Of a stretch of 64,000 bases of DNA, positions 1-64,000 are shown one piece after another. The stretch spans positions 20,708,001 through 20,772,000 of the forward strand of contig NC_043007.1 in assembly GCF_006345805.1 (NCBI RefSeq), read 5' to 3'. How positions within the stretch are numbered: position 1 is the stretch's first letter; each line of letters starts with the position of its first letter. A program made the translations under genes and the position numbers. Origin of the DNA: Octopus sinensis. Taxonomy: Eukaryota. The notes under the pieces are model-generated. The model had not been told where the DNA came from and did not search any database. It worked only from the letters and a program-made list of their open reading frames with translations.

Positions 1-140
1 AAAATTTCATTACAAGAAAAAATTCCTGACAATTCAATCACCAATTTCTTTAATGAAAAAGGCGAGGGGGTGGGGTGGGGGACTAACTAACTTTTGGTAT
101 ATTTTATTTTTGAGAATTGAGAAAAATAAATTACTTTTCA

Positions 141-418
141 TTTTTGGATTTGGTTTGCAAGATTCTTTATATGAGTTCGTGTGTTGAAGCATATTCTGTT
201 GTGTCTGGGGAGAGTCATTTTCTTTTTGTGCCTTATTATTTAACACACTAACCAGTAAAATTTCCACTTATTTCTTATTTTTATTTTCCTAAAAAAGGTT
301 GCAAGACGCAACGAAAATTTTAGGAAAATAAAAATAAGAAATAAGTGGAAATTTTACCGGTGAGTGTGTTAAATAATAAGGCACAAAAAAAAATGATTCT
401 CCCCAGACACAACAGAAT
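141..418. mobile_element. Fold-back repeat element (arms ~193-293 and ~318-418); family recurs at 50313-50476 and 55369-55725
   Basis: attctgttgtgtctggggagagtc...ttttcctaaaa is the reverse complement of tttaggaaaa...ctccccagacacaacagaat; near-identical sequence occurs at two other loci. Confidence 0.75.
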
Positions 419-1076
419 AAATTACTTTTAAATCATGAAAAACATATCTTGAAAATAAAAAATTACAGTGATTCCTACTTCTATATTCAATAGACGCTGG
501 AATCAAACTTCTCTCATCACTGCAGCGGCGTTGGTGACGTCAGTACATTTAATAAAGGGGAGTCTACTCAGTTAGTTAGACATGCTTTCTTTACAAACAA
601 ACCACACACACTCAGACAAAAGAAATCGTTGTAGAACCAGGAATAGCTGCATAGTGCTGGTCAAAATGCCTTGAGATATTTAATTCTATTTTGGTACGGT
701 TTGTGTGCAAGATCTGCCAGAGATGATTTTACTTGCCATCACCCTCAAGCATCAATCAATACTGGTTAAATCAATCGAACCAATCCTCTACCATATAAAG
801 TTGTGGAAGTTGTGTCAATGTGATAGCGTAATTGTTTTTAATTCAATTGCTATGTTAGCAGGTTGGATGGTTTTACAAATTTATACAATTTACTGTTAGT
901 GGTGTGTATATATAGTAGGGGCAGGCCACAGAAGGTGTGGAAGCAATTGGTGAGGCCCAGATCTCAGAATGTTGGTGGGGTAAGGTCTTACAAGACTGAG
1001 TGGAAATGCAAAGTAATATTTTGCAAACCCATCAAACCTATGCTAGCATAGTAAACGTAGGGTATTAAAAGGACAT

Positions 1077-1320
1077 CATGATCATCATCATCATCATCGT
1101 TTAACGTCCGTTTTCCATTCTAGCATGGGTTGGGCAGTTCAACCGGGGTCTGGGAAGCCAGGAGGCTGCACCAGGCTCCGGTCTGATCTGGCAGTGTTTC
1201 TACAGCTGGATGCCCTTCCTAACGCCAACCACTCCGTGAGTGTAGTGGGTGCTTTTTACGTGCCAGGGGAGGCTGACAAATGGCCACAATCGGTTGGTGC
1301 TTTTTATGTGCCACCAGCAT
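1077..1320 (-). mobile_element. 3' part of a Meta-domain SINE / RTE-tailed retroposon ending in (GAT)n
   Basis: Minus strand has ggcgttaggaagggcatccagctgtagaaa and the tail cggacgttaaacgatgatgat; many copies in the window. Confidence 0.7.
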
Positions 1321-1336
1321 GGGATGTAGATAACCA

Positions 1337-1882
1337 TTATTATTTAAGACATCACACAGTATCCAATATCATGATGTTGTTGATTGAAGCTATTGTGTCT
1401 ACAAGGGGCTTATACTATCTGCTGAGTCACAACAAGGACCTCAGGCAGACAGTACTTTATGTAATATGTGTGAAGTCCTAAGTAATGCCAATTTTTGCAA
1501 TATACCAAAATTGTAGGGTACTTCTAAAGTTTCCAGATGTTTCTTCAAGTTGGGTGGTATTGAACCCAATGCTCCGATAACAATAGGAACAACCTTTATG
1601 CTTGACTCTTGCAGCTTCCACATCTTGGCAATCTCAATTCTCAGGTCTCCATATCTATCAATCTTTTCTTTTTCTTTCATGATAATATGTTGATCTCCTA
1701 GCACTGCTCCCTCGATTATTAGGCACTCTTGTTTGTCCCTCCTAAAGTTTACTATATCTGGCCTTCAGTGCTCTAACATCTTGTCTGTGTGCAAGTCAAA
1801 GTCCCAGAGAATTTTTGCCTTCCCCTTTTTGTCCATTATCTTTTCCAGTGTATGCTGGTACCAGGCACCAGTTACCTCATAT
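1337..1882 (-). mobile_element. 5'-truncated R4/Dong-clade non-LTR retrotransposon (restriction-like endonuclease C-terminus)
   Basis: Minus translation has ILWDF..TD..LEH*RPDIV...EKIDRYGDLRIEIAKMW..VVPIVIGALGSIP; it abuts a (TAA)n tract, the known target of Dong-like elements. Confidence 0.85.
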
Positions 1883-1884
1883 CG

Positions 1885-1970
1885 TTATTATTATTATTAT
1901 TATTATTATTGTTATTATCATTATTATCATTATTATCATTATCATTATTATTATTATTACTATTATTATT
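1885..1970. repeat. (TAT/CAT)n microsatellite
   Basis: Seen directly; explains poly-I/Y/L ORFs. Confidence 0.95.
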
Positions 1971-1971
1971 A

Positions 1972-2272
1972 AGGTGGCAAGCTGGCAGAGATGCTAGCAC
2001 ATCGAGCGAAATGCTTAGTGGTATTTCGTCTGTCTTTACGTTCTGAGTTCAAATTTCACCGACGTTGACTTTGCCTTTCATCCTTTCAGGGTCGATAAAT
2101 TAAGTACCAGTTGCATACTGGGGTGGATCTAATCGACTGGCCCCCTCCCCAAAAATTTCGAGCATTGTGCCTAGAGCAGAAGAGAATATATTAAGTACCA
2201 GTGAGACACCGGGGTTGATGTAATTGACTATCGCCCTCCCCAAAATGTTAGGCCTTGTGCCTATTGTAGAAA
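1972..2272 (+). mobile_element. tRNA-derived SINE with Nin/Deu-like central domain
   Basis: gctggcaga head, gagttcaaatt B-box, and gcctttcatcctttc.gggtcgataaattaagtaccag domain. Confidence 0.75.
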
Positions 2273-2276
2273 TTAT

Positions 2277-2314
<38 letters not shown>

Positions 2315-2389
2315 TTATCATTATTATTACTACTACTACTACTACTACTACTATTATTATTATTATCATCATTATTATTATTATTATTA

Positions 2390-2429
<40 letters not shown>

Positions 2430-2452
2430 CATTATTACTATTATTATTATTA
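2273..2452. repeat. (TAC)n/(TAT)n compound microsatellite
   Basis: Seen directly. Confidence 0.95.
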
Positions 2453-2817
2453 CCTCAGCCTTGAAGGCATTCGTGTTTGTTTGTTTGTTTAACCATGGAC
2501 AAGATATCTCAAGAACCGCTGAATGGATTTGGATGAAACTTTCAGGGATGTTTGGCCTCATGACTGGCACAAACTCATTAGATTTTGGGATTGATCCAGT
2601 ACCAGACAAGGATTCTGGATTATTTTTCCTGTTTTTTTTTACTTAGTTTTTGAGAGCAGTTGGGTTCATTTTTCGTATTCTTGTTTGTGAGAGCAGTCAA
2701 GTTTATTTCAGATATTCTCATTTTCAAAATCATCTCCAGCTAATCGTTGAAAGAAATTTTGGTGTTCCCTTGACAGAGGTTTGCACTCTCTCTGTGCTCT
2801 TGTTATTATCATTATTA

Positions 2818-3030
2818 AGGTGGTGAGCTGGCAGAATCGTTAGCACACCAGGCAAAATGCTTAGCAGTATTTTGCTTGTTTTTATGTTCTGAGTTCAAAT
2901 TCTTTCAAAGTTGACTTTGCCTTTCATTCTTTTGGGGTCAATAAATTAGGTACCAGTCAAGTACTGGGGTCGATGCAATCAACTTACCCCTCCCCACAAA
3001 TTTCAGGTTTGTGCCTATAGTAGAAAGGAT
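2818..3030 (+). mobile_element. Nin/Deu-domain SINE copy
   Basis: Same head and central domain as 1972-2272. Confidence 0.75.
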
Positions 3031-3061
3031 TATTGTTATTATTATTATTATTATTATTATT

Positions 3062-3352
3062 GAGTGAGAGAGCAGTGCATGCCATCAAAGTGACACTGGG
3101 GTAAAATATACGAAGCCCAGTTAGAAATTTCTTCTGGTCAAGTAACCCATCCTGCTCAAAAGGTCCTTGAATAAGGGTTGTTTAAGGATGTTGAATGAAA
3201 CACCCATGTTTCCATAGGTGAATTATTCAAACCCCAAAGAATCCCTCTCAACACACAGCTATGATGCTCTCCCACTACTTCTGCTCATGATCAGAGATGC
3301 ACATATCGTCAGCCACTAAGGGACATGGTCAACTGGTTAAGGTCAAACAACT
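3062..3352. mobile_element. Interspersed repeat embedded in (TAA)n; overlapping family member at 60043-60271
   Basis: actacttctgctc.tgatcagagatgc.catatcgtcagccactaagggacatggtc is shared by both loci, and both abut (ATT)n. Confidence 0.65.
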
Positions 3353-3381
3353 AACTATTATTATTATTATTATTATTATTA

Positions 3382-3419
<38 letters not shown>

Positions 3420-3420
<1 letters not shown>

Positions 3421-3815
3421 CTGTGCCCATTGAAACTTTTGTTTGATTGTTCTGTTGTACAACCAACATAAATCAAGTTGTGTTTCATGCATTCTGCTGC
3501 ATACACCAAATGGGAATCTCTACACATCCCACCTTCCATGTAAATCATAACATTTCTGCTATAATTTTTGATGGAATTCACATGACTCATGGTGTTGCAC
3601 AATGAATACAGCTTACCATAAAGAAATTCCAATGTTAGTTTTCTTGGAGTCAGAACTAGGGGTTAATAGTTCTCTTACATTTTTATTCTGTCTAAAAGCT
3701 AAAATATAAAAATATAAGAGAACTATTAACCTCTTCTTCTGACTCCCAGAAAACTAACATTGGAGTTTTTCCATGCTATACCTTGAAAAGCAGCTGCAAG
3801 AAAGGTAAGCCCTAT
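3420..3815 (-). mobile_element. Penelope-like element fragment (linker plus GIY-YIG endonuclease) with inverted duplication
   Basis: Minus ORF has LVYAAECMKHNLIYVGCTTEQSNKSFNGHR (GIY-YIG pattern); NKNVRELL linker is duplicated as inverted arms ~3627-3686 and ~3706-3764. Confidence 0.75.
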
Positions 3816-4096
3816 TCGTTGTACAACATGAATCAAGTGAATTCCATTGGGAATCATAATTTTTGGGTAAAATTTTTGGTGAAATTTTTCAAAAAACCAT
3901 ATAACGAATATGCTCCATATGCTGAAGTCTATAAACGTGGACATCGTTTACAGTGAAAATTTTCGGAAAATTTTTAGAAAATTTTTGGTGAAAATTTTCG
4001 AAAAATTTTTTGGGAAAATATTCGGTGAAAATTTTTGGAATATTTTTGGGGAAAATTTTAGGTGAAAATTTTCTGGGTTTTAAGAAGTTATAGTGG

Positions 4097-4480
4097 ATGA
4101 GTCCAGCAGAGTTACCATAACCTTCTTTTTGAGGAGCTCAGGTTTAGGGAAGGATTTGAGTGTTTCATTTTGGTTCAACCACTGTAAAGAATGTTTTTTA
4201 TTATTGTACAGAATCCACTCTTCATTGCAAGTTGCAATATGGTCAAGAAATAGATTGGTCTGGTTACAGAGAAGTGATGAGCAAATTTAATATCTGCGCA
4301 TTTTCAGGTTTTTATTCAAATCGTGTGGTACCCATTTGTTGAGCTCTTTTGATTTTCCATTTGCATGCAAATGGTTTCAGGCAGTTTTCTGGCTAACTTA
4401 AAGAAAGTTCTTTTGCCAGTTCTCGATTGGCTTTACAGGGATTTTTCTCAATGATGGTCTTTAAATGACCATCATATTCA
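4097..4480 (-). mobile_element. Degenerate mariner transposase fragment
   Basis: Minus translation, with frameshifts: LKTIIEKNP...RELAKEL, KWVPHDL, FLDHIATCNEEWILYNN, PKPELLKKKVMV. Confidence 0.85.
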
Positions 4481-4639
4481 CTTGGGATTAATACCTGATA
4501 TGGTTACACTCTTCCTTTTATGGAGATACATTAGGTTGTTCTGGACTCGGAAAATCTGAGAGCTATGATTCAAAACACTGCAGGGGTTTTGCTACAAGAG
4601 TAACTACGGCTTGCCCCTGTGCCATTCTGCTACTGATGT

Positions 4640-4658
4640 CTATCTGTCTGTCTGTCAG

Positions 4659-4713
<55 letters not shown>

Positions 4714-4714
4714 G

Positions 4715-4757
<43 letters not shown>

Positions 4758-4870
4758 GTCTGTCTGTCTGTCTGTCTATCTGTCTGTCTGTCTGTCTGTC
4801 TGCCTGTCTATCTATCTATATATCTATCTGTCTGTCTATCTATCTGTCTATCTATCTATCTATCTATCTA

Positions 4871-4903
<33 letters not shown>

Positions 4904-4965
4904 TCTATCTGTCTGTCTATCTGTCTGACTATCTGTCTGTCTATCTATCCATCCATCCATCTATA
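4640..4965. repeat. (CTAT)n/(CTGT)n microsatellite
   Basis: Seen directly. Confidence 0.95.
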
Positions 4966-5434
4966 TTGATGTCATAATCATCACTTAACATTCACTTTTC
5001 CATACCTGCATGGGTCAGATGGAATATGTTGAGGCAGATTTTCTACAACCGGATGCCCTTCCTGTTGCCAACCCTCACCTGTTTCCAAGCTGAGAACACT
5101 TGTAGTTATTTGTTAGACTCGTATCAATCGTACTTGAATAAAACCTATGATAACAGCCTTCCTGTCATAATTGGCAATCCATCTTTCTGTATGACTGTAC
5201 AGTTCGTACACTCAGAGAGAAATCAATATTTTTTATCATGTTTATTGTAACACATTCCAGCTTTCCACTGTTGCCTAGGTTAATTTTCGTCCTTTCTCCT
5301 TATATCAAGTTACCATCTGTGTCTGTATCACCAGCACAGCATTTATTTTGGGTCAAAATACTTTATTCTAAAATGGTCTGGCCCACCTGCTTCTAAATAT
5401 GTACTTCAGTATAAGAACAATTCATCACACTCAG

Positions 5435-5744
5435 CGTGTGCGTGTGTTTGTGTGTGTGTGTATGTGTATGTATATGTGTGTGCATTTGCGCACATGTATA
5501 GGTGTGTATTTGTGTGTGTGTGTGTATTTGTATGTGTGTGTACGTGTATGTGTATGTGTGTTTGTGCGTGTGTATAAGTGTGTATTTGTGTGTGCGTGTG
5601 TGTGTGTGAGTGTGAGTGTGCTTGTGTGTGTGTGAGTGTGTTTTTGTGCATGTGTATAGGTGTGTGTGTGTGTATTTATATGAATGTGTATGTGTGTGTG
5701 TATGTGTATGTGTGTGTGTTTGTGTGTGTGTAAATGTGTGTATT

Positions 5745-5775
<31 letters not shown>

Positions 5776-6372
5776 ATAAGTGTGTATTTGTGTGTGCGTG
5801 TGTGTGTGTGAGTGTGAGTGTGTGTGTGCGAGTGCAAGTGTGCTTGTGTGTGTGTGTGAGTGTATGTGAGTGTGTTTTTGTGCATGTGTATAGGTGTGTG
5901 TGAATATTTGTATGAATGTGTATGTGTGTGTGTTTGTGTGTGTGTATACGTGTGTATTTGTGTGTGTGTGTGTGCGAGTGCAAGTGTGCTTGTGTGTGTG
6001 TGTGACTGTATGTGAGTGTGTTTGTGTGTGAGTGTGTGTGTGAGTGTGTTTTTGTGTTCTGTTTGTGCATGTGTATAGGTGTGTGTGTTTGTGTGTGTGT
6101 ATGTGTATGTGTGTGTGTGTTTGTGCGTGTGTATAGGTGTGTATTTGTGTATGTGTGTGTGCGAGTGTGAGTGTGCTTGTGTGTGTGTGTGAGTGTATGT
6201 GAGTGTGTTTGTGTGTGAGTGTGTGTGTGAATGTGTTTGTGTGTGTGTGAGTGTATGTGAGTGTGTTTGTGTGTGAGTGTGTGTGTGTGTGTGTGAATGT
6301 GTTTGTGTGTGTGTGAGTGTGTTTGTGTGTGTGTGTGTGTGTGTTTGTGTTTGTATATGTGTACATGTGCAC
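5435..6372. repeat. Compound (GT)n-rich array with higher-order repeated blocks
   Basis: Seen directly; source of the HT/CV-rich ORFs. Confidence 0.95.
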
Positions 6373-6704
6373 ACATGTATGCGTCATCAACATCGTTGTA
6401 ACTGTTGTCAGCATTGTCATCTCGTCCGCTTCATCATCCGTTTTACTTCCGTTTTTTTCATACCTGCATGGGTTTGATGCATCCTCTCCAACGCATCATC
6501 CCATCCTCCAACTTGTAGCATTCCTTTGTCATCTTGTTTTGTTAGATTCAACTTCCTCAGCTCACCCTTCACTACTTCCACCCATGTTTTCCAGAAGACA
6601 CGGTTGAGTTGCTTCCTAATATTTTGAGAGCTTGCAGTGCAAAGTGCAATTTTTCTGCTGAGTGTAACTTAGTGACAGACCAGCGCCACCAAGTTTATTT
6701 ATCT

Positions 6705-7330
6705 TTCTTATCTTTTTATCTTTTACTTGTTTCAGTCATTTGACTGCGGCCATGCTGGAGCACCGCCTTTAGTCGAGCAAATCGACCCCGGGACTTATTC
6801 TTTGTAAGCCCAGTACTTATTCTATCGGTCTCTTTTGCCGAACCGCTGAGTGACGGGGACGTAAACACACCAGCATCGGTTGTCAAGCAATGCTAGGGGG
6901 ACAAACACAGACACACAAACACGCACACACACACTTATATATATATATATATATACATATATACGACAGGCTTCTTTCAGTTTCCGTCTACCAAATCCAC
7001 TCACAAGGCATTGGTCGGCCCGGGGCTATAGCAGAAGACACTTGCCCAAGATGCCACGCAGTGGGACTGAACCCGGAGCCATGTGGTTGGTTAGCAAGCT
7101 ACTTACCACACAGCCACTCTTATTTATTTATTCATATATTTGTTTCAGTCATTCGACTGTGGCCATGCTGGAGCACCACATTTAGTCAAACAAATCGACC
7201 CCTGGACTTATTCTTTGTAAGCCCGGTACTTATTCTATTGGTCTCTTTTGCCGAACCGCTAAGTTATGGGGACACAAACACACCAACATTGGTTGCCAAA
7301 CGATGGTGGGGGACTAACACAGACGCACAA

Positions 7331-7363
<33 letters not shown>

Positions 7364-7520
7364 CATACACACACACACATATATGTATGACGGGCTTCTT
7401 TCAGTTTCTGTCTACCAAATCCACTCACAAGGCTTTGGTCGGCCCAAGGCTATAGTAGAAGACACTTGCCCAAGGTGTCACGCAGTGAGACTGAACCCAG
7501 AACCATGTGGTTGGTAAGTG
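6705..7520 (-). mobile_element. Two tandem octopus tRNA-derived SINEs (OR-type) with an internal (CA)/(TA) tract
   Basis: Minus strand has gagtggctgtgtggtaagtagc head, ggttcagtcc B-box, ttgggcaagtgtcttc and tail ggccgcagtcaaatgactgaaac; family name is from recall. Confidence 0.8.
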
Positions 7521-8059
7521 GATTTTTTATTAGTGCCCCATCAACCCATTCAGTTAGCTGTATATTTTTACAATAGGCTGACGTTGTAGCAGTTTGTTCA
7601 TTATGAGACATTTTAGCACGGCCATTTTAGCCTTGCCTGTTTGACATCATTGATTCGATGCTGCCTTATTTGACATCAGGTGATTTAATGTTCCTCCCTT
7701 TTTCCCTACTCCCTCTCTCTTGCTTCCCCTTTCTCCTCCTCTCCCCTTCTCCCCTCTTTCTTTCTTCCTTCTCTCTTTCTCTCCTCTTTCTTTCTCTTCC
7801 TCTTTCTTTCTCTCTCTTTCTCCCCTCTCTCTTTCACCCCCTCTCTCTTTCTCCCTCCCTCTCTTTCTCCCCCTCTCCCTTCGTCCCACTAAAATTTAAG
7901 GCCTTGTGTCTATAACAGAAAGGATTATTTCCTATACCCTCTGTTGGGGAAAGGAGGAGTGAAGGCCGAGGAAAGAAGGGCTTTGCTATTAAAATGAATA
8001 AAATGAAAAATGACATAAATATTTAACTGTTTTCTTATACATATTTATTTATTTTCCAG

Positions 8060-8361
8060 GTGCTTACAAAACTCATCTTTTCACCTTGAGACTCGACCTA
8101 GGACCCCACGATGAAATACCCGACTCCCTTGAGATGGTCAGCGATGTGAAGTTTACCATGCCAGCTAGCACTGTTTCCAAATGTCAGATTCGATCAATAT
8201 CATGTGGCAATCCCACCCCACCGGAGAAATGGGTCCGCTATATAGCCCACTACAATTATAAGGTTGCTATTGAGCACACACTTGAAGGGAGTATCCAAAA
8301 CGTACCTGAAATTGATGTCCAAATGGCAGCGGAAGGAAACGACTCCGAATCCGATTCGTAG
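8060..8361 (+). CDS. stnB: Stonin / protein stoned-B, last coding exon (C-terminus of the mu-homology domain)
   Basis: Acceptor ttttccag at 8059; reads (G)AYKTHLFTLRLDLGPHDEIPD...VKFTMPASTVSKCQIRSIS...PEKWVRYIAHYNYKVAIE, resembling the stoned-B/stonin-2 C-terminus; TAG ends at 8361. Confidence 0.85.
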
Positions 8362-8809
8362 TCTGAACAGAAAAAAGGCTAAATCGGTGAACGGCAACTC
8401 ACTAATTTACACTGTTATTACTTACTTACTACTACTACTACTACTACTACTAAAAGGACAAAAGACAGTTACTACTACAACTACTACTTCTGTTACTACC
8501 AACTTTTTCCACGCAACCAAAATACCCCCCAGTCTCAAGACTAGACGTTTTTGATAATCTATACATGATGCCTTCCATAGTGAAGCAAGTTTTAGATATT
8601 TGTAAGGAGAAGAAGAAAAAAAAAAAATATAATAACCTGAAAATTATTTGTAATGTAAAGCTACCTGTTGTTGTTGTTGTTGTTGTTACTGGTTTATTTA
8701 TATATATATTTTTTTTTTAATTGACAGAACGGACTGTGAATTTCAGTCGTTGTAACTGAAATACCTGAGAGTACACGCTTTAAATTTTGTGATTAGCTTC
8801 AGTTTCCTT

Positions 8810-9162
8810 TCATACATATGCGTGAATGTGTGTGCGTGCGTGTGAGTGTATATGTGTTTGTGCATGTGTGTGTGTGTGTGTGTATAAGTGTGTGCATATG
8901 TGTGTGTATATATGTATACGCATGCATGTACATACATGCACATACAGATGTATGCATATATATGTGTATATATATATATTATATATTATATATATGAATG
9001 TGTATGTATATCTATATAAATATATGTATGTGTGTGTATGTGTATACATATATATATGATATATATTTATATACATATACATATGTAAATATGTATACGT
9101 ATCTATACATATGCATATATATATATATATATATACACACTTATACATATGTGTACATATGC

Positions 9163-9195
<33 letters not shown>

Positions 9196-9222
9196 CATAT
9201 GTATACGTATCTATACATATGC

Positions 9223-9257
<35 letters not shown>

Positions 9258-9847
9258 TATCACACACACACACACACACACATACACACACACATACACA
9301 CACCCATATATACTCACACCATGAAGGCAGATATAGATAAAAAAGACTTATCAGAAATGAGATGTGAAATGTATTGTTATATAATTAGAACTGTGTGTTA
9401 ATTAATGGATCTTATTCAAAGTCATTTAATTTCAACCTTTCATTTACTTTTATTTTTATTTTTATCATTTCTGGTTCTTTTTTTTTTTTTTAACCAGAGG
9501 AAAAAAAAATATCAACCAAACCAAACCAAACTAAATTGCTGTTAATTTTGGTAGAATCTTGTAGAGTTGTTCCCATGTTACAATGCAGCTTTCTCTTAGT
9601 TCTACTAGTTGTCTTAGTCACCTTTTCAATCAATGATAACGATAACTGATCTGACAAAATTTTAATCAAACTAATTAAATTTAAATCTTAATATGACAAA
9701 CGAACAAGAGCAAAATCCAATTTCTCACAGGGTCGAAATTGGGACGTCTAAACGAAGAGTCCTAATAGACTTTTGATGGGAGAGCACATACCCACACATG
9801 CACGTGCACACACAAATATATATCATATATATACATACATACATACA

Positions 9848-9900
<53 letters not shown>

Positions 9901-10006
9901 CACATATATATACACACATATATATACACATATATACATATATATATATATGTGCATATGTGTATGTATATATATATATACACACATATGTGTGTATACA
10001 TATATA

Positions 10007-10061
<55 letters not shown>

Positions 10062-10162
10062 TTATGCATATATATATATATATATTCATATATCCATATA
10101 AGTATGTGTGTGTATGTATATATATATACATATATCCATATAAGTATGTGTCTGTATATATA

Positions 10163-10213
<51 letters not shown>

Positions 10214-11017
10214 TATACATGTATGTGTATGTGCTTGTATTATAAGAACTGAAAGAAAGAGACAACAACCAACAATATTCTTCCATACATCCTACCAATA
10301 ATTTCTCAAATCTTAATTATAAGCAAAAAAAAAAATTCACCATAATTTTGTTGTGTTTTTTTGTGACTATGTTTACATTTTTTTTCACATATTTTGGGAA
10401 GTTTTTTTTGTTTTGCTTTTTTTTAACCCCATCCCCCTTACTTACAAACATTTAAAAAAAAGTTTTTTGTTACAAACAACTACAATCAATAAAATTCACT
10501 CTGAGTGAACTAAATAGATGACATGTTTATTTACATCTTTGTTTTGAAAACCGAATGTCTTGGAAGAAATAAGGACCAGGCAAATAGCAGTAACAATAAC
10601 ATATACCAAAATATGTTCCATATACGGGATGGAGGGGTGAGAGGAAAAAACAAGAAACAAACAAAAACAAAAATAATGAAATATAATTTTTAATTATTTT
10701 TTTTTATGGTATTTTGCAATTTTCTGTAAATTTCTTTCATTGCTAGACTTTATGAATCAAAGAAAATCCAACAGTGACCATTCCTCTGATTCCTATTTAT
10801 TTCACTTCATATGTGCAGCTTTGATTATTTGTTTTTTTTTAAACATTTTGAAATGTTAATATTTGCATTTGTGTTACTCATAGATTTATTTATATACACA
10901 CTATCTACATGTGAAATCGCATATTTACTCATGCATACATCTACTTGCATATATACATAATATATATATATATATATTTAATATATATATTATATATACA
11001 TATATATATATATACAC

Positions 11018-11099
<82 letters not shown>

Positions 11100-11680
11100 C
11101 ATACATATACATACACACACATACATACATATGAGACAAATACATAAATAAATGTTTATTATAGTGTGTGTGTGCACGTATGTGTGTATACATATATACA
11201 CAAAAAATGCATTATGTATGTATATGTGTGTGTACATATATATATGTATGTATATATATGTAGATATGTATATATATATATTTATATATGAGTATATATA
11301 TTATATATACATATATATATATATACATCATATTATATATATATTTAATATATATTATATATATATATACATTATATATTATAAACATACAAACACACAC
11401 AGATACATACACATGCACACATCTATATAGATGCATTCACACATACATAACAATGATTGTCTACAGTATATTTATTTATCAGTGGGTTGTTGATTAGTAA
11501 ACTGCAAACTGGATTATAATTTTTATTTTTTTTTATTCGGTTTCTAAAAGTGAAATTGAGAAAAGAAAAAAAAAATATATATATAACATAAAGAAACAAA
11601 CAAAAGAATGTCAATCAGTCAAAAAAAATATCTTTGAAAGATAAATAAACATATATATATAAATATATCTATATCTATAA

Positions 11681-11714
<34 letters not shown>

Positions 11715-12581
11715 TTATTTATTTATATATATACACATATATAAACACTTGTATTGCGTAAAAGTATAATATATAAATATATTAAAAAAATACAGTTTTT
11801 ATTTATGAATATTTTTTCATACTTGCCTTTGTTGAACAGCTGACAGAAAATTTGTTTATTCATGAAGTAAGGAAGTTATGCTATGGTTCTCGTTAAGTAA
11901 AAGAAATAATTAATTATTTCATAATGACATAATTATTTATCCCCCCACCAAAAAAAAAAATAAATAAAAAATGTTTATTAATATAATTTTAGTGAAAAGT
12001 AAAGTGTGCATAATTATAAATTAAAAGTGTTTTTAGAATAATTCAACTGACCAATCAAACAAACAACCAACCAATTTAATTACCAACCAATCAACCAATT
12101 GCTTTTGAATATAGAGAAATAATAATTGTTCACTTGGAACCAATGAAAGAACGGTCGAAATTACTCTGGAGAAGGTGAAGTGGTGAAAGTAATTTCATTT
12201 TTTTTTCAAAATAAATATAAACTCTTCAAAATCAGACAAAAACGAAAATCTTTTATAACAATAAACTTTCTTTGGTATTAATCTTACTACTAAAACTATT
12301 CTAAGATGTTCGACTTCAATTGAAAGCAATTGAAATTAAGGCCACGAAGGGATTTATGATTGCATATACATATAACTACATACATACATACATACATACA
12401 TGCATACACACATACATACACACATGAACACACACATATATATATATATATATATGTATACTTGCATGTGTGTATATATATATATATATATATTATATTA
12501 TATATATACATATATGTATACATAATATAAATACATACATATATATATATGTATATATATATGAATATATGCATATATATA

Positions 12582-12632
<51 letters not shown>
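8810..12632. repeat. Cluster of (TA)n/(CA)n/(TG)n tracts in the probable stonin 3'UTR or downstream region
   Basis: Tracts at about 8810-9320, 9785-10235, 10945-11450, 11650-11745 and 12365-12632. Confidence 0.9.
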
Positions 12633-12637
<5 letters not shown>

Positions 12638-12736
12638 GGATTCAAAGCAGGAAAAATGTCAACTGTTTTTTCAGACTGCTCCCTTCATTAAAAGCTTTTG
12701 CATTTAACAAACTTATTATCATAAACTGCATTATAA

Positions 12737-12830
<94 letters not shown>

Positions 12831-14149
12831 CTAGTTGAAGCGATTTTATTCAACAAAAAAAATATACACCCAATTATGATATATAAAGCTTTTGATTAAA
12901 GTAATGAAATACAGGATATTATAATAGAGAATTTCAAGGTATCCTAGCGAAATATCTTAATTATAGTTTTCTGTATGAAATAATACCTTGAAAGTATATT
13001 TCTCTGAAAATTGTTTTGTTATTTCTGAAACAAGAAAAAAAAAAGTCTACAAATCAGGAAAGAGATATTATTTTTTAATCTGAGAAAAAATAATCTGACT
13101 TATGTTTAGAAAGAAACAGTCATTCTTCTGAATATGTGTGTGTATGCATGAGTGTAAATGTGTGTGTATGAACGAGTGCATGTGTGTATGCGTGTGTATG
13201 AGTGTATGTGCAAGCAATGTGCACGAATGTGCTTGACAGATGAAAAAGAAAAAAGGTTGAAGTCGCAGCCTCGACTGATAAAAGGTATAAGATAGATTTT
13301 CAGGTATATCATAATTAAATATTAAATATCAAAAGCTCTTGGTTTCACAGAAAAAAAAAAGCAAAAATAAAAAAGACAAAACAAAACAAAAAAAAATGAC
13401 ATTGAAATATAGACATTGAAATTTTATGTTTGTGATCTTTACTTCGTTCATTTGAGATCATCTAATGTTAGTCAAAAAAAACAAAAACAAAAAATAAAAA
13501 AATAAAAATCTTGATGGAGCTATATAAGTCTGAGTGAAAAAGATGAAGAAAAGAAAACACGAATCTCAACTATTTATTAATACTTGTGAGCATTCCAAGG
13601 TGAAATAAAAATTATTTCTTTGCATTTTAATTCTTTTCTCCTTTTTTTAAAAAATAAATTTTGTTGAGATTTAAAAGAAATGAAAAAAAAAAATTAAATA
13701 ATTAACGAAAATTGTTGGTATTTGAAATTTGTTATATATTTACATTATTAGTTTCTGGAAAATAAAAAAAAAAATTACATGAAACAACTGAAACTGTGTA
13801 AGAGTTTTGATTCCACAAAATGGTTTCTTTTTTTTTTTTTAAATGCATACTTGTCTTTCTTAAATGGTGATCAGACCAATCTGTTGGCATTTCATTTTTG
13901 TGTCTGAAACACAACAGAATAACTGATCTCTCCCAAAATATCTATTGATATTCAGATCTGTTTACCAACCAACCTACCTACCTATCCATCCATCTATCTA
14001 TCTATCTATCTATTTACCTGTGTGTCTGTCTTCCTCTCTCTCTCTAAGGAGTAATAAACTGTCAACATCTGCGGAGGGGTTAGACTTCTTATGGTATATT
14101 GTCCAGTACTTGTCTCTCATTATATGTTTACTTATTTTTCACTCATTGT

Positions 14150-14535
14150 ACTGGCAATGACCTCGCTCGAATCCTTTTACACATGCCACCAGCACAGGTG
14201 CCAGAAGGTGACTTTGGTAACGATCATGTTCGAATGGTGCCCTTTAAGTGCTACTGGCACGGAAGCCAGTTAGCTGCACTGTCAATGATCACGCTTGTAT
14301 GGTGCTCTTTGCACCCCGCTAGCACGGATGCCAGTCATCGAATTTGATTTTGATTTTGATTGATTGATTGATTTCACTTGCCTCAACAGGTCTTTGCAAG
14401 CAGAGTTTTAGTGTCCAAAGGAGGAAAAGGTACGCATAAGTGGGCTGGTTACATCCCTTGGCATGGCTTGCCTGCTTTCTCACACACAGCATATTTCCAA
14501 AGATCTCGGTCACTAGTCATTTCCTTGGTGACCGA
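14150..14535 (-). mobile_element. Internal part of the Meta/RTE-tailed retroposon family
   Basis: gatttcacttgcctcaacaggtct and the ctcgaatggtgcc repeats are shared with 24945-25516 and 60792-61380. Confidence 0.65.
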
Positions 14536-14577
14536 GACCTTTGGATATTGTCCCATTTGGATATTGTCCCATTTTGT

Positions 14578-14609
<32 letters not shown>

Positions 14610-14613
<4 letters not shown>

Positions 14614-15085
14614 ACAAAATGGGACAAAAACGCAAAACATCCGGACAACTAGGTGATGCAAAAAGGGACAACAAAACATCCAGATAGACGATACAAAAAA
14701 ACACGGATGGGTCATTCGAAGCCTTTTATCTTCAGTCAAGAACCGGATCATCCTCACAATTTTGGCTGATTAATCTTGAGATTGCTCCAATCTGGCCAGC
14801 CCCAAGGAAAAACTATGTATACGAAACAAGGACGGAAAAACAGACGATGTTACACGAATATAAGTACAAAAATACAATAAAAAAACAACAATAATAATAA
14901 TAACAGGACATAACAACAGGCGTCTTTCGACTGGGGATGAATTGAATTCAGCTGGCGTGTATGGAAATGAAGCTTTATGGCAGAGGGAAAAATATGTGGC
15001 AGTGACCACAGTCAAACACAAAAGGGCTAGCAGTCGGCCAACGGTCAAGTGAGAAGAGAAGAGAGAGAAAAAGAGGAACAAAATA
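14610..15085. mobile_element. Unclassified (TA)n-associated repeat family; also at 19143-19700 and, inverted, 41240-41480
   Basis: gagattgctccaatctggccagccccaaggaaaaacta and aaaacatccagataga.gatac are shared; short inverted copy across the TA tract at 14565-14582. Confidence 0.7.
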
Positions 15086-15160
15086 TATATACATACATAC
15101 ATTTATAAAAAAGAAGTTTGAAAATGCCACTATATAAGATAAATTTTAATTTTCTTAGTA

Positions 15161-15208
15161 ATTTTACATGTTTCGGTTCTTCTTGAAAAAACGAACCTTA
15201 TCAAAAAT
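15161..15208 (-). ncRNA. Candidate minimal type I hammerhead ribozyme, U3-A8 core variant
   Basis: Minus: AUUU-UUGAUAA-GGUUC(loop)GAACC-GAAAC-AU-GUA-AAAU; perfect 5-bp stem II, palindromic ACAUGU stem III, weak AU-only stem I. Confidence 0.55.
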
Positions 15209-15332
15209 ATTTTAAAAAGTTAAGTGTAATAAAAAAGTTCATAATTGTTTCTTACTGGTCTCAACAGAATCCACGTGGTTGTTTTTAGCTCTCTTATGTG
15301 TCCGAATGACCAGTGGCTGAAATATATATATA

Positions 15333-15898
15333 TTGGGTTGTCCGGAAAGTTTGTGTCGATTTATAGTAGCTTACCTTTCGACTTATTTTAGAACATGGTT
15401 GAGTTCATAAAATAGGATTTAACTACACCTCTATTTACAGCACAGTTTAAGCTATCTTTTCGTGGAAGAAGGTTTATGTTCCTATCACCTGTGTTAATTC
15501 TGTAACCTTTTAAAATGGAAGATAAGAAAGTTCATTTTCGGCACTTGATACTTTGGGAACCAGACAAAAATTGCTGCAGCTCGGCTGGGATGTGTTACCC
15601 CACCCTCCATATTCACCAGATATTGCTCCTTCAGATTTTCACTTATTCAGGTCTCTGCAGAATAGTCTTAATAGTAAAAATTTCAATTCCTTGGATGATG
15701 TAAAAAGATACCTTGATGAATTCTTTGCCATGAAACCACCTCAATTCTGGGAAGAGTGTATTTTCAAGTTAAAGGAAAGATGGAGATGCATTGTGCAACA
15801 AAATGGTTCATATTTGGTTGATTAAAAATGTAATGGCAAGTATTTATTGACCTTTTTCTTTCATTTAAAAATCAGCACAAACTTTCTGGACAATCCAG
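15333..15898 (+). mobile_element. Internally deleted mariner element with both TIRs
   Basis: TIRs ttgggttgtccggaaagtttgtgtcgattt / aaatcagcacaaactttctggacaatccag; N-terminal MEDKKVHFRH fused to C-terminal WDVLPHPPYSPDIAPSDFHLFRSL. Confidence 0.92.
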
Positions 15899-16062
15899 CG
15901 AATTCCAGTATGTGGATACAAGTCAGAATGCCTGCTGTGTCCCTTCCTGCTGGTTATGGCTTTGATGGCTCCATTGCAGCAATCCATGTCACACCATACA
16001 GCGGTGATACTTGCATTTTGATACCAGGGGTGAATCCTAAAGATACAGCTAAATCTTTTCCA

Positions 16063-16219
16063 GGAATGGCTCTGTGGTAAGTAGCTTGCTTACCAACCAC
16101 ATGGTTCCGGGTTCAGTCCCACTGCATGGCACCTTGGGCAAGAGTCTTCTACTATACCCTCAGGCTGACCACAGCCTTGTGAGTTGATTTAGTAGACGGA
16201 AACTGAAAGAAGCTCATCG

Positions 16220-16259
<40 letters not shown>

Positions 16260-16421
16260 TATGTGTGTGTGTATACGTTTGTGTGTCTGTGTTTGTCCCC
16301 CACAACATCGCTTGACAACTGATGCTGGTGAATAAGTCTTGGGGTCGATTTGCTCGACTAAAGGTGGTGCTCCAGCATGGCCACAGTCAAATGACTGAAA
16401 CAAGTAAAAGAGTAAAAGAGT
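16063..16421 (+). mobile_element. OR-type tRNA SINE, internally deleted
   Basis: Head, central domain and (GAGTAAAA)-like tail. Confidence 0.8.
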
Positions 16422-16721
16422 AATATTCAGAACTCTTCCAGTCCTCCATAACCAACTAAAATTTTCTCAACTACAACTTTAATCATTATGCTCCCCCAAT
16501 GCCATCGACTGTCCACCAATTCATCAAGCTGTTTCTGAAAAAAGGAGACATCAAAAATCATCAAAATTAGCCCAAACACCTAAACACACACACACCATTA
16601 GTAAATCATAAATCTGAGAGTATACTCTAAGTTATAGACCAGCCACTAGAGTCTGATGAGACGTGTGTAACGAGAAGCACTTTATGGATGCAAAACCCTG
16701 GGTAACCCTATGAACCAACGA

Positions 16722-17470
16722 TGACTGTGGCCATGCTGGAGCACTGCATTTAGTTGAACAAATCGACCCCAAGACTTATTCTTTGTAAGCCCAGTACTTA
16801 TTCTATCGGTCTCTTTTGCCGAACCGCTAAGTGACGGGAACGTAAACACACCAGCATCGGTTATCAAGTGATATTGGGATGACAGACAGAAACACACAAA
16901 CACACACACATACACATATATACATATATACGACAGGCTTCTTTCAGTTTCCGCCTACCAAATCCACTCACAAGGCTTTGGTTGGCCTGGGGCTATAACA
17001 GAAGACACCTGCCCAAGATGCCACGCAGTGGGACTGAACCCGGAACCATGTGGTTGGTTAGCAAGCTACTTACCACACAGCCACTCCTGCGCCTATATAT
17101 ATATATTCTTTTATTCTTTTACTCGTTTCAGTCATTTGACTGTGGCCATGCTGGAGCACTGCCTTTACTCGAGCAAATCGACCCCAAGACTTATTCTTTG
17201 GAAGCCTAGTGCTTATTCTATCGGTCACTTTTGCCAAACTGCTAAGTTACGGGGACGTAAACATACTAGTATCAGTTGTCAAGCAACGTTGGGGGGTACA
17301 AACACAGACACACAAACATACACACACACACATACATATGCAAACACACACACACACACACACACACCACACACACACACATATATGTATGTATATATAT
17401 ACACGACAGGCTTCTTTCAGTTTGCGTCTACCAAATCCACTCACAAGGCTTTGGTCAACCCGAGGCTATA
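16722..17470 (-). mobile_element. Two tandem OR-type SINEs
   Basis: Same consensus as 6705-7520. Confidence 0.8.
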
Positions 17471-18119
17471 TATATATATATATATATATATAAATTAGAA
17501 AAAACCACCTTTTATCAATTTAATAATGAAAACTTAAATTATACCATTTAGAAAAATTACATCCTATAGAAAGATTAAATATAAGATAAAACATATAACA
17601 ATGATTAAGTAATGAGCAAAATAATAAAAATATATATATATCGGTTGTCAAGTAATATATATATACACACACACACACGCATACACACATCAGCAGTCAC
17701 AGGATCACTTAATGTCCATTTACCATACTGGCATGGATTGGAGAGTTCAACAGGATCTGATGAAGCAGAAGACTGTACCAAGCTCCACAGTCTGTTTTGA
17801 TATGGCCTCTACAGCTGGATGCTCTTCTGAATGTCAACCTCTCTGCAGAAAGTACTGAGTACTATTTACATGGCACCAACATCAGTGAGGTTACCAGGCA
17901 ACTGGCAAAACAAGACAAGGTTGTTGTACTGAGGGAAGTGGCTTTGTGCCAAGTGACGACAGGTAAAACTATGATAGAGGGACAGGAATGAGAGTGTTGC
18001 AGAACGAGAGATAAATGGTTAGTCCAGTTGGAAAAGAGAAATGGTGGGGAAGATGTGTCCGAGAGCATAACTCAAGTTACAGGAAAGTGAATGTAACAGA
18101 AGTGGCACAGAAGATTGAA

Positions 18120-18166
<47 letters not shown>

Positions 18167-18170
18167 GAGT

Positions 18171-18242
<72 letters not shown>

Positions 18243-18369
18243 TGTGCATGTATTTTTAGATCATTGATCAATATATCAGAAATTCCTGATTATGGCATGT
18301 AATTGGTCAGAATGATTCACTTGGATTATTGCATTTAGAAAATACTGGTGATTCTTCAGACATAGCTTC

Positions 18370-18787
18370 TTATTTCTTAATTGTCTACAAGGGGCTAAAC
18401 ATAGAGGAGACAAACAAGGACAGACAAAGAAATTAAGTCGATTACATCGATCCCAGTGCGTAACTGGTACTTAATTTATCGACCCCGAAAGGATGAAAGG
18501 AAAAGTTGATCTTGGCAGAATTTGAACTCAGAACGTAGCGGCAGACGAAATACCTATTTCTTTACTACCCACAAGGGGCTAAACATAGAGGGGACAAACA
18601 AGGACAGACAAAGGGATTAAGTCGAATACATCGACTCCTGTGCGTAAGTGGTACTTAATTTATCGACCCCGAAAGGATGAAAGGCAAAGTCGACCTTGGC
18701 GGAATTTGAACTCAGAACGTAACAGCAGACGAAACACCACTAAGTATTTCCCCTAGCGCGCTAATGCTTCTGCCAGCTCTCCGCCTT
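18370..18787 (-). mobile_element. Nin-domain SINE with duplicated internal unit and 13-bp TSD
   Basis: TSD agacatagcttct on both sides; two copies of the ~185-bp unit. Confidence 0.85.
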
Positions 18788-21399
18788 TAGACATAGCTTC
18801 TGTTATGCTGAAGTATACATAGACCTTGGCAAGCTCATGCTAATAAAAACAACCAAAATGAAACGGTGAAAAATTACAACGTTTTTCTAGAAAAAAAGAG
18901 CATTTGCTTCTTTTGGATGGATGTTAGCCATGGTTGACGTGTGTCAGCTGTGTGTGTACACATGTATGTTGTGTTCTGTCATGCATAGCAGGTTGGCACT
19001 GTTGTACTCTGTCTAGCCCTGGATGTTGTCAAATGGCTGACTATGGAAGCATCTGGAGTGACACACCAACAGCTGGCTGCATCAATTAAATTTCAGTTAT
19101 ATATAAATCATCATCATATATACAATAATGAAATAATCATTACACAAAACATCCAGACAGGTGATACAAAAAAGGGAAAACACAACATCCAGATAGATGA
19201 TACAAAGAAAATAAGGACGGGTCATTTGGAGTTTTCATTCCTCAGTCAAGTTCCAGATTATCTTTGCAATTTTGGCTGGTTATACTCGAGATTGCTCCAA
19301 TCTGGCCAGCCCCAAGGAAAAACTAAGCTAAGAGCATTAGATTCCTTGGAAGAAAGCAGTTAATGTATATGAAAACAAGGAAGGAAAAAAAAAACGGAGA
19401 ATGTTACACAAATATAAATAACAGGACATAACAACATGTGTCTTTCGACTAAGCTGGCATGTGTGGAAGCAAAGCCTATGGCAGGGATACAAGATTTCAC
19501 AGGCACAGGGAGGAATATAGATGTTGCAGGGATGACAGCTGAACCAAGAAAGAGAGATCAGGCTTGGCCGAACACCAGTCACGTGGGGAGAGAAGAGAGA
19601 GAGATAGAGGCAGAGGGACAGAAGAATTAAGGAGGGGCGAGAAAAAATGACAGGGACACAGTGAAGTGAAAAGAGGAGAGAAAGTGAGCAAGAAGAGAAG
19701 GCAGGGAAATGTGAGAGAGGGGGAACGTTAGAACGAAGAGCGGGATGAACGAATAAGCATGAAAGGGCTGATAGAAAGAAAGAATAGAGCCGTACAAGGT
19801 TTAGATAAATATATACTTACATATAAGAGACCAAAATGTACGTACGTCACTCTCTCTCTCTCTCTCTCTCTCTCTATTATATATATATATATATATATAT
19901 AAAACACAAAATGGGACAAGAGCACTAAAAAAAAAGGGCAGTTAGGTGATAGCTGCAGGAGTGGCTCTGTAGTAAGAAGCTTGCTTCCCAACCACATGGT
20001 TCCGGGTTCAATTCAACTGTGTGGCGATGGTGGGGGGACAAACACAGACACACAAGTACATACATATATATTTGTATATACGATGGGCTTCTTTCAGTTT
20101 CCATCTACCAAATCCACTGACAATGCTTTGGATGGCCCAAGGCTATAATAGAAGACACTTGCCCAAAGTGCCACACTAATGCTGCTGATATATATATACA
20201 TATATATATTTTTTCCTTTTATCCAGTTTCAGCTCATGAGCTGTGGCCATGCTGGGGCATCGCCATTGTTTTGTACAACAGGGGTTGCCACCCCCTGCCA
20301 GAGCCACGTGGAGGTTTAGGTGTTTTCGCTCAATAAACACACCCAACGCCTGGTCTGGGAATCGAAACCGCGATCCTCCGACCGAATTAGGAAAAAACCC
20401 TCCCCATTGGTAAATCAAAATAACAAAGTGAACTCAGTGATAAAAAATCTGCCCCTAAGCTAAGGTCTTCTACGACCATGTTTTTACTGATGAAATTCAC
20501 CCCTCTGTCTATATACCTACCCTCTTTGTAATGTTGGCAAATGGAATAAGTATAATAATGAACATTGTCAATTTAATTTTTAAAATTCCATATGTGGCTG
20601 AAGAGTGCTCTACGTAAAAAACGTAAAAACCACCATTTGACTGTGTGAATCTGAGAGGGGAATATGTTGGATAAAATCATAATTAACTGATTCTCTTGTA
20701 TTTTTTTTTTACCAAAAAGCCAGGAACTTTTCTGCACTTCCTCGTAGAGGAGACTATCATTGATTCACAAAATTAAGAGACAAAAGAGGTGATTTTATTT
20801 TGAAAATAAAAGCCTGTGTGGAATGTGGACGCAATGCAGTGGCATCCTTTGGTGCGAAATAATGTGAAAGCTAGTTTTTTTAATTGCTTTCCAATCCTCG
20901 TTTATGCTGGGGGAAAAGGATAAATGCAGTAAATGAAAATTTTGCCGAGAATAGAAACCAAATGAAAGCAGGTCAATGCGAAGACTTATGACTTCTATGA
21001 AATTTGGAACGAAATATTGCAAAACTTGCTGCTGATCGTCAGCCACAAGAATTGCATCGATAAATGCTGCGAGATATTTCTGTTCTTATTAATCATATTA
21101 ACAGGCAATCATAATTGTTTCTGTTTTATTCGATTTAATAAAAATCTTGCTTGATAACTAAAATAGTAAAACTTCTAACATCCGTATTAAATTCAATTGA
21201 ACAGCCACTCCCTTTCGTTTATAATGTAAGAGCAACATTTTGAGGAGCCTTCAAGTGTTTTAGCTGTATGTATGTTATGGATGGGTGACTTGCGGGAAAA
21301 TACGAGAAGCATTGTATTAGATCTTCATAATAAAGTGTCATTTCGTTTAGTAGCAGCGGTGGGATTCTTTTGTAGATGCAACACACTCAAAATGCACAA

Positions 21400-22112
21400 C
21401 AGTTGCAACGCAAAAAATATTTAATTACATCTCAAAAAATATCCCCAAACAAGCTGGCCGCAGTATGGTATCCTGCTAAAAAAAATTTCTCCCGCAGCCG
21501 GGGGAAAAACTTGATATCAATTACAGTTATAATCAGAAGTGGCTAGATTTTAATACCAAGTCTACGACCTGCAATGTGTCAATTGCAGAGAATCATTATC
21601 TAACTTCGCTGCTTTTACCTATCGACTTGCCTGAAGTGGAGGATTTTTTATGCAGGAACTATTTTAAGATACACCGTGTAAACACGCATGCGTAATAATC
21701 GTTCAAAACAAACAAAAACCGGGAAGTTTAATGTATTTTCTAAATTTCCTCCGATTCTGTTTTTTTTATTAATATCATCTTTTTTTTAAAGCATATCTTA
21801 ACCGGAGATCTCATCTAGATCCGAATAGCAAGCATAATGCACCAGTGTATCGATATCGTAAAGAATAACCTGCCAGTATATTCCTATCACAGACAGAGAT
21901 CAAGAGGGAAACACCTTCTTTGACTTATGCATTTCCTTATCGTTATTAATATTCTAAGCAACTGTACTTCTGTACAATTTAAGTGATCGTCATGTCCAGG
22001 AATTAGCCATCTCTGGCCAACGACAGTTGTTTTTATCGAATGTGATGCCAAAAACCCAATTAAATAACCACATCAACATCAACACTGCGACGGATTCCAT
22101 TCAACTGTAAGT
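21400..22112 (+). promoter_or_regulatory. Possible promoter and non-coding first exon of SLX4
   Basis: Repeat-free, relatively CpG-rich island; palindrome acgcatgcgt (NRF1-like) at 21684-21693; donor-like ct|gtaagt at ~22107; the SLX4 ORF exon begins with an acceptor, so an upstream exon is needed. Confidence 0.35.
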
Positions 22113-22304
22113 CAACTCTTTTTGTTCTGAATCTAAGGTTATGTCCGTTAGGAATGTTTTTTTCCAGGCAATAAATTCATTAAACAAGAAACGAGTAATT
22201 GTGAAATGATTATTGTGCAACCCCGTTCATCCTTGTTTCACTTTATATAACGAAAAGCAACATTGTACTCTTTCGCTCTCTCAGGATTTTCAGTTCAAAT
22301 GATA

Positions 22305-22705
22305 ACCTATTTCTTTACTACCCACAAGGGGCTAAACACAAAGGGGACAGACAAACGGATCAAGTCGATTACATCGACCCCAGTGCGTAACTGGTACTTA
22401 ATTTATCGACCCCGAAAGGATGAAAGGCAAAGTCGACCTCGGCGGAATTTGAACTCAGAACGTAACGGCAGACGAAATACCTATTTCTTTACTACCCACA
22501 AGGGGCTAAACACAGAGAGGACAAACAAAGACAAACGAATTAAGTCGATTACATCGACTCCAGTGCGTAACTGGTACTTATTTAATCGAGTCCGAAAGGA
22601 TGAAAAGCAAAGTCGACCTCGGCGGAATTTGAACTCAGAACATAACAGCAGACGAAATACCGCTGAGCATTTCACCCGGCGTGCTTAACGTTTCTGCCAG
22701 CTCAC
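22305..22705 (-). mobile_element. Nin-domain SINE with two internal units
   Basis: Same consensus as 18370-18787. Confidence 0.85.
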
Positions 22706-22879
22706 ACGTGCATAAGTTTCACAGAAACATTCAAGATATCTTACCATTTGTCTAAGATCGTTCCCTCAATGTTTTCAACCCAAATAATGATTAGACACAT
22801 AAAAATAAATATATTTTATTTGCGTCTGCTTTTACACTGTCATCCTACACATTACGACAAACCATAATAGCAACAACCT

Positions 22880-23440
22880 CTTCCGGGTGTTTACATTCTT
22901 GATAGAATTCGGGATCAAGATGTTAACACGGGTCCTCTTCTTTCTACTTGGTTGGAGGTTTTTGGCTGATCATCGAAATGTATCTTTGTTGTGTCTTTTC
23001 CTTAAGTATTTTCATGGTCATTGCTCTAATGAACTTTCTAGTCTAGTACCTAGAGGGGACAAACAGGGACAGACATAAGTATTAAGTCGATTACATCGAC
23101 CCCAGTGCGTAACTGGTACTTAATTTATCGACCCCGAAAGGATGAAAGGCAAAGTCGACCTTGCCAGAATTTGAACTCAGAATGTAACGGCAGACGAAAT
23201 ACTGCTAAGCATTTCGCCCGGCGTGCTAACGTTTCAGCCAGCTCGACGCCTTAGTCTAGTACCCTCTATCAAGACCTTTAAACATGATGTCTCTCCTTTT
23301 CCCATTTCTCTGTTGACCTTGCTGTTAATAATAAGTCCTTTTATTCCAATAGCTTCTTTCTTAGGATTGCTGCTCTCTGGAACTCACTACCATCCTTTTG
23401 TTTCCCTCTGGTCTTTGATATTCTGTCCTTTAAGCTTTCT
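22880..23440 (+). mobile_element. Old CR1/Jockey-like LINE 3' fragment interrupted by a Nin SINE (23051-23251, minus)
   Basis: LADHRNVSLLCLFLKYFHGHCSNELSSLVP resembles the LINE RT C-terminal region; 12-bp TSD tagtctagtacc flanks the SINE. Confidence 0.7.
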
Positions 23441-23553
23441 GTCAATTGACATCTTTTGAATTTGTAGGCCTCTTCTTTGCCTTCTTTGTATATGTTATGG
23501 TGGCCTCAAGCCTAGTTTGGGACAAAATTGTATTAAAAAGCAAAACCAAAAAT

Positions 23554-23945
23554 AGGCGCAGAAGTGGCTGTGTGGTAAGTAGCTTGTTTACCAACCACAT
23601 GGTTCCAGGTTCAGTCCCACTGCATGGCACCTTGGGCAAGTGTCTTCTACTATAGCCTCGGGTCGACCAAAGCCTTGTGAGTGGATTTGGTAGACGGAAA
23701 CTGAAAGAAGCCCGTCGTATATATGTATATATATTAATGTGCGTGTATGTTTGTGTGTCTGTGTTTGGCCCCTAGCATTGCTTGACAACCGATGCTGGTG
23801 TGTTTATGTCCCCGTCACTTAGCGGTTCGGCAAAAGAGACCGATAGAATAAGTACTGGGGTTACAAAGAATAAGTCCCGGGGTTGAGTTGTTTGATTAAA
23901 GGCGGTGCCCCAGCATGGCCACAGTCAAATGACTGAAACAAGTAA
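23554..23945 (+). mobile_element. Full-length OR-type tRNA SINE
   Basis: ggcgcagaagtggctgtgtggtaag head through to gactgaaacaag tail. Confidence 0.88.
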
Positions 23946-24944
23946 TAAAAGAAAAAAAGAAAAAAGAAAGAAAAGCAATAATCTTTTGAGATTATTGCAA
24001 GATGACAACAGAGCAGAGAACAAAGCAGTGCTAGGAAATTAAAATTAATTGCAGAGCTTTGATTAAAGAAGCTATTGCAGTATGTTCAAGAGGAGGAACT
24101 CTAGACTAGGAATTTATTGAAAGTACTTGGAAACAGGTGAAGGTTGGTGGCAGGAAAGGCATCCAGTTGTAGAAACTGGGTCAATAAATACTGTCCAACT
24201 TTTGCAAGTATGGAAGAATGGATACTAAAATGATGATGATGTAAGAGATTGTTGTTTCATACAGTATGTACACAGCACAACAAGATCCAGGGGCAGTAAA
24301 AAAGGGAAACACTTCATATTCAGAAATCTTGAAATTTTTCAAGGTGAAGGACTGGTGGATGATGTATGGATAATGACAGCATTAGGCAAAGGTCGTTTCA
24401 AATGTAAAACTTCCAGAATGAAGAGATAAAAATAATGTTTTATCTCTGCAACAAAGGTCTTTTTTCTTTTTAGGTATTACTCCGAAAATCTGTTCAAGTG
24501 AACTTCAACGTAAACACAAACATCCTGTTGATTCTAAAACTATTTCATAGCACGGAAAACTGAAGTCAAACAATGATGATGATGATGATTTCATACAAAA
24601 ATTTATATAAAAATAATTATTATTGGATCAATTAATGCCAAGAAACTAAAAACTAAGTCATGCATGCTAACATAAGGATTACGTATAAACAAAATGAAGA
24701 ATTAGCATTCAGAACAGCTTCACTTCAGACAATATGAAACTCAGAAGTTTGTGGTGTTTCTTTGTTTCCAGTGTCTTATGAAAATGAAAGTAGCCCTGTG
24801 AATAGGAGATGTTAGCCAGGTCAAAAGGTGAATTCAAATGATTTAACCGATCTATTCTCGTTAAGCAATTATTCTTACAAACTCTCATTAACTTCCTCTG
24901 TGACAATAACACCACTGATATAATCCTTTAGTGTTTAACTCACT

Positions 24945-25516
24945 TATGCGTGCCTTTTCTTCATTGGACACTAAACTCTGCTTGCGAAGACCAGTTGAGG
25001 CAAGTGAAATCGAAGTCGAAATCACTCGATTGCGGAGACCTGTTGAAGCACGTGAAATCAATCAAACTCGGTGACTGGCATCCGTTGATAGTGGAGCGCT
25101 AAGAGTACCATATGAGTGAGATTGTTGCCAGAGCAACAAGCTGGCCTTCGTGCTGATGGCACATTAAACACATCATTCAAGCGTGATCGTTACTGCGTCA
25201 CCTTACTAGCACTTGTGCTGGTGGCACATGAAACATTCGAGCGAGGTCGTCACCAGTGCCGCTGGATTGGCTCTTGTGTAGGTGACATATAAAAAGCACC
25301 ATTTGAGTGTGGCTGTTGCCAGCACCACCAAACTGGCCCTCGTGCCGGTGGCACATAAAAGCAGCCACTACACTCTCGGAGTGGTTGGCGTTAGGAAGGG
25401 CATCCAGCTGTAGAAACTCTGCCAGATCAGATTAAAGTCTGGTTTGCCAGACCTCAGTCAAATCATCCAACCCATGCTAGCATGGAAAGCGGACGTTAAA
25501 TGATGATGATGATGAT
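24945..25516 (+). mobile_element. Meta-domain / RTE-tailed retroposon with internal ~60-bp degenerate repeats
   Basis: ggcgttaggaagggcatccagctgtagaaa; tail gcggacgttaaatgatgatgat. Confidence 0.75.
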
Positions 25517-25978
25517 ATCTGGCCCTAATTGTTTACTTCCCAGACATGTAGATCCTATGACAGAAAACACATATCCATTTTCCTATTACTGAAGAATTCG
25601 TTTCATGGACCCTTCTGAATTGTGGGGATGTCCGTATTTTTATTTCATTTTGTTTACATAAACTTGATGTTTTCTAAATTTTCAGAATATTACCAGTTTA
25701 TGCTGTTTGCCATTTGATTTGAAAGTTTATGCTTTTATAGTTCATTGTCATGAGAGTAAAACTAACTTCTTTATACATGAAAATTTTAGAGTAATAAAAC
25801 TTTCTATTGAAAACTACTGAATCTCTATTTATGTGTCATATGAGGAGCTTACTTTCAAAACTGGTAGACATGCATAGTTGGTCAATTTCATGATATCCAT
25901 TAAAACACAATCTGCAAGCTACTGGCTTTATGCACATGAAATTCTTTTCAGTCAAACTGGGATATATACCTTATAGAC

Positions 25979-26390
25979 AGGCGTAGGAGCGGCTGTGTGG
26001 TAAGTAGCTTGCTTACCAACCACTTGGTTCCAGGTTCAGTCCCACTGCATGGCACCTTGGGCAAGTGTCTTCTACTATAGCCTCGGGCCGACCAAAGCCT
26101 TGTGAGTGGATTTGGTAGACGGAAACTGAAAGAAGCCCGTCGTGTATATGTATATATGTATATATATATATATATGTGTGTGTGTATATGTGTCTGTGTT
26201 TGTTCCTCCAACATCGCTTGACAACTGATGCTGGTGTGTTTACGTCCCCCGTAACTTAGCGGATCGGCAAAAAGAGACCGATAGAATAAGTACTATGCTT
26301 ACAAAGAATAAGTCCTGGGGTCGATTTGCTCGACTAAAGGCGGTGCTCCAGCGTGGCCGCAGTCAAATGACTGAAACAAGTAAAAGAGTA
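25979..26390 (+). mobile_element. Full-length OR-type tRNA SINE
   Basis: Matches the family consensus. Confidence 0.88.
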
Positions 26391-26509
26391 GGTGAATCTT
26401 AGTCTTTCAATCAAAATCAGATATATTTAGACACTAAATTCCCTCAGTTACTCAAAAGTCATTCCAATGTATCTATCTGGTTTTGAAAGTAAGCTCTTCA
26501 TATATTCAG

Positions 26510-26870
26510 CCCTACCTCCTCCAGGCACTTGATGTAGGCCTCTGTGTTGAGTCTGAGGCTGTGTGGGAAGATGAATGGAGGCATAACGTCGTCATCACTA
26601 GTGATCACTCCAAACACCATGATGTTGACTGGATGTTTGATTTTTATCACTCTCGGTACATGTCCTCAGATTGACATCCAAATATTCTGAAATGGTTGTA
26701 TTGGAGCTTCTGGTATGACTACCAAGCAGTACAGTATGTCGTTTCCAAATTTCTGGCAGAGTGAATTGCAATCATGGTGCTGTTTTTCTCACAGACAGTG
26801 CCCAACTGTCCCTACTATACTGTGTAGTCAACAAAATCAAAAACAAACAATGCACATGCGCAAAATTAAA
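26510..26870 (-). mobile_element. Deleted Tc1/mariner (maT/DD37D-like) transposase remnant
   Basis: Minus translation KIKHPVNIMVFGVITSDDDVMPPFIFPHSLRLNTEAYIKCLEEV. Confidence 0.75.
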
Positions 26871-27133
26871 AATATAAAATCGCAACAATTTGCTCATCCC
26901 ACCCGCTTTTTCTTTTTTTCTTTTTTACTTGTTTCAGTCATTTTGACTGCGGCCATGCTGGAGCACTGCCTTTAATCGAGCAACTCGACCCCGGGACTTA
27001 TTCTTTGTAAGCCCAGTACTTATTCTATCGGTCTCTTTTGCCGAACTGCTAAGTGACGGGGACATAAACACACCAGCATCGGTTGTCAAGCAATGCTAGG
27101 GGGACAAACACAGACACACAAACACACACACAC

Positions 27134-28980
27134 ATCATCATCATCATCATCATCATCATCATTTAACGTCCGCTTTCCATGCTAGCATGGGTTGGACGGT
27201 TCAACTGGGGTCTGGGGAGCCCGAAAGCTGCACCAGTCAGTCAGATCTGGCAGTGTTTCTACAGCTGGATGCCCTTCCTAATGCCAACCACTCCGAGAGT
27301 GTAGTGGGGTGAGTGATTTATGTGCCACCGACACAGGTGCCAGACGAGGCTGGCAAACGGCCACGCTCGGATGGTGTTTTTATGTGCCACCGACACAGGT
27401 GCCAGATGAGGCTGGCAGACGGCCACGCTCGGATGGTGGTTTTTATGTGCCACCGACACAGGTGCCAGACGAGGCTGGCAGACGGCCACGCTCGGATGGT
27501 GTTTTTATGTGCCACCGACACAGGTGCCAGACGAGGCTGGCAGACGGCCACGCTCGGATGGTGTTTTTATGTGCCACCGACACAGGTGCCAGATGAGGCT
27601 GGCAAACGGCCACGATCGGATGGTACTTGTTACGTGCCCACAGCACGGAGGCCAGTCGATGCGGTACTGGCTACGGCCACGTTCGGATGGTTTTCTTATG
27701 TGCCACGTGCCACCGGCACTGGTACCACAAAGATACAAATTCCATTGATGTTCATCTATTTTTTTTTGTTTTGATTTTCACTTGTCTCAACAGGTCTTCA
27801 CAAGTGTCACAAGAAGGAAGGTATGCACAGGTGGACTGACTACGTCCCAGGTAGGGGCCATGGTTATGGCCTGACTAGTCTTGCCGGGTCTTCGGATGGT
27901 GTTTTTATGTGCCACCGACACAGGTGCTAGATGAGGCTGGCGAACGGCCACGATCGGATGGTGTTTGTCATGTGCCCACCGCACTGACTACGGCACTGAT
28001 GGATTTCTTGTGTGCCACAGGCACTGGTACCACAAGATACAAATTCATTGATGTTCATCTATTTTGTCTATTTTGATTTGATTTTGATTTTCACTTGCCT
28101 CAACCGGTCTTCACAAGTGTCACAAGAAGGAAGGTATGCACAGGTGGACTGACTAGTCTTGCCGGGTCTTCGGAAGGTGTTTTTATGTGCCACCGACACA
28201 GGTGCCAGATGAGGCTGGCGAACGGCCATGATCGGATGGTGTTTGTTACGTGCCCACAGCACGGAGGCCGGTCGATGCGGAACTGGCTACGGCCACGTTC
28301 GGATGGTTTTCTTGTGTGCCACCGGCACTGGTACCACAAAGTGTGTGCCACCGGCACTGGTACCACAAAGATACAGATTCCATTGATGTTCATCTATTTT
28401 GATTTGTTTTGATTTGATTTTTTTGATTTTCACTTGCCTCAACAGGTCTTCACAAGTGTCACAAGAAGGAAGGTATGCACAGGTGGACTGACTACGTTCC
28501 AGGTAGGGGCCATGGGTTATGGCCTGACTAGTCTTGCCGGGTCTTCGGATGGTTTTTTATGTGCCACCGACACAGGTGCTAGATGAGGCTGGCGAACGGC
28601 CACGATCGGATGGTGTTTGTCATGTGCCCACAGCACGGAGGCCAGTCGATGCGGTACTGGCTACGGCCACTTTCGGATGGTTTTCTCTTGTGTGCCACCG
28701 GCACTGGTACCACAAAGATACAAATTCCATTGATGCTCATCTATTTTGATTTGTTTTGATTTGATTTTGATTTTGATTTTCACTTGCCTCAACAGGCCTT
28801 CACAAGTATCACAAGGAGGAAGGTATGCACAGGTGGACTGACTACGTCCCAGGTAGGGGCCATGGTTTATGGCCTGACTAGTCTTGCCGGGTCTTCGGAA
28901 GGTGTTTTTATGTGCCACCGACACAGGTGCTAGATGAGGCTGGCGAACGGCCACAACCGGATGGTGTTTGTTATGTGCCC
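27134..28980 (-). repeat. Meta/RTE-tailed retroposon expanded into a tandem array (about five ~58-bp units plus about four ~310-360-bp units), nested in an OR SINE (26925-27133 and 28981-29165)
   Basis: Unit tttatgtgccaccgacacaggtgccaga.gaggctggca.acggccacgctcggatggtg; cacttgcctcaacaggtcttcacaagtgtcacaag recurs at about 27779, 28092, 28431 and 28781. Confidence 0.9.
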
Positions 28981-29441
28981 ACATATATATACATATATAC
29001 GACGGGCTTCTTTCAGTTTCCATCTACCAAATCCACTCACAAGGCTTTGGTCGGCCCGAGGCTATAGTAGAAGATACTTGCCCAAGGTGCCACGCAGTGG
29101 GACTGAACCCAGAACCATGTGGTTGGTTAGCAAGCTACTTACCACACAGCCACTCCTGCGCCTGTATATATAAAATAAATATTAGATTTGATTTTGTTTC
29201 AGAAGTGTCAAGAGTATATAACATTGATAAACGGCTACTGTGTTGAAATGTATATCTGTTGCTTTTGTGATCACTTCTGGGGTCATTTCATTTTGCCTGC
29301 CTCTGAGGTATATTGTTTTTTAACACAACAAAAGTGTAATTTTCAAACTTTCAAGCTAAAAAGCATTCTACATAAAATGGTAACATTCTAAAAATTTAGA
29401 AGACACCAAATTTATGTAACAAAATGAGATTTAAGTATGTT

Positions 29442-29839
29442 CTTTTCTACTCTAGGCACAAGGCCCGAAATGTTTGGGGAGGGGGGCCAGTCAATTAAAT
29501 TGATCCCAGTACGCAACTGGTACTTAATTTATCGACCACCAAAAGAATGAAAGGCAAAGTCGACCTCAGCGGAATTGGAACTCAGAACATAAAGACAGAT
29601 GAAATACCTATTTCTTTACTTCCCACAAGGGGCTAAACATAGAGGGGAGAAACAAGGACAGACAAACTGATTAAGTTGATTATATCGACCCCAGTGCGTT
29701 ACTGGTACTTAATTCATCGACCCCGAAAGGATGAAAGGCAAAGTCAACCTTGCCGGAATTTGAACTCAGAACATAACGGCAGACGAAATACCGCTAAGCA
29801 TTTTGCCCAGCGTGCTAACGCTTCTGCCAGCTCGCCGCC
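29442..29839 (-). mobile_element. Nin-domain SINE with two units and an alternative tail; 11-bp TSD
   Basis: TSD ttaagtatgtt on both sides. Confidence 0.85.
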
Positions 29840-30100
29840 TTAAGTATGTTGTATTGATACTGTTTTTATTGTAGAGCTGCTTCTTTTGCATATTTTGAAT
29901 TTATTCTGCTTATGTGGTGCCATTACAAACCAGCAGATAGTTTATGCTCTATCTGTTTATATTTCAGACTTGTAGATTCGATTTTGTTTTGGAAACGCCA
30001 TGAGTATGTGACATTGATAAGCCGCAACTATGATGAAATGCATATCTGTTGCTCTCGTAATCACTTCTGACGCAATTTCATTCTGCCTAACTCTGAAATA

Positions 30101-30655
30101 CAGGGTGGACCAAAATGATCTGACACATTTGGAGGCTTAATAAAAGCACAAAACAAGAAATAATGAAAAGAAAAATTTTATTTTCTGAATGTACATATAA
30201 TACCATTTTACTTCATTAAGTTTTAAAAATTAAATCAGCTAAATGCTTCCCATCATTGTCAACACACTATTGGAGATGCTCATGAAAGTTATCGATAACT
30301 CTATGGATCATTTCTTCTGGAATGGTTGCTATTTCTACACAAATTGCGCGTTTTAATTCATCAATAGACCGAGGGCGATGACTGAATACTTTTGATTTTA
30401 AATATCCCCAAAAGAAGAAATCACATTTAACCATTGCAGCAGAAATGAGCCATAGAGTTATCGATAACTTTCATGAACGTCTCCAACAGTGTGTCGACAA
30501 GGATGGGAAGCATTTAGCTGATTTAATTTTTAAAACTTAATGAAATAAAATGGCATTATATGTACATTCAGAAAATAATATTTTTCTTTTCCTTATTTCT
30601 TATTTTGTGCTTTTATTAAGCCTCCAAATGTGTCAGATCATTTTGGTCCATCCTG
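30101..30655. mobile_element. Tc1/mariner-superfamily MITE with ~205-bp TIRs and TA TSD
   Basis: TA-cagggtggaccaaaatgatc...gatcattttggtccatcctg-TA; minus strand encodes CDFFFWGYLKSKVFSHRPRSIDELKRAI...DGKHLADLIFKT*. Confidence 0.92.
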
Positions 30656-30685
30656 TATATTATATTTTTTTAACATTATACATCT

Positions 30686-30913
30686 TTAACCCTTTAGTGT
30701 TTAAACCGGCTATATCCGGCCCAAATATTCTATACATTTTATGTTCAAACTGGCCAGAACATGCATCTCACACCTACCCTGTAACGTCACTCTAAAAATA
30801 AGCAATTACATCTTTCCTATCTTGAAGGTACAAAATAATATCAGGTAATTTTTTAAAACTATGAATAAATAAGGATTACTTTTGACAAATTAATCTGAAT
30901 GCTAAAAGGTTAA
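30686..30913. mobile_element. piggyBac-type MITE (TTAA TSD, CCCTTTAG ends); partial relatives at ~42474-42850 and ~57657-57785
   Basis: ttaa-ccctttagtg...gctaaaagg-ttaa. Confidence 0.75.
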
Positions 30914-31306
30914 AGGGATTTTCCCTGGACAAAAAACCACAACTTTTGGCGTTTAAATAACACATGTACATTAAGTAAGTGGTCTTGATAATGTTTTCAT
31001 TATGGAGCAGCTTTTATTGCCTAATTTGAATCTAAAATAAATACTGTACCGTCAGTTCTATGCTGCATTTGATCAACACTTAGAAATTAGGAGTTAACTT
31101 TAAAGTGACTTCGTTGATTGAATAAATGATGTAAAAAAGATAGAGCAATGAAGAATAATGTTTTTTGTTCAAATAAGATGATCATTTATTTGTATCTTAT
31201 ACATGTTTTGATGCTTATAAAAAAAATGTTAGTTTGTTTATATTTATAAACATGTAGTTGTGCTTTAACTTTATAGCATCTAAACTTGCAGATTAATTTG
31301 TCAGCA

Positions 31307-31378
31307 GGCAGTTTAGCTTAATGGTATAGCACTCGGCCAGTCATTGAAGGATGTGGGTTTGAGTCCCATGGCTGTTTG
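31307..31378 (+). pseudogene. tRNA-like sequence (pseudo-tRNA or SINE head)
   Basis: A-box tagcttaatggtatagc and B-box gtgggtttgagtcccat; anticodon arm does not pair well. Confidence 0.45.
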
Positions 31379-31942
31379 TTGACAAATTTTTCCATTTTGT
31401 AAGAGTAATTTACCCAATATTTCTCCTGTTCTGACAGCGATTCTGCATTTGAAAATAAATTATCATCCTAATTCTATCTTACAATAAAACATTTCGACGC
31501 TTATAGATTTCTTTATTGGCCACGCAGGGCTAGACACAGAAGGGACAAAATACAAAGTAGAGCTTTTCTTTTTGGGAACAAGAGAAGGGGGTAAAAAAGG
31601 GGAGGGCGAATTCCAGTCTAAAGGGATCGTGAAAAAAAAGGGGGTGCGAATTTCAATCAAAAGGGATCGTGAAAAAAAAAGAGGGGGATTCCGATCAAAA
31701 GGGATCGTGGAAAAAAAAAGAAAAAAAGCTGGGCCGATCAATAGGGATCGTGTATAAAAAAAACGAATGTTAGTTTCTTTAAATTTATAAATATGTAAGT
31801 TTTTTTTGTTCACTTTTATTTTTTTCTGAATTTCTTTTTGCCCTTATTTAAAAAAATTTAACGACATCTTGCTTTTATTTATTTATTAATTAATATTTTT
31901 TTTTTTTTTTTGCAGCTCCTTTTTTCATTTTTCATTTTAACC

Positions 31943-34900
31943 ATGGTAGGAGTGAAGAGAACACCTAAATCAAGTAAGAAAATCCCTAAAGAAGCAAAAG
32001 AAGTAACTACTAAAAAAAGAATATGTAAAGATACAGAAAACGAGAAAAATACTGAATGTTTGTTTTTAAAACCTGAAGTGAATTTTAATGATTCCAATGA
32101 TTTTAAAACTCCTGAGAGGAAAATTGGTACCGGCAGATCTAGACTCCGTAACCAAATTGATTATGTAAGACTTAACGATCCTCAGAAAAAGGACTATTCT
32201 TTAATTAGAAAAAACGCAAAACAGAGTATATCAGCAAACACTTCCGTCGAATCTGTGAGCGTAACTCCTCCAGAAAGTTCCAGGAAACGTGCAAGAAAAT
32301 CTTCCCAGACCAAAAATGAAGATTCACATTTGCAAAATGTTACCCCATCTCCGAAACCTGAAAAAATTCATTTATCTCAGCCAAAATCTGTTAAACCTCC
32401 GAGTAAGCAACTTAAGGAGAGCAAAAACAAAGTAAATTCCAAATCAAAGACCTCAGATTTTGGTAAAAAGTTTCTTGAAGAAAAGTCTTTATGTAATACC
32501 CTGACTCAACAAATTTCCAAGTCTAGATTGCCAAAAAGTCAAAATTTGTTTGATTTGATTCAAAGTTCAGATAATAATGCTTCTTTTTCTGGCACCACAA
32601 TCTGCAAAAGTCCTTGTGACCCCTTGGAAATTGTGGAAAAAGGAAACTCTTCTTTCATTTCAGGTGAGCAGTCTGAAATATCTAATAGCAGCGGAACTTA
32701 CTTGCGAAATAGGAGAAAAATTAGTTATAAATTCAATATCAAAGAATCCAGAAAATGTGTTCCCACTGTTACATCTTCACATGTCTCCTCTGTTTCATCT
32801 TCACATGTCCTCTCTGTTACATCTTCACATGCCACCTCTGTTACATCTTCACATGACCTCTCTGTTACATCTTCCTGTATCCCTTCTGTTACATCTTCAT
32901 ATGCCCCCTCTGTTATGTCTTCACATGTCCCCCCTGTTATGTCTTCACATGTCCCCTCTGTTGCATCTTCACATATCCCTTCTGTTACATTTTCACATAT
33001 CCCTAATGTTTCATCTTCAATTGTCCATTTTGTTACATCTTCACATGTCTCCACTATTACATCTTCACATATTTCCCCGTTTACATCTTCACATGTCCCC
33101 ACTATTACATCTTCACATATTTCCCCGTTTACATCTTCACATGTCCCCATTGAAACAGCTTCACGTGTCCCTCTTGTTACATCTTCACATGTCCCCATTG
33201 AAACAGCTTCACGTGTCCCTCTTGTTACATCTTCACATGTCCCCATTGAAACAGCTTCACGTGTCCCTCTTGTTACATCTTCACATGTCCCCACCGGAAC
33301 ATCTTCACATGTCTTCACTGAAGTATCTTCACACATTCCTAATGTTACATCTTCACATATCTCCAATGGGACCTCTTCACATGTCTTTTCTGTTACACCT
33401 TCACATGTCCCCGCCGAAGCAGATTCACACTTTTCTACAGTTACATCTCCCCTTGTTTATGCTATTACATCTCCAATTGCTCCCACAGAAACAGGATTTG
33501 ACCATGGACAAAATAAACTGAAATTAGACAATGATTTTACTGAAGTACAAATGAAGGTGTGTCCTACATGCAAAGATGATTTTCCTGTTCTATTATTCGA
33601 AGAGCATGTACTACAATGTCTCAAGGAACAATTTCAGTCATCCAGCCACAAGCCATTTGACAATAAAACAAAACACAGCCAAATATCCCAAGATGAAATA
33701 TTAGCCCATAAGTTGCATGAAGAACTGAACGAAAATGCCTTGACAACTAACGACTCTCCAGAATCTGACAAAATCCTGTGTTGTATATGTAAAACAGATT
33801 TGACCTGCTTGAATTCATTACACAGAACTCAGCATATCAACACATGTATTGACCAGGCAGAAAATGCAAAAGCTCCCCCTGACACTCTAACACAATCTGT
33901 AGTCATTTGTCCTATGTGTGGGCAGCAGTTTAAGTCTTTTTCTTTAAGAGAGATGCATTTCAAAAGCTGTGGAAGGGATAAATTTATTGCACCTGGACAG
34001 CACGTTATTGCAAATGTCCATGGTGAACCCAGCAGATTGACCACAAACAAAAGGCAGCCAAAGAATAGAAAAACATCCAAGTCTAAAAAAGCTCCTGATG
34101 ATCAGCTTGAGCTAGCGCTAGCCATGTCTAATTCTCTTCAAGAAGAACAAAACAAACAGGAAGAGCAATTAAGTCGGTGTATCCAGAATATAAAAAAAGA
34201 AGTTTTGAAAGAGTTAAAAAATCAGAAAAACAAACAACTTCCGTTGTTAGTTACGTTATCGGATGAAGAGCGCCAAGAATGCAATGCCGGAAAAGTTGCT
34301 AATATTATGAACGAAAATTTTGAAAATGTTTCCTTAAGTAAAAGGCATAAACATAGTTCTTTAGTTTCAACAGAACCTTCCAATCTATGGCTAAAATCTT
34401 CGCTAACTCAGGCAGATTCTTCAAAACTTCCATTCTATGTGAATTCATTGATGCCCCCCATTGAAATGGATGTTTTAAATGTAGGAAGTCGATTGAAACA
34501 TTTATCTAGAAACACTGAAAGTGTTATTAATCGAAATACAACTGATTCTGCTGATAAAGAAACGGATGAGCAACCAGTAGCGCCAAGCCAAACTGCTCTT
34601 ATCTTAGCTGAGCTGGCCAATGACGATGAACCTACAAATGGTTCTATGCACAATCCTGTCGAAGATGAGTCACCAAATGTTCAAAAAGAAACGAATGAAG
34701 AACGTTCAACAGGTTTACTTACATCTTTAAGTTCAGACCTTTGTCAGTTAGTCAACAACTCTAGTTTTAGTGATGTTCAGTTTATGACAGCTGACGGAAC
34801 TAAAGTTTTTGGACATAAAATAATTCTCCAAATCAGATGCCCCAATATTTTAAACAGAGTCTCTACTCATCTTGAGACACCCACAGTTCATCTGAGCGAA

Positions 34901-37900
34901 GTATCTCATGATCTGTTAATAGTGCTTCTGAAGTATATTTATGCAGGGCAGTTAAATATAGATGAAACTCAAGCAAACAACTTAAGGATGCTCTCCCAGG
35001 AGCTTGAAATGCCTGAATTATTTCAAGCCTGTGAGAAAATATCAAAAACCAGTGTAAATCATAACCAACAAAGTTCAGATTTTTATCCATCTCCTTTAAA
35101 AACAGTTGATAGTATGATTGATTATTTGCTTGAAAGCTCAGATGACGATGTTGACAACAGAAATATTTGCCCAGAAAATCCAAGCTGTGATTATAAAATA
35201 TTAGATAGAGAGGAACAACCTCAAAATTCTCAGAATGACGACCAGTCTACTGTAACAAAAGATTCTGCCGAATTTCAAAATCCCACAAATTCCTCTCCAA
35301 ATGTTATCTCACCTTCTTCGAAAGTTTTGGAAAAATCATTAAATGGATATTCTGGTGATAATGGAAGCAATTTGGATTATTTGTCAAATGTGCCTGTTTC
35401 TTCTCAACTTGGATCATCTGCTCAGTTACCTGAAATAAACTGTGACAATCAGCCAAACGAACCACAATCTAATTACAATACTGATCCTTTATCCACTGAT
35501 AAAACTGACAATAACCCTTGTGATGTTGTGATGACACTGCAAAAGTCTCCATCCGACTTAACATCCTCACAGAACACACCTCATCCACCAGAGGCTGAAA
35601 AAGGTTTCGTGCTAAATAAAAATGTGCTTCCATCATTCACATCCACTTTGCCTGTTTCTACTAATTTAACTGATAACAGCAATAATAACTCTGATAATAA
35701 AGAGCAACACCAATTAAATAATGCTGAATTAATTGAAGATTTTTCTCCAATTCATTTTGAGGACGAATCTTTTAACAATTCTCCTGAGACAAAATCTAAT
35801 TGTGATGATATTGCAACACCCGAAAAGGACAACCTTCACAACAACAGGGAAAATGTATTAAGTTTAAGTGATGATCTGTCAAACATGTCCAAAGAATTAT
35901 TTAGTGACGAAGAGCTAGAAACTGCAGAAAACAACAAGACCAGTATCCAGAATAGTTTTCATAACCAACATGAATTCACATTGTCTCATCAAATAGTGGA
36001 AAATATATTTCCTTGCCATAAAGAAAATAAACCAGGCATTTCAGAACCTAGCTTTTCTAGTCATGAAATTGTCTCCTTAACTAAAGACAGCGACCAAATA
36101 AATAATAGTCCAAATGTAGATAATAACGTTGCAGATAATCCAGTTTGTAGGATTATTTATACATCTCGGTCTTTGACGTCTGCTGATGGATCAAACAAAG
36201 AACTGACTGTTCCTCTGTCTCTTCCTACAGAGACTAATTGTAATTTAGGAGAAAAATTTGGTTTTCTAAATTCTCCTGCTCCAGTTTTTCCAAAAACACA
36301 AGAAGTCAAGGACATAAATAAAAACCTGAATGATGATCAACCAGAGACTTTTTCTCAAAACCAAAATAGAAAAAGAAAACAAAGTTCTCTGTCCTGTTCA
36401 CCTTTAAACAGGAAGAAAACTAAGAAGGATCTTGAAACGGAAGGGAACAGTCATTTAACTTTATATAAGAGAAGTTCTCCAATTTTAGACTCAGACAATT
36501 CAAAGTTAGATACAAGCAAAGAGGTGCAGTTTTCACCAATCAATTCATTAAATTCGTCTGTTAATTTATGTAACGAGAGTGGCAGCAATGAAGTATACAC
36601 AGTAAAATCTGAAACGAGTATTATTACAGTTTTTAATGACAGCTATGAAAATACGCATCAGTTTAAAAATGAGAGTGATCTTGATATAAGTAAGGAGGCA
36701 TATGGGGACATTTCTGAGATAAATAATCTGCAAATAAGCCCTAAACAATCTAATGACGCTGAGTCAAATAGGGAATCCATTGGAAGTGCGTCTCCTGAAA
36801 AGAATTCGAGTTATGAAAATGATAGAGAAATATATGAAGAAAGTTTCTTTGCTGATGATATGAATGAAACAACTTATGGGAAAGCCCATTTTAGTGTATT
36901 AAATAGTTTTATCCAGGATAATCCTGACTTGTATAAAAAAATACTTGAGTATGAGCCAGTCGATTTTGGTGTTTTGAAGAAAAGACTTGGAGAATCTAAT
37001 ATAAAATGCTCAAATAAAAAACTGCTTGAATATCTTGAGAATCAGTGTATAACATTTATTTTGGAGAAAAATAAACGAAGTAGAAAGTCTTGCTCACCGC
37101 AGAAAAGAAAAACTGTTAAGGAAAACCTTAACCTAGAGGCAAGTAGTAATTTAGAAACAGTGGCAAGGGTGGAGGAATCATCAGAGAAATGTTCATTAAA
37201 TTCATCTTTTAATATTTCCGATGAGTTGTATAATGATGAAGACAGGAAAACTAAACAGTTTGATGGTGATGTTACCAATGAAGCTGAAACGGCAGATTTA
37301 AAGAAACTTTCCCCAAACATCTCGAATGATTTCTGTTCCACCAAAGAACACCAAGTGGAACCATCTGAAAAACCAAAGAAGAGATTTGTATTCAAAAAGA
37401 TTACGGCAAAATCCATAATTTGCAGTTCAACAGGAAACAAAAGTGTGGATGTTGGAAATCCTGACTCCCTTGTGAAATCGTTTACTGGACCATCAGCTTC
37501 TGATAAAAAAATTACAAACTGTGAAAACCTTCAGTCAAATCATAATGTCACCAATGACGTCTGGGGACAATTTTCTGATGATAATTTTGATGATATGGTA
37601 CCATTCTCCCCAGTACCTTCACATTCCAATGTTAATTTGAACTCCAGTAAAGATAAACTAGATTTACCTCCTGCAGCTGAACAAAACCTTGCTCCCTCTT
37701 CATCACATGATTGTTCTTACACAAGTATGATGGAAGATATAAAAAACTTGTCATGTCTGGGATCGGAATTAAATTGTACTTTATCTGATTCATTTGAAAA
37801 TATTGATCTGAAGGGTAATCCTGAAGCAAAATTTCAAACCCCAGCAAACTATCGTGAAAAAGAGCAAAGTATTCTTTCGCCCTTTACCCCAATGCCGGAT

Positions 37901-38509
37901 TACGATAAAATGACCACACCAGGCCTGAAAAAAGAGATGAAGAAATACGGTTGCAAAGCAAGACCTAAGAAGAATATGATAAAGGTTCTTAAAGACATCT
38001 TTATCAGAACTCATCAGTATAAAAGCGATAGTGAACACGACACGAGTAGGGATACAATTAAGGAAATCTCTGAGACGAACAGATTCCAAGTAAGCTCCCC
38101 AGAACCCAAGGATCCTAAGACTGATAAAGAATCAGCTGAGAGTATATCTCCTATAAATATTTCAAGTTTTGAAAATGATGGAGTGGTTATATATGAAGAA
38201 AATTATATTGCTAATGAGGCAGAAGAAGTAATGAGCAGTCAGCAGGCGAATGGAGAAATACTTTTTAGTAAAGTAAATGCTTTTATCCAAACTAATCCTG
38301 ACTTCTATAGAAAAGTACTTCAGTACGAACCTCTTGATTTTGATGTTTTGAAGAAGACTCTTGAAGAGTCCAATATAAAATGCCCTGCTAATAAACTGCT
38401 GGAATATCTAGATAACCAGTGTATAACATTTGTTCTGAATAAAGATAAACAAACTAAGAGAAAACCACAAAGGGGGACTGGCAGACCGAGGAGAGGAAAG
38501 AAAGTTTGA
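31943..38509 (+). CDS. SLX4: Structure-specific endonuclease scaffold SLX4 (BTBD12/FANCP)-like, 2188 aa, single coding exon
   Basis: Acceptor (t)n-gcag at 31915; ATG in accATGg at 31943; three C2HC UBZ-like fingers; DDQLELALAMSNSL; BTB (SDVQF...GHKIILQIRCP...LLKYIYAG); SAP-like TPMPDYDKMTTPGLKKEMKKYG; C-terminal FYRKVLQYEPLDF...LLEYLDNQCITF (SLX1-binding domain). Confidence 0.93.
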   Translation: MVGVKRTPKSSKKIPKEAKEVTTKKRICKDTENEKNTECLFLKPEVNFNDSNDFKTPERKIGTGRSRLRNQIDYVRLNDPQKKDYSLIRKNAKQSISANTSVESVSVTPPESSRKRARKSSQTKNEDSHLQNVTPSPKPEKIHLSQPKSVKPPSKQLKESKNKVNSKSKTSDFGKKFLEEKSLCNTLTQQISKSRLPKSQNLFDLIQSSDNNASFSGTTICKSPCDPLEIVEKGNSSFISGEQSEISNSSGTYLRNRRKISYKFNIKESRKCVPTVTSSHVSSVSSSHVLSVTSSHATSVTSSHDLSVTSSCIPSVTSSYAPSVMSSHVPPVMSSHVPSVASSHIPSVTFSHIPNVSSSIVHFVTSSHVSTITSSHISPFTSSHVPTITSSHISPFTSSHVPIETASRVPLVTSSHVPIETASRVPLVTSSHVPIETASRVPLVTSSHVPTGTSSHVFTEVSSHIPNVTSSHISNGTSSHVFSVTPSHVPAEADSHFSTVTSPLVYAITSPIAPTETGFDHGQNKLKLDNDFTEVQMKVCPTCKDDFPVLLFEEHVLQCLKEQFQSSSHKPFDNKTKHSQISQDEILAHKLHEELNENALTTNDSPESDKILCCICKTDLTCLNSLHRTQHINTCIDQAENAKAPPDTLTQSVVICPMCGQQFKSFSLREMHFKSCGRDKFIAPGQHVIANVHGEPSRLTTNKRQPKNRKTSKSKKAPDDQLELALAMSNSLQEEQNKQEEQLSRCIQNIKKEVLKELKNQKNKQLPLLVTLSDEERQECNAGKVANIMNENFENVSLSKRHKHSSLVSTEPSNLWLKSSLTQADSSKLPFYVNSLMPPIEMDVLNVGSRLKHLSRNTESVINRNTTDSADKETDEQPVAPSQTALILAELANDDEPTNGSMHNPVEDESPNVQKETNEERSTGLLTSLSSDLCQLVNNSSFSDVQFMTADGTKVFGHKIILQIRCPNILNRVSTHLETPTVHLSEVSHDLLIVLLKYIYAGQLNIDETQANNLRMLSQELEMPELFQACEKISKTSVNHNQQSSDFYPSPLKTVDSMIDYLLESSDDDVDNRNICPENPSCDYKILDREEQPQNSQNDDQSTVTKDSAEFQNPTNSSPNVISPSSKVLEKSLNGYSGDNGSNLDYLSNVPVSSQLGSSAQLPEINCDNQPNEPQSNYNTDPLSTDKTDNNPCDVVMTLQKSPSDLTSSQNTPHPPEAEKGFVLNKNVLPSFTSTLPVSTNLTDNSNNNSDNKEQHQLNNAELIEDFSPIHFEDESFNNSPETKSNCDDIATPEKDNLHNNRENVLSLSDDLSNMSKELFSDEELETAENNKTSIQNSFHNQHEFTLSHQIVENIFPCHKENKPGISEPSFSSHEIVSLTKDSDQINNSPNVDNNVADNPVCRIIYTSRSLTSADGSNKELTVPLSLPTETNCNLGEKFGFLNSPAPVFPKTQEVKDINKNLNDDQPETFSQNQNRKRKQSSLSCSPLNRKKTKKDLETEGNSHLTLYKRSSPILDSDNSKLDTSKEVQFSPINSLNSSVNLCNESGSNEVYTVKSETSIITVFNDSYENTHQFKNESDLDISKEAYGDISEINNLQISPKQSNDAESNRESIGSASPEKNSSYENDREIYEESFFADDMNETTYGKAHFSVLNSFIQDNPDLYKKILEYEPVDFGVLKKRLGESNIKCSNKKLLEYLENQCITFILEKNKRSRKSCSPQKRKTVKENLNLEASSNLETVARVEESSEKCSLNSSFNISDELYNDEDRKTKQFDGDVTNEAETADLKKLSPNISNDFCSTKEHQVEPSEKPKKRFVFKKITAKSIICSSTGNKSVDVGNPDSLVKSFTGPSASDKKITNCENLQSNHNVTNDVWGQFSDDNFDDMVPFSPVPSHSNVNLNSSKDKLDLPPAAEQNLAPSSSHDCSYTSMMEDIKNLSCLGSELNCTLSDSFENIDLKGNPEAKFQTPANYREKEQSILSPFTPMPDYDKMTTPGLKKEMKKYGCKARPKKNMIKVLKDIFIRTHQYKSDSEHDTSRDTIKEISETNRFQVSSPEPKDPKTDKESAESISPINISSFENDGVVIYEENYIANEAEEVMSSQQANGEILFSKVNAFIQTNPDFYRKVLQYEPLDFDVLKKTLEESNIKCPANKLLEYLDNQCITFVLNKDKQTKRKPQRGTGRPRRGKKV
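32766..33475 (+). repeat. In-frame 33-bp coding minisatellite (11-aa unit, VTSSHVPS-like) in SLX4
   Basis: gttacatcttcacatgtccc recurs about 20 times, including 66-bp higher-order dimers (IETASRVPLVTSSHVP x3). Confidence 0.92.
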
Positions 38510-38803
38510 TTTGGCTTCCATGAAATCATTTTCTCATAAAATCTGTAAATTCTTCCACCACTTATTTTTTTTTTGTATTTATTTAATGTTTTTGGAATGT
38601 TGTTTTAGGAATGTATTAATTTTTGTATATAAACAAAGATTCCACATTTACTAACGTGACAACTCTAATTTATTTACATTTTTATTTTTTACTATTTCAG
38701 AGTAAACAGGTCTAGAGATATATTTTTTTTATTACTAATGCTACTTCAAAATCAGCTCATCCGTTTTCTATTTACATATGAATACATACATACATACATA
38801 CAC

Positions 38804-38859
<56 letters not shown>

Positions 38860-38920
38860 TATATAAGAAATTAAAAAAGGAAAATACACACACTTCCATG
38901 GTTTTAATATAATTTTTAAT

Positions 38921-38956
38921 ATATCGACCGGTTTCGCTATCGCTATTCATGATAAT
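38921..38956 (-). ncRNA. Candidate minimal hammerhead ribozyme, A3-U8 core variant (left arm)
   Basis: Minus: UAUC-AUGAAUA-GC(GAUA)GC-GAAAC-CG-GUC-GAUA. Confidence 0.55.
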
Positions 38957-39137
38957 ATGTTTTACTTATTTGAATATATGTTTTTTCTTAAGAAGAAATT
39001 TTGTCCATGTTGTGTGTGATGAAATTCACGAGTGAATTTATCTACTTGTGAAGTCATTCACTCGTGAATTTCATCACACACAACATGGACAAAATTTCTT
39101 CTTAAGAAAAAATATATATTCAAATAAGTAAAACATA

Positions 39138-39172
39138 ATATCATGAATAGCGATAGTGAAACCGGTCGATAT
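39138..39172 (+). ncRNA. Candidate minimal hammerhead ribozyme, A3-U8 core variant (right arm)
   Basis: AUAUC-AUGAAUA-GC(GAUA)GU-GAAAC-CG-GUC-GAUAU; 5-bp stem I, palindromic ACCGGU stem III, predicted cut after 39167. Confidence 0.55.
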
Positions 39173-39311
39173 ATTAAAAATTATATTAAAACTATGTGTG
39201 TGTGTGTATTTTCCTTTTTAATTTCTTATATACATTACAATTCACCACGTGGGGATAATCGGAATTCCTCTTTTCCATTACTGCATATATATATATGTGT
39301 ATATTATATAA

Positions 39312-39353
<42 letters not shown>

Positions 39354-39684
39354 TAGATAGATAGATACAGTTTCGTTACAATTGTGTTAAGGTATATTGT
39401 TGAAAATGTATTTTTAATATTACTTGCAATAAAATTTCAGTATTAAACACTGGTGACATGTTACATTAAATGAATCATAATAAACCTAATTGTAGAATTA
39501 GAACATCACGGAGCCAAATGAGACTTGACCATTTTGGTTGCTTTACCATTTGTACAGAAGACACCAGGTATAAAGCTAGGTTGTTCAATAAGTATTGTCC
39601 TCACAAATGGATAGGATTTGCCATTATAGTTGGATCTTTTAGGCCAGTGAACGTTCTCTGATCTTTTGATAATGATGATGATGA

Positions 39685-40195
39685 TCATCATCATCGTTTA
39701 ACGTCCGCTTTCCATGCTAGCATGGGTTGGACGATTTGACTGAGGGCTGGCAAACCAGATGGCTGCACCAGGCTCTAATCTTGATCTGGCAGAGTTTCTA
39801 CAGCAGGATGCCCTTCCTAAAGCCAACCACTCCGAGAGTGTTGTGGGTGCTTTTTACATGCCACCGGCACGGGGGCCAGTCAGGCGGTACTGGCAACGAC
39901 CTTGCTCGAATCTTTTTACTCATGCCATCAGCACAGGTACCAGTAAGGCGACGCTGGTAACGATCACTCTCGAATGGTGCCTTTTACGTGCCACTGGTAC
40001 AGAAGCCAGCTAGCTGCTCTGGCAACGATCACACTACTAGCACAGGGCTCAAGTGCCGGTAAGGCGACGCTGGTAATGATCACACTCGAATGGTGCCTTT
40101 TATGTCCCACTGACACAAAAGCCGGTTAGCTGCTCTGTCGACGATCACACTCGTATGGTGCTCTTTGCACCTCGCTAGCATGGATACCAGTTATC
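39685..40195 (-). mobile_element. Meta/RTE-tailed retroposon
   Basis: catcgtttaacgtccgctttccatgctagc tail and internal repeats. Confidence 0.75.
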
Positions 40196-40360
40196 AAACA
40201 TTGTGTGATATCTGTTTTCCATGCTGACATCTGTCTGTCTGTCTATCTATCTATCTATCCATCTAGCTATCTATCCAACCATCCATCCATCTATCTATCT
40301 ATCTATCCAACCATCCATCCATCTATCTATCTATCTATCTATCTATCCAACCATCCATCC

Positions 40361-40406
<46 letters not shown>

Positions 40407-40689
40407 ATCTATCTATCTATCTATTCATCTATTCATCTATCCATGTATCTATCTATCCATCTATCCATCCATCCATCCATTAATCCCTCCATCCGCCTGT
40501 CCGTCTACCTATCTATCTATCTATCTATCTATATATCCATCCATCTATTTATCTATCTGTCTATCCCTCCTTCCACCCACCTCTCTCTCTGAAGTAAATT
40601 GCATTTTAGATACTGGATATTATTTTTTAAAATAAAATAATAATACTGGAGCATCTCTTGCTTCAGGCTCATAATCAGGTAAACTACTG

Positions 40690-41012
40690 ATGCACAAGAA
40701 GTGTAGTGGATCTTCATGGATGCTGACAGAGAAAGCAGACTTCATATGTGGCAGATGTACAGGAGTAGTTAGCAATAAACATACACACAGAACGGATTCT
40801 TTCAAATGCTTGGAAGGCACATTTGATGGATTTTCTTAGCAAGGTGATCGAGTAACCAGTGGAAATGTTGGTATGATGAAAGCATAGAAGCCAGAGTAAG
40901 AACAGTGTGGGAATCCCTGATTGTAATAAAGGGGTTTCTATTTTGGAACAAAGGGGAAGTACAATGCACATGCATGAAGTGTGTGCTGCATGGTTGAGCA
41001 ACGTGGTCCTTG
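40690..41012 (+). mobile_element. Degenerate RTE-clade LINE fragment
   Basis: HKKCSG..LTEKADFICGRCTG zinc-finger-like insert followed by a frameshifted GD...IEARVRTVW region. Confidence 0.6.
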
Positions 41013-41013
41013 A

Positions 41014-41122
41014 AGCCTTCCATACTTTGTGATTTTGGCACCGCTGGCCTTCCATACTTTGTGATTTTGGCACTGCTGGCATTCCATACTTTGTGATTTT
41101 GGCACCGCTGGCCTTCCATACT
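41014..41122. repeat. ~32-bp minisatellite (three and a bit copies) followed by AAAATTTT-rich repeats
   Basis: gccttccatactttgtgattttggcaccgctg is repeated. Confidence 0.85.
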
Positions 41123-43195
41123 TTTCCCCAAAAATTTTTCGAAAGTTTCCAACGTAAATTTTACTCAAAAATTTTTCGAAAATTTTCACGAAAAATTTTT
41201 ACAAAATTTTCACGGAAAATTTTCCCCAGAAATGTTTCACTGTTTTTTTTTCCGTCCTTGTTTTTGCATACATTCGCTGCTTTCTTCCAAGGAATCTAAT
41301 ACTCTAGCTTAGTTTTTCCTTGGGGCTGGCCAGATTGGGGCAATCTCAAGTACAATCGGTCAAAATTGTGAAGATAATCTGGTACTTGACTGAAGAAAGA
41401 AAACTTTGAATGACCCATCCTTGCTTTCTTTGTATCGTCTATCTGGATGTTTTGTTGTCTCATTTTTGTATCACCTAACTGTCCGGAAGACCCATGCCAG
41501 CATGGAAAAGCAGACATTAGATAATGATGATAATACACACACATACACACATAAACTTTGCTCTAGTGTACTCTCTCACTGGCCCATGTAAACATGGAAA
41601 AGTAAATGTTAAAAAGATAGTGATGATAATGAATGAAATACATATATTTATACACACACACTCACACACACACATCATTCATTCAAAAATTTATTACATT
41701 TCAAATATTCTCATTTGTTTTGAAAAAAATCTAAAACTTTTTAATTATTCAGAAAATAAAATGTCTTTTATTACAATATATATTTTACATATTTTTTTAT
41801 GTTCCATTTTTTATTTTTATTAAATCAAATAAATTTGTAAGATTTTTCAATATAAATTTTCTAGATTCTGTATGTTTGTAAACTGTTAATCTTTGGCGAA
41901 AGGAATTATGTTTGGGTTTTATGAAGTTTACATAGAAAAAAAAGAAAAATCTTTCTTGTATAAAAGAAATAACAACAGCATAGGTGTGGCTATGTGGTAA
42001 GATGCCTGCTCCCAAAACACATGTTATCAAGTGTAAGGTTCCTCAGGGTGAACATCTAGAAATATGCTGAAACAACAGATTCAAGATCTTTCCTTTTTAT
42101 AAATGTCCAAAGGCCGAACCAAGATATTGGAATGCGTTTTATAAAAAATATTCTCACCGAAACTAAATGTGTAAAAAGCATATTTATAAAAATATTCTTT
42201 TATTCTTTATGAACAAGAACACAGCCCATGATCCTGCAAGCTTTCTCAGACTGGTGGAATCAGTGATGTTGCTGGATTATTTGACTATCTGTAGTTTAAT
42301 GTCTGCTGCAAAAAAAATAGGATGGGAAAAAAAATCTAGCTTTGATGAATGTGTGTACTGGAGTTGTTATATTTGATTAAAACTCTTAAATGCAATGCCC
42401 CAGCATGGTGACAGTCCTAGGGTTTGAACTTTGGACTACAGTAATATAAAAGAACTGAGCTAGTTCTTTCCCTAACCCTTTAGTATTCAGATAACTCAAA
42501 TATAATGTCTATTCACCAACACTACACCTGATTTTCTCCCCTCCATTCACACACAAGCATGTATCTGACTCATACACTGTTCACTTCCCAGACATATGCT
42601 TTATATGCACTTTTGACAAGTTGTGGTGCACCTGAGCACTGTATACAATAATTTCATTATTATCATCATTATTATTATTATTCACATTGTTTTCAATTAA
42701 TCATGCTTTATCTCTTAGCTTTGAGATTTCAATGACGTGATTGTATATTCTTAGAATAATATTGTAGGGTAAGTGTAAGAGGCCAAATCTGGCCAGTTTT
42801 AACATAAAACAGGTAGAACATTTGGGCTGGATATGGCCAGTTTGAATAAGATATCTCATGCCTGATACAAGTTTTGAATCCAACTTCATACTATCAACCA
42901 CAACTTGGTCTCCGTTCAAACTGAATTAATAACAAGAGAAATTTATATTGAAGTCAAATGTGAGCTGAGAAACTTGTCTTCAATATTAAACAAGAGCTAA
43001 TCAAAGTGCTAATAAATACACATGTTTTTGTGCATGGATAGCAAACTAACTTTTGGTTCGAAGCTAAACTTCAATCAAATATATAAAAAAAAAACATATA
43101 TGATAGTTAACTATCAAAATAATTTTGAACCAAATCTACCTTGTTGATTGTAACTCTCCTAAATAGAAGGATAGAAAATGATGAGAGTTAATGGC

Positions 43196-43424
43196 TTAAC
43201 CCTTTCGATACCAACCTGGCTGAAACCGCCTCTGGATCTCTAGTACAAATGTCTTGTTTTCATAAGTTTTTAATTAAAATCTTCCACCAAACCTTAGTCA
43301 CAATTTATGTTCTTAACACTAGCTTAATGATAACTAAGTTATTTTACTAAATTCTTTATTATATTTAAAGTAATTGAAAGAAACACAGAGCACCTCAAAA
43401 TAAATACGGTAACAAAAGGGTTAA
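43196..43424 (+). mobile_element. piggyBac-type MITE (TTAA TSD)
   Basis: ttaa-ccctttcgatacc...ggtaacaaaaggg-ttaa. Confidence 0.88.
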
Positions 43425-43665
43425 TTCAATAGCTCAAGTTTTTCCTAAACTTAATAGAATAAAACTAACACCAAAGTGGCTGGTGTTGATCTGTGTCAGC
43501 AATACTTGTGTTATTTCGTAAAAATCAAAATAGAGTTCAATGAACTTGCTGAGGGCAGAGGAAAATTTTACGTTTCAGATAAAGTCGTTTTTCAAGGAAA
43601 AATTAACTGGAAAGAAATCGATGATCGACAACAGGGTTTTACATCCTCTAGTTAGAAAAGCTAGC

Positions 43666-43894
43666 TTAACCCTTTCGTTACTGCATTTATTTTGAGATGG
43701 TCTGTGTTTCTTTCAATTAATTTTAAATATAACAAAGAATTTAGTAAAATAACTTAGTTATCATTAAGCTAGTGTTAGGGACATAAATTGTGACTAAGGT
43801 TTGGTGGAAGATTTTTATTCAAAACTTACAAAAACAAGATATTTGTACTCAGAGCCAGAGCCGGTTTCAGCTGGGTTGGTAACAAAAGGGTTAA
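43666..43894 (-). mobile_element. Second copy of the same MITE, inverted
   Basis: ttaa-ccctttcgttac...ggtaacaaaaggg-ttaa; internal sequence is the reverse complement of 43196-43424. Confidence 0.88.
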
Positions 43895-44081
43895 ACTTAA
43901 TATCTTTCTTTCATTGTTGTGTAAAAATATATATTTATTTTTTTTATTTTATCTTATCTAGTTTCAGCTCACGAGCTGTGGCCATGCTGGGGCACCGCCA
44001 TATCCAATATTTTGTAAAGTACTTCAAAAAATTGAAGCATAAGTGTAGTGGAGAATCGAAAGCGATTTCAGCAGTTGATAT

Positions 44082-44234
44082 TTAATTCATCTGTTGTCTT
44101 TTAATGATTGTTTCAACAATGTCTGGATCTACAAGAGTTGATGTGTCACCAAAATCTTGCTCTTTGTGGGCAATCTTTCGCAGGATTCTTCTCATGATTT
44201 TACCAGATCGAGTTCGAGGTAATCCGGGCACAAG
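44082..44234 (-). CDS. ACSS1: Acetyl-CoA synthetase ACSS1-like, last coding exon
   Basis: [22 protein letters not shown]...[15 protein letters not shown]...MN*; AG acceptor; catalytic Lys in SGK retained. Confidence 0.92.
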
Positions 44235-44701
44235 CTGAAACGAATATAAATATAAAATAAGATTTAGATTTATGAAAGGAACAAAATTGTATGCGATAAC
44301 ATTTTTTTCATTCTTAAAGACATGGGACGTATGGTTTAAGAGCTTACTTTACAAACATGTGGTTTTCAGTTCAGTCCTACTCCACAGCACTTTTGGTAAG
44401 TGTCTACCATTGGCCCAAACTGACAAATGCCTTGTGAGTGAATTTGGTAAAAGGAAAGTGTATGGAAGCTTGCCATGTGTGTGTGTGTGTATCCCCCACC
44501 CACTAATTGACAACCAGTATTGGTTTGTTTACATCCCTATAACTTAGCAGTTTGGCAAAAGGGACCAAAAAGCTAAGTACCAGACTTTAAAAAAAATAAG
44601 TTCTGGGGTTGATTTGCTTGACTAAAAGCCCTTCAAAGTGGGGCCCCAGAATAGCTGCAGTCCAACAACTGAAATAAGTTTAAAATACAAGACAAATATG
44701 C

Positions 44702-44703
44702 AT

Positions 44704-44741
<38 letters not shown>

Positions 44742-45248
44742 GCATATGCATAAACACATGCACATGTGTGCACATACACACAGATACAAACACGCATGCA
44801 TGCACACACATACACACAGATACTCACAAACACAGATGCATGCACACACACACACTCACACACATATACATACACACATACACATGTATGCACATACACA
44901 CACAGATACAAACACACGTGCATGCACACACATACACACAGATACTCACAAACACACATTCACGTGCACACACACACCACACACACACACACACTCACAC
45001 GCATATGCATAAACACATGCACATGTGTGCACATACACACAGATACAAACACGCATGCATGCACACACATACACACAGATACTCACAAACACAGATGCAT
45101 GCACACACACACACTCACACACATATACATACACACATACACATGTATGCACATACACACACAGATACAAACACACGTGCATGCACACACATACACACAG
45201 ATACTCACAAACACACATTCACGTGCACACACACACACACACACACAC
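44702..45248. repeat. (CA)-rich compound microsatellite duplicated as a 259-bp block
   Basis: Identical ORF starts at 44766 and 45025. Confidence 0.9.
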
Positions 45249-45260
45249 AGAGTAATTTAC

Positions 45261-45382
45261 CTGAATAATATCTGGTTGGGCAAAACTTGTTATTTGTTTT
45301 TTTACTATTAGCTTTAGTTCATCTTGAATTTCTTCAGCGTTTTCAGTTATGTCATCTTTGAGAACTACAAATGCATAAATAC
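45261..45382 (-). CDS. ACSS1: ACSS1-like exon (122 bp)
   Basis: (G)IYAFVVLKDDITENAEEIQDELKLIVKKQITSFAQPDIIQ; AG/GT boundaries; phase consistent. Confidence 0.88.
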
Positions 45383-46257
45383 CTGGAATTTAAGATTACA
45401 AAAAAGAAACAAAATAATTATTCGAAAAATTTAAAGAATATTTTGAAAAACATGCATATTTATGAAAAAAGCGTGACTTTATTGCTATAATTAAATCAAA
45501 TATACACCTTTTTTTCTTTTTGTTTTCATTTGTTTTTACATCCATTTTTTCATTGTGGCATGGGTTAGATGAATATATAATTGAGGATCTATTTTACAAA
45601 TGGATTTTTTTCCTGTCACTAATACTTTTCTGTGTTTCTGGTTTTTTTTATTTTGCATGTCTTTAAGGGCATGAGGTGAGCAGATAGCTTGTTGATAACA
45701 AACAACAATAACAACAATGCTGCTCATAGCAACTTTCACAGAGTGCAGATGTAAACAAACAAACACACACACACACACACAGATGATGGCCTTCTTTTGG
45801 TTTCATCCGCCAATTTCAAAATTCCCTCACAAGGCTTTTGTTGGCCCTGGGCTATATGGTTGGCCCATGATGCCACATCATGGTAATGAATCTCAGTTTT
45901 AAAATTATGGCAACAGTTTCAAAAGTCCCAAGGTTTCTATATTGATATTTAATATTTGAATGGAATTTAGATCTTATAGACTGTGATACATGACCCAGTC
46001 CAGGATTCAAACCCACGATCTAGCAGCCACGAGTGCAATGCCCCGACCACTAGGTCACACACACACTCACACACATACTCAAATGTGTAGTCTCCTACCT
46101 GGCCCGCTCCTGTCAAACTATCCAACCCATGCTAGCATTGAAGGCAGACATTAAACAATGATGATGATGATGATGATATATATGAATCCAGGATATTACC
46201 CTCGCCCCATGGACAATTACCCCTGAGGATAACAGATGATGATTTTATATATATATA

Positions 46258-46426
46258 GATGCAGGAATGGCTGTGTGGTAAGTAGCTTGCTTACCAACCA
46301 CATGGTCCCGGGTTCAGTCCCACTGCATGGTACCTTGGGCAAGTGTCTTCTACTATAGCCTCAGGCCGACCAAAGCCTTGTGAGTGGATTAGGTAGACGG
46401 AAACTGAAAGAAGCCCATTGTATATA

Positions 46427-46519
<93 letters not shown>

Positions 46520-46730
46520 TTGTGTGTCTGCGTTTGTCCTCCCAACATCGCTAGACAACTGATGCTGGTGTGTTTACATCCCCATAACTTAGCGGTTCAG
46601 CAAAAGAGACCGATAGAATAAGTACAAGGCTTCCAAAGAATAAGTCCTGGGGTCAATTTGCTCGACCAAAGGCAATGCTCCAGCATGGCCACAGTCAAAT
46701 GACTGAAACAAGTAAAAGAGTAGAGAAAAG
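46258..46730 (+). mobile_element. OR-type tRNA SINE
   Basis: Family consensus with an internal (TA)n tract. Confidence 0.85.
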
Positions 46731-46744
46731 AGTATATATATATG

Positions 46745-46778
<34 letters not shown>

Positions 46779-47113
46779 CCAGCCCCGGTCAAACCGTCCA
46801 ACCTATGCAGCATGGACAACAGACGTTAAGTGATGGTGATGATGCCTATGCATGTGTATCTTTGTGTTTGACCCCTTCACCATCTGACAACTGATGTTGG
46901 TTTCTTTACATCTATGTAACCTAGCAGTTCAGCAAGGGAGACTGATAGAATAAGTACCGAACTTAAAAGAAAAAAATAATAAATGATTTTTGTTTTTTTT
47001 TGTTTTCAACTAAAACCCTTCAAGGTGGTGCCCCAGCATGGTCACAGTTCAATAACCGAAACAATTAAATGATAAAACTACAACAATATCAATTTATGAA
47101 TAATATCACATAC

Positions 47114-47177
47114 CTTCTCCTTTGATATCATGTGGGAAACTAACCACGGCAGATTCTGCTACAGCACAGTGGTTGGC
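47114..47177 (-). CDS. ACSS1: ACSS1-like exon (64 bp)
   Basis: ANHCAVAESAVVSFPHDIKGE; AG/GT boundaries. Confidence 0.9.
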
Positions 47178-47422
47178 CTTCAAAGAGAAAAGAAATTCCA
47201 TAAAGATGGTTAATAATTCAGAAATATTAAATTTCTAAATATCTCATAGAGATATGTACGGTGGTGGGGCGATATAATGGTTGTATACTGTCAATTTAAC
47301 GTGACAGTAGGGGATTACACCACCGCTGTTTAGCCCTAGGAAGCATCGACGCTTCCTGTCGGCTTCGACACATTTACTGTGTCCTTATATATATTTATGA
47401 AGGGGAGACAAATACCCCCAAC

Positions 47423-47502
47423 AGCTAGGCCTGCATCTAGAGACACGCATGTTTCAGGGTCTTTGCCCATCATCGGTCTAGAGTAGTAGAGGCCTGCTAG
47501 CT
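47423..47502 (-). ncRNA. Candidate type I hammerhead ribozyme with extended stem I, C4 core variant, in an ACSS1 intron (sense orientation)
   Basis: Minus: AGGCCU-cuacuac-UCUAGA-CCGAUGA-UGGG(CAAAGA)CCCU-GAAAC-AUGCGU-GUC-UCUAGA-ugc-AGGCCU; predicted cut between 47442 and 47441. Confidence 0.72.
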
Positions 47503-47954
47503 GAAGATATCCGTCTTGACTTCGTAAATATATATATCTAATTTTCAGTGTTAGAAAATAGAAATTTGATATTTCATCTCATTTTTGTGGTAAAACTAGA
47601 AATCTGTCAGTAAAAACAAGCATTCCAGTTGATCAGATCAATGGAACAGCCTACCTGCGGAAATAATGTATAAGTGGCTGAGTGCCCCACAGATATAGTT
47701 CTCAGGGATATTCAGTGTGACACAATATGACAAGGCTGGCCCTTCTGAATTACAGGTGCAACTTATTTTTGCCAGCTGAGTGGAATGGGGCAATGTGAAA
47801 AATAAAGTGTTTTGCTCAAGGAAATTAAACTGCCAGAAATTGAACTCACGTCCTTATAATTGTGAGCTGAATATTCTAATCACTAAGTAATGTGCCTTCA
47901 CTTTAGTGGTAGGTAAATCAGAAACAGCTAATGATTATTATGAGATTCAATTAA

Positions 47955-48472
47955 GGCAGCAAGCTGGCAGAAACGTTAGCATGCCGGGCAAAATGCTTAG
48001 TGATATTTCGTCTGCCGCTAAGTTCTGAGTTCAAATTCTGCCGAGGTCGACTTTGCCTTTCATACTTTTGGGGTCGATTAAATAAGTACCAGTTACGCAC
48101 TGGGGTTGATATAACCGACTTAATCCATTTGTCTGTCCTTGTTTGTCCTCTCTGTGTTTAGCCCCTGGTGGGTAGTAAAGAGATAGTTATTTCGTATGTC
48201 TCTATGATCCGAGTTCTAATTCCGCTCAGGCCGACTTTGCCTTTCATCCTTTTGGGGGTCGATAAGTTAAGTACCAGTTGTGTATTGGGGTTGATCTAAT
48301 TGACCGGCCTCCTCCCCAAAAGTTTCGGGCCTTGTGCCTAGAGTAGGAAAAGAATCAATACTCTATTTTACTTTTGGGGTCGATAAATTAAGTACCAGTT
48401 GTGTACTGGGGTCAATCTAATCGATTGGTGCTTTTCCCAAAATTTTCAGGCCTTGTGCCTAGAGTAGAAAAG
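47955..48472 (+). mobile_element. Multimeric Nin-domain SINE
   Basis: One head followed by three central-domain copies with two tail types. Confidence 0.8.
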
Positions 48473-48852
48473 ATTATGAGATTGCAATTTTTAAAGAGTA
48501 TGTGGTGCTGAAAGATAAAAGAACATGAATATAAATAAAAGATGTCTGCGACTTGGTCTGAAAGTTGTTTTAGTATCCTTGCACGCATTCTTGCTATGCA
48601 ATTTGCAAGACAATAATCTCTGAGAAGGAATGCCAAGAAAATGAGGAGTAAAATGGGAGAAAAAAAGAGATCCAGAGTAGAACAGATGACTACTCCCGTT
48701 TTAGAAGATAATGTAAGGATGATCAAGTGGGGTAGGCACTCAAGCCTGTTTTGCCAGTACCAGCCTTTATGAGCAAAGTTGCTAAGACCAAGTAACTTGC
48801 AAGACAGAAATACATATATTGAACGAAATAGTAAAAGGCCAAGAAATCTCAC

Positions 48853-48980
48853 TATAGCATCCTCGATCTCAGCTGTACCAAGTCGGTGGCCACTGACATT
48901 GATGACATCATCGACTCTCCCAGTAATACGATAAAACCCGTGTTCATATCGTATAGCATTGTCTCCAGAGAAATATAAAC
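48853..48980 (-). CDS. ACSS1: ACSS1-like exon (128 bp)
   Basis: (G)[42 protein letters not shown]. Confidence 0.95.
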
Positions 48981-49698
48981 CTACAGATGAAAATAAAATA
49001 TTTATAACATGTATAAAATAATAAATAACAATAAAAACAAAAAAAGCTTGAAAATATATTCTTTGAAAAGACATAAAAAACATTTTTTTTTAGTTATTAG
49101 TTTTAGATTTTCGCAAATAATTGTTTCCCTTCAATAAAATGTCTTTTATGGTATTTCATTCTTGAATTTGTTTTGCAAGAATCTCAGCATGAAATTATGT
49201 GTTGAAACTGGTATTGTTGTACTTTGGGAGGGTCATTTGGTGAATAAACACACCTGTTGGTTGTAGTCCATGTCAGTTTTATTTTCTTTATTGAATTTTA
49301 TTATATTTTCTTATGACCACTTGTGTATTTGGAAATCATTGAAAAGGTCATAGAAAATGCCACAATATCTACAATGTGTGTGTGTGTGTGTGTGTCTGTG
49401 TTCAGTTTTATCATTAACTAATCAATTAATTAATTAGTTAATTATCGATTAGGTTGTTGTAAATGTCACTTTACTGTAGCTTTTATAGATACTCACACAC
49501 ACACATACATAAATATATATATATGGCTGGCTTCTTTCACTTTCCGTCTACCAAATCCACTTACAGGACTTTTGGTTGGCCTAAGGCTATGGTAAAAAAA
49601 CACTTGCCTAAGGTGCCACACACAGAGACCAAACCTGAACCATGTGGTTAGGAGGCAAACTTCTACTATATAGCCATATTTTCATTGGATTTTAATGA

Positions 49699-50071
49699 CT
49701 AGCAGTATCGCCCAGCGTTGCTCGGGTTTGTTTCAAACCTTTAGAATTGGAATTTTTGAAAAGTAAAAATTTTGCATTATGTAGCTTGTTATTCTGGTTG
49801 AAATACACTGAAAAATGGCAACACAGCAGTCAAAAAATCGTAAAAAAATAGGGATTTTCATAGAAAAAAAGCACCTTTTTGATGCAAATAATTTTTGGTG
49901 TTAACATGATCCAATTTGAATATTTTCTTCTACAGAATGAAGAGCAAGCCTTCTTCTATCATACTGTCAATTTTGGTCAACTTGCGCCATAGGGTCTCGG
50001 AGGAGATAGTGTTAGTTGAAGGCTACCAAACCTGCCACACACAGACATCTTCAGCTTTATATAGAGAGAGA
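49699..50071 (-). mobile_element. Non-autonomous Helitron
   Basis: Minus strand starts TC and ends with hairpin cccgagcaacgctggg followed by CTAG; inserted between A and T. Confidence 0.75.
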
Positions 50072-50099
50072 TTTATAAATATTACAAAAGTTAAATTAC

Positions 50100-50226
50100 C
50101 TTTGTCAGACTTAAAATATGTATCTACGAAACGAGATTTCCCTCCATATATTGTTCTGCACATGCCTGGCCATGGTTGCTTAATACACAGCAGCCCTTCT
50201 TTGTTGTCACCTTTTAATTCATTATT
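50100..50226 (-). CDS. ACSS1: ACSS1-like exon (127 bp)
   Basis: NNELKGDNKEGLLCIKQPWPGMCRTIYGGKSRFVDTYFKSDK; AG/GT boundaries. Confidence 0.93.
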
Positions 50227-50478
50227 CTGAAATTTAAAACAATATTAAAAATACCTTTCAATACTTTTAAGAAGAGAAACAAGTGTAGAAAACTGTTTTC
50301 CATTTTATTTCGTTTTTGGATTTGGTTTGCAAGATTCTTTATATGAGTTCGTGTGTTGAAGCATATTCTGTTGTGTCTGGGGAGAGTCATTTTCTTTTTG
50401 TGCCTTATAATGTAACACACTCACCGGCAAAATTTCCACTTATTTCTTATTTTTATTTTCCTAAAATTTTCGTTGCTA

Positions 50479-50833
50479 TTCCTCAAACATAGCAGCAGTT
50501 CCCAAACTCATTTTTGCACAGTGGGCTGGTTTTGTTTGTTCCTTCTTGAGCCATGCCTGGCTCATAAGGGCCGGTTTTCCAGTTTCCTTGGCGTATAGGT
50601 TCCCCACCTGGACGGGATGCCAGTCCGTTGCAGGTGAGCTGCAAGATGCAGGAGGAAAGAGTGAGAAAAAGTTGTGGCGAAAGAGTCAGCAGAAGTTCAC
50701 CATTACCTTCTACCAGAGCCGCGTAGAGCTTAGGCGTTTTGCTCATAAACACACACATCGCCCAATCTGAGATTTGAACCTGCGATCCTTTGACCGCGAG
50801 TCTGCTGCTCTAACCACTAGGCCTTGTGCCTCC
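50479..50833 (-). mobile_element. tRNA-derived SINE with V-like domain
   Basis: ggaggcac..ggcctagtggttagagc head; cctgcaacggactggcatcccgtccagg domain. Confidence 0.78.
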
Positions 50834-51167
50834 ATGTCTTTCCTTATGAGTGAGAGAACACATGAAATAATATTTCCATATAATTTATTTGCTTTTCCCC
50901 TCATTTTGAGGAATGATTATCTCATTGCTAAAATATGTTATGACATAACTCTTTTCTATACAATTTAATCTTGATGCCTTAAATAAAGACAATGTTTCCA
51001 GTGATGACCCAATGACTCAATAAGGGTCAATAAAATTATACTTTTATGACCAATGACCCAATAAGGGTCAATAAAATTACACATTTTATTAATACCAGGT
51101 ATTTGAGAAAAAACAAATTTCAAAATTAGTGATGGTTATATTATTGCTGAGAAGTGCTGCAACATAC

Positions 51168-51280
51168 CTCTTTATCTACCAAACACGGTTCAATACCATA
51201 GAATGGTCTCATCGGCATAGCTGGAAATATTTCAGCTTTGGAATTTGATGGTCTTGGGGAAATGAGAATACCTCCTGTTT
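51168..51280 (-). CDS. ACSS1: ACSS1-like exon (113 bp)
   Basis: (E)TGGILISPRPSNSKAEIFPAMPMRPFYGIEPCLVDKE. Confidence 0.93.
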
Positions 51281-51572
51281 CTGAAATAGTGTACGTATTT
51301 TGCTGTCAATTTTACAATTAAATAAAAATTAAAGACGAATGGGAATTTTTTTTTTTTATGTGGAAGAAGGAAAAAAGAACCAAAAGAAGAAAAAAGGAAA
51401 ATAAGAAAGAATGGTTACGGGGGAAAATATATATTTTTTACAAGGCTGAAAATATACAGTACAATCCATCATCATCATCATTGTCATCATCAGCACCATC
51501 GCTGCCGCCATTGCCATCGTCATCATTGTCATTAACATCTTCATCTACTGAGTAGCCATGTTTTCTGAAACA

Positions 51573-51822
51573 GTTTTGCCGAACTGCTAAGTTACGGGGA
51601 TGTAAACATACCAGTATCGGTTGTCAAGTGATGTTGGGGGGAACAAACACAGATGCACAAACATATACATACATACATACATATATATATATATCCACCA
51701 CGTGACCGACCAGTCCATCAGATGTAGTTACACATCGCTGGTCACAATGCGTTCGCATTGTTTTAGCCTTCGAATGACGCCACCCCACTGGCTAAGCAAG
51801 CAGGCCACATATATATATATAC

Positions 51823-51878
<56 letters not shown>

Positions 51879-51886
51879 TATAATAT

Positions 51887-51950
<64 letters not shown>

Positions 51951-52140
51951 ATATATATATACATATATACATATATACGATGGGCTTCTTTCAGTTTCCG
52001 TCTACCAAATCCACTCACAAGGCTTTGGTCGGCCCGAAGCTATAGTAGAAGACACTTGCCCAAGGTGCCACACAGTGGGACTGAACCCGGAACCATGTGG
52101 CTGGTAAGTAAGCTACTTACCACACAGCCACTCCTACACC
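51573..52140 (-). mobile_element. OR-type SINE with a foreign insert (51695-51810) in its TA tract
   Basis: Family consensus split by the insert. Confidence 0.75.
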
Positions 52141-52186
52141 TAGAATATACATATTCTATATGTAGGCATTAAACCAGCCCACTTGT

Positions 52187-52882
52187 GGAGGCACATGACC
52201 TAGTGGTTAGAGCAGCAGACTCGCAGTCAAAGCATCACGGGTTCGAATCTCAGACTGGGTGATGTGTGTGTTTATGAGCGAAACACCTAAGCTCCAGGCG
52301 GCTCCGGCAGAAGGTAATGGTGAACTTCTGCTGACTCTTTCGCCACAACTTTCTCTCACTCTTTCCTCCTGCATCTTGCAGCTCACCTGCAACGGACCAG
52401 CGTCCCGTCCAGGTGGAAAACCTATATGCCAAGGAAAGCAGGAAACCGGCCCTTATGAGCCAGGCATGGCTCGAGAAGGAAAACAAGGTAAAATTGGATA
52501 TCTGTAGATTTAGTGCCAGAGGAAGGTAAAATTGGTGGAGGCACATAGTCTAGAGGTTAAAGCAGTGGACTTGCCGTCGAGGGATCATGGGTTCAAATCT
52601 CAGATTGGGCGATGTGTGTGTTTATGAGTGAAACACCTAAGCTCCCGTGGCTCTGGCAGAAGGTAATGGCGAATGTCTGCTGACTCTTTCGCCACAACTT
52701 TCTCTCACTCTTTCCTCCTGCATCTTGCAGCTCACCTGCGACGGGCCGGCATCCCGTCCAGGTGGGGAACCTATATGCCAAGGAAACTGGCCCTTATGAG
52801 CCAGGTGGGGCTCGAGAAGGAACAAACAAAACCAGCCCACTGTGCAAAAAAGAGTTTGGGAACTGCTGCTATGTTTGAGGAA
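52187..52882 (+). mobile_element. Two tandem V-domain SINEs (52187-52484 and 52537-52882)
   Basis: Same family as 50479-50833, in opposite orientation. Confidence 0.8.
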
Positions 52883-52903
52883 TTGGTAACTTGTTAATCT
52901 TAC

Positions 52904-52996
52904 CTGTCTGCCACCAAGTATCGACAATGTCGCACCGTTGCTCTCCAACGTTTTTGTAATACCACTCCCAGGCTTCATGATTGAGAGGTTCTCCGA
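52904..52996 (-). CDS. ACSS1: ACSS1-like exon (93 bp)
   Basis: (V)[30 protein letters not shown]. Confidence 0.95.
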
Positions 52997-53113
52997 CTAA
53001 AACAGGGATTTATATTCCAAAGATGAAAAACAAAGAAAAACTGAAGACAGTCTATAGATATATGCATGCAAAAAAATTAATCAAAATAAACAAAAACAAT
53101 TTAATTAACAGTA

Positions 53114-53162
<49 letters not shown>

Positions 53163-54789
53163 CCATCCTTGTCATCATTATCATTTAACATTCACTATTC
53201 CATGCTTGCATGGATCAGACAGAATTTGTTGAGGTACATCTTTCTGTTGTTGGATGCCTATACTGTCACCAACCCTCGTGTGTTTTCAAGCGAAATAATA
53301 GTTTTCCATTGCTAGACATGCATTCCACAGAAACCCAGACATGAACAACACTGCTTGTATGACAGTGATGCTTGTTTACAGCCATCACATGATGTCAAGT
53401 CAAGGATACACACAAACACACAAGAACATACATATACACACGACAAGCTTCTTTTAGTTCCATCTGCCAAACCCATCCACAAGACTTTGATCAGCCAGAG
53501 GCTAAAATAGAAGACCCTCACCCAAAGTGTCATGCATTGGGACTGATTTCAAGACCGCATGATTGGAAAGCAAGCACCTTAAACATCTAGCTGTATCTGT
53601 CCCTATGCTATCACATTTAAGAATATTAAGCATTATGATGTTTTCAAAAACGTTTTCTTCATGAGATTTATATGTAAAGAGTCCCATCCGAGCATGATCA
53701 TTGCAGGAGCGGCTAGCTGGCTTCCATGCCAGTGGCACATAAAAGTCACCATTCGAGTGTGATCATTACCAGCGTTGCCTTACTGGCACGTGAAAAAACA
53801 TTCGAGTGAGGTTGTTGCCAGTACCACCTGACTGGCCCCCATGCCAGTGGCACATAAAAGCACCCACCACACTCTCCGAGTGGTTGGTATTAGGAAGGGC
53901 ATCCAGCTGTAGAAATTCTGCCAGATCAAGATTGGAGCCTGGTGCAGCCATCTGGTTCGCCAGTCCTCAGTCAAATCGTCCAACCCATGGCAGCATGGAA
54001 AGCAGACTTTAAATGATGATGATGATGATGATTTTGTGAAAATATTTTGAAATTTTCTTCCTAAAATTTTCAATGATGGAAAGCAAAAAAAAATTAAAGA
54101 CTGTTCCTAGATATGTGTATGCGAAAAATTTAATCAAAACAAGCAGAAGCAATTTAATTAATAGCATTCATCATTATCGTCATTACCACCACTACCATCA
54201 CCACCACCACCACCATCACCACCATCACCACCAACACCAACACTCTCCACAACCACCACCACACCACCACCACCACTTCCATCATCATCATCATCATCAT
54301 TTAACATTCCCAGAAATAGTTACAAAAGCAATATTTTTTTCCAGGTTATGCATTTTTAAACCAAATGTTCTACAGCTGCCAGTCTCAATGGAAATCCTAT
54401 ACAGCCATTCAATCCATTCAATTCTGTAGCCAAATATATACCTCACCAGAATCCAGTAACAACAAGCAGTGGCTATTTTTATTATGGTCCTAATTGGACA
54501 GACCCGTGATTAAAAGTTTGAATACTGCATGTTTTTCATTTTTTGTCTTTTTGTCAGACATATTACATTTTGAATAATCTTATTCAATGTGATTCCGACG
54601 GTAGGATGTGATTTGAGAAACACTTGTCACTACCTGTCATTCTGCTACCTGGTAACGACCTAATCAAGATGAAATAGATCCTTCAGCAGACACCTATTAC
54701 AATGGTTATATTGATTTACTCAACAACAACCTTGAAACATATTTCTTAATTCTTTCTTTCACACACTCTCTCTCACTTATTTCTCTTTC

Positions 54790-54820
<31 letters not shown>

Positions 54821-55368
54821 GACTGTCATTATAGTGACAGTCTTTTTTTTAATATCTGTGTTTTTTGTGTATGTTGAAAAACATACAGAAACACACACAG
54901 AAATACACACACACACACACACACAAACAACTAAAAAGATAACTAAATGTATTTTATATATATATATATAATTATTTTTTGAAGTCTGTGTTGTGTTGAC
55001 AGACTTGCACTTAAAATTCCTATGTTTTTAATCAAATCTTGTTGGTTACTATGGTGATAACACTATCTATCTGTCTGTCTATTTTTCATACACAAACACA
55101 CACACACTCTCACTGTATTTCTTTCTCAATAATAACATTTTCTCCACCCTTTCTTCTAAATAAATGTTGTGACAAGGGTTATCTCCCTTTTTGATTCTTT
55201 TTCTTTTTCCCACCCTCTAAAAGATGTTGTAAAGGACAGACATAAGATTTTCAGATTGGTGTGATACTGTCTTGTCCATCTTTACCACTTACTATCCAAC
55301 ATCATAAATATACTATATTTCATGGAGAACCATGAAAAGGATACGAAAGAGAAAAATATACGCATAAA

Positions 55369-55725
55369 CTGTTGTGTCTGGGGAGAGTCATTTTCTTTTG
55401 GTGCCTTATAATGTAACACACTCATCGATAAAATTTCCACTTATTTCTTATTTTTATTTTCCTAAAATTTTTGTGGTAGTTGCCCTTATTTTACTTGGCA
55501 GTTGCCCTTATTATAATTTTATAATTCTATTTATAAAACTATTGAAAAGGTTGCAAGTCGCAACGAAAATTTTAGGAAAATAAAAATAAGAAAAAAGTGG
55601 AAATTTTACCAGTGAGTGTGTATTACATTATAAGGCGCAAAAAGAAAATGACTCTCCCCAGACACAACAGAATATGCTTCAACACACGAACTCAGATAAA
55701 GAATCTTGCAAACCAAATCCAGAAA
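55369..55725. mobile_element. Fold-back element, same family as 141-418
   Basis: Arms ~55369-55471 and ~55566-55669 are reverse complements. Confidence 0.75.
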
Positions 55726-55796
55726 CGAAATATATGCATAAAAAATACAAAAACAATATTCATTGTTACAAGTAGGGATTAATGTTATAAACTTAC

Positions 55797-55934
55797 CACT
55801 TCCCAGAACACGCAGAGAGGATTTGTCATAATTATGTACCCATGAATCTCCCATTTTAATCAACAAACGAAGAGCTGTGGGTGCCAAGTATATGTGAGTC
55901 AACTTAAGTCTCTCCACGACTTCCCAATAGCGAC
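55797..55934 (-). CDS. ACSS1: ACSS1-like exon (138 bp)
   Basis: (G)[45 protein letters not shown]. Confidence 0.95.
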
Positions 55935-56349
55935 CTTTAAAAGAAAGAAAGAATGTTTCAAAACAAGAAGATAGATTTTTCAAGTTTAAGATCGAAAAGT
56001 TATGCAAAGTTATTAATTGCTGCACCTTTTTGTGTCATATATTTGTTGTTTCTTGTTTGGTAAAAGTGTGGTGCAGGCATGACAGTGCAGTCAAGAAGTT
56101 TGCTCCTCAACCACATGGCTTTGGCTTCAGTTCCACTGCATGGTACCTTGGGCAAGTATCTTCTGCTGTAGCCCTGGGCTGACCAAAGCCATGTGAGTGT
56201 GTTTAGAAGACAGAGACTGAAAGAAACTAACTGTGTGTATATATATATATACTGGAGTAAACACATAAATGTGAAACAAGGTGGAAAAAAGAGTACTCAA
56301 ATACCAGTGGTAGAGTAATATGCTTTATTTAAAGCAGCAGAAAATTCAA

Positions 56350-56399
56350 CAAAACCTGTTACTCTGAGTTTCCCGTTGCCGTTCATCGGACAGTTTTTG
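56350..56399 (-). ncRNA. Candidate minimal type I hammerhead ribozyme, C4 core variant, in an ACSS1 intron (sense orientation)
   Basis: Minus: CAAAAACUGU-CCGAUGA-ACG(GCAA)CGG-GAAAC-UCAGA-GUA-ACAGGUUUUG; predicted cut between 56360 and 56359; host fragment is flanked by (TA)n. Confidence 0.7.
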
Positions 56400-56404
56400 C
56401 TAGA

Positions 56405-56446
<42 letters not shown>

Positions 56447-56457
56447 ATATATATATA

Positions 56458-56540
<83 letters not shown>

Positions 56541-56553
56541 TATATATATATAT

Positions 56554-56669
<116 letters not shown>

Positions 56670-56747
56670 ATATATATATATATATATATCTATATATATA
56701 TATAGATATATATATATATATATATATATAGTATATATATATATATC

Positions 56748-56799
<52 letters not shown>

Positions 56800-56811
56800 G
56801 TGTATGTCTGT

Positions 56812-57087
56812 GAAGGCGCATGGCTTAGTGGTTAGAGCATAGAGCTTTCGATCGTGAGGTTGTGAGTTCGATTCCCGGATCGGGCTGTGTGTTGTGTTCT
56901 TGAGCAAGACACTTTATTTCACGTTGCTCCAGTTCACTCAGCTGTAGAAATGAGTTGTGACGTCACAGGTGCCAAGCTGTATCGGCCCCTTTGCTTTTCC
57001 CTTGGATAACACTGGTGGCGTGGAGAGGGGAGGCCGGTATGCTTGGGTGACTTCTGGTCTTCCATAAACAACCTTGCCCGGACTTGG
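56812..57087 (+). mobile_element. tRNA-derived SINE with CORE-like domain
   Basis: ggcgcatggcttagtggttagagc A-box, gagttcgattcc B-box, ttgtgttcttgagcaagacacttt domain. Confidence 0.75.
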
Positions 57088-57473
57088 TATGTTTATGTCT
57101 TTGTAATTTAGTGGTTCAGCAAAGAGACCAATAGAATAAGTACTAGGCTTCAGAAAAAGTCCTGGGGTCAACTTCATCATCATCATCATCATTGTTTAAT
57201 GTCCGTTTTCCATGCTAGCATGGGTTGGACGGTTCAACTGGGGTCTGGGAAGCCAGAAGGCTGTGCCAGGCCCAGTCTGATCTGGCAGTGTTTCTACAGC
57301 TGGATGCCCTTCCTAACGCCAACCACTCCGAGAGTGTAGTGGGTGCTTTTTATGTGCCACCTGCACAAGTGCCAGACGAGGCTAAAACCCTTCAAGGTGG
57401 TGCTCCAGCATGGCAACAGTCAAATAACTGAAACAAACATAAACATATTAATTGAATCGCAAATATTTGTTAC

Positions 57474-57621
57474 CTGGGTTTGGGTAGGTTGGTGTACTCT
57501 CAAACAGAAGTGTTGTGCCTCCATTACTTAGTGGTCCATACACAACATAGCTATGTCCAGTTATCCAGCCAATGTCAGCCACACATCCAAAGATATCGTC
57601 CATTTGGTAATCAAATACATG
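57474..57621 (-). CDS. ACSS1: ACSS1-like exon (148 bp)
   Basis: [49 protein letters not shown]. Confidence 0.96.
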
Positions 57622-58594
57622 CTGTAAATTAGATATAATTTACTATGGTAGGTATTTAATCCTTTAGCATTCAGATTATTCTGTCAAATGTAAAGCTTAT
57701 CTATTCACACCATTTTTAATTAATCCTGCTTCGTTTCATGGTTTTGAGATTTCAACGATGTGATTGTTTATTTTTATAATTACACTATAAGATTGTCCAA
57801 CCCATGCTAGCATGGAAAGCAGACGTTAAACAATGATGATGATGATCATCATCATCATTGTCATCTTCATTGTCATCACCATCATCATCATCATCAACAT
57901 TTAAAATCCATGTTCCATGTTGGTACAGGTTGAATGGCTTGACAGAATTGAACGAACCCAAGAATTGCATTGTGCTCCAGTATCAACTTTGGCATGGTTT
58001 CTACAGCTGGATGCCTTTCTTAACACCAACCACTTTACAGTGTGTACTGAGTGTACTAGGCTTACAAAGAATAAGTCCTGGGGTCAATTTGCTTGACTAA
58101 AGGTGGTGCCCCAGCATGGTCACAGTCAAAATGACTGAAACAAATAAAAGAATAAATCATTAAATCTTTTCTTTAAAAACCTAATATTAACATATTTCTT
58201 TACTTTCATGAAATTTCATGATATAAAATGTGTTTACATTGTGGAACATTTATTAGCTTACTCCAAATAAAGGATAAAGCACCTTCCTAAGTCATATAAA
58301 CTCATAGGACCAGTTTCCAAGATCCTGTGACATATATATTCCCCCTGGATAGGGTGCCAGTCCCTCACAGGATTACACCCTTTTGCCAGCTGATTGAACA
58401 GGAACAATGAAGTGTTTTACTCCAGAACACAGCACATTGCCCAGGCCAGAATTCAAAACCACAATTCTACATCATGAGTCCAACACCCTAACCACTTAGC
58501 CACACATGGCCCCTTTTTACTCCATATAGAAGATATTTAATGTTTACAGTGTGTGTGTGTGGTGGAGAGTTGTAAATTATAAAATGACCCTTAC

Positions 58595-58750
58595 TTTGTG
58601 TGTAACGGTTGTATACAGCAAATAACCAGCTTGAGTATGCACAAGTCCCTTTGGACTCCCAGTACTACCAGATGTGTATAACATAAATAAGGGATCTTCA
58701 CTATCCATCTCTTGAGGTTTACAATATGGCTTGGAGACTTCACTTAGAGC
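58595..58750 (-). CDS. ACSS1: ACSS1-like exon (156 bp) with the AMP-binding motif
   Basis: [52 protein letters not shown]. Confidence 0.96.
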
Positions 58751-59444
58751 CTGAAAAATTCAAAAGAAGTAAAGCAATTATCAATATAACATAAACAATC
58801 ATCAAAGACAGTAATTATAATGGCTCCGATGCTCACTTTGCAACCAAAAGGTTTTGGGTTCAGTCCCACCATTTGGCACCAAGGCAAATTTCTTCTACAA
58901 TAGCTTTGGCCTTATGAGTAGATTTGGTAGACAGAATATGTGCAGAAGCCCATTGTCTCTCCATCCTTTAGGGCATTTTCTAAGCATTACCCACTATTCT
59001 TGTCTTCTTGGTCCTAAGGCTATATTTTGCACAACTGTTCATCCTTGTCCCCTATCCTAACTCACACTCTGTATCCTTTTGCTTTGTTTGCTCTCAGCCC
59101 TAATTCTCCACAAAAAGAATGTTTTTGTGGGCACTGCCAGTTGTGAGGCTCTCAGTCAAATCATCATTAAGGGTGCAAAACTAATTATTAGTAATTGGTT
59201 GATAACTGATGCAGAATAAGGGACCCTCTATGTTTGTCTCCTGTCCAGTTATACATTTTTTTCAATTATATATATATATATATATCTATGTATGTATGTA
59301 TGTATGTATGTATGTATGTATGTATGTATGTATGCATTTATGTATATATGTATGTATGTATGTATGTATGCATATGTATGTATGTATGTATATATATATA
59401 TATATGTAGGTATGTATGTATGTATGTGTATGTGTGTATGTATG

Positions 59445-59478
<34 letters not shown>

Positions 59479-59496
59479 TGTATGTATGTATATATA

Positions 59497-59532
<36 letters not shown>

Positions 59533-60391
59533 TTTATGTATGTATGTATGTATGTATGTATATATATATATAATCATCATCATCGTGATCATTTAGCATC
59601 CGTTGTCCATGCTGGCATGGGTTGGACAGTTTGAGCAGGGCTGGAAGGCTGCACCAGACTCCAGTTCGATTTGGCAATGGTTTTCTACTGCTGGATGCCC
59701 ATCCTAATGCCAACTACTCCAAGAGTGTAATGGGTGCTTTTACATGCCACCGGCACGGGTGCCATTTGCGTGACACCAGTATCTGCCACAACTGTAATTT
59801 TGCTCAGCTTGATGGGTCTTCTTCTCAAGCACAACGCAATGCCAAAGGTCTTGGTCATTGCCTCCATGAGGCCCAAAACTCAAAAGGACCTTCTCATGTG
59901 CCATTGGCATCAGCCACTTTGCCTCTGTGAGGCCCAATGCTCAAAAGGTACTTTTTACATGCCACCAGCACGGGTATCAGTTATACAATACCAGAGTTAC
60001 TCACACACACGTGCACGCATCATCATTTAAGATCTTTTTCCATGCTCCCCTACTACTTCTGCTCGTGATCAGAGATGCCCATATCGTCAGCCACTAAGGG
60101 ACATGGTCTACTGGTTAAGGTCAAACAACTGACAAACAAATCTGTGGTATTGAGCAGAATATTTGCTGTAGCCCATCTTTTATACTAAGACAAAACAATG
60201 TACATGATAACACTTCCAGTCAGTTAAGATCAAAAGCCATGAGAGCCACTGCCTGGTACTGCATCAGGGCATTATTATTATTATTATTATCATTAAGTTT
60301 TGAGGGTTGCATATTGCGTTGAATGCGAACTTGCTGAAGGAAAAGATGACTAATGGAGAATTAGAAACCGAAATTCCAAGTATCCATTTAC

Positions 60392-60567
60392 CTTTTCAAG
60401 TGGGATATCAATTTTACCCATTGGGACATCTCCTCCAGTACGTTTGTACACAAAGACCTGCTTTACACTTGGACATTTCGATACAGCTGCATCAACTATT
60501 TTCTTTAACTCTAGGATTTTCCCACCTCTAACTCCTTGATCAGCAGTTATCACTGTATTCACTTGAG
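60392..60567 (-). CDS. ACSS1: ACSS1-like exon (176 bp)
   Basis: (A)QVNTVITADQGVRGGKILELKKIVDAAVSKCPSVKQVFVYKRTG...IPLEK. Confidence 0.95.
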
Positions 60568-60791
60568 CTGTAAACAAAATCAATGAATATATAAACTTAA
60601 ATAGAGAATATATAAACATATAAACGAATATATAACTTATAAACGAATATATAATTATATATAAACTTATAAACAAATATATAAACTTGAATAGAGAAAA
60701 AAAACAGAATTATGCATGTTCACATTTTCAAATATTGTTTCTAATTTTGACACAAGACCAGCAATTTTAGAGGAGGGATAAGTTGATTATA

Positions 60792-61380
60792 TCATCATCA
60801 TCATCCTCATCATTTAACGTCCGTTTTCCATGCTAGCATGGGTTGGACGATTTGACAGGTCTGGCGAACCAGATGGCTGCACCAGACTCCAATCTGATCT
60901 GGCAGAGTTTCTACAGCTCGATGCCTTTCCTAATGCCAACCACTCTGAGAGAGTGTAGTGGGTGCTTTTACGTGCCACCAGCCATGCTCAAATGGTACTT
61001 TTTATGTGCCACCTGCACAGGTGCCAGTCCAGCAGCACTGGCAATGACCTTGCTCGAATGTTTTTTCACGTACCACCAGCATAAGTGCTAGTAAGGTGAT
61101 GCAGGTAATGATCACGCTCGAATGATGTTTTTAACGTGCCATTGGCATGGAAGCCAGCTTGTTGCTCTGGCAATGATCTCACTTGTATGGTACTCTTAGT
61201 GCTCCACTAGCACAGATGCCAGTCATCGAATTTGATTTCGATTTCGATTTCACTTGCCTCAACAGATCTTCGCAAGCAGAGTTTAGTGTCCAATGAAGGA
61301 AAGGCACGCATAAGTGGGCTGGTTACACCCCTGGCATAGGCCACAGGTTATGGTCTCACTTGAGCTTGCCGAGTCTTATC
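60792..61380 (-). mobile_element. Meta/RTE-tailed retroposon
   Basis: Family consensus from the (CAT)n tail to ggtctcacttg. Confidence 0.75.
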
Positions 61381-61438
61381 AACTGAAAACAAAATGTGAA
61401 ATGAATATTTTTCAACCTTAATCGTGTTTTATTTTAAA

Positions 61439-61740
61439 CTAGCAGTATCGCCCGGCGTTGCTCGGGTTTGTAAGGGAAATAACTATATAAGCATTTTTAG
61501 AGAGTTACTTCCCTTATATAATAGCAAAAAAATGCATTAAAAATGGGAAAAGATGATGGTAAATTATTTTTAAAATCGTAGACTCATCGTAGACGCGAGC
61601 TAATACCCAGAAGGGCTCGATATGAATCACGACTATAAGATACCCGGTTTGGGTTAAACTGTACCGCAAAATGTGGGAGTAGTTAGGAATCTAAATCGTA
61701 GGAGACAGACACCACACAACTTTACTTTTATATATAAAGA
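61439..61740 (-). mobile_element. Non-autonomous Helitron; same 3' end as 49699-50071 but a different body
   Basis: TC start, cccgagcaacgccggg hairpin, CTAG end, A/T target. Confidence 0.78.
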
Positions 61741-61777
61741 TATAACATTTCAATAATCAAAAATAAATCTGACTAAC

Positions 61778-61977
61778 CATCTTGAATCCTCCCTGCTAAT
61801 GCTTCATCACTGAATCCTGCAAAGACCACACAGTGAACAGCACCGATTCGTGCACAAGCTAACATGGCTGTCACAGCTACTGGACACTTCGGCATATAGA
61901 TAGCCACTCGATCTCCTTTACTCACATTGTGCTGAAGAAGCATGTTACCCATCTGGTTAACCATATGGTACAGCTCT
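61778..61977 (-). CDS. ACSS1: ACSS1-like exon (200 bp), the most 5' exon found in the window
   Basis: [66 protein letters not shown]. Confidence 0.96.
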
Positions 61978-62377
61978 CTGGAATAAAAATAAAAATTTAA
62001 AACAATGTCCATGTTAGACATTATTCAACAGTTTCTTTTCCCAAAAGTTGGTTCCTACACTGACATGTAATTCACTCTCACCCTCGCTCATCTTTCCTTG
62101 TCTCAATATTAGCAACAATCACCATTTAGGACGGAGGCCTGCCTTCCCTGCTTCTCTAATTTCATTTCTGTCTCCACCACTCTCTGAATTCCTCTATCAG
62201 CATTAGATATCTAGCTCACCTCCAACAAACTTCAGTGCACAAAAACTCCTTACATATTGACATGATTAACACTGGGGACCACATGTTTGCCATCTCTAAC
62301 TACTTTAATAATTCTGTTTTGTCGTGAGCTCATAGCATTAAATAGTGTTGATTATTCAAAAGCCTTTGATTTCTTTC

Positions 62378-62960
62378 TTACCTATTTCTTTACTACCCAC
62401 AAGGGGCTAAACATAGAGAGGACAAACAAGGACAGACAAATGGATTAAGTGCATAACTGGTACTTATTTAATTGACCCCGAAAGGATGAAAGGCAAAGTC
62501 AACCTCGGCGGAATTTGAACTCAGAACGTAGCGGCAGACGAAATACCTATTTCTTTACTACACACAAGGGGCTAAACACTGAGGGGACAAACAAAGACAG
62601 ACAAACGGATTAAGTCGATTACATCGACCCCAGTGCATAACTGGTACTTAATTTATCGACCCCGAAAGGATGAAAGGCAAAGTCGACCTCGGCGGAATTT
62701 GAACTCAGAACGTAGCGGCAGACGAAATACCTATTTCTTTACTACCCACAAGGGTCTAAACACGGAGGGGACAAACAAGGACAGACATAGGTATTAAGTC
62801 GATTATATCGATCCCAGTGCGTAACTGGTACTTATTTAATCGACCCCAAAAGGATGACAGGCAAAGTCGACCTCGGCGGAATTTGAACTCAGAACGTAAC
62901 CGCAGACGAAATACCGCTAAGCACTTCACCCGACGTGCTAACGATTCTGCCAGCTCGCCA
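62378..62960 (-). mobile_element. Nin-domain SINE with three tandem internal units
   Basis: tacctatttctttactacccacaaggggctaaac...gcagacgaaatacc occurs three times behind a single head. Confidence 0.88.
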
Positions 62961-63055
62961 CCTTTTTTTCTTACTTACCTGATTTCTTTCTTAACTCCAA
63001 ACCTACACAAACTCTGCATCTTGTAGTCATATTTAATACTGCCTATTCATTGGTT

Positions 63056-63378
63056 GAAGGCACGTGGCTTAGTGGTTAGGGGCATTTGGCTCATGATCGT
63101 AAGGTCGTGAGTTCAATTCCCGGTGGCACGTTGTGTCTTTGAGCAAGACACTTTATTTCTCATTGCTCCAGTCCACTCAGCTGGCAAAAATGAGTAGTAC
63201 CTGTATTTCAAAGGGCCAACCTTGTCACACTCTGTGTCACACTGAATCTTCCCTAGAACTACGTTAAGGGTACACGTGTCCAAGGAGTGCTCAGCCACTT
63301 GCACATTAATTTCACGAGCAAGCTGTTCCTTTGATCATATCAGCTGGGACCCTCGTCGTCGCAACTGACGGAGTGCTC
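63056..63378 (+). mobile_element. tRNA-derived CORE-like SINE
   Basis: ggcacgtggcttagtggttaggg head; ttgtgtctttgagcaagacacttt domain. Confidence 0.75.
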
Positions 63379-63596
63379 CTTTATTCCTGGGTTCCAATCC
63401 TATATCCATCCAGTGCAAAAATCTCTTCTGTCCTTTGAACACTCTGGTATTTTCAATTAGCTAATTTATTACATCTCTACATTTAAATTTAATTTGTCAA
63501 ATTAAATTTAAATGTTGAATTGAATCTAATGGATTTTGTGTGTTTCTTAAATGGCTTATAAACACCTTCCATGCTGCAATTGCTTATATATATGTG

Positions 63597-63784
63597 TCGG
63601 TGGCACATAAAATCACCCACTACACTCTCGGAGTGGTTGGCGTTAGGAAGGACATCCAGCTGTAGAAACACTGCCAGATCTGACTGGCCTGGTGCAGCCT
63701 TCGGGCTTGCCAGACCCCAGTTGAACCATCCAACCCATGCTAGCATGGAAAGCGGACGTTAAACGATGATGATGATGATGATGA

Positions 63785-63788
<4 letters not shown>
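63597..63788 (+). mobile_element. Meta/RTE-tailed retroposon 3' end
   Basis: ggcgttaggaaggacatccagctgtag; (GAT)n tail. Confidence 0.75.
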
Positions 63789-63840
<52 letters not shown>

Positions 63841-64000
63841 TAATGATAAACAAAATTTCAGAGTGTAACTTAACCAAGAGTACATTAGACGATCAATCAG
63901 TTAAAAGAGAATGTATGGAAACAAATTTTATTATCATTATCATTATTATTATTTACTTTTAATCTGCATGTTTGTTACAATCACTTGCCAAGACACACCC

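What the first reader, a model, noticed from the sequence alone, without database searches (positions are those of the whole stretch)
15161..56399. Four unrelated hammerhead ribozyme folds, all with non-canonical cores, in (TA)n-associated elements
Seen: four sequence-unrelated short inserts beside (TA)n tracts (15161, the 38921/39138 pair, 47423, 56350) each show stem I, a 7-nt core, stem II, GAAAC, a short self-complementary stem III and GUH. The cores are UUGAUAA, AUGAAUA and CCGAUGA (twice) instead of CUGANGA. Established: Penelope-like retroelements carry minimal type I hammerheads with palindromic stem III proposed to act as dimers, and core positions 3 and 8 form a tertiary Watson-Crick pair. 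Inference: the U3-A8 and A3-U8 double changes preserve that pair, and C4 recurs in two families, so these look like family-level variants rather than decay. A strict CUGANGA search would miss all of them, so cephalopod genomes may hold a large unannotated variant-ribozyme repertoire.
Basis: partly seen in the sequence, partly recalled or inferred. Interest (0 to 1): 0.85.

Follow-up and report, generated by a model that had tools for sequence, protein, structure and literature searches.

The report
Variant-core hammerheads in octopus repeats
An octopus genome carries small self-cutting-RNA-shaped motifs with altered core letters inside jumping-gene remnants, and in one abundant repeat family the altered letter is the family norm, but no one has shown that these motifs cut.

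Summary
All five motifs are real type I hammerhead folds: 5 hits against a shuffle mean of 0.07. Rfam lists no hammerhead at any of them. The host is Octopus sinensis.

U3-A8 (site A) is already published for Penelope-like elements. A3-U8 (site B) sits in both arms of one inverted insertion, so it predates that insertion; its family status is untested.

Site C is not a minimal hammerhead. It lies in a 333-bp, strongly self-paired repeat (47218-47550). Head-to-tail joints point to a monomer of about 355 nt, like a non-LTR retrozyme. C4 is the family norm there, at about 94% of depth in two deep runs, so the 'decay' reading fails for C. Site D (C4) could not be tested at family level.

No Penelope RT or endonuclease was found nearby, and cleavage is untested. 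U4C is known to slow hammerheads, and an Aedes CCGAUGA candidate was already assayed in 2011.

Verdict: a new variant of a known kind. A C4-fixed retrozyme-like family in a cephalopod was not found in my searches.

The parts
15161..15208 (-). Site A: minimal type I hammerhead fold, core UUGAUAA (U3-A8), palindromic stem III, predicted cut after A15165
15090..15322 (-). Approximate host insert of site A between two (TA)n runs; probable truncated 3' end of a Penelope-like element (inferred)
   Evidence: no other copy in the window
38857..39235 (.). Site B host: inverted duplication of about 190-nt arms joined 5' end to 5' end, 96% identical, about 350 nt behind the SLX4 stop codon
38922..38954 (-). 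Site B1: minimal hammerhead fold, core AUGAAUA (A3-U8), 2-bp stem II, stem III ACCGGU, predicted cut after C38926
39138..39172 (+). Site B2: second arm, same core, C11.1 changed to U, predicted cut after C39167
47218..47550 (-). Site C host: one solo unit of a multicopy, strongly self-paired repeat; head-to-tail joints give a monomer of about 352-357 nt; retrozyme-like
   Evidence: depth, joints, loose ends; fold z = -8.1
47436..47482 (-). Site C hammerhead: core CCGAUGA (C4 at 47475, family majority), 6-bp stem I, U10.1-U11.1, 6-nt loop II, near-palindromic 10-nt stem III, predicted cut after C47442
47388..47538 (-). Long rod that continues stem I of site C through an internal loop
   Evidence: z = -5.5, 0 of 200 shuffles as stable
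47218..47390 (-). 3' module of the site C repeat: several hairpins, 10 to 36 times deeper than the hammerhead half, ends at TA-rich flanks in other copies
56348..56401 (-). Site D hammerhead fold: core CCGAUGA (C4 at 56388), 2-bp stem II with GCAA loop, stem III ACUCAGAGU, predicted cut after A56360
56255..56410 (-). Site D host insert between (TA)n tracts; not more structured than shuffles
   Evidence: z = 0.07

Best explanation
These are hammerhead motifs carried by four unrelated retroposed repeats of the Penelope-like (PLE) kind in Octopus sinensis, and the odd cores came with the source elements rather than arising by decay in place.

A, B and D look like 5'-truncated PLE ends, or derivatives of them, with minimal, dimer-dependent hammerheads. 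C is a solo copy of a non-coding, retrozyme-like repeat of about 355 nt whose hammerhead has C4 as the family norm.

Likely working cycle (inferred from known PLEs and retrozymes). A tandem array is transcribed. Two neighbouring hammerheads pair their self-complementary stem III. The RNA is cut after GUH, slowly because of the variant core. Unit-length RNA, possibly circularised, is reverse-transcribed by a PLE protein and inserted at TA-rich DNA, mostly 5'-truncated. The solo copies in this window have no partner in the same orientation and are probably silent.

Shown: the folds, their excess over chance, C4 as family majority at C, the strand bias of pairing, the truncation gradient, two tandem joints. 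Inferred: PLE origin, dimer cleavage, circular RNA.
For: 5 hits against a shuffle mean of 0.07; all keep a Watson-Crick 3-8 pair without being asked to; 0 strict CUGANGA hits. Stem III self-duplexes of -4.6, -8.3, -12.5 and -7.4 kcal/mol, with no monomer hairpin.

Site C pile-up: 2116 and 3018 contigs laid from two deep runs. U4 holds only 233 of 4366 depth units (5.3%, 4 contigs) and 1869 of 30180 (6.2%, 8 contigs). Depth rises from the 5' to the 3' end of the hammerhead strand (838 at 47550-63 to 143,340 at 47340-53 in X15). Head-to-tail joints: 47550 to 47218 with 24 letters between (X15, one entry) and 47537 to 47220 with 34 letters (X1, one entry). TA-rich loose ends lie before 47218 and 47272. 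One variant (47446) makes stem III a perfect palindrome, in 12-15% of depth in the deep runs.

Of 35 listed variants, those at paired sites keep the pair in 11 of 13 cases on the hammerhead strand and 4 of 14 on the other strand (Fisher p = 0.006; sites not independent).

B has the inverted 5'-truncated layout described for PLE insertions (PMC8557442 passage; opposite-strand pairs 100-700 bp apart in PMC4209133), and both arms carry A3-U8. Mussel retrozymes are 350-390 bp (PMC7229834).
Against: No RT or GIY-YIG Pfam hit among 248 of 248 frames of 45 aa or more within 3.5 kb of the motifs. No protein relative of frames crossing C, D or B.

Family data exist for C only. They are limited to copies at least 80% alike, and 30 variant rows were hidden, so constancy of the other core positions is not proven. 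The tandem joints rest on one entry each.

In the two probable RNA runs U4 is more common (19 of 24.1 depth units, 2 of 3 contigs, in X1; 18.6 of 121.7 in X21), which could mean that expressed copies favour the canonical core.

U4C 'considerably decreases activity in vitro' (PMC3088659). In a pairwise scan of one type III hammerhead only the G3-C8 swap rescued the CUGA region (PMC9901934). Most of the family's depth lacks the hammerhead half. Hammerhead cleavage was dispensable for insertion by one PLE in vitro (PMC11167929). Stems are marginal at A (4 A-U pairs) and B (2-bp stem II).
Confidence: 0.68

Rival explanations
1. Family-level fossils. The source elements fixed C4 or A3-U8 because cleavage no longer mattered. 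The fold is kept only as a protein-binding or packaging structure, or hitch-hiked during a burst of copying, and these RNAs do not cut.
For: U4C lowers activity. Perreault 2011 lists an Aedes type I construct labelled cCgauga among its test oligonucleotides, and its figure of inactive RNAs holds two Aedes structures (the PDF text was too scrambled to match them). PLE insertion worked without cleavage in vitro. The 3' module without the hammerhead half is 10 to 36 times deeper. U4 is more common in the probable RNA runs.
Against: All other core letters are intact in 5 of 5 motifs, and the 3-8 pair is kept by double changes. Variants around the C hammerhead tend to keep stems and the stem III palindrome. 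The U4C viroid variant stays infectious, and 3-8 covariants are active in vitro. Dimer-dependent candidates fail when tested as monomers.
Confidence: 0.22
2. Copy-level decay. The families have canonical cores, and the window's copies mutated after insertion.
For: The copies do carry private changes (47487, 47398 and 47512 differ from nearly all other copies; C11.1 to U in B2). A and D were seen once only.
Against: Refuted for C (C4 in about 94% of depth). Very unlikely for B (both arms share both changes at 96% identity). A needs two compensating changes and matches a published variant. No canonical core occurs in the window. It remains open only for D.
Confidence: 0.07
3. Chance matches in AT-rich repetitive DNA.
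For: The descriptor was written after seeing the motifs. Stems of A and B are weak. The loosest setting gives 2.9 hits per shuffle. No Rfam hammerhead match.
Against: 0 of 60 shuffles reach the observed count in any of the six relaxed settings. All five have self-complementary stem III, which the scan only partly asks for. The C family shows strand-specific pair keeping.
Confidence: 0.03

Closest known systems
Minimal type I hammerheads of metazoan Penelope-like elements (Cervera and De la Pena 2014, PMC4209133)
   Same: Short stem I, palindromic stem III that needs a dimer, scattered solo copies, opposite-strand pairs close together, and a U3-A8 family (S. mansoni; also a Saccoglossus row in its alignment).
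   Different: The alignment rows that I read have no A3-U8 or C4 core and no cephalopod. Stem II is 2 bp at B and D, against 4-8 bp in most rows. G10.1-C11.1 is missing at C and D. No RT or endonuclease frame was found beside the motifs here.
Metazoan non-LTR retrozymes (Cervera and De la Pena 2020, PMC7229834; Li, Clavereau and Pollet 2026, bioRxiv 10.64898/2026.07.22.740005)
   Same: Site C: a non-coding unit of about 355 nt with head-to-tail joints, strong self-pairing, a type I hammerhead with 6-bp stem I and an internal loop, and solo monomers in the genome. Mussel units are 350-390 bp.
   Different: C4 core as family majority; U10.1-U11.1; stem I continued into a long rod; a strong excess of 3' fragments without the hammerhead. 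Circular RNA and cleavage are not shown. No cephalopod is mentioned in the main-text passages searched.
Natural hammerhead core variants (Perreault et al. 2011, PMC3088659)
   Same: U3-A8 covariation, U10.1-U11.1, 2-bp stems II, the U4C viroid variant, and an Aedes type I candidate labelled cCgauga.
   Different: There these are rare single instances. Here C4 is the majority state of a multicopy family, and it recurs in a second, unrelated repeat.
Small dimer-cleaving PLE hammerheads (Lunse, Weinberg and Breaker, RNA Biol, PMID 27858507)
   Same: By its title, seen in a reference list: small variants associated with PLEs that cleave as dimers.
   Different: Not held in the library, so not read. 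It may already contain these cores or octopus sequences.

Membership tests
Type I hammerhead ribozyme | Three-way junction: stem I, 7-nt core, stem II, GAAA, stem III, UH, stem I | tested here: met
   5 of 5 motifs; shuffle mean 0.07
Type I hammerhead ribozyme | Consensus CUGANGA | tested here: not met
   0 strict hits; cores are UUGAUAA, AUGAAUA (twice) and CCGAUGA (twice)
Type I hammerhead ribozyme | Watson-Crick pair between positions 3 and 8; G5, A6, A9, G12, A13, A14, A15.1-U16.1 and H17 intact | tested here: met
   All five; the 3-8 pair holds also when it is not required
Type I hammerhead ribozyme | Match to an Rfam hammerhead model | tested here: not met
   None at E up to 10 in four local scans; none among the 150 of 224 rows listed for the whole window
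Type I hammerhead ribozyme | Self-cleavage after H17 | not testable with these tools
   Only contigs were available; they cannot show RNA ends
PLE minimal hammerhead | Palindromic stem III that pairs in a dimer | tested here: met
   Self-duplex -4.6 to -12.5 kcal/mol, no monomer hairpin
PLE minimal hammerhead | Lies in a pLTR next to an RT plus GIY-YIG frame | tested here: inconclusive
   0 such hits in 248 nearby frames and no protein relatives. Truncated copies normally lack the frame, and no whole genome was held
PLE minimal hammerhead | Insertion layout: inverted 5'-truncated copy, TA-rich targets | tested here: met
   Inverted layout at B; all motifs 18-71 nt from (TA)4+; TA-rich loose ends at the 3' end of the C family
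PLE minimal hammerhead | G10.1-C11.1 closing pair of stem II | tested here: inconclusive
   Present at A and B1; G-U at B2, U-U at C, A-G at D
Non-LTR retrozyme (site C) | Head-to-tail repeats of about 170-400 nt | tested here: inconclusive
   Two joint entries giving 357 and 352 nt, one each in X15 and X1; the window copy is solo
Non-LTR retrozyme (site C) | Non-coding and highly self-paired | tested here: met
   z = -8.1 on the hammerhead strand, -5.4 on the other; no Pfam or protein hit
Non-LTR retrozyme (site C) | Canonical helix sizes with loop 1 / loop 2 contacts | tested here: inconclusive
   6-bp stem I with an internal loop, and a 3-bp stem II plus U-U with a 6-nt loop. The likeness of the loop letters to the Schistosoma type is recalled, not tested
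Non-LTR retrozyme (site C) | Accumulates as circular RNA | not testable with these tools
   A joint in a probable RNA contig cannot tell a circle from a tandem transcript or DNA

The most novel reading that the evidence does not exclude
Octopus retroelements have independently fixed non-consensus hammerhead cores in several abundant families: C4 at least twice, plus A3-U8 and U3-A8. The C4 family at site C is an active circular-RNA retrozyme whose slowed, dimer-only ribozyme is invisible to Rfam and to CUGANGA searches. Variant cores would then be the rule in cephalopods, and U4 would not be a required letter in natural animal hammerheads.
Probability: 0.33. Interest if true: 0.68.

Novelty: new variant of a known kind. 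Interest (0 to 1): 0.5.

Why it matters
Hammerhead surveys of animal genomes rely on CUGANGA descriptors or Rfam models. Here all 5 motifs in one 64-kb window escape both, and for one family the 'wrong' letter is the norm. If these RNAs cut, the natural sequence space of the best-studied ribozyme is wider than assumed. Counts of retrozymes and PLE hammerheads would then be too low, and reports that some PLE clades lack hammerheads would deserve a relaxed re-search. Two C4 motifs lie in introns, in the sense direction of an acyl-CoA-synthetase-like gene, so weak, dimer-only cutting may be what lets such elements be tolerated. If they do not cut, the family is a clean test of whether PLE-mobilised RNAs need cleavage at all, which is an open question. 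The kind of element and one of the three core variants are already known, which caps the interest.

Tried and rejected
No whole genome was held, so no genome-wide scan was possible.

Collection scans for the D family found nothing: viral contigs 0, metagenome contigs 0.

Reading the core state from predicted proteins that cross the motif failed. There were no candidates for frames over C, D and B. The full HMMER search with the D frame returned 2 repetitive proteins that I judged unrelated.

The idea that A3-U4-G5 at B is the start codon of a PLE frame is unsupported: the short frame found no relative (weak evidence).

The idea that C4 serves a common 'off' fold was rejected. In silico, U4 narrows the gap to the hammerhead fold at C (4.5 to 3.2 kcal/mol) but widens it at D (3.1 to 5.2).

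The idea that the elements are ends of octopus Naiads got no support from short exact strings searched in the Naiad supplement (0 hits for 9 site-specific strings). Line breaks and divergence make this a weak test; one search showed only chance matches.

No RNA holder was listed as on record; the runs marked RNA are guesses. No place where many molecules begin or end was listed, but contigs cannot show that.

Earlier findings: nothing by sequence or place.

Literature searches that found no report of cephalopod variant-core hammerheads. Lunse et al., Przybilski and Hammann 2007, and Ambros and Flores 1998 were not held. The supplement of PMC7229834 was too large to read, and bioRxiv supplements are closed; any of these may bear on novelty.


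Full report
Setting. The window is from Octopus sinensis: the protein of the long frame at 31943-38509 is in the collection exactly and clusters with O. sinensis SLX4 isoforms on a contig of the same length (Pfam Slx4 and BTB). No whole genome was held. Exons of an AMP-binding enzyme gene lie on the minus strand, in frames at 58580-58759, 57451-57639, 55609-56034 and 45222-45389 (only the first passes Pfam's cut-off). Sites C and D are therefore intronic and in that gene's sense direction.

Observation. All five motifs are there as described. A relaxed type I descriptor, written after I had seen them, finds exactly these 5 on both strands. Sixty shuffles in 500-nt blocks give a mean of 0.07, and 0 of 60 reach 5. 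Dropping the 3-8 rule returns the same 5, all paired at 3-8. The loosest setting gives 10 against 2.9, and strict CUGANGA gives 0. The four hammerhead regions share no BLASTN similarity. Rfam shows no hammerhead in four local scans, nor among the 150 of 224 rows listed for the window. Each stem III pairs with a second copy of itself (-4.6 to -12.5 kcal/mol) and forms no hairpin alone. In no monomer is the hammerhead the lowest-energy fold.

Site A has U3-A8, a 5-bp stem II and only four A-U pairs in stem I. This core is published for PLEs, with about 1,300 hits in S. mansoni and one Saccoglossus row (PMC4209133; parts 1-2 of 4 of the text and parts 1-2 of 3 of the supplement read). It was not tested at family level.

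Site B is one inverted insertion, 38857-39235, with arms 96% identical. That layout is typical of PLE insertions (PMC8557442, passages). Both arms carry A3-U8, so the double change was in the template, but this is one event. Stem II is only 2 bp.

Site D is a 155-nt insert between (TA)n tracts with no excess structure (z = 0.07). Attempts to find further copies failed.

Site C gave the decisive data. I laid four of the 24 listed runs on 47200-47600 at 80% likeness: two deep runs of unrecorded kind (X15, X16) and two probable RNA runs (X1, X21), all contigs. The repeat spans 47218-47550, with 2116, 3018, 88 and 231 contigs laid. At core position 4 (47475) the canonical U holds 233 of 4366 depth units in X15 (5.3%, 4 contigs) and 1869 of 30180 in X16 (6.2%, 8 contigs). 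C4 is thus the family norm among copies this alike, and the U4 minority could itself be CpG decay. No other core position is among the 40 listed rows, but 30 rows were hidden. Against my reading, U4 is commoner in the probable RNA runs: 19 of 24.1 (2 of 3 contigs) and 18.6 of 121.7.

Layout of the C family. Depth climbs from the 5' to the 3' end of the hammerhead strand. The 3' module is 14-36 times (X15) and 10-22 times (X16) deeper than the core, as expected from 5'-truncated retroposition or from subfamilies with a diverged 5' half. Loose ends before 47218 and 47272 are TA-rich. Two joints run from the element's high end back to its low end with 24 and 34 letters between, giving monomers of 357 and 352 nt; each is a single entry. 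Several joints change strand.

Structure of the C repeat. It folds far better than shuffles (z = -8.1 on the hammerhead strand, -5.4 on the other; the 151-nt rod z = -5.5). Of the 40 listed variants I dropped 5 that were under 5% in both deep runs. Of the 35 left, those at paired sites keep the pair in 11 of 13 cases on the hammerhead strand and 4 of 14 on the opposite strand (p = 0.006). The sites are not independent, the hammerhead was forced in the first fold only, and A-to-I editing in an RNA phase could give the same skew. Either way it points to a minus-strand RNA. One variant makes stem III a perfect palindrome, and another restores a pair at 10.1-11.1.

Mechanism. The best reading is that these are cargo of PLE-type retroposition. 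A, B and D are truncated ends with minimal hammerheads, and C is a non-autonomous, retrozyme-like unit. In tandem transcripts two motifs would pair through stem III and cut after GUH; unit RNAs would be copied by a PLE protein and inserted at TA-rich sites. This follows the models in PMC7229834 (passages and one section), PMC7761336 (passages), PMC6765202 (passages) and the 2026 preprint 10.64898/2026.07.22.740005 (first part and passages). None of the catalytic steps is shown here. No RT or GIY-YIG hit was found in 248 frames near the motifs, so PLE membership is inferred from layout only.

Would they cut? For: Perreault 2011 reports natural U3-A8 and U10.1-U11.1, says 3-8 covariants are active in vitro, and says U4C keeps a viroid infectious although it considerably lowers activity (passages). 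Tertiary-stabilised hammerheads tolerate some core changes (PMC3884650, passages). Against: that paper's oligonucleotide table has an Aedes type I 'cCgauga' construct, and its figure of inactive RNAs has two Aedes structures that I could not match to it. A pairwise scan of one type III hammerhead found low activity for CUGA changes other than the G3-C8 swap (PMC9901934, passages). In one PLE, cleavage needed protein and was dispensable for insertion (PMC11167929, passages). I put cleavage by native dimers of the C family at about even odds.

Novelty. Hammerheads in PLEs and retrozymes, dimer dependence, U3-A8 and U4C are known. Cephalopods have annotated hammerheads too: 235 Rfam Hammerhead_1 loci in the giant squid (PMC6962438, passage). 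I found no report of a multicopy animal family with C4 as its norm, of A3-U8 in a PLE-type motif, or of an octopus retrozyme (searches, seen as listings). Lunse et al. could not be read, nor the supplement of PMC7229834, so this claim is provisional. Passages of PMC10886601, PMC3376415 and PMC8782182 added nothing on these cores. Earlier notes of this scan record U3-A8, U3-C4 and A3-U8 cores in other genomes; they are unchecked leads.

Verdict. Observation confirmed; interpretation partly supported. New variant of a known kind, interest 0.5. The strongest new result is the C4-majority, retrozyme-like family at 47218-47550.

Noticed in passing
window 31943-38509 +: SLX4 (Slx4 and BTB domains) is encoded in one uninterrupted 6.6-kb frame of 2188 codons; the cluster holds several near-identical O. 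sinensis loci. The site B inverted repeat starts about 350 nt behind its stop and would form a long double-stranded hairpin if the transcript reads through.
   Followed up: partly
window 45222-58759 -: Exons of an AMP-binding (acyl-CoA-synthetase-like) gene; hammerhead sites C and D lie in its introns in the sense direction.
   Followed up: partly
window 47218-47390: The structured 3' module of the site C repeat is 10 to 36 times deeper than its hammerhead half. It has a second common end at about 47272, and a joint from 47308 back to 47220 that suggests a shorter tandem unit of about 118 nt. It may be the part that the reverse transcriptase recognises.
   Followed up: partly
window 47420 (table 5c, run X15): One contig shows a diverged sister sequence with a shorter, perfectly palindromic stem III and a changed stem I strand, so related subfamilies exist whose core was not seen.
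   Followed up: no
window 47200-47600 (table 1): Changes read as A to G on the hammerhead strand outnumber the mirror class in all four runs (14 against 5, 13 against 4, 17 against 8, 12 against 4). Some are private changes of the window copy, so this cannot be polarised; it may reflect G-U tolerance or A-to-I editing.
   Followed up: no
window 38950 - and 39143 +: The A3-U4-G5 letters of the site B core form an ATG that opens a short frame running through the hammerhead, as PLE frames can start within their hammerhead; no protein relative was found.
   Followed up: partly
window 18387-18738, 22305-22661, 62448-62915: Three arrays of a related 180-184-bp tandem repeat.
   Followed up: no
window 14630-14932: A repeat next to site A with further copies at 19142-19450 and 41310-41487.
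   Followed up: no
window 31307-31377 +: An Rfam tRNA match just above the gathering score (32.9 bits), upstream of SLX4; probably SINE-derived.
   Followed up: no
window 32758-33412: A 24-bp coding tandem repeat (27 copies) inside the SLX4 frame.
   Followed up: no

Follow-up and report, generated by a model that had tools for sequence, protein, structure and literature searches.

A second, internal CCD in octopod SLX4 as a candidate dock for SLX1

The nuclease SLX1 is promiscuous, and it depends for its stability and activity on one CCD per SLX4 chain. Metazoan SLX4 (also FANCP or BTBD12; human, mouse, Xenopus) combines a zinc-finger-like region, a BTB domain, a long disordered region, a SAP and a terminal CCD, and the available text of PMC4407285 places SLX1 binding at the extreme SLX4 C-terminus in all organisms studied. 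We analysed a 64,000-nucleotide stretch of Octopus sinensis DNA (the window) in which the SLX4 gene appears to show the same order of parts. Its plus-strand frame is open throughout 31862-38509, and the ATG at 31943 begins a product of 2188 aa with the metazoan SLX4 hallmarks, a BTB domain and a C-terminal CCD (Pfam Slx4, PF09494, 55.5 bits against a cut-off of 24.8) whose Cys is common to metazoan SLX4 (mouse C1536). It differs from the human, mouse and Xenopus proteins in having an additional CCD, which lies ~270 aa before the SAP, and in a coding sequence that forms one uninterrupted frame. The features are as follows.

31943..38509, plus strand: SLX4 coding sequence, 2188 aa in a single uninterrupted frame; the exact protein clusters with Octopus sinensis LOC115217132 isoforms
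32758..33412, plus strand: 24-nt tandem array, 27 copies, encoding TSSHV-type repeats
33560..33970, plus strand: three Cys/His clusters with invariant C/H, likely UBZ-type zinc fingers (a putative label, because Pfam zf_UBZ, E 0.23, is under cut-off)
34745..35050, plus strand: BTB domain (Pfam PF00651, E 2.2e-12)
36368..36599, plus strand: segment A, putative start of duplication unit 1, with a basic RKRK...SCSP...KK motif and an SLNSS motif; matches 37065-37244
36569..36877, plus strand: SAP-end remnant and SAP-CCD linker of unit 1, from the DNA self-match (paralog dN/dS 0.68); alignment of the initial ~30 nt needs a 1-nt gap, which puts them out of frame relative to the SAP
36878..37078, plus strand: internal CCD/SBD (CCD1), aa 1646-1712; Pfam Slx4 52.6 bits, predicted CCD fold, constrained
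37065..37244, plus strand: segment A-prime, putative start of duplication unit 2; matches segment A
37245..37873, plus strand: segment B, a putatively ancestral disordered region absent from unit 1, with KKxFxFKK and DVWxxF motifs common to cuttlefish-like SLX4
37874..38023, plus strand: intact SAP region, aa 1978-2027, a likely MUS81/DNA-binding module judged by octopod conservation and residue spacing
38252..38452, plus strand: terminal canonical CCD/SBD (CCD2), aa 2104-2170; Pfam Slx4 55.5 bits

Two CCD domains in one chain and their distribution

The initial annotation had proposed two SLX1-binding domains in this protein and had predicted two matches in a Pfam Slx4 scan. Both were borne out: PF09494 matched two stretches of the whole protein, and the halves scored separately gave 52.6 and 55.5 bits, with the motifs NSFIQDNP and NAFIQTNP starting at 36902 and 38276. 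CCD1 and CCD2 share 44/67 residues and are separated by a ~390-aa spacer. The proposed upstream extension to the end of the SAP (IITVFND at 36620 versus MIKVLKD at 37976) was likewise recovered in a DNA self-match of 36598-37082 with 37954-38456 (68.6% identity, E 1e-50), which looser scoring extends to 36569/37926. As also suggested, the first copy is without most of the SAP; the intact SAP sits between CCD1 and CCD2. This SAP region is identical at 43-49 of 50 residues among octopods and strongly conserved with other mollusc SLX4s, with a Pfam SAP match under cut-off (E 0.061). The spacing of its Y1987/L1995/E1998/M1999 fits that of mouse Y1340/L1348/E1351/L1352 (PMC3808987), a correspondence drawn from spacing.

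Both CCDs were present in all five octopod species or lineages retrieved (O. sinensis, O. vulgaris, O. bimaculoides, one further octopod and Argonauta hians; records window/P0002/P0010, P0003, P0004, P0005 and P0009). The closest outgroup consists of two full-length, cuttlefish-like decapodiform SLX4s, P0014 (~90% identical to Acanthosepion pharaonis BTBD12) and P0188, in which the motifs flanking the insert are colinear and which have a single, terminal CCD each. The duplication was not common across invertebrates: among the best 150 of 281 representatives, reduced to 148 by dropping P0100 and P0146, which have no CCD, only 1/148 carried it. A single CCD was found in the other 147, among them 77/77 non-octopod proteins of at least 1000 aa. 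Two further two-CCD candidates, P0030 and P0113, had one CCD each on re-scan. A CCD-profile search of proteins of 119-2000 aa returned only P0187 and P0013, which are uninformative on CCD1: the former, a cuttlefish model, has nothing that corresponds to P0014 1057-1729 and its CCD is truncated, and the latter begins downstream of the insert site. A metagenome scan yielded one locus, L001, ending before any CCD. No full-length SLX4 was identified for squids, bobtails, nautilus, vampire squid or cirrates.

In a CCD tree, all eight octopod CCDs formed one group (support 88/85), within which octopodid CCD1s had a group of their own (100/98). The Argonauta copies, with a long CCD1 branch (1.6), were left unplaced; both a single CCD1 group (p-AU 0.09) and a duplication confined to Argonauta (p-AU 0.14) escaped rejection.

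Origin of the internal copy

Similarity had also been thought to run on from CCD1 into a basic C-terminal tail. That part did not stand: the sequence after 37080 had no match to the tail or the 3' UTR (shuffle p 0.16), and 37065-37244 instead matches 36368-36599, upstream of CCD1, with a score reached by 0/2000 codon shuffles. The score of this A/A-prime match was 81.5, against a best of 63 among 192 other windows of the coding sequence, and a protein-level match was seen in 3/4 species tested, being absent in Argonauta (p 0.21). From these alignments, we take the basic stretch after CCD1 to be the tandem-duplication junction, that is, the start of unit 2, and the tail homology to be a misreading. 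We also weighed retro-insertion of a 3' mRNA fragment and rejected it on the same missing tail and 3' UTR match; the A/A-prime direct repeats favour tandem duplication over it.

The internal copy thus likely originated in a ~1.4-kb in-exon tandem duplication. A unit comprising A, B, SAP, linker and CCD would have been duplicated head to tail after the octopod/decapodiform split, and unit 1 would later have lost ~0.7 kb in frame, consisting of B and the first part of the SAP. A remnant of the SAP N-terminus sought upstream of the internal copy was not found (p 0.81). This exon expands repeatedly, as seen in the 24-nt array, a 264-nt duplication in sequencing runs X14/X19 and the O. vulgaris model, and Argonauta-specific repeats.

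Constraint, fold and SLX1 interface of CCD1

Compared with flanking disordered sequence, CCD1 was more conserved in O. bimaculoides (55/58 versus 711/839 positions, p 0.019) and Argonauta (28/55 versus 239/720, p 0.007); the difference in P0004 (49/58 versus 624/831, p 0.068) was not significant. An HMM built from non-cephalopod CCDs scored CCD1 at 88.3 bits, CCD2 at 93.1 and the cuttlefish-like domain at 87.2. Neutral decay simulated under a simple mutation model from present-day CCD2 gave medians of 59-26 bits at 0.15-0.35 substitutions per site, and at most 1/1000 runs reached 88.3. The octopodid CCD1s align without gaps. Neutral evolution of the internal copy, which would have undermined the original proposal, is thus contradicted by both comparisons (simulation P <=0.001), and the internal CCD has remained under purifying selection. 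For the CCD core, paralog dN/dS is 0.35; its interval (0.13-0.84) is so wide that this value alone cannot show constraint on both copies. The dS between CCDs (0.50-0.51) is similar to that of the linker (0.66), indicating no recent gene conversion. The sequencing runs showed 21 non-synonymous and 18 synonymous differences in all, of which only one, synonymous, fell in CCD1; these are too few to use.

CCD1 is predicted to adopt the helical CCD fold. The model, built on an alignment of CCDs, has four called helices and pLDDT 81-90 over residues 11-70. The top nine Foldseek rows were all Slx4 CCD chains, all with E-values above 0.001; VIA gave Z 8.4-11.4 against Slx4 CCD structures and 4.8 for the next fold. 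A two-sequence profile searched against PDB sequences found no Slx4 chain, and wider profiles recovered them only at E 0.016-0.38. Against fungal Slx1-Slx4(CCD) complexes (PDB 4XLG, 7CQ2-4, 4ZDT, 6SEH/6SEI), the model superposes with an rmsd of 1.6-4.9 A over 64-69 residues, although sequence identity is only 12-22%.

All 15 near-invariant columns are canonical in CCD2 and 14/15 in Octopus CCD1, including Tyr at Sc Phe705/Cg Phe681, Pro, and Cys at the mouse C1536 position; in the fungal complexes, the contacts Phe705/Phe681 and Gly716 correspond to this Tyr and to a Cys of CCD1. The L-x-Y-x-P contact motif (Sc Tyr703/Phe705) and the Cys are present in 4/4 octopodid CCD1 records. The same four records carry Glu for Asp in a column that is D143, N1, Q1 and E0 among 145 background domains and that maps, from structural ranges, to Sc Asp737, which is hydrogen-bonded to SLX1 His92. 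This Asp, replaced conservatively in octopodids, is kept in Argonauta CCD1. There, YEP is changed to NES (N for Y against a background of Y136/F8/H1 and N0; S for P against P141 and S0), together with T>A and F>Y, and the hydrophobic core is intact. Argonauta CCD1 scores 71 bits with the non-cephalopod HMM, against a background 5th percentile of 75. Judged by these residues, CCD1 is probably a weaker SLX1 site than CCD2, and Argonauta CCD1 has probably lost most SLX1 binding.

Explanations for a retained second CCD

We think it rather probable, from sequence comparison and modelling, that the octopod internal CCD is an old in-exon duplication selectively kept as an auxiliary, SAP-less dock for a second SLX1. 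One scaffold chain would then likely hold two SLX1 molecules, as predicted, and MUS81 docking would remain single, via the one intact SAP. According to PMC13171448, stimulation of SLX1 does not require the SAP in human SLX4, so that a metazoan CCD can function without one. CCD1, without a preceding SAP, differs in this from the budding yeast arrangement, where SAP loss lowers SLX1 activity and accuracy (as described in the available part of PMC8287910). SLX4 also homodimerises through its BTB (PMC8599992, available text), and thus an ordinary metazoan SLX4 is likely already able to carry two SLX1; two SLX1 per complex is not in itself new.

Selection on a fold leaves its binding partner unnamed, and CCD1 may be kept as a fold that takes up SLX1 weakly or without activating it, in the manner of a buffer or decoy, or that has another partner. 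We regard this as unlikely. In its favour, both sampled octopod branches changed SLX1-contact columns of CCD1, at different places (Asp>Glu in 4/4 octopodids, YEP>NES in Argonauta), and the Argonauta domain stays conserved above its flanks (p 0.007) despite missing the pocket-filling aromatic. However, Asp>Glu is conservative, Octopus retains the L-x-Y-E-P hydrophobic contact and the Cys, and the available literature extracts name no other CCD partner. The interface also tolerates change, since even the C1753R change in Xenopus still allowed SLX1 to be co-precipitated (PMC6411836, in the part available). A stronger form of the docking idea, in which octopod SLX4 is bivalent, with two active SLX1 flanking the single SAP/MUS81 site for paired-nick HJ/cruciform resolution or for SAP-uncontrolled nicking outside mitosis, seems doubtful. 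Still less probable is cooperation of two SLX1 heads on one chain as a MUS81-independent resolvase placing paired nicks across a Holliday junction. With ~390 aa, the spacer could reach across a junction, and At-HIGLE, a plant SLX1-lineage nuclease, is an active homodimer whose two joined SLX1-type active sites make coordinated HJ nicks, but it offers analogy only, as it dimerises by its own C-terminal region without SLX4 (available text of PMC9071465). Moreover, most of the spacer is disordered and its sequence varies (identity is 71-80% within octopodids and 36% with Argonauta), so that it fixes no geometry between the CCDs; conservation is high in the SAP, which holds the likely MUS81-binding residues, BTB dimerisation already supplies two CCDs in other animals, and the Argonauta copy looks degraded.

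The repeated expansion of the exon (24-nt array, 264-nt duplication, Argonauta repeats) and the long Argonauta CCD1 branch would suit a passenger that is in slow decay or owes its upkeep to gene conversion by CCD2. This is very improbable given the neutral simulation, an inter-CCD dS near that of the linker, and the separate, gap-free octopodid CCD1 group. An assembly artefact, or splicing of the segment out of the mRNA, is scarcely credible. None of the 24 sequencing runs is recorded as RNA, so that their contigs are silent on expression, and the gene models are automatic. Against this, the copies are just 68% identical and turn up in five independent records, nothing interrupts the open frame, and both CCDs are in 3/3 isoform records, so that the database models all retain the segment whose splicing out had been raised as a possible objection. 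In 4/4 runs examined (of 24), a single contig bridges both CCDs with no CCD1-skipping joint, a comparison in which contigs drop rare forms.

Kept as an auxiliary dock, a second CCD that has no SAP to itself would be a natural test of whether SLX1 dose or valency is limiting on the scaffold, and octopod CCD1 one of the need for the SAP in metazoan SLX1 activation. Each of the two natural variants, Asp>Glu in Octopus and the lost Y-x-P of Argonauta, addresses one half of the interface, and octopod SLX4 would offer a natural test of MUS81-free junction resolution by two tethered SLX1. The effect may be purely quantitative, because SLX4 already dimerises; if true, a bivalent octopod SLX4 would be a natural rewiring of the SLX-MUS resolvase.

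SLX4 gene and its Slx4 domains

The window encodes an SLX4 protein with a BTB domain and two Pfam stretches of the SLX1-binding Slx4 domain (CCD; PF09494), an internal copy (CCD1) and a terminal one (CCD2).

Features of SLX4 and of its duplicated block

31862-38509, + strand: SLX4 open frame, a single frame
31943 (ATG) to 38509, + strand: SLX4 CDS by translation, 2188 aa
36368-36599, + strand: segment A, just before the duplicated block; matches A-prime
36878-37078, + strand: CCD1, aa 1646-1712 (Pfam Slx4)
37065-37244, + strand: segment A-prime, directly after CCD1; matches A
38252-38452, + strand: CCD2, aa 2104-2170 (Pfam Slx4)

When the halves of SLX4 were scanned separately, they gave Slx4 scores of 52.6 and 55.5 bits, both above the Pfam cut-off of 24.8 bits. 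The two SLX1-binding domains proposed in the initial annotation were thus recovered, and its SLX4 peptides were located where it had placed them. CCD1 and CCD2 are identical at 44 of 67 residues, and at the DNA level 36598-37082 matches 37954-38456 with 68.6% identity (E 1e-50). The exact protein is present in the protein collection and clusters with the isoforms of Octopus sinensis LOC115217132.

The whole coding stretch (31917-38509) is an uninterrupted 6.6-kb frame following a splice-acceptor-like site (a polypyrimidine tract ending in GCAG at about 31916), unlike a metagenome locus from another animal, where SAP and BTB matches are separated by intron-like gaps. Vertebrate SLX4 is multi-exon; the one-frame CDS could possibly reflect intron loss or a retrogene origin in cephalopods. 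Upstream on the same strand is a stoned-B-like (mu-homology domain) gene, with its last coding exon at 8059-8358. An O. vulgaris model (P0009, 4293 aa) joins this gene to SLX4, which is likely an annotation join or read-through. In the initial annotation, a second SLX1 site might alter junction resolution in a microsatellite-rich genome; the window does contain AT and ATCT arrays. Such microsatellites lie directly 3' of SLX4 (38782-38865, 39285-39367 and 40229-40565), and by eye the sequence between two AT arrays (38870-39230) forms a long inverted repeat, as of a small non-autonomous element.

Distribution and origin of the internal domain

Two CCDs were found in O. sinensis (3/3 isoform records), O. 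vulgaris (P0009), O. bimaculoides (P0003), a further octopod (P0004) and Argonauta hians (P0005). When 1.84 billion representatives were searched with a profile, 281 matched, and the best 150 of these were examined. A CCD was present in 148 of the 150 on re-scanning, and the duplication, which the initial annotation had allowed might prove common across invertebrates, was seen in one of these 148, the octopus representative. All 77 non-octopod proteins of at least 1000 aa in this set carried one CCD; single-CCD rows include Babylonia, Patella, Gigantopelta, Mytilus, Mizuhopecten, Branchiostoma, Penaeus and vertebrates. The nearest outgroup is a cuttlefish-like protein of 2071 aa (P0014) that shares about 90% identity with Acanthosepion pharaonis BTBD12. 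Both this protein and its relative P0188 possess a single, terminal CCD and have in common with octopod SLX4 a set of colinear motifs flanking the octopod insert on either side; the decapodiform sample is thin, comprising these two full-length sequences. Within the sample, two-CCD SLX4 is restricted to the octopod lineage.

In a tree of 18 CCDs, each taken with 45 upstream residues, all eight octopod CCDs formed one group (88/85) adjoining the two decapodiform-like sequences. Among octopodids, CCD1 and CCD2 formed distinct groups (100/98 and 100/99), and both Argonauta copies lacked firm placement. Topology tests gave p-AU 0.09 for one CCD1 group and 0.14 for an Argonauta-only pair. A single origin of octopod CCD1 is unproved by the tree, but the Argonauta copy lies between the same anchor motifs and resembles the others in its downstream flank.

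Segments A and A-prime matched with a score of 81.5, reached by none of 2000 codon shuffles; the best of 192 other CDS windows scored 63. At the protein level the match was found in three of four species (p <=0.0005) and was absent in the fourth, Argonauta (p 0.21). Neither the C-terminal tail nor the 3' UTR was matched by the sequence after CCD1 (p 0.16). The A/A-prime match and the tandem-unit order indicate that the "basic tail" initially annotated after CCD1 is A-prime, not a copy of the C-terminal tail. The observed order (A, SAP-end, linker, CCD, A-prime, disordered segment B, SAP, linker, CCD) is that expected if a unit of about 1.4 kb (37065-38456) had been duplicated head to tail, provided that unit 1 (36368-37064) afterwards lost about 0.7 kb, made up of B and the start of SAP. 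Mouse SLX4 Y1340, L1348, E1351 and L1352 are described as required for MUS81 binding (PMC3808987); the octopus SAP equivalents matched by spacing, Y1987, L1995, E1998 and M1999, lie in unit 2 only.

The SLX4 exon is prone to duplication and expansion. A 24-nt array of 27 copies (32758-33412) encodes Ser/Thr/His-rich TSSHV repeats and varies in length among octopods. Isoforms P0002 and P0010, which are 16 and 32 aa shorter than the complete protein, may be mapping artefacts because they first differ inside this array. A 264-nt (88-aa) tandem duplication in a disordered region at 35574-35837, present in sequencing runs X14 and X19 and in O. vulgaris P0009 and absent from the window, is a recent case of the same kind of event. 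Argonauta hians P0005 has repeats of its own, VCN-type heptads before SAP (aa ~1760-1850).

Constraint and contact residues of CCD1

Over a 58-codon core, CCD1 and CCD2 differ with dS 0.50, dN 0.18 and omega 0.35, and their linkers with dS 0.66, dN 0.45 and omega 0.68. The dN/dS of the core, a check suggested in the initial annotation, falls below 1, but with a bootstrap interval of 0.13-0.84 it is by itself weak evidence of constraint. Identity between species was higher in CCD1 than in disordered flanks in three comparisons: 55/58 versus 711/839 (p 0.019), 49/58 versus 624/831 (p 0.068) and 28/55 versus 239/720 (p 0.007). Against a reference HMM of 145 non-cephalopod domains (background quartile 89), Octopus CCD1 scored 88.3 bits, CCD2 93.1 and the cuttlefish-like domain 87.2. 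Simulated neutral decay from CCD2 over 0.15-0.35 substitutions per site (1000 runs) gave medians of 59-26 bits, and the retention of 14 of 15 near-invariant columns had P 0.056 at the lowest distance and 0.001-0.015 at higher ones. CCD1 is constrained.

The predicted CCD1 model (pLDDT 81-90, residues 11-70) retrieved only Slx4 CCD chains among its top nine Foldseek rows (probability 0.90-1.00, E above 0.001). Realignment gave Z 8.4-11.4 and rmsd 1.6-4.9 A over 64-69 residues, the next fold reaching Z 4.8. Mapping from the ends of the aligned ranges, which assumes no local gaps, would equate the CCD1 Cys with Cg Gly716, Tyr with Sc Phe705 and Glu with Sc Asp737 (Cg and Sc being fungal SLX4 numberings). 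Gly716 has been equated with mouse C1536 (PMC4407285), and Asp737 hydrogen-bonds SLX1 His92 (PMC8287910). Octopodid CCD1 retains the hydrophobic motif and Cys and has Glu at the Asp column (background Asp 143/145, Glu 0/145). Argonauta CCD1 (P0005 aa 1468-1533; 71 bits) retains Asp and replaces near-invariant Y by N and P by S, each 0/145 in the background; its Y-x-P motif is lost and its hydrophobic core intact. It is mainly these substitutions that speak against CCD1 as a fully canonical second site.

A probable second SLX1 site and its alternatives

We think it probable that CCD1 would dock a second SLX1. The fungal CCD is reported to break an inhibitory SLX1 homodimer (PMC4407285), and the mouse CCD to be needed for SLX1 stability (PMC3808987). 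Because human SAP is reported not to be needed for SLX1 stimulation (PMC13171448), a SAP-less site could function in an animal; yeast SAP is described as required for accurate cutting (PMC8287910). It is unlikely, although the contact-residue substitutions point that way, that CCD1 is instead a weak or decoy SLX1 site or a site for a new partner. Paired SLX1 nicking, in analogy to what is described for At-HIGLE (PMC9071465), would be quite improbable.

That CCD1 is a decaying passenger is slightly more improbable still: its neutral evolution, which by the initial annotation would refute the proposal, conflicts with the simulation, where at most 1 of 1000 runs attained 88.3 bits. Recent gene conversion does not account for the conservation either, because CCD dS is similar to linker dS. 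An artefact or spliced-out segment is scarcely credible, as in each of the four runs (of 24 listed) compared over 33500-38760 one contig spans both CCDs and no joint skipping CCD1 was found; these contigs represent sequence in other samples, not expression, because no run was recorded as RNA.

In full-text literature searches covering few subscription journals, no title or abstract opening reports a two-CCD octopus or cephalopod SLX4, either among the papers listed for SLX4 in octopus or cephalopods or among the 20 listed of 634 on domain architecture. The double Pfam match may be visible in domain databases because it is derivable directly from public records. The SLX4 scaffold itself is known; what is new is a variant with a second, internal CCD, which is real, old and conserved in octopods and whose function we infer. 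As SLX4 homodimerises via BTB (PMC8599992 and PMC6411836), docking of a second SLX1 by CCD1 would likely change the number of SLX1 sites from two to four per SLX4 dimer, rather than from one to two per complex.

What the first reader, a model, noticed from the sequence alone, without database searches (positions are those of the whole stretch)
39138..39172. Ultra-small hammerhead with an A3-U8 swapped core pair
Seen: AUAUC-AUGAAUA-GC(GAUA)GY-GAAAC-CG-GUC-GAUAU, about 35 nt, present in both arms of an inverted repeat. Stem III is the perfect palindrome ACCGGU, and the terminal stem II pair is G-C in one arm and G-U in the other. Inference: C3A with G8U is a compensatory double transversion. I do not recall it as a common natural variant but cannot search to confirm. 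The motif is short and stem II has only 2 bp, so a chance match is not excluded.
Basis: partly seen in the sequence, partly recalled or inferred. Interest (0 to 1): 0.75.

Follow-up and report, generated by a model that had tools for sequence, protein, structure and literature searches.

The report
Retroelement hammerhead with swapped core pair
The 35-base motif is the hammerhead-shaped RNA element carried by a decayed family of Penelope-like jumping genes, with an unusual A-U pair in place of the usual C-G in its core; related families in the same genome use U-A, U·G and G-C there, so the pair was likely kept by selection, but self-cutting is untested and this particular copy is likely inert.

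Summary
The motif is real and not chance. It lies in the terminal repeat (pLTR) of a Penelope-like retroelement family with an RT plus GIY-YIG ORF. The window holds two 5'-truncated ends of it, joined as an inverted pair in (TA)n about 350 nt past the SLX4 stop. The genome has 1054 exact A3-U8 core matches (control 3).

Copies picked by their endonuclease, not by the motif, read A3-U8 in 12 of 12 young and 18 of 21 old copies. A sister clade reads U3-A8 in 27 of 29. A third clade switches between A3-U8 and G3-C8 (80 and 12 of the first 100 hits). Stems I and II also change compensatorily, and N7, N17 and loop II vary as hammerhead rules allow.

PLE minimal hammerheads and natural U3-A8 are published; I found no paper reporting natural A3-U8 or G3-C8, but two key papers were unavailable. 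Cleavage is not shown, 5' ends do not pile up at the cut site, and this inverted copy would fold into a 169-bp hairpin. The G·U in one arm is likely CpG decay. Verdict: new variant of a known kind.

The parts
39138..39172 (+). Minimal type I hammerhead motif: stem I ATATC/GATAT, core A3 U4 G5 A6 A7 U8 A9, 2-bp stem II (G10.1·U11.1 in this copy), G12 A13 A14, palindromic stem III ACCGGT, C17 at 39167 (predicted cut after it)
   Evidence: family comparison
38921..38955 (-). Second copy of the motif, with the family-type G10.1-C11.1 pair and a 4-bp stem I
39036..39284 (+). 5'-truncated 3' end (pLTR) of a clade-A Penelope-like element, with the longer of the two 3' ends (tail present), running into (TA)n
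   Evidence: BLAST to a longer natural copy, 91%; the two 3' end types seen
38857..39037 (-). Inverted, 5'-truncated second pLTR copy with the shorter 3' end (no tail), running into (TA)n
   Evidence: 94%
31943..38509 (+). Neighbouring host gene, not part of the element: SLX4-like single open frame of 2188 aa (BTB and Slx4 domains); the insertion begins about 350 nt past its stop

Best explanation
The motif is the hammerhead-shaped element in the terminal repeat of a decayed Penelope-like retroelement family, and its A3-U8 core pair likely does the job of the usual C3-G8 pair, so the family's RNA would cut itself slowly after C17, likely as a dimer or with protein help, while this inverted copy is likely inert. 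Shown: position in the pLTR about 240-300 nt after the endonuclease; family-wide A3-U8; pairing kept through switches at 3-8, stem I and stem II across related clades. Inferred: two motifs of a tandem transcript pair through the ACCGGU palindrome to build stem III; the cut trims the element RNA upstream of the ORF start, which lies 162-210 nt after the core. Not shown: cleavage, its rate, or its use in vivo. At this locus a read-through RNA is predicted to form a 169-bp hairpin that buries the motif.
For: PLE context: RT (PF00078) and GIY-YIG (PF01541) in one 635-aa natural frame ending about 285 nt before the motif; two-step 3' ends, (TA)n targets and inverted truncated pairs match published PLE anatomy (PMC8557442 passages). 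Endonuclease-anchored samples: young A 12 of 12 A3-U8; old A 18 of 21 with a motif (30 loci, 9 without); clade B 27 of 29 U3-A8 (30 loci). Clade F with 3 and 8 left free (hand count of the 100 listed of 267): 80 A-U, 12 G-C, 1 C-G, 7 unpaired. Old vs young A: 20 of 20 constrained positions equal by column majority while flanks are 75% equal; only N7 and one loop II base differ. Stem I was not specified in the core patterns and reads TATC/GATA, TGTC/GACA, TAGTC/GACTA, AAGCA/TGCTT, AGTCA/TGACT, AAGAAAT/ATTTCTT. Stem II reads GC/GC in A, B, D, E and GT/AC in F1. N17 majorities are C or A. The double-hammerhead dimer scores -12.3 vs a best dimer of -12.7 kcal/mol for the minus-arm copy.
Against: No cleavage data. 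In pairwise mutagenesis of a type III hammerhead only the G3-C8 swap rescued activity and other doubles there were low (PMC9901934 passages). Published PLE minimal hammerheads cut weakly even as dimers (PMC4209133), and the anole PLE ribozyme needed protein and was dispensable for insertion in vitro (PMC11167929). 5' ends of 30 copies holding the ORF start do not pile up at the cut site: only 1 of the 7 within 60 nt is at about +2. Stem II has 2 bp and no loop-loop contact was identified. Each family-level switch is one historical event, so copy counts overstate independence. The tree is unrooted with unsettled bootstrap. No intact clade-A ORF among the 150 scored matches (longest frame 635 aa).
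Confidence: 0.7

Rival explanations
1. The hammerhead fold is kept for a non-catalytic role, such as binding the PLE protein or positioning reverse transcription; the 3-8 pair is kept as structure but the RNA rarely or never cuts.
For: No pile-up of 5' ends at the cut site; 9 of 30 ORF-start copies run upstream through the site. Anole PLE data: uncut RNA is the main template and no reads end at the site (PMC11167929). A3-U8 low in one mutagenesis study.
Against: Every catalytic position (U4, G5, A6, A9, G12, A13, A14, A15.1-U16.1, H17) is kept across clades whose flanks barely align, including the non-G rule at 17, which a mere binding fold would not obviously need.
Confidence: 0.22
2. A3-U8 is a dead ribozyme: a master element lost the core by chance and its copies inherited the letters without selection.
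For: All clade-A copies descend from few masters, and the family looks extinct.
Against: A3-U8 persisted through successive subfamilies whose flanks diverged 25% while stem I changed compensatorily. It occurs in two separate clades (A and F). In F both positions change together. No family with a fixed mismatch at 3-8 was seen in the samples examined.
Confidence: 0.06
3. A3 is kept because A3-U4-G5 spells an AUG used as the element's start codon or as a regulatory upstream frame, and U8 compensates.
For: In young clade A the core AUG opens an 18-codon frame in phase with a downstream ATG-TAA (42 of 44 measurable copies).
Against: The long ORF has its own ATG 162-210 nt downstream, with a stop between. 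The phase is not kept in old clade A (1 of 9). Sister clades have UUG or GUG at the same place. Any A3 spells AUG because U4 and G5 are fixed.
Confidence: 0.02

Closest known systems
Minimal type I hammerheads (min-HHR) in pLTRs of metazoan Penelope-like elements (Cervera and de la Pena 2014, PMC4209133)
   Same: Type I layout, palindromic short stem III, G10.1-C11.1 pair, position in the pLTR, thousands of truncated copies, opposite-strand pairs a few hundred bases apart, expected dimer mechanism.
   Different: A3-U8 (and G3-C8 in a sister clade) instead of C3-G8 or U3-A8; no extra base between A9 and G10.1; stem II of 2 bp, shorter than any helix II in their Figure S3 rows I read.
Natural U3-A8 core variants (Perreault et al. 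2011, PMC3088659; Schistosoma Cercyon PLEs, PMC4209133)
   Same: Compensated change of the 3-8 core pair; Perreault also reports stem II often of only 2 bp.
   Different: Those keep pyrimidine at 3 and purine at 8; here the polarity is reversed (purine 3, pyrimidine 8).
Neptune/Nematis-type EN+ Penelope-like elements (described in Craig et al. 2021, PMC8557442)
   Same: [quoted passage not shown]
   Different: No difference seen; Neptune vs Nematis was not resolved because no reference sequences were placed in a tree.
Small dimeric hammerhead variants of PLEs (Lunse, Weinberg, Breaker 2017)
   Same: Short palindromic stem III and dimer cleavage, by title and by the review PMC6765202.
   Different: Unknown: the paper was not available, so I cannot say whether it lists A3-U8.

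Membership tests
Type I hammerhead (core) | U4 G5 A6 N7 - A9, G12 A13 A14, A15.1-U16.1, H17 | tested here: met
Type I hammerhead (core) | Literal C3 and G8 of the published consensus | tested here: not met
   A3 and U8 in the window and family; filed as a variant, not as a member of the published consensus
Type I hammerhead (core) | Watson-Crick pair between positions 3 and 8 | tested here: met
   A-U, U-A and G-C in related clades; U·G in two subfamilies
Type I hammerhead (core) | Stems I and II with compensatory change | tested here: met
   all 5 stem I pairs change on both sides, 85% of cells paired, in 12 hand-picked distinct rows
Type I hammerhead (core) | Site-specific self-cleavage after H17 | not testable with these tools
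   only contigs were available; the genomic 5'-end proxy gave no pile-up
Rfam hammerhead families | Score at or above gathering threshold | tested here: not met
   only a tRNA-like hit in the window
PLE min-HHR (Cervera 2014) | Located in the pLTR of an RT-GIY-YIG element | tested here: met
PLE min-HHR (Cervera 2014) | Palindromic 15.2-16.2 / stem III | tested here: met
   ACCGGT invariant in 13 of 13 aligned rows (these bases were part of the patterns) and the majority in endonuclease-anchored samples
PLE min-HHR (Cervera 2014) | Extra unpaired base between A9 and G10.1 and a long helix II | tested here: not met
   A9 is followed directly by G10.1; stem II has 2 bp
EN+ Penelope-like element, Neptune/Nematis type | RT, CX2-5CxxC linker, C-terminal GIY-YIG | tested here: met
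EN+ Penelope-like element, Neptune/Nematis type | Placement among reference RTs in a phylogeny | not tested
   no reference PLE proteins were fetched
Non-LTR retrozyme | Short head-to-tail tandem units with a canonical hammerhead and no ORF | tested here: not met
   copies are truncated ends of an ORF-bearing element; the window pair is inverted

The most novel reading that the evidence does not exclude
One radiation of Penelope-like elements in a single animal genome has repeatedly rewired the hammerhead 3-8 core pair to A-U, U-A, G-C and U·G, with a stem II as short as 2 bp, and all of these cut. Purine-3/pyrimidine-8 hammerheads would then be a working, high-copy natural class that CUGANGA-based searches miss, and some PLE clades called hammerhead-less may carry them.
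Probability: 0.4. Interest if true: 0.6.

Novelty: new variant of a known kind. Interest (0 to 1): 0.42.

Why it matters
The C3-G8 pair of the hammerhead was established by crystal structures and rescue mutants, and the natural variant I found in print is U3-A8. Here over a thousand genomic copies carry A3-U8, and a close sister subfamily carries G3-C8. That gives matched natural constructs, differing almost only at 3 and 8, to test how much the core tolerates in a very small, dimer-dependent ribozyme. It also argues that PLE hammerheads stay under selection for the active fold rather than drifting, which bears on the open question of what they do, and that search descriptors should leave 3 and 8 free but paired. 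The locus itself is an ordinary dead insertion.

Tried and rejected
Rfam scan: no hammerhead. Monomer folding: no support from energy. Start-codon idea for the core AUG: rejected. GTAAGT downstream as an intron donor: older subfamilies read GTAAAG and I saw no AG acceptor before the ORF start; dropped. Genomic sign of cleavage (5' ends at +1): not found in 30 loci. Sequencing runs: no RNA holder listed; the eight runs laid were contigs and cannot show ends or strand. Metagenome scan for the A3-U8 pattern: 10 hits, none with a convincing stem I by eye, treated as chance. PDB sequence search with a clade-B ORF: 0 hits. Bacterial promoter scan: irrelevant and at background. Alignment A2 and its pair count were discarded because four rows of families B and C were out of register; the A-vs-B column comparisons had the same fault, and only the pairwise local alignment is used (the hammerhead is the best match, 6 of 500 shuffles as high). 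Two loci in the first tree (L064, L114) were chimeric: an A-type motif behind a B-type endonuclease. Literature searches for natural A3-U8: 'A3-U8' 0, 'A3U8' (34) 0, 'C3A'/'G8U' (35) 4 irrelevant, 'positions 3 and 8' (50) 0, 'AUGANUA' (87) 0, 'hammerhead ribozyme'+'octopus' (71) none describing it; Perreault supplements held no searchable alignment.

Full report
OBSERVATION. The motif is at 39138-39172 (+) as described, and a second copy is at 38921-38955 (-). They lie in a 169-nt inverted repeat. The minus copy begins UUAUC. The window has 2 matches against none in 100 shuffles. Rfam finds no hammerhead, and the 35-mer does not fold as a monomer.

WHAT IT BELONGS TO. The arm is a dispersed repeat: 1445 first-look candidates, 40 scored. 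Other copies extend upstream to variable lengths into an ORF. One natural 635-aa frame holds RVT_1 (E 1.5e-6, just under the curated cut-off), a C-X4-C-X2-C linker and GIY-YIG (E 1.5e-6). Copies end at two 3' points about 50 nt apart and sit in (TA)n. This is the anatomy of Penelope-like elements with a Neptune/Nematis-type linker (PMC8557442, passages). The window locus is two 5'-truncated ends joined at 39036-39037: a plus copy with the tail and an inverted copy without it. It begins about 350 nt after the stop of an SLX4-like 2188-aa frame. In copies that keep a 5' repeat, the long ORF starts at its own ATG 162-210 nt after the core (6 copies). The family looks extinct: the longest open frame among the 150 scored endonuclease matches is 635 aa (19037 candidates, shared with other families). 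The host is an animal with a 2.7-Gb assembly; that it is an octopus is my guess from recalled repeat likeness, not a tool result.

IS A3-U8 A COMPENSATED PAIR? Exact counts in the genome: 294 for the young pattern (control 0), 251 for other loop II forms (control 0), 1054 for a relaxed A3-U8 pattern (control 3), 1712 with position 8 not U (control 5) and 104 with G3 (control 4). To avoid selecting on the motif I sampled by endonuclease and looked downstream. Young clade A: 12 of 12 A3-U8. Old clade A: 21 of 30 loci kept a motif within 3 substitutions, 18 of them A3-U8; the other 9 were truncated or more decayed. Clade B: 29 of 30 kept a motif, 27 of them U3-A8. Between old and young A the column majorities agree at 20 of 20 constrained positions and differ at N7 and one loop II base, while flanks agree at 226 of 300 ungapped columns (naive P 0.0035). 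Stem I changes from TGTC/GACA to TATC/GATA.

A further clade, F, carries the same core with A17, stem I AAGCA/TGCTT or AGTCA/TGACT, and in F1 stem II GT/AC. With only F's flanks fixed and positions 3, 7 and 8 free, 267 matches were found (control 1). Of the 100 listed I counted by hand 80 A-U, 12 G-C, 1 C-G, 7 unpaired and no G·U; a few G·U copies appear. An endonuclease DNA tree of 60 rows (at most 4 per motif type, at least 90 aa covered, within 420 nt of the motif) gives three groups: A with one E-type row (100/97), F (100/99, holding both A-U and G-C) and B plus D (100/99, holding U-A and U·G). The bootstrap had not settled and the root is only a midpoint. On 12 distinct hand-picked rows of A, E and F, 90% of cells pair, and all five stem I pairs change on both sides. 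Positions 3, 8 and stem III of those rows were partly fixed by the search patterns; stem I was not. These switches are a handful of historical events, not hundreds.

No C3-G8 family was found among the related PLE clades on the tree. The switch actually seen is A3-U8 with G3-C8, two transitions that could pass through G·U; the direction is unknown. C3-G8 occurs in this genome in an unrelated 355-360-nt tandem family, which also has U3-A8 members. The U at 39157 is private to this arm: C dominates in laid contigs (237,485 of 240,957 summed depth in X16; 7217 of 7420 in X15), so it is most simply CpG decay.

HOW IT LIKELY WORKS. By analogy with published PLE hammerheads, two motifs in a tandem transcript would pair through ACCGGU to build stem III and cut after C17. 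ViennaRNA gives this dimer -12.3 kcal/mol against a best dimer of -12.7 for the minus-arm copy, and -8.7 against -10.7 for the plus-arm copy. These are weak folds. At this locus the two motifs are on opposite strands, and a read-through RNA folds into one hairpin of -243 kcal/mol, so the copy is likely inert.

EVIDENCE AGAINST ACTIVITY. Among 30 loci holding the ORF start, 5' boundaries within 60 nt of the cut site fall at -55, -39, -39, +2, +15, +19 and +26, and six more run further upstream; there is no pile-up at +1. The runs available were contigs only. Pairwise mutagenesis of a type III hammerhead found rescue only by the G3-C8 swap (PMC9901934, passages). From memory, Przybilski and Hammann 2007 found that any Watson-Crick pair at 3-8 keeps some activity depending on context; I saw only its title in a reference list. 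The anole PLE hammerhead needed protein, was not required for insertion, and showed no RNA ends at its site (PMC11167929, parts 1-2 of 4).

COMPARISON AND NOVELTY. Minimal hammerheads in pLTRs, opposite-strand pairs and natural U3-A8 are in PMC4209133 (main text parts 1-2 of 4 and supplement parts 1-2 of 3); none of the Figure S3 rows I read has A3-U8 or G3-C8. PMC3088659 (passages and section 8) reports U3-A8 and 2-bp stems II. Searches for natural A3-U8 found nothing, but the library lacks Lunse et al. 2017, which describes many small PLE hammerheads (seen only as a citation in PMC6765202), and its supplements may bear on novelty. Other papers seen: bioRxiv 2026.07.22.740005 (part 1 of 5), PMC3884650, PMC13725137, PMC6155905 and PMC7229834 (passages). 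Earlier AI notes of this scan mention single A3-U8 and G3-C8 hammerheads in phages; I did not check them, but they suggest these pairs are rare rather than unique. Craig et al. used the string 'cuganga' as well as relaxed descriptors when they found no canonical hammerheads in Naiads, so paired-but-free descriptors are worth trying there.

VERDICT. A real hammerhead-type motif of a known kind of element, with a core pair variant that is fixed in two clades and backed by covariation, but untested for cleavage. New variant of a known kind; interest 0.42.

Noticed in passing
G000 clade F, e.g. L349:1501-1527 and L369:2001-2026: Sister subfamilies of one PLE clade differ at hammerhead positions 3 and 8 together (G3-C8 vs A3-U8); natural G3-C8 was not found in the papers I read.
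   Followed up: yes
L129, L142, L170, L308-L320 (clade B): A young, abundant PLE clade (97-99% alike, frames up to 850 aa) with U3-A8, a U3·G8 subfamily and C17 or A17; the best source for in vivo tests.
   Followed up: partly
L156-L177, L130, L136: A 355-360-nt tandem repeat family with a longer-stem type I hammerhead (C3-G8 and U3-A8 forms), no endonuclease hit in the one locus tested: looks like a non-LTR retrozyme.
   Followed up: partly
window 31943-38509 (+): SLX4-like gene as one uninterrupted 2188-aa frame, with a second copy of the C-terminal Slx4 domain near residue 1650 and a 24-nt tandem repeat (32758-33412) coding Ser/His-rich units.
   Followed up: partly
window 38857-39284: The first AATAAA after the SLX4 stop is at 39428, beyond the inverted repeat, so the 169-bp hairpin could lie in the mRNA 3' UTR and be a substrate for A-to-I editing; not tested.
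   Followed up: partly
L270, L271, L272: Three ORF-start copies begin 39-55 nt upstream of the cut site, just before stem I; possibly a transcript start, but n is 3.
   Followed up: no
L064, L114: Clade-A motif found behind a clade-B endonuclease, suggesting one PLE inserted into another's terminal repeat.
   Followed up: no
window 31307-31377 (+): Weak tRNA-like Rfam hit (32.9 bits), possibly a SINE head.
   Followed up: no
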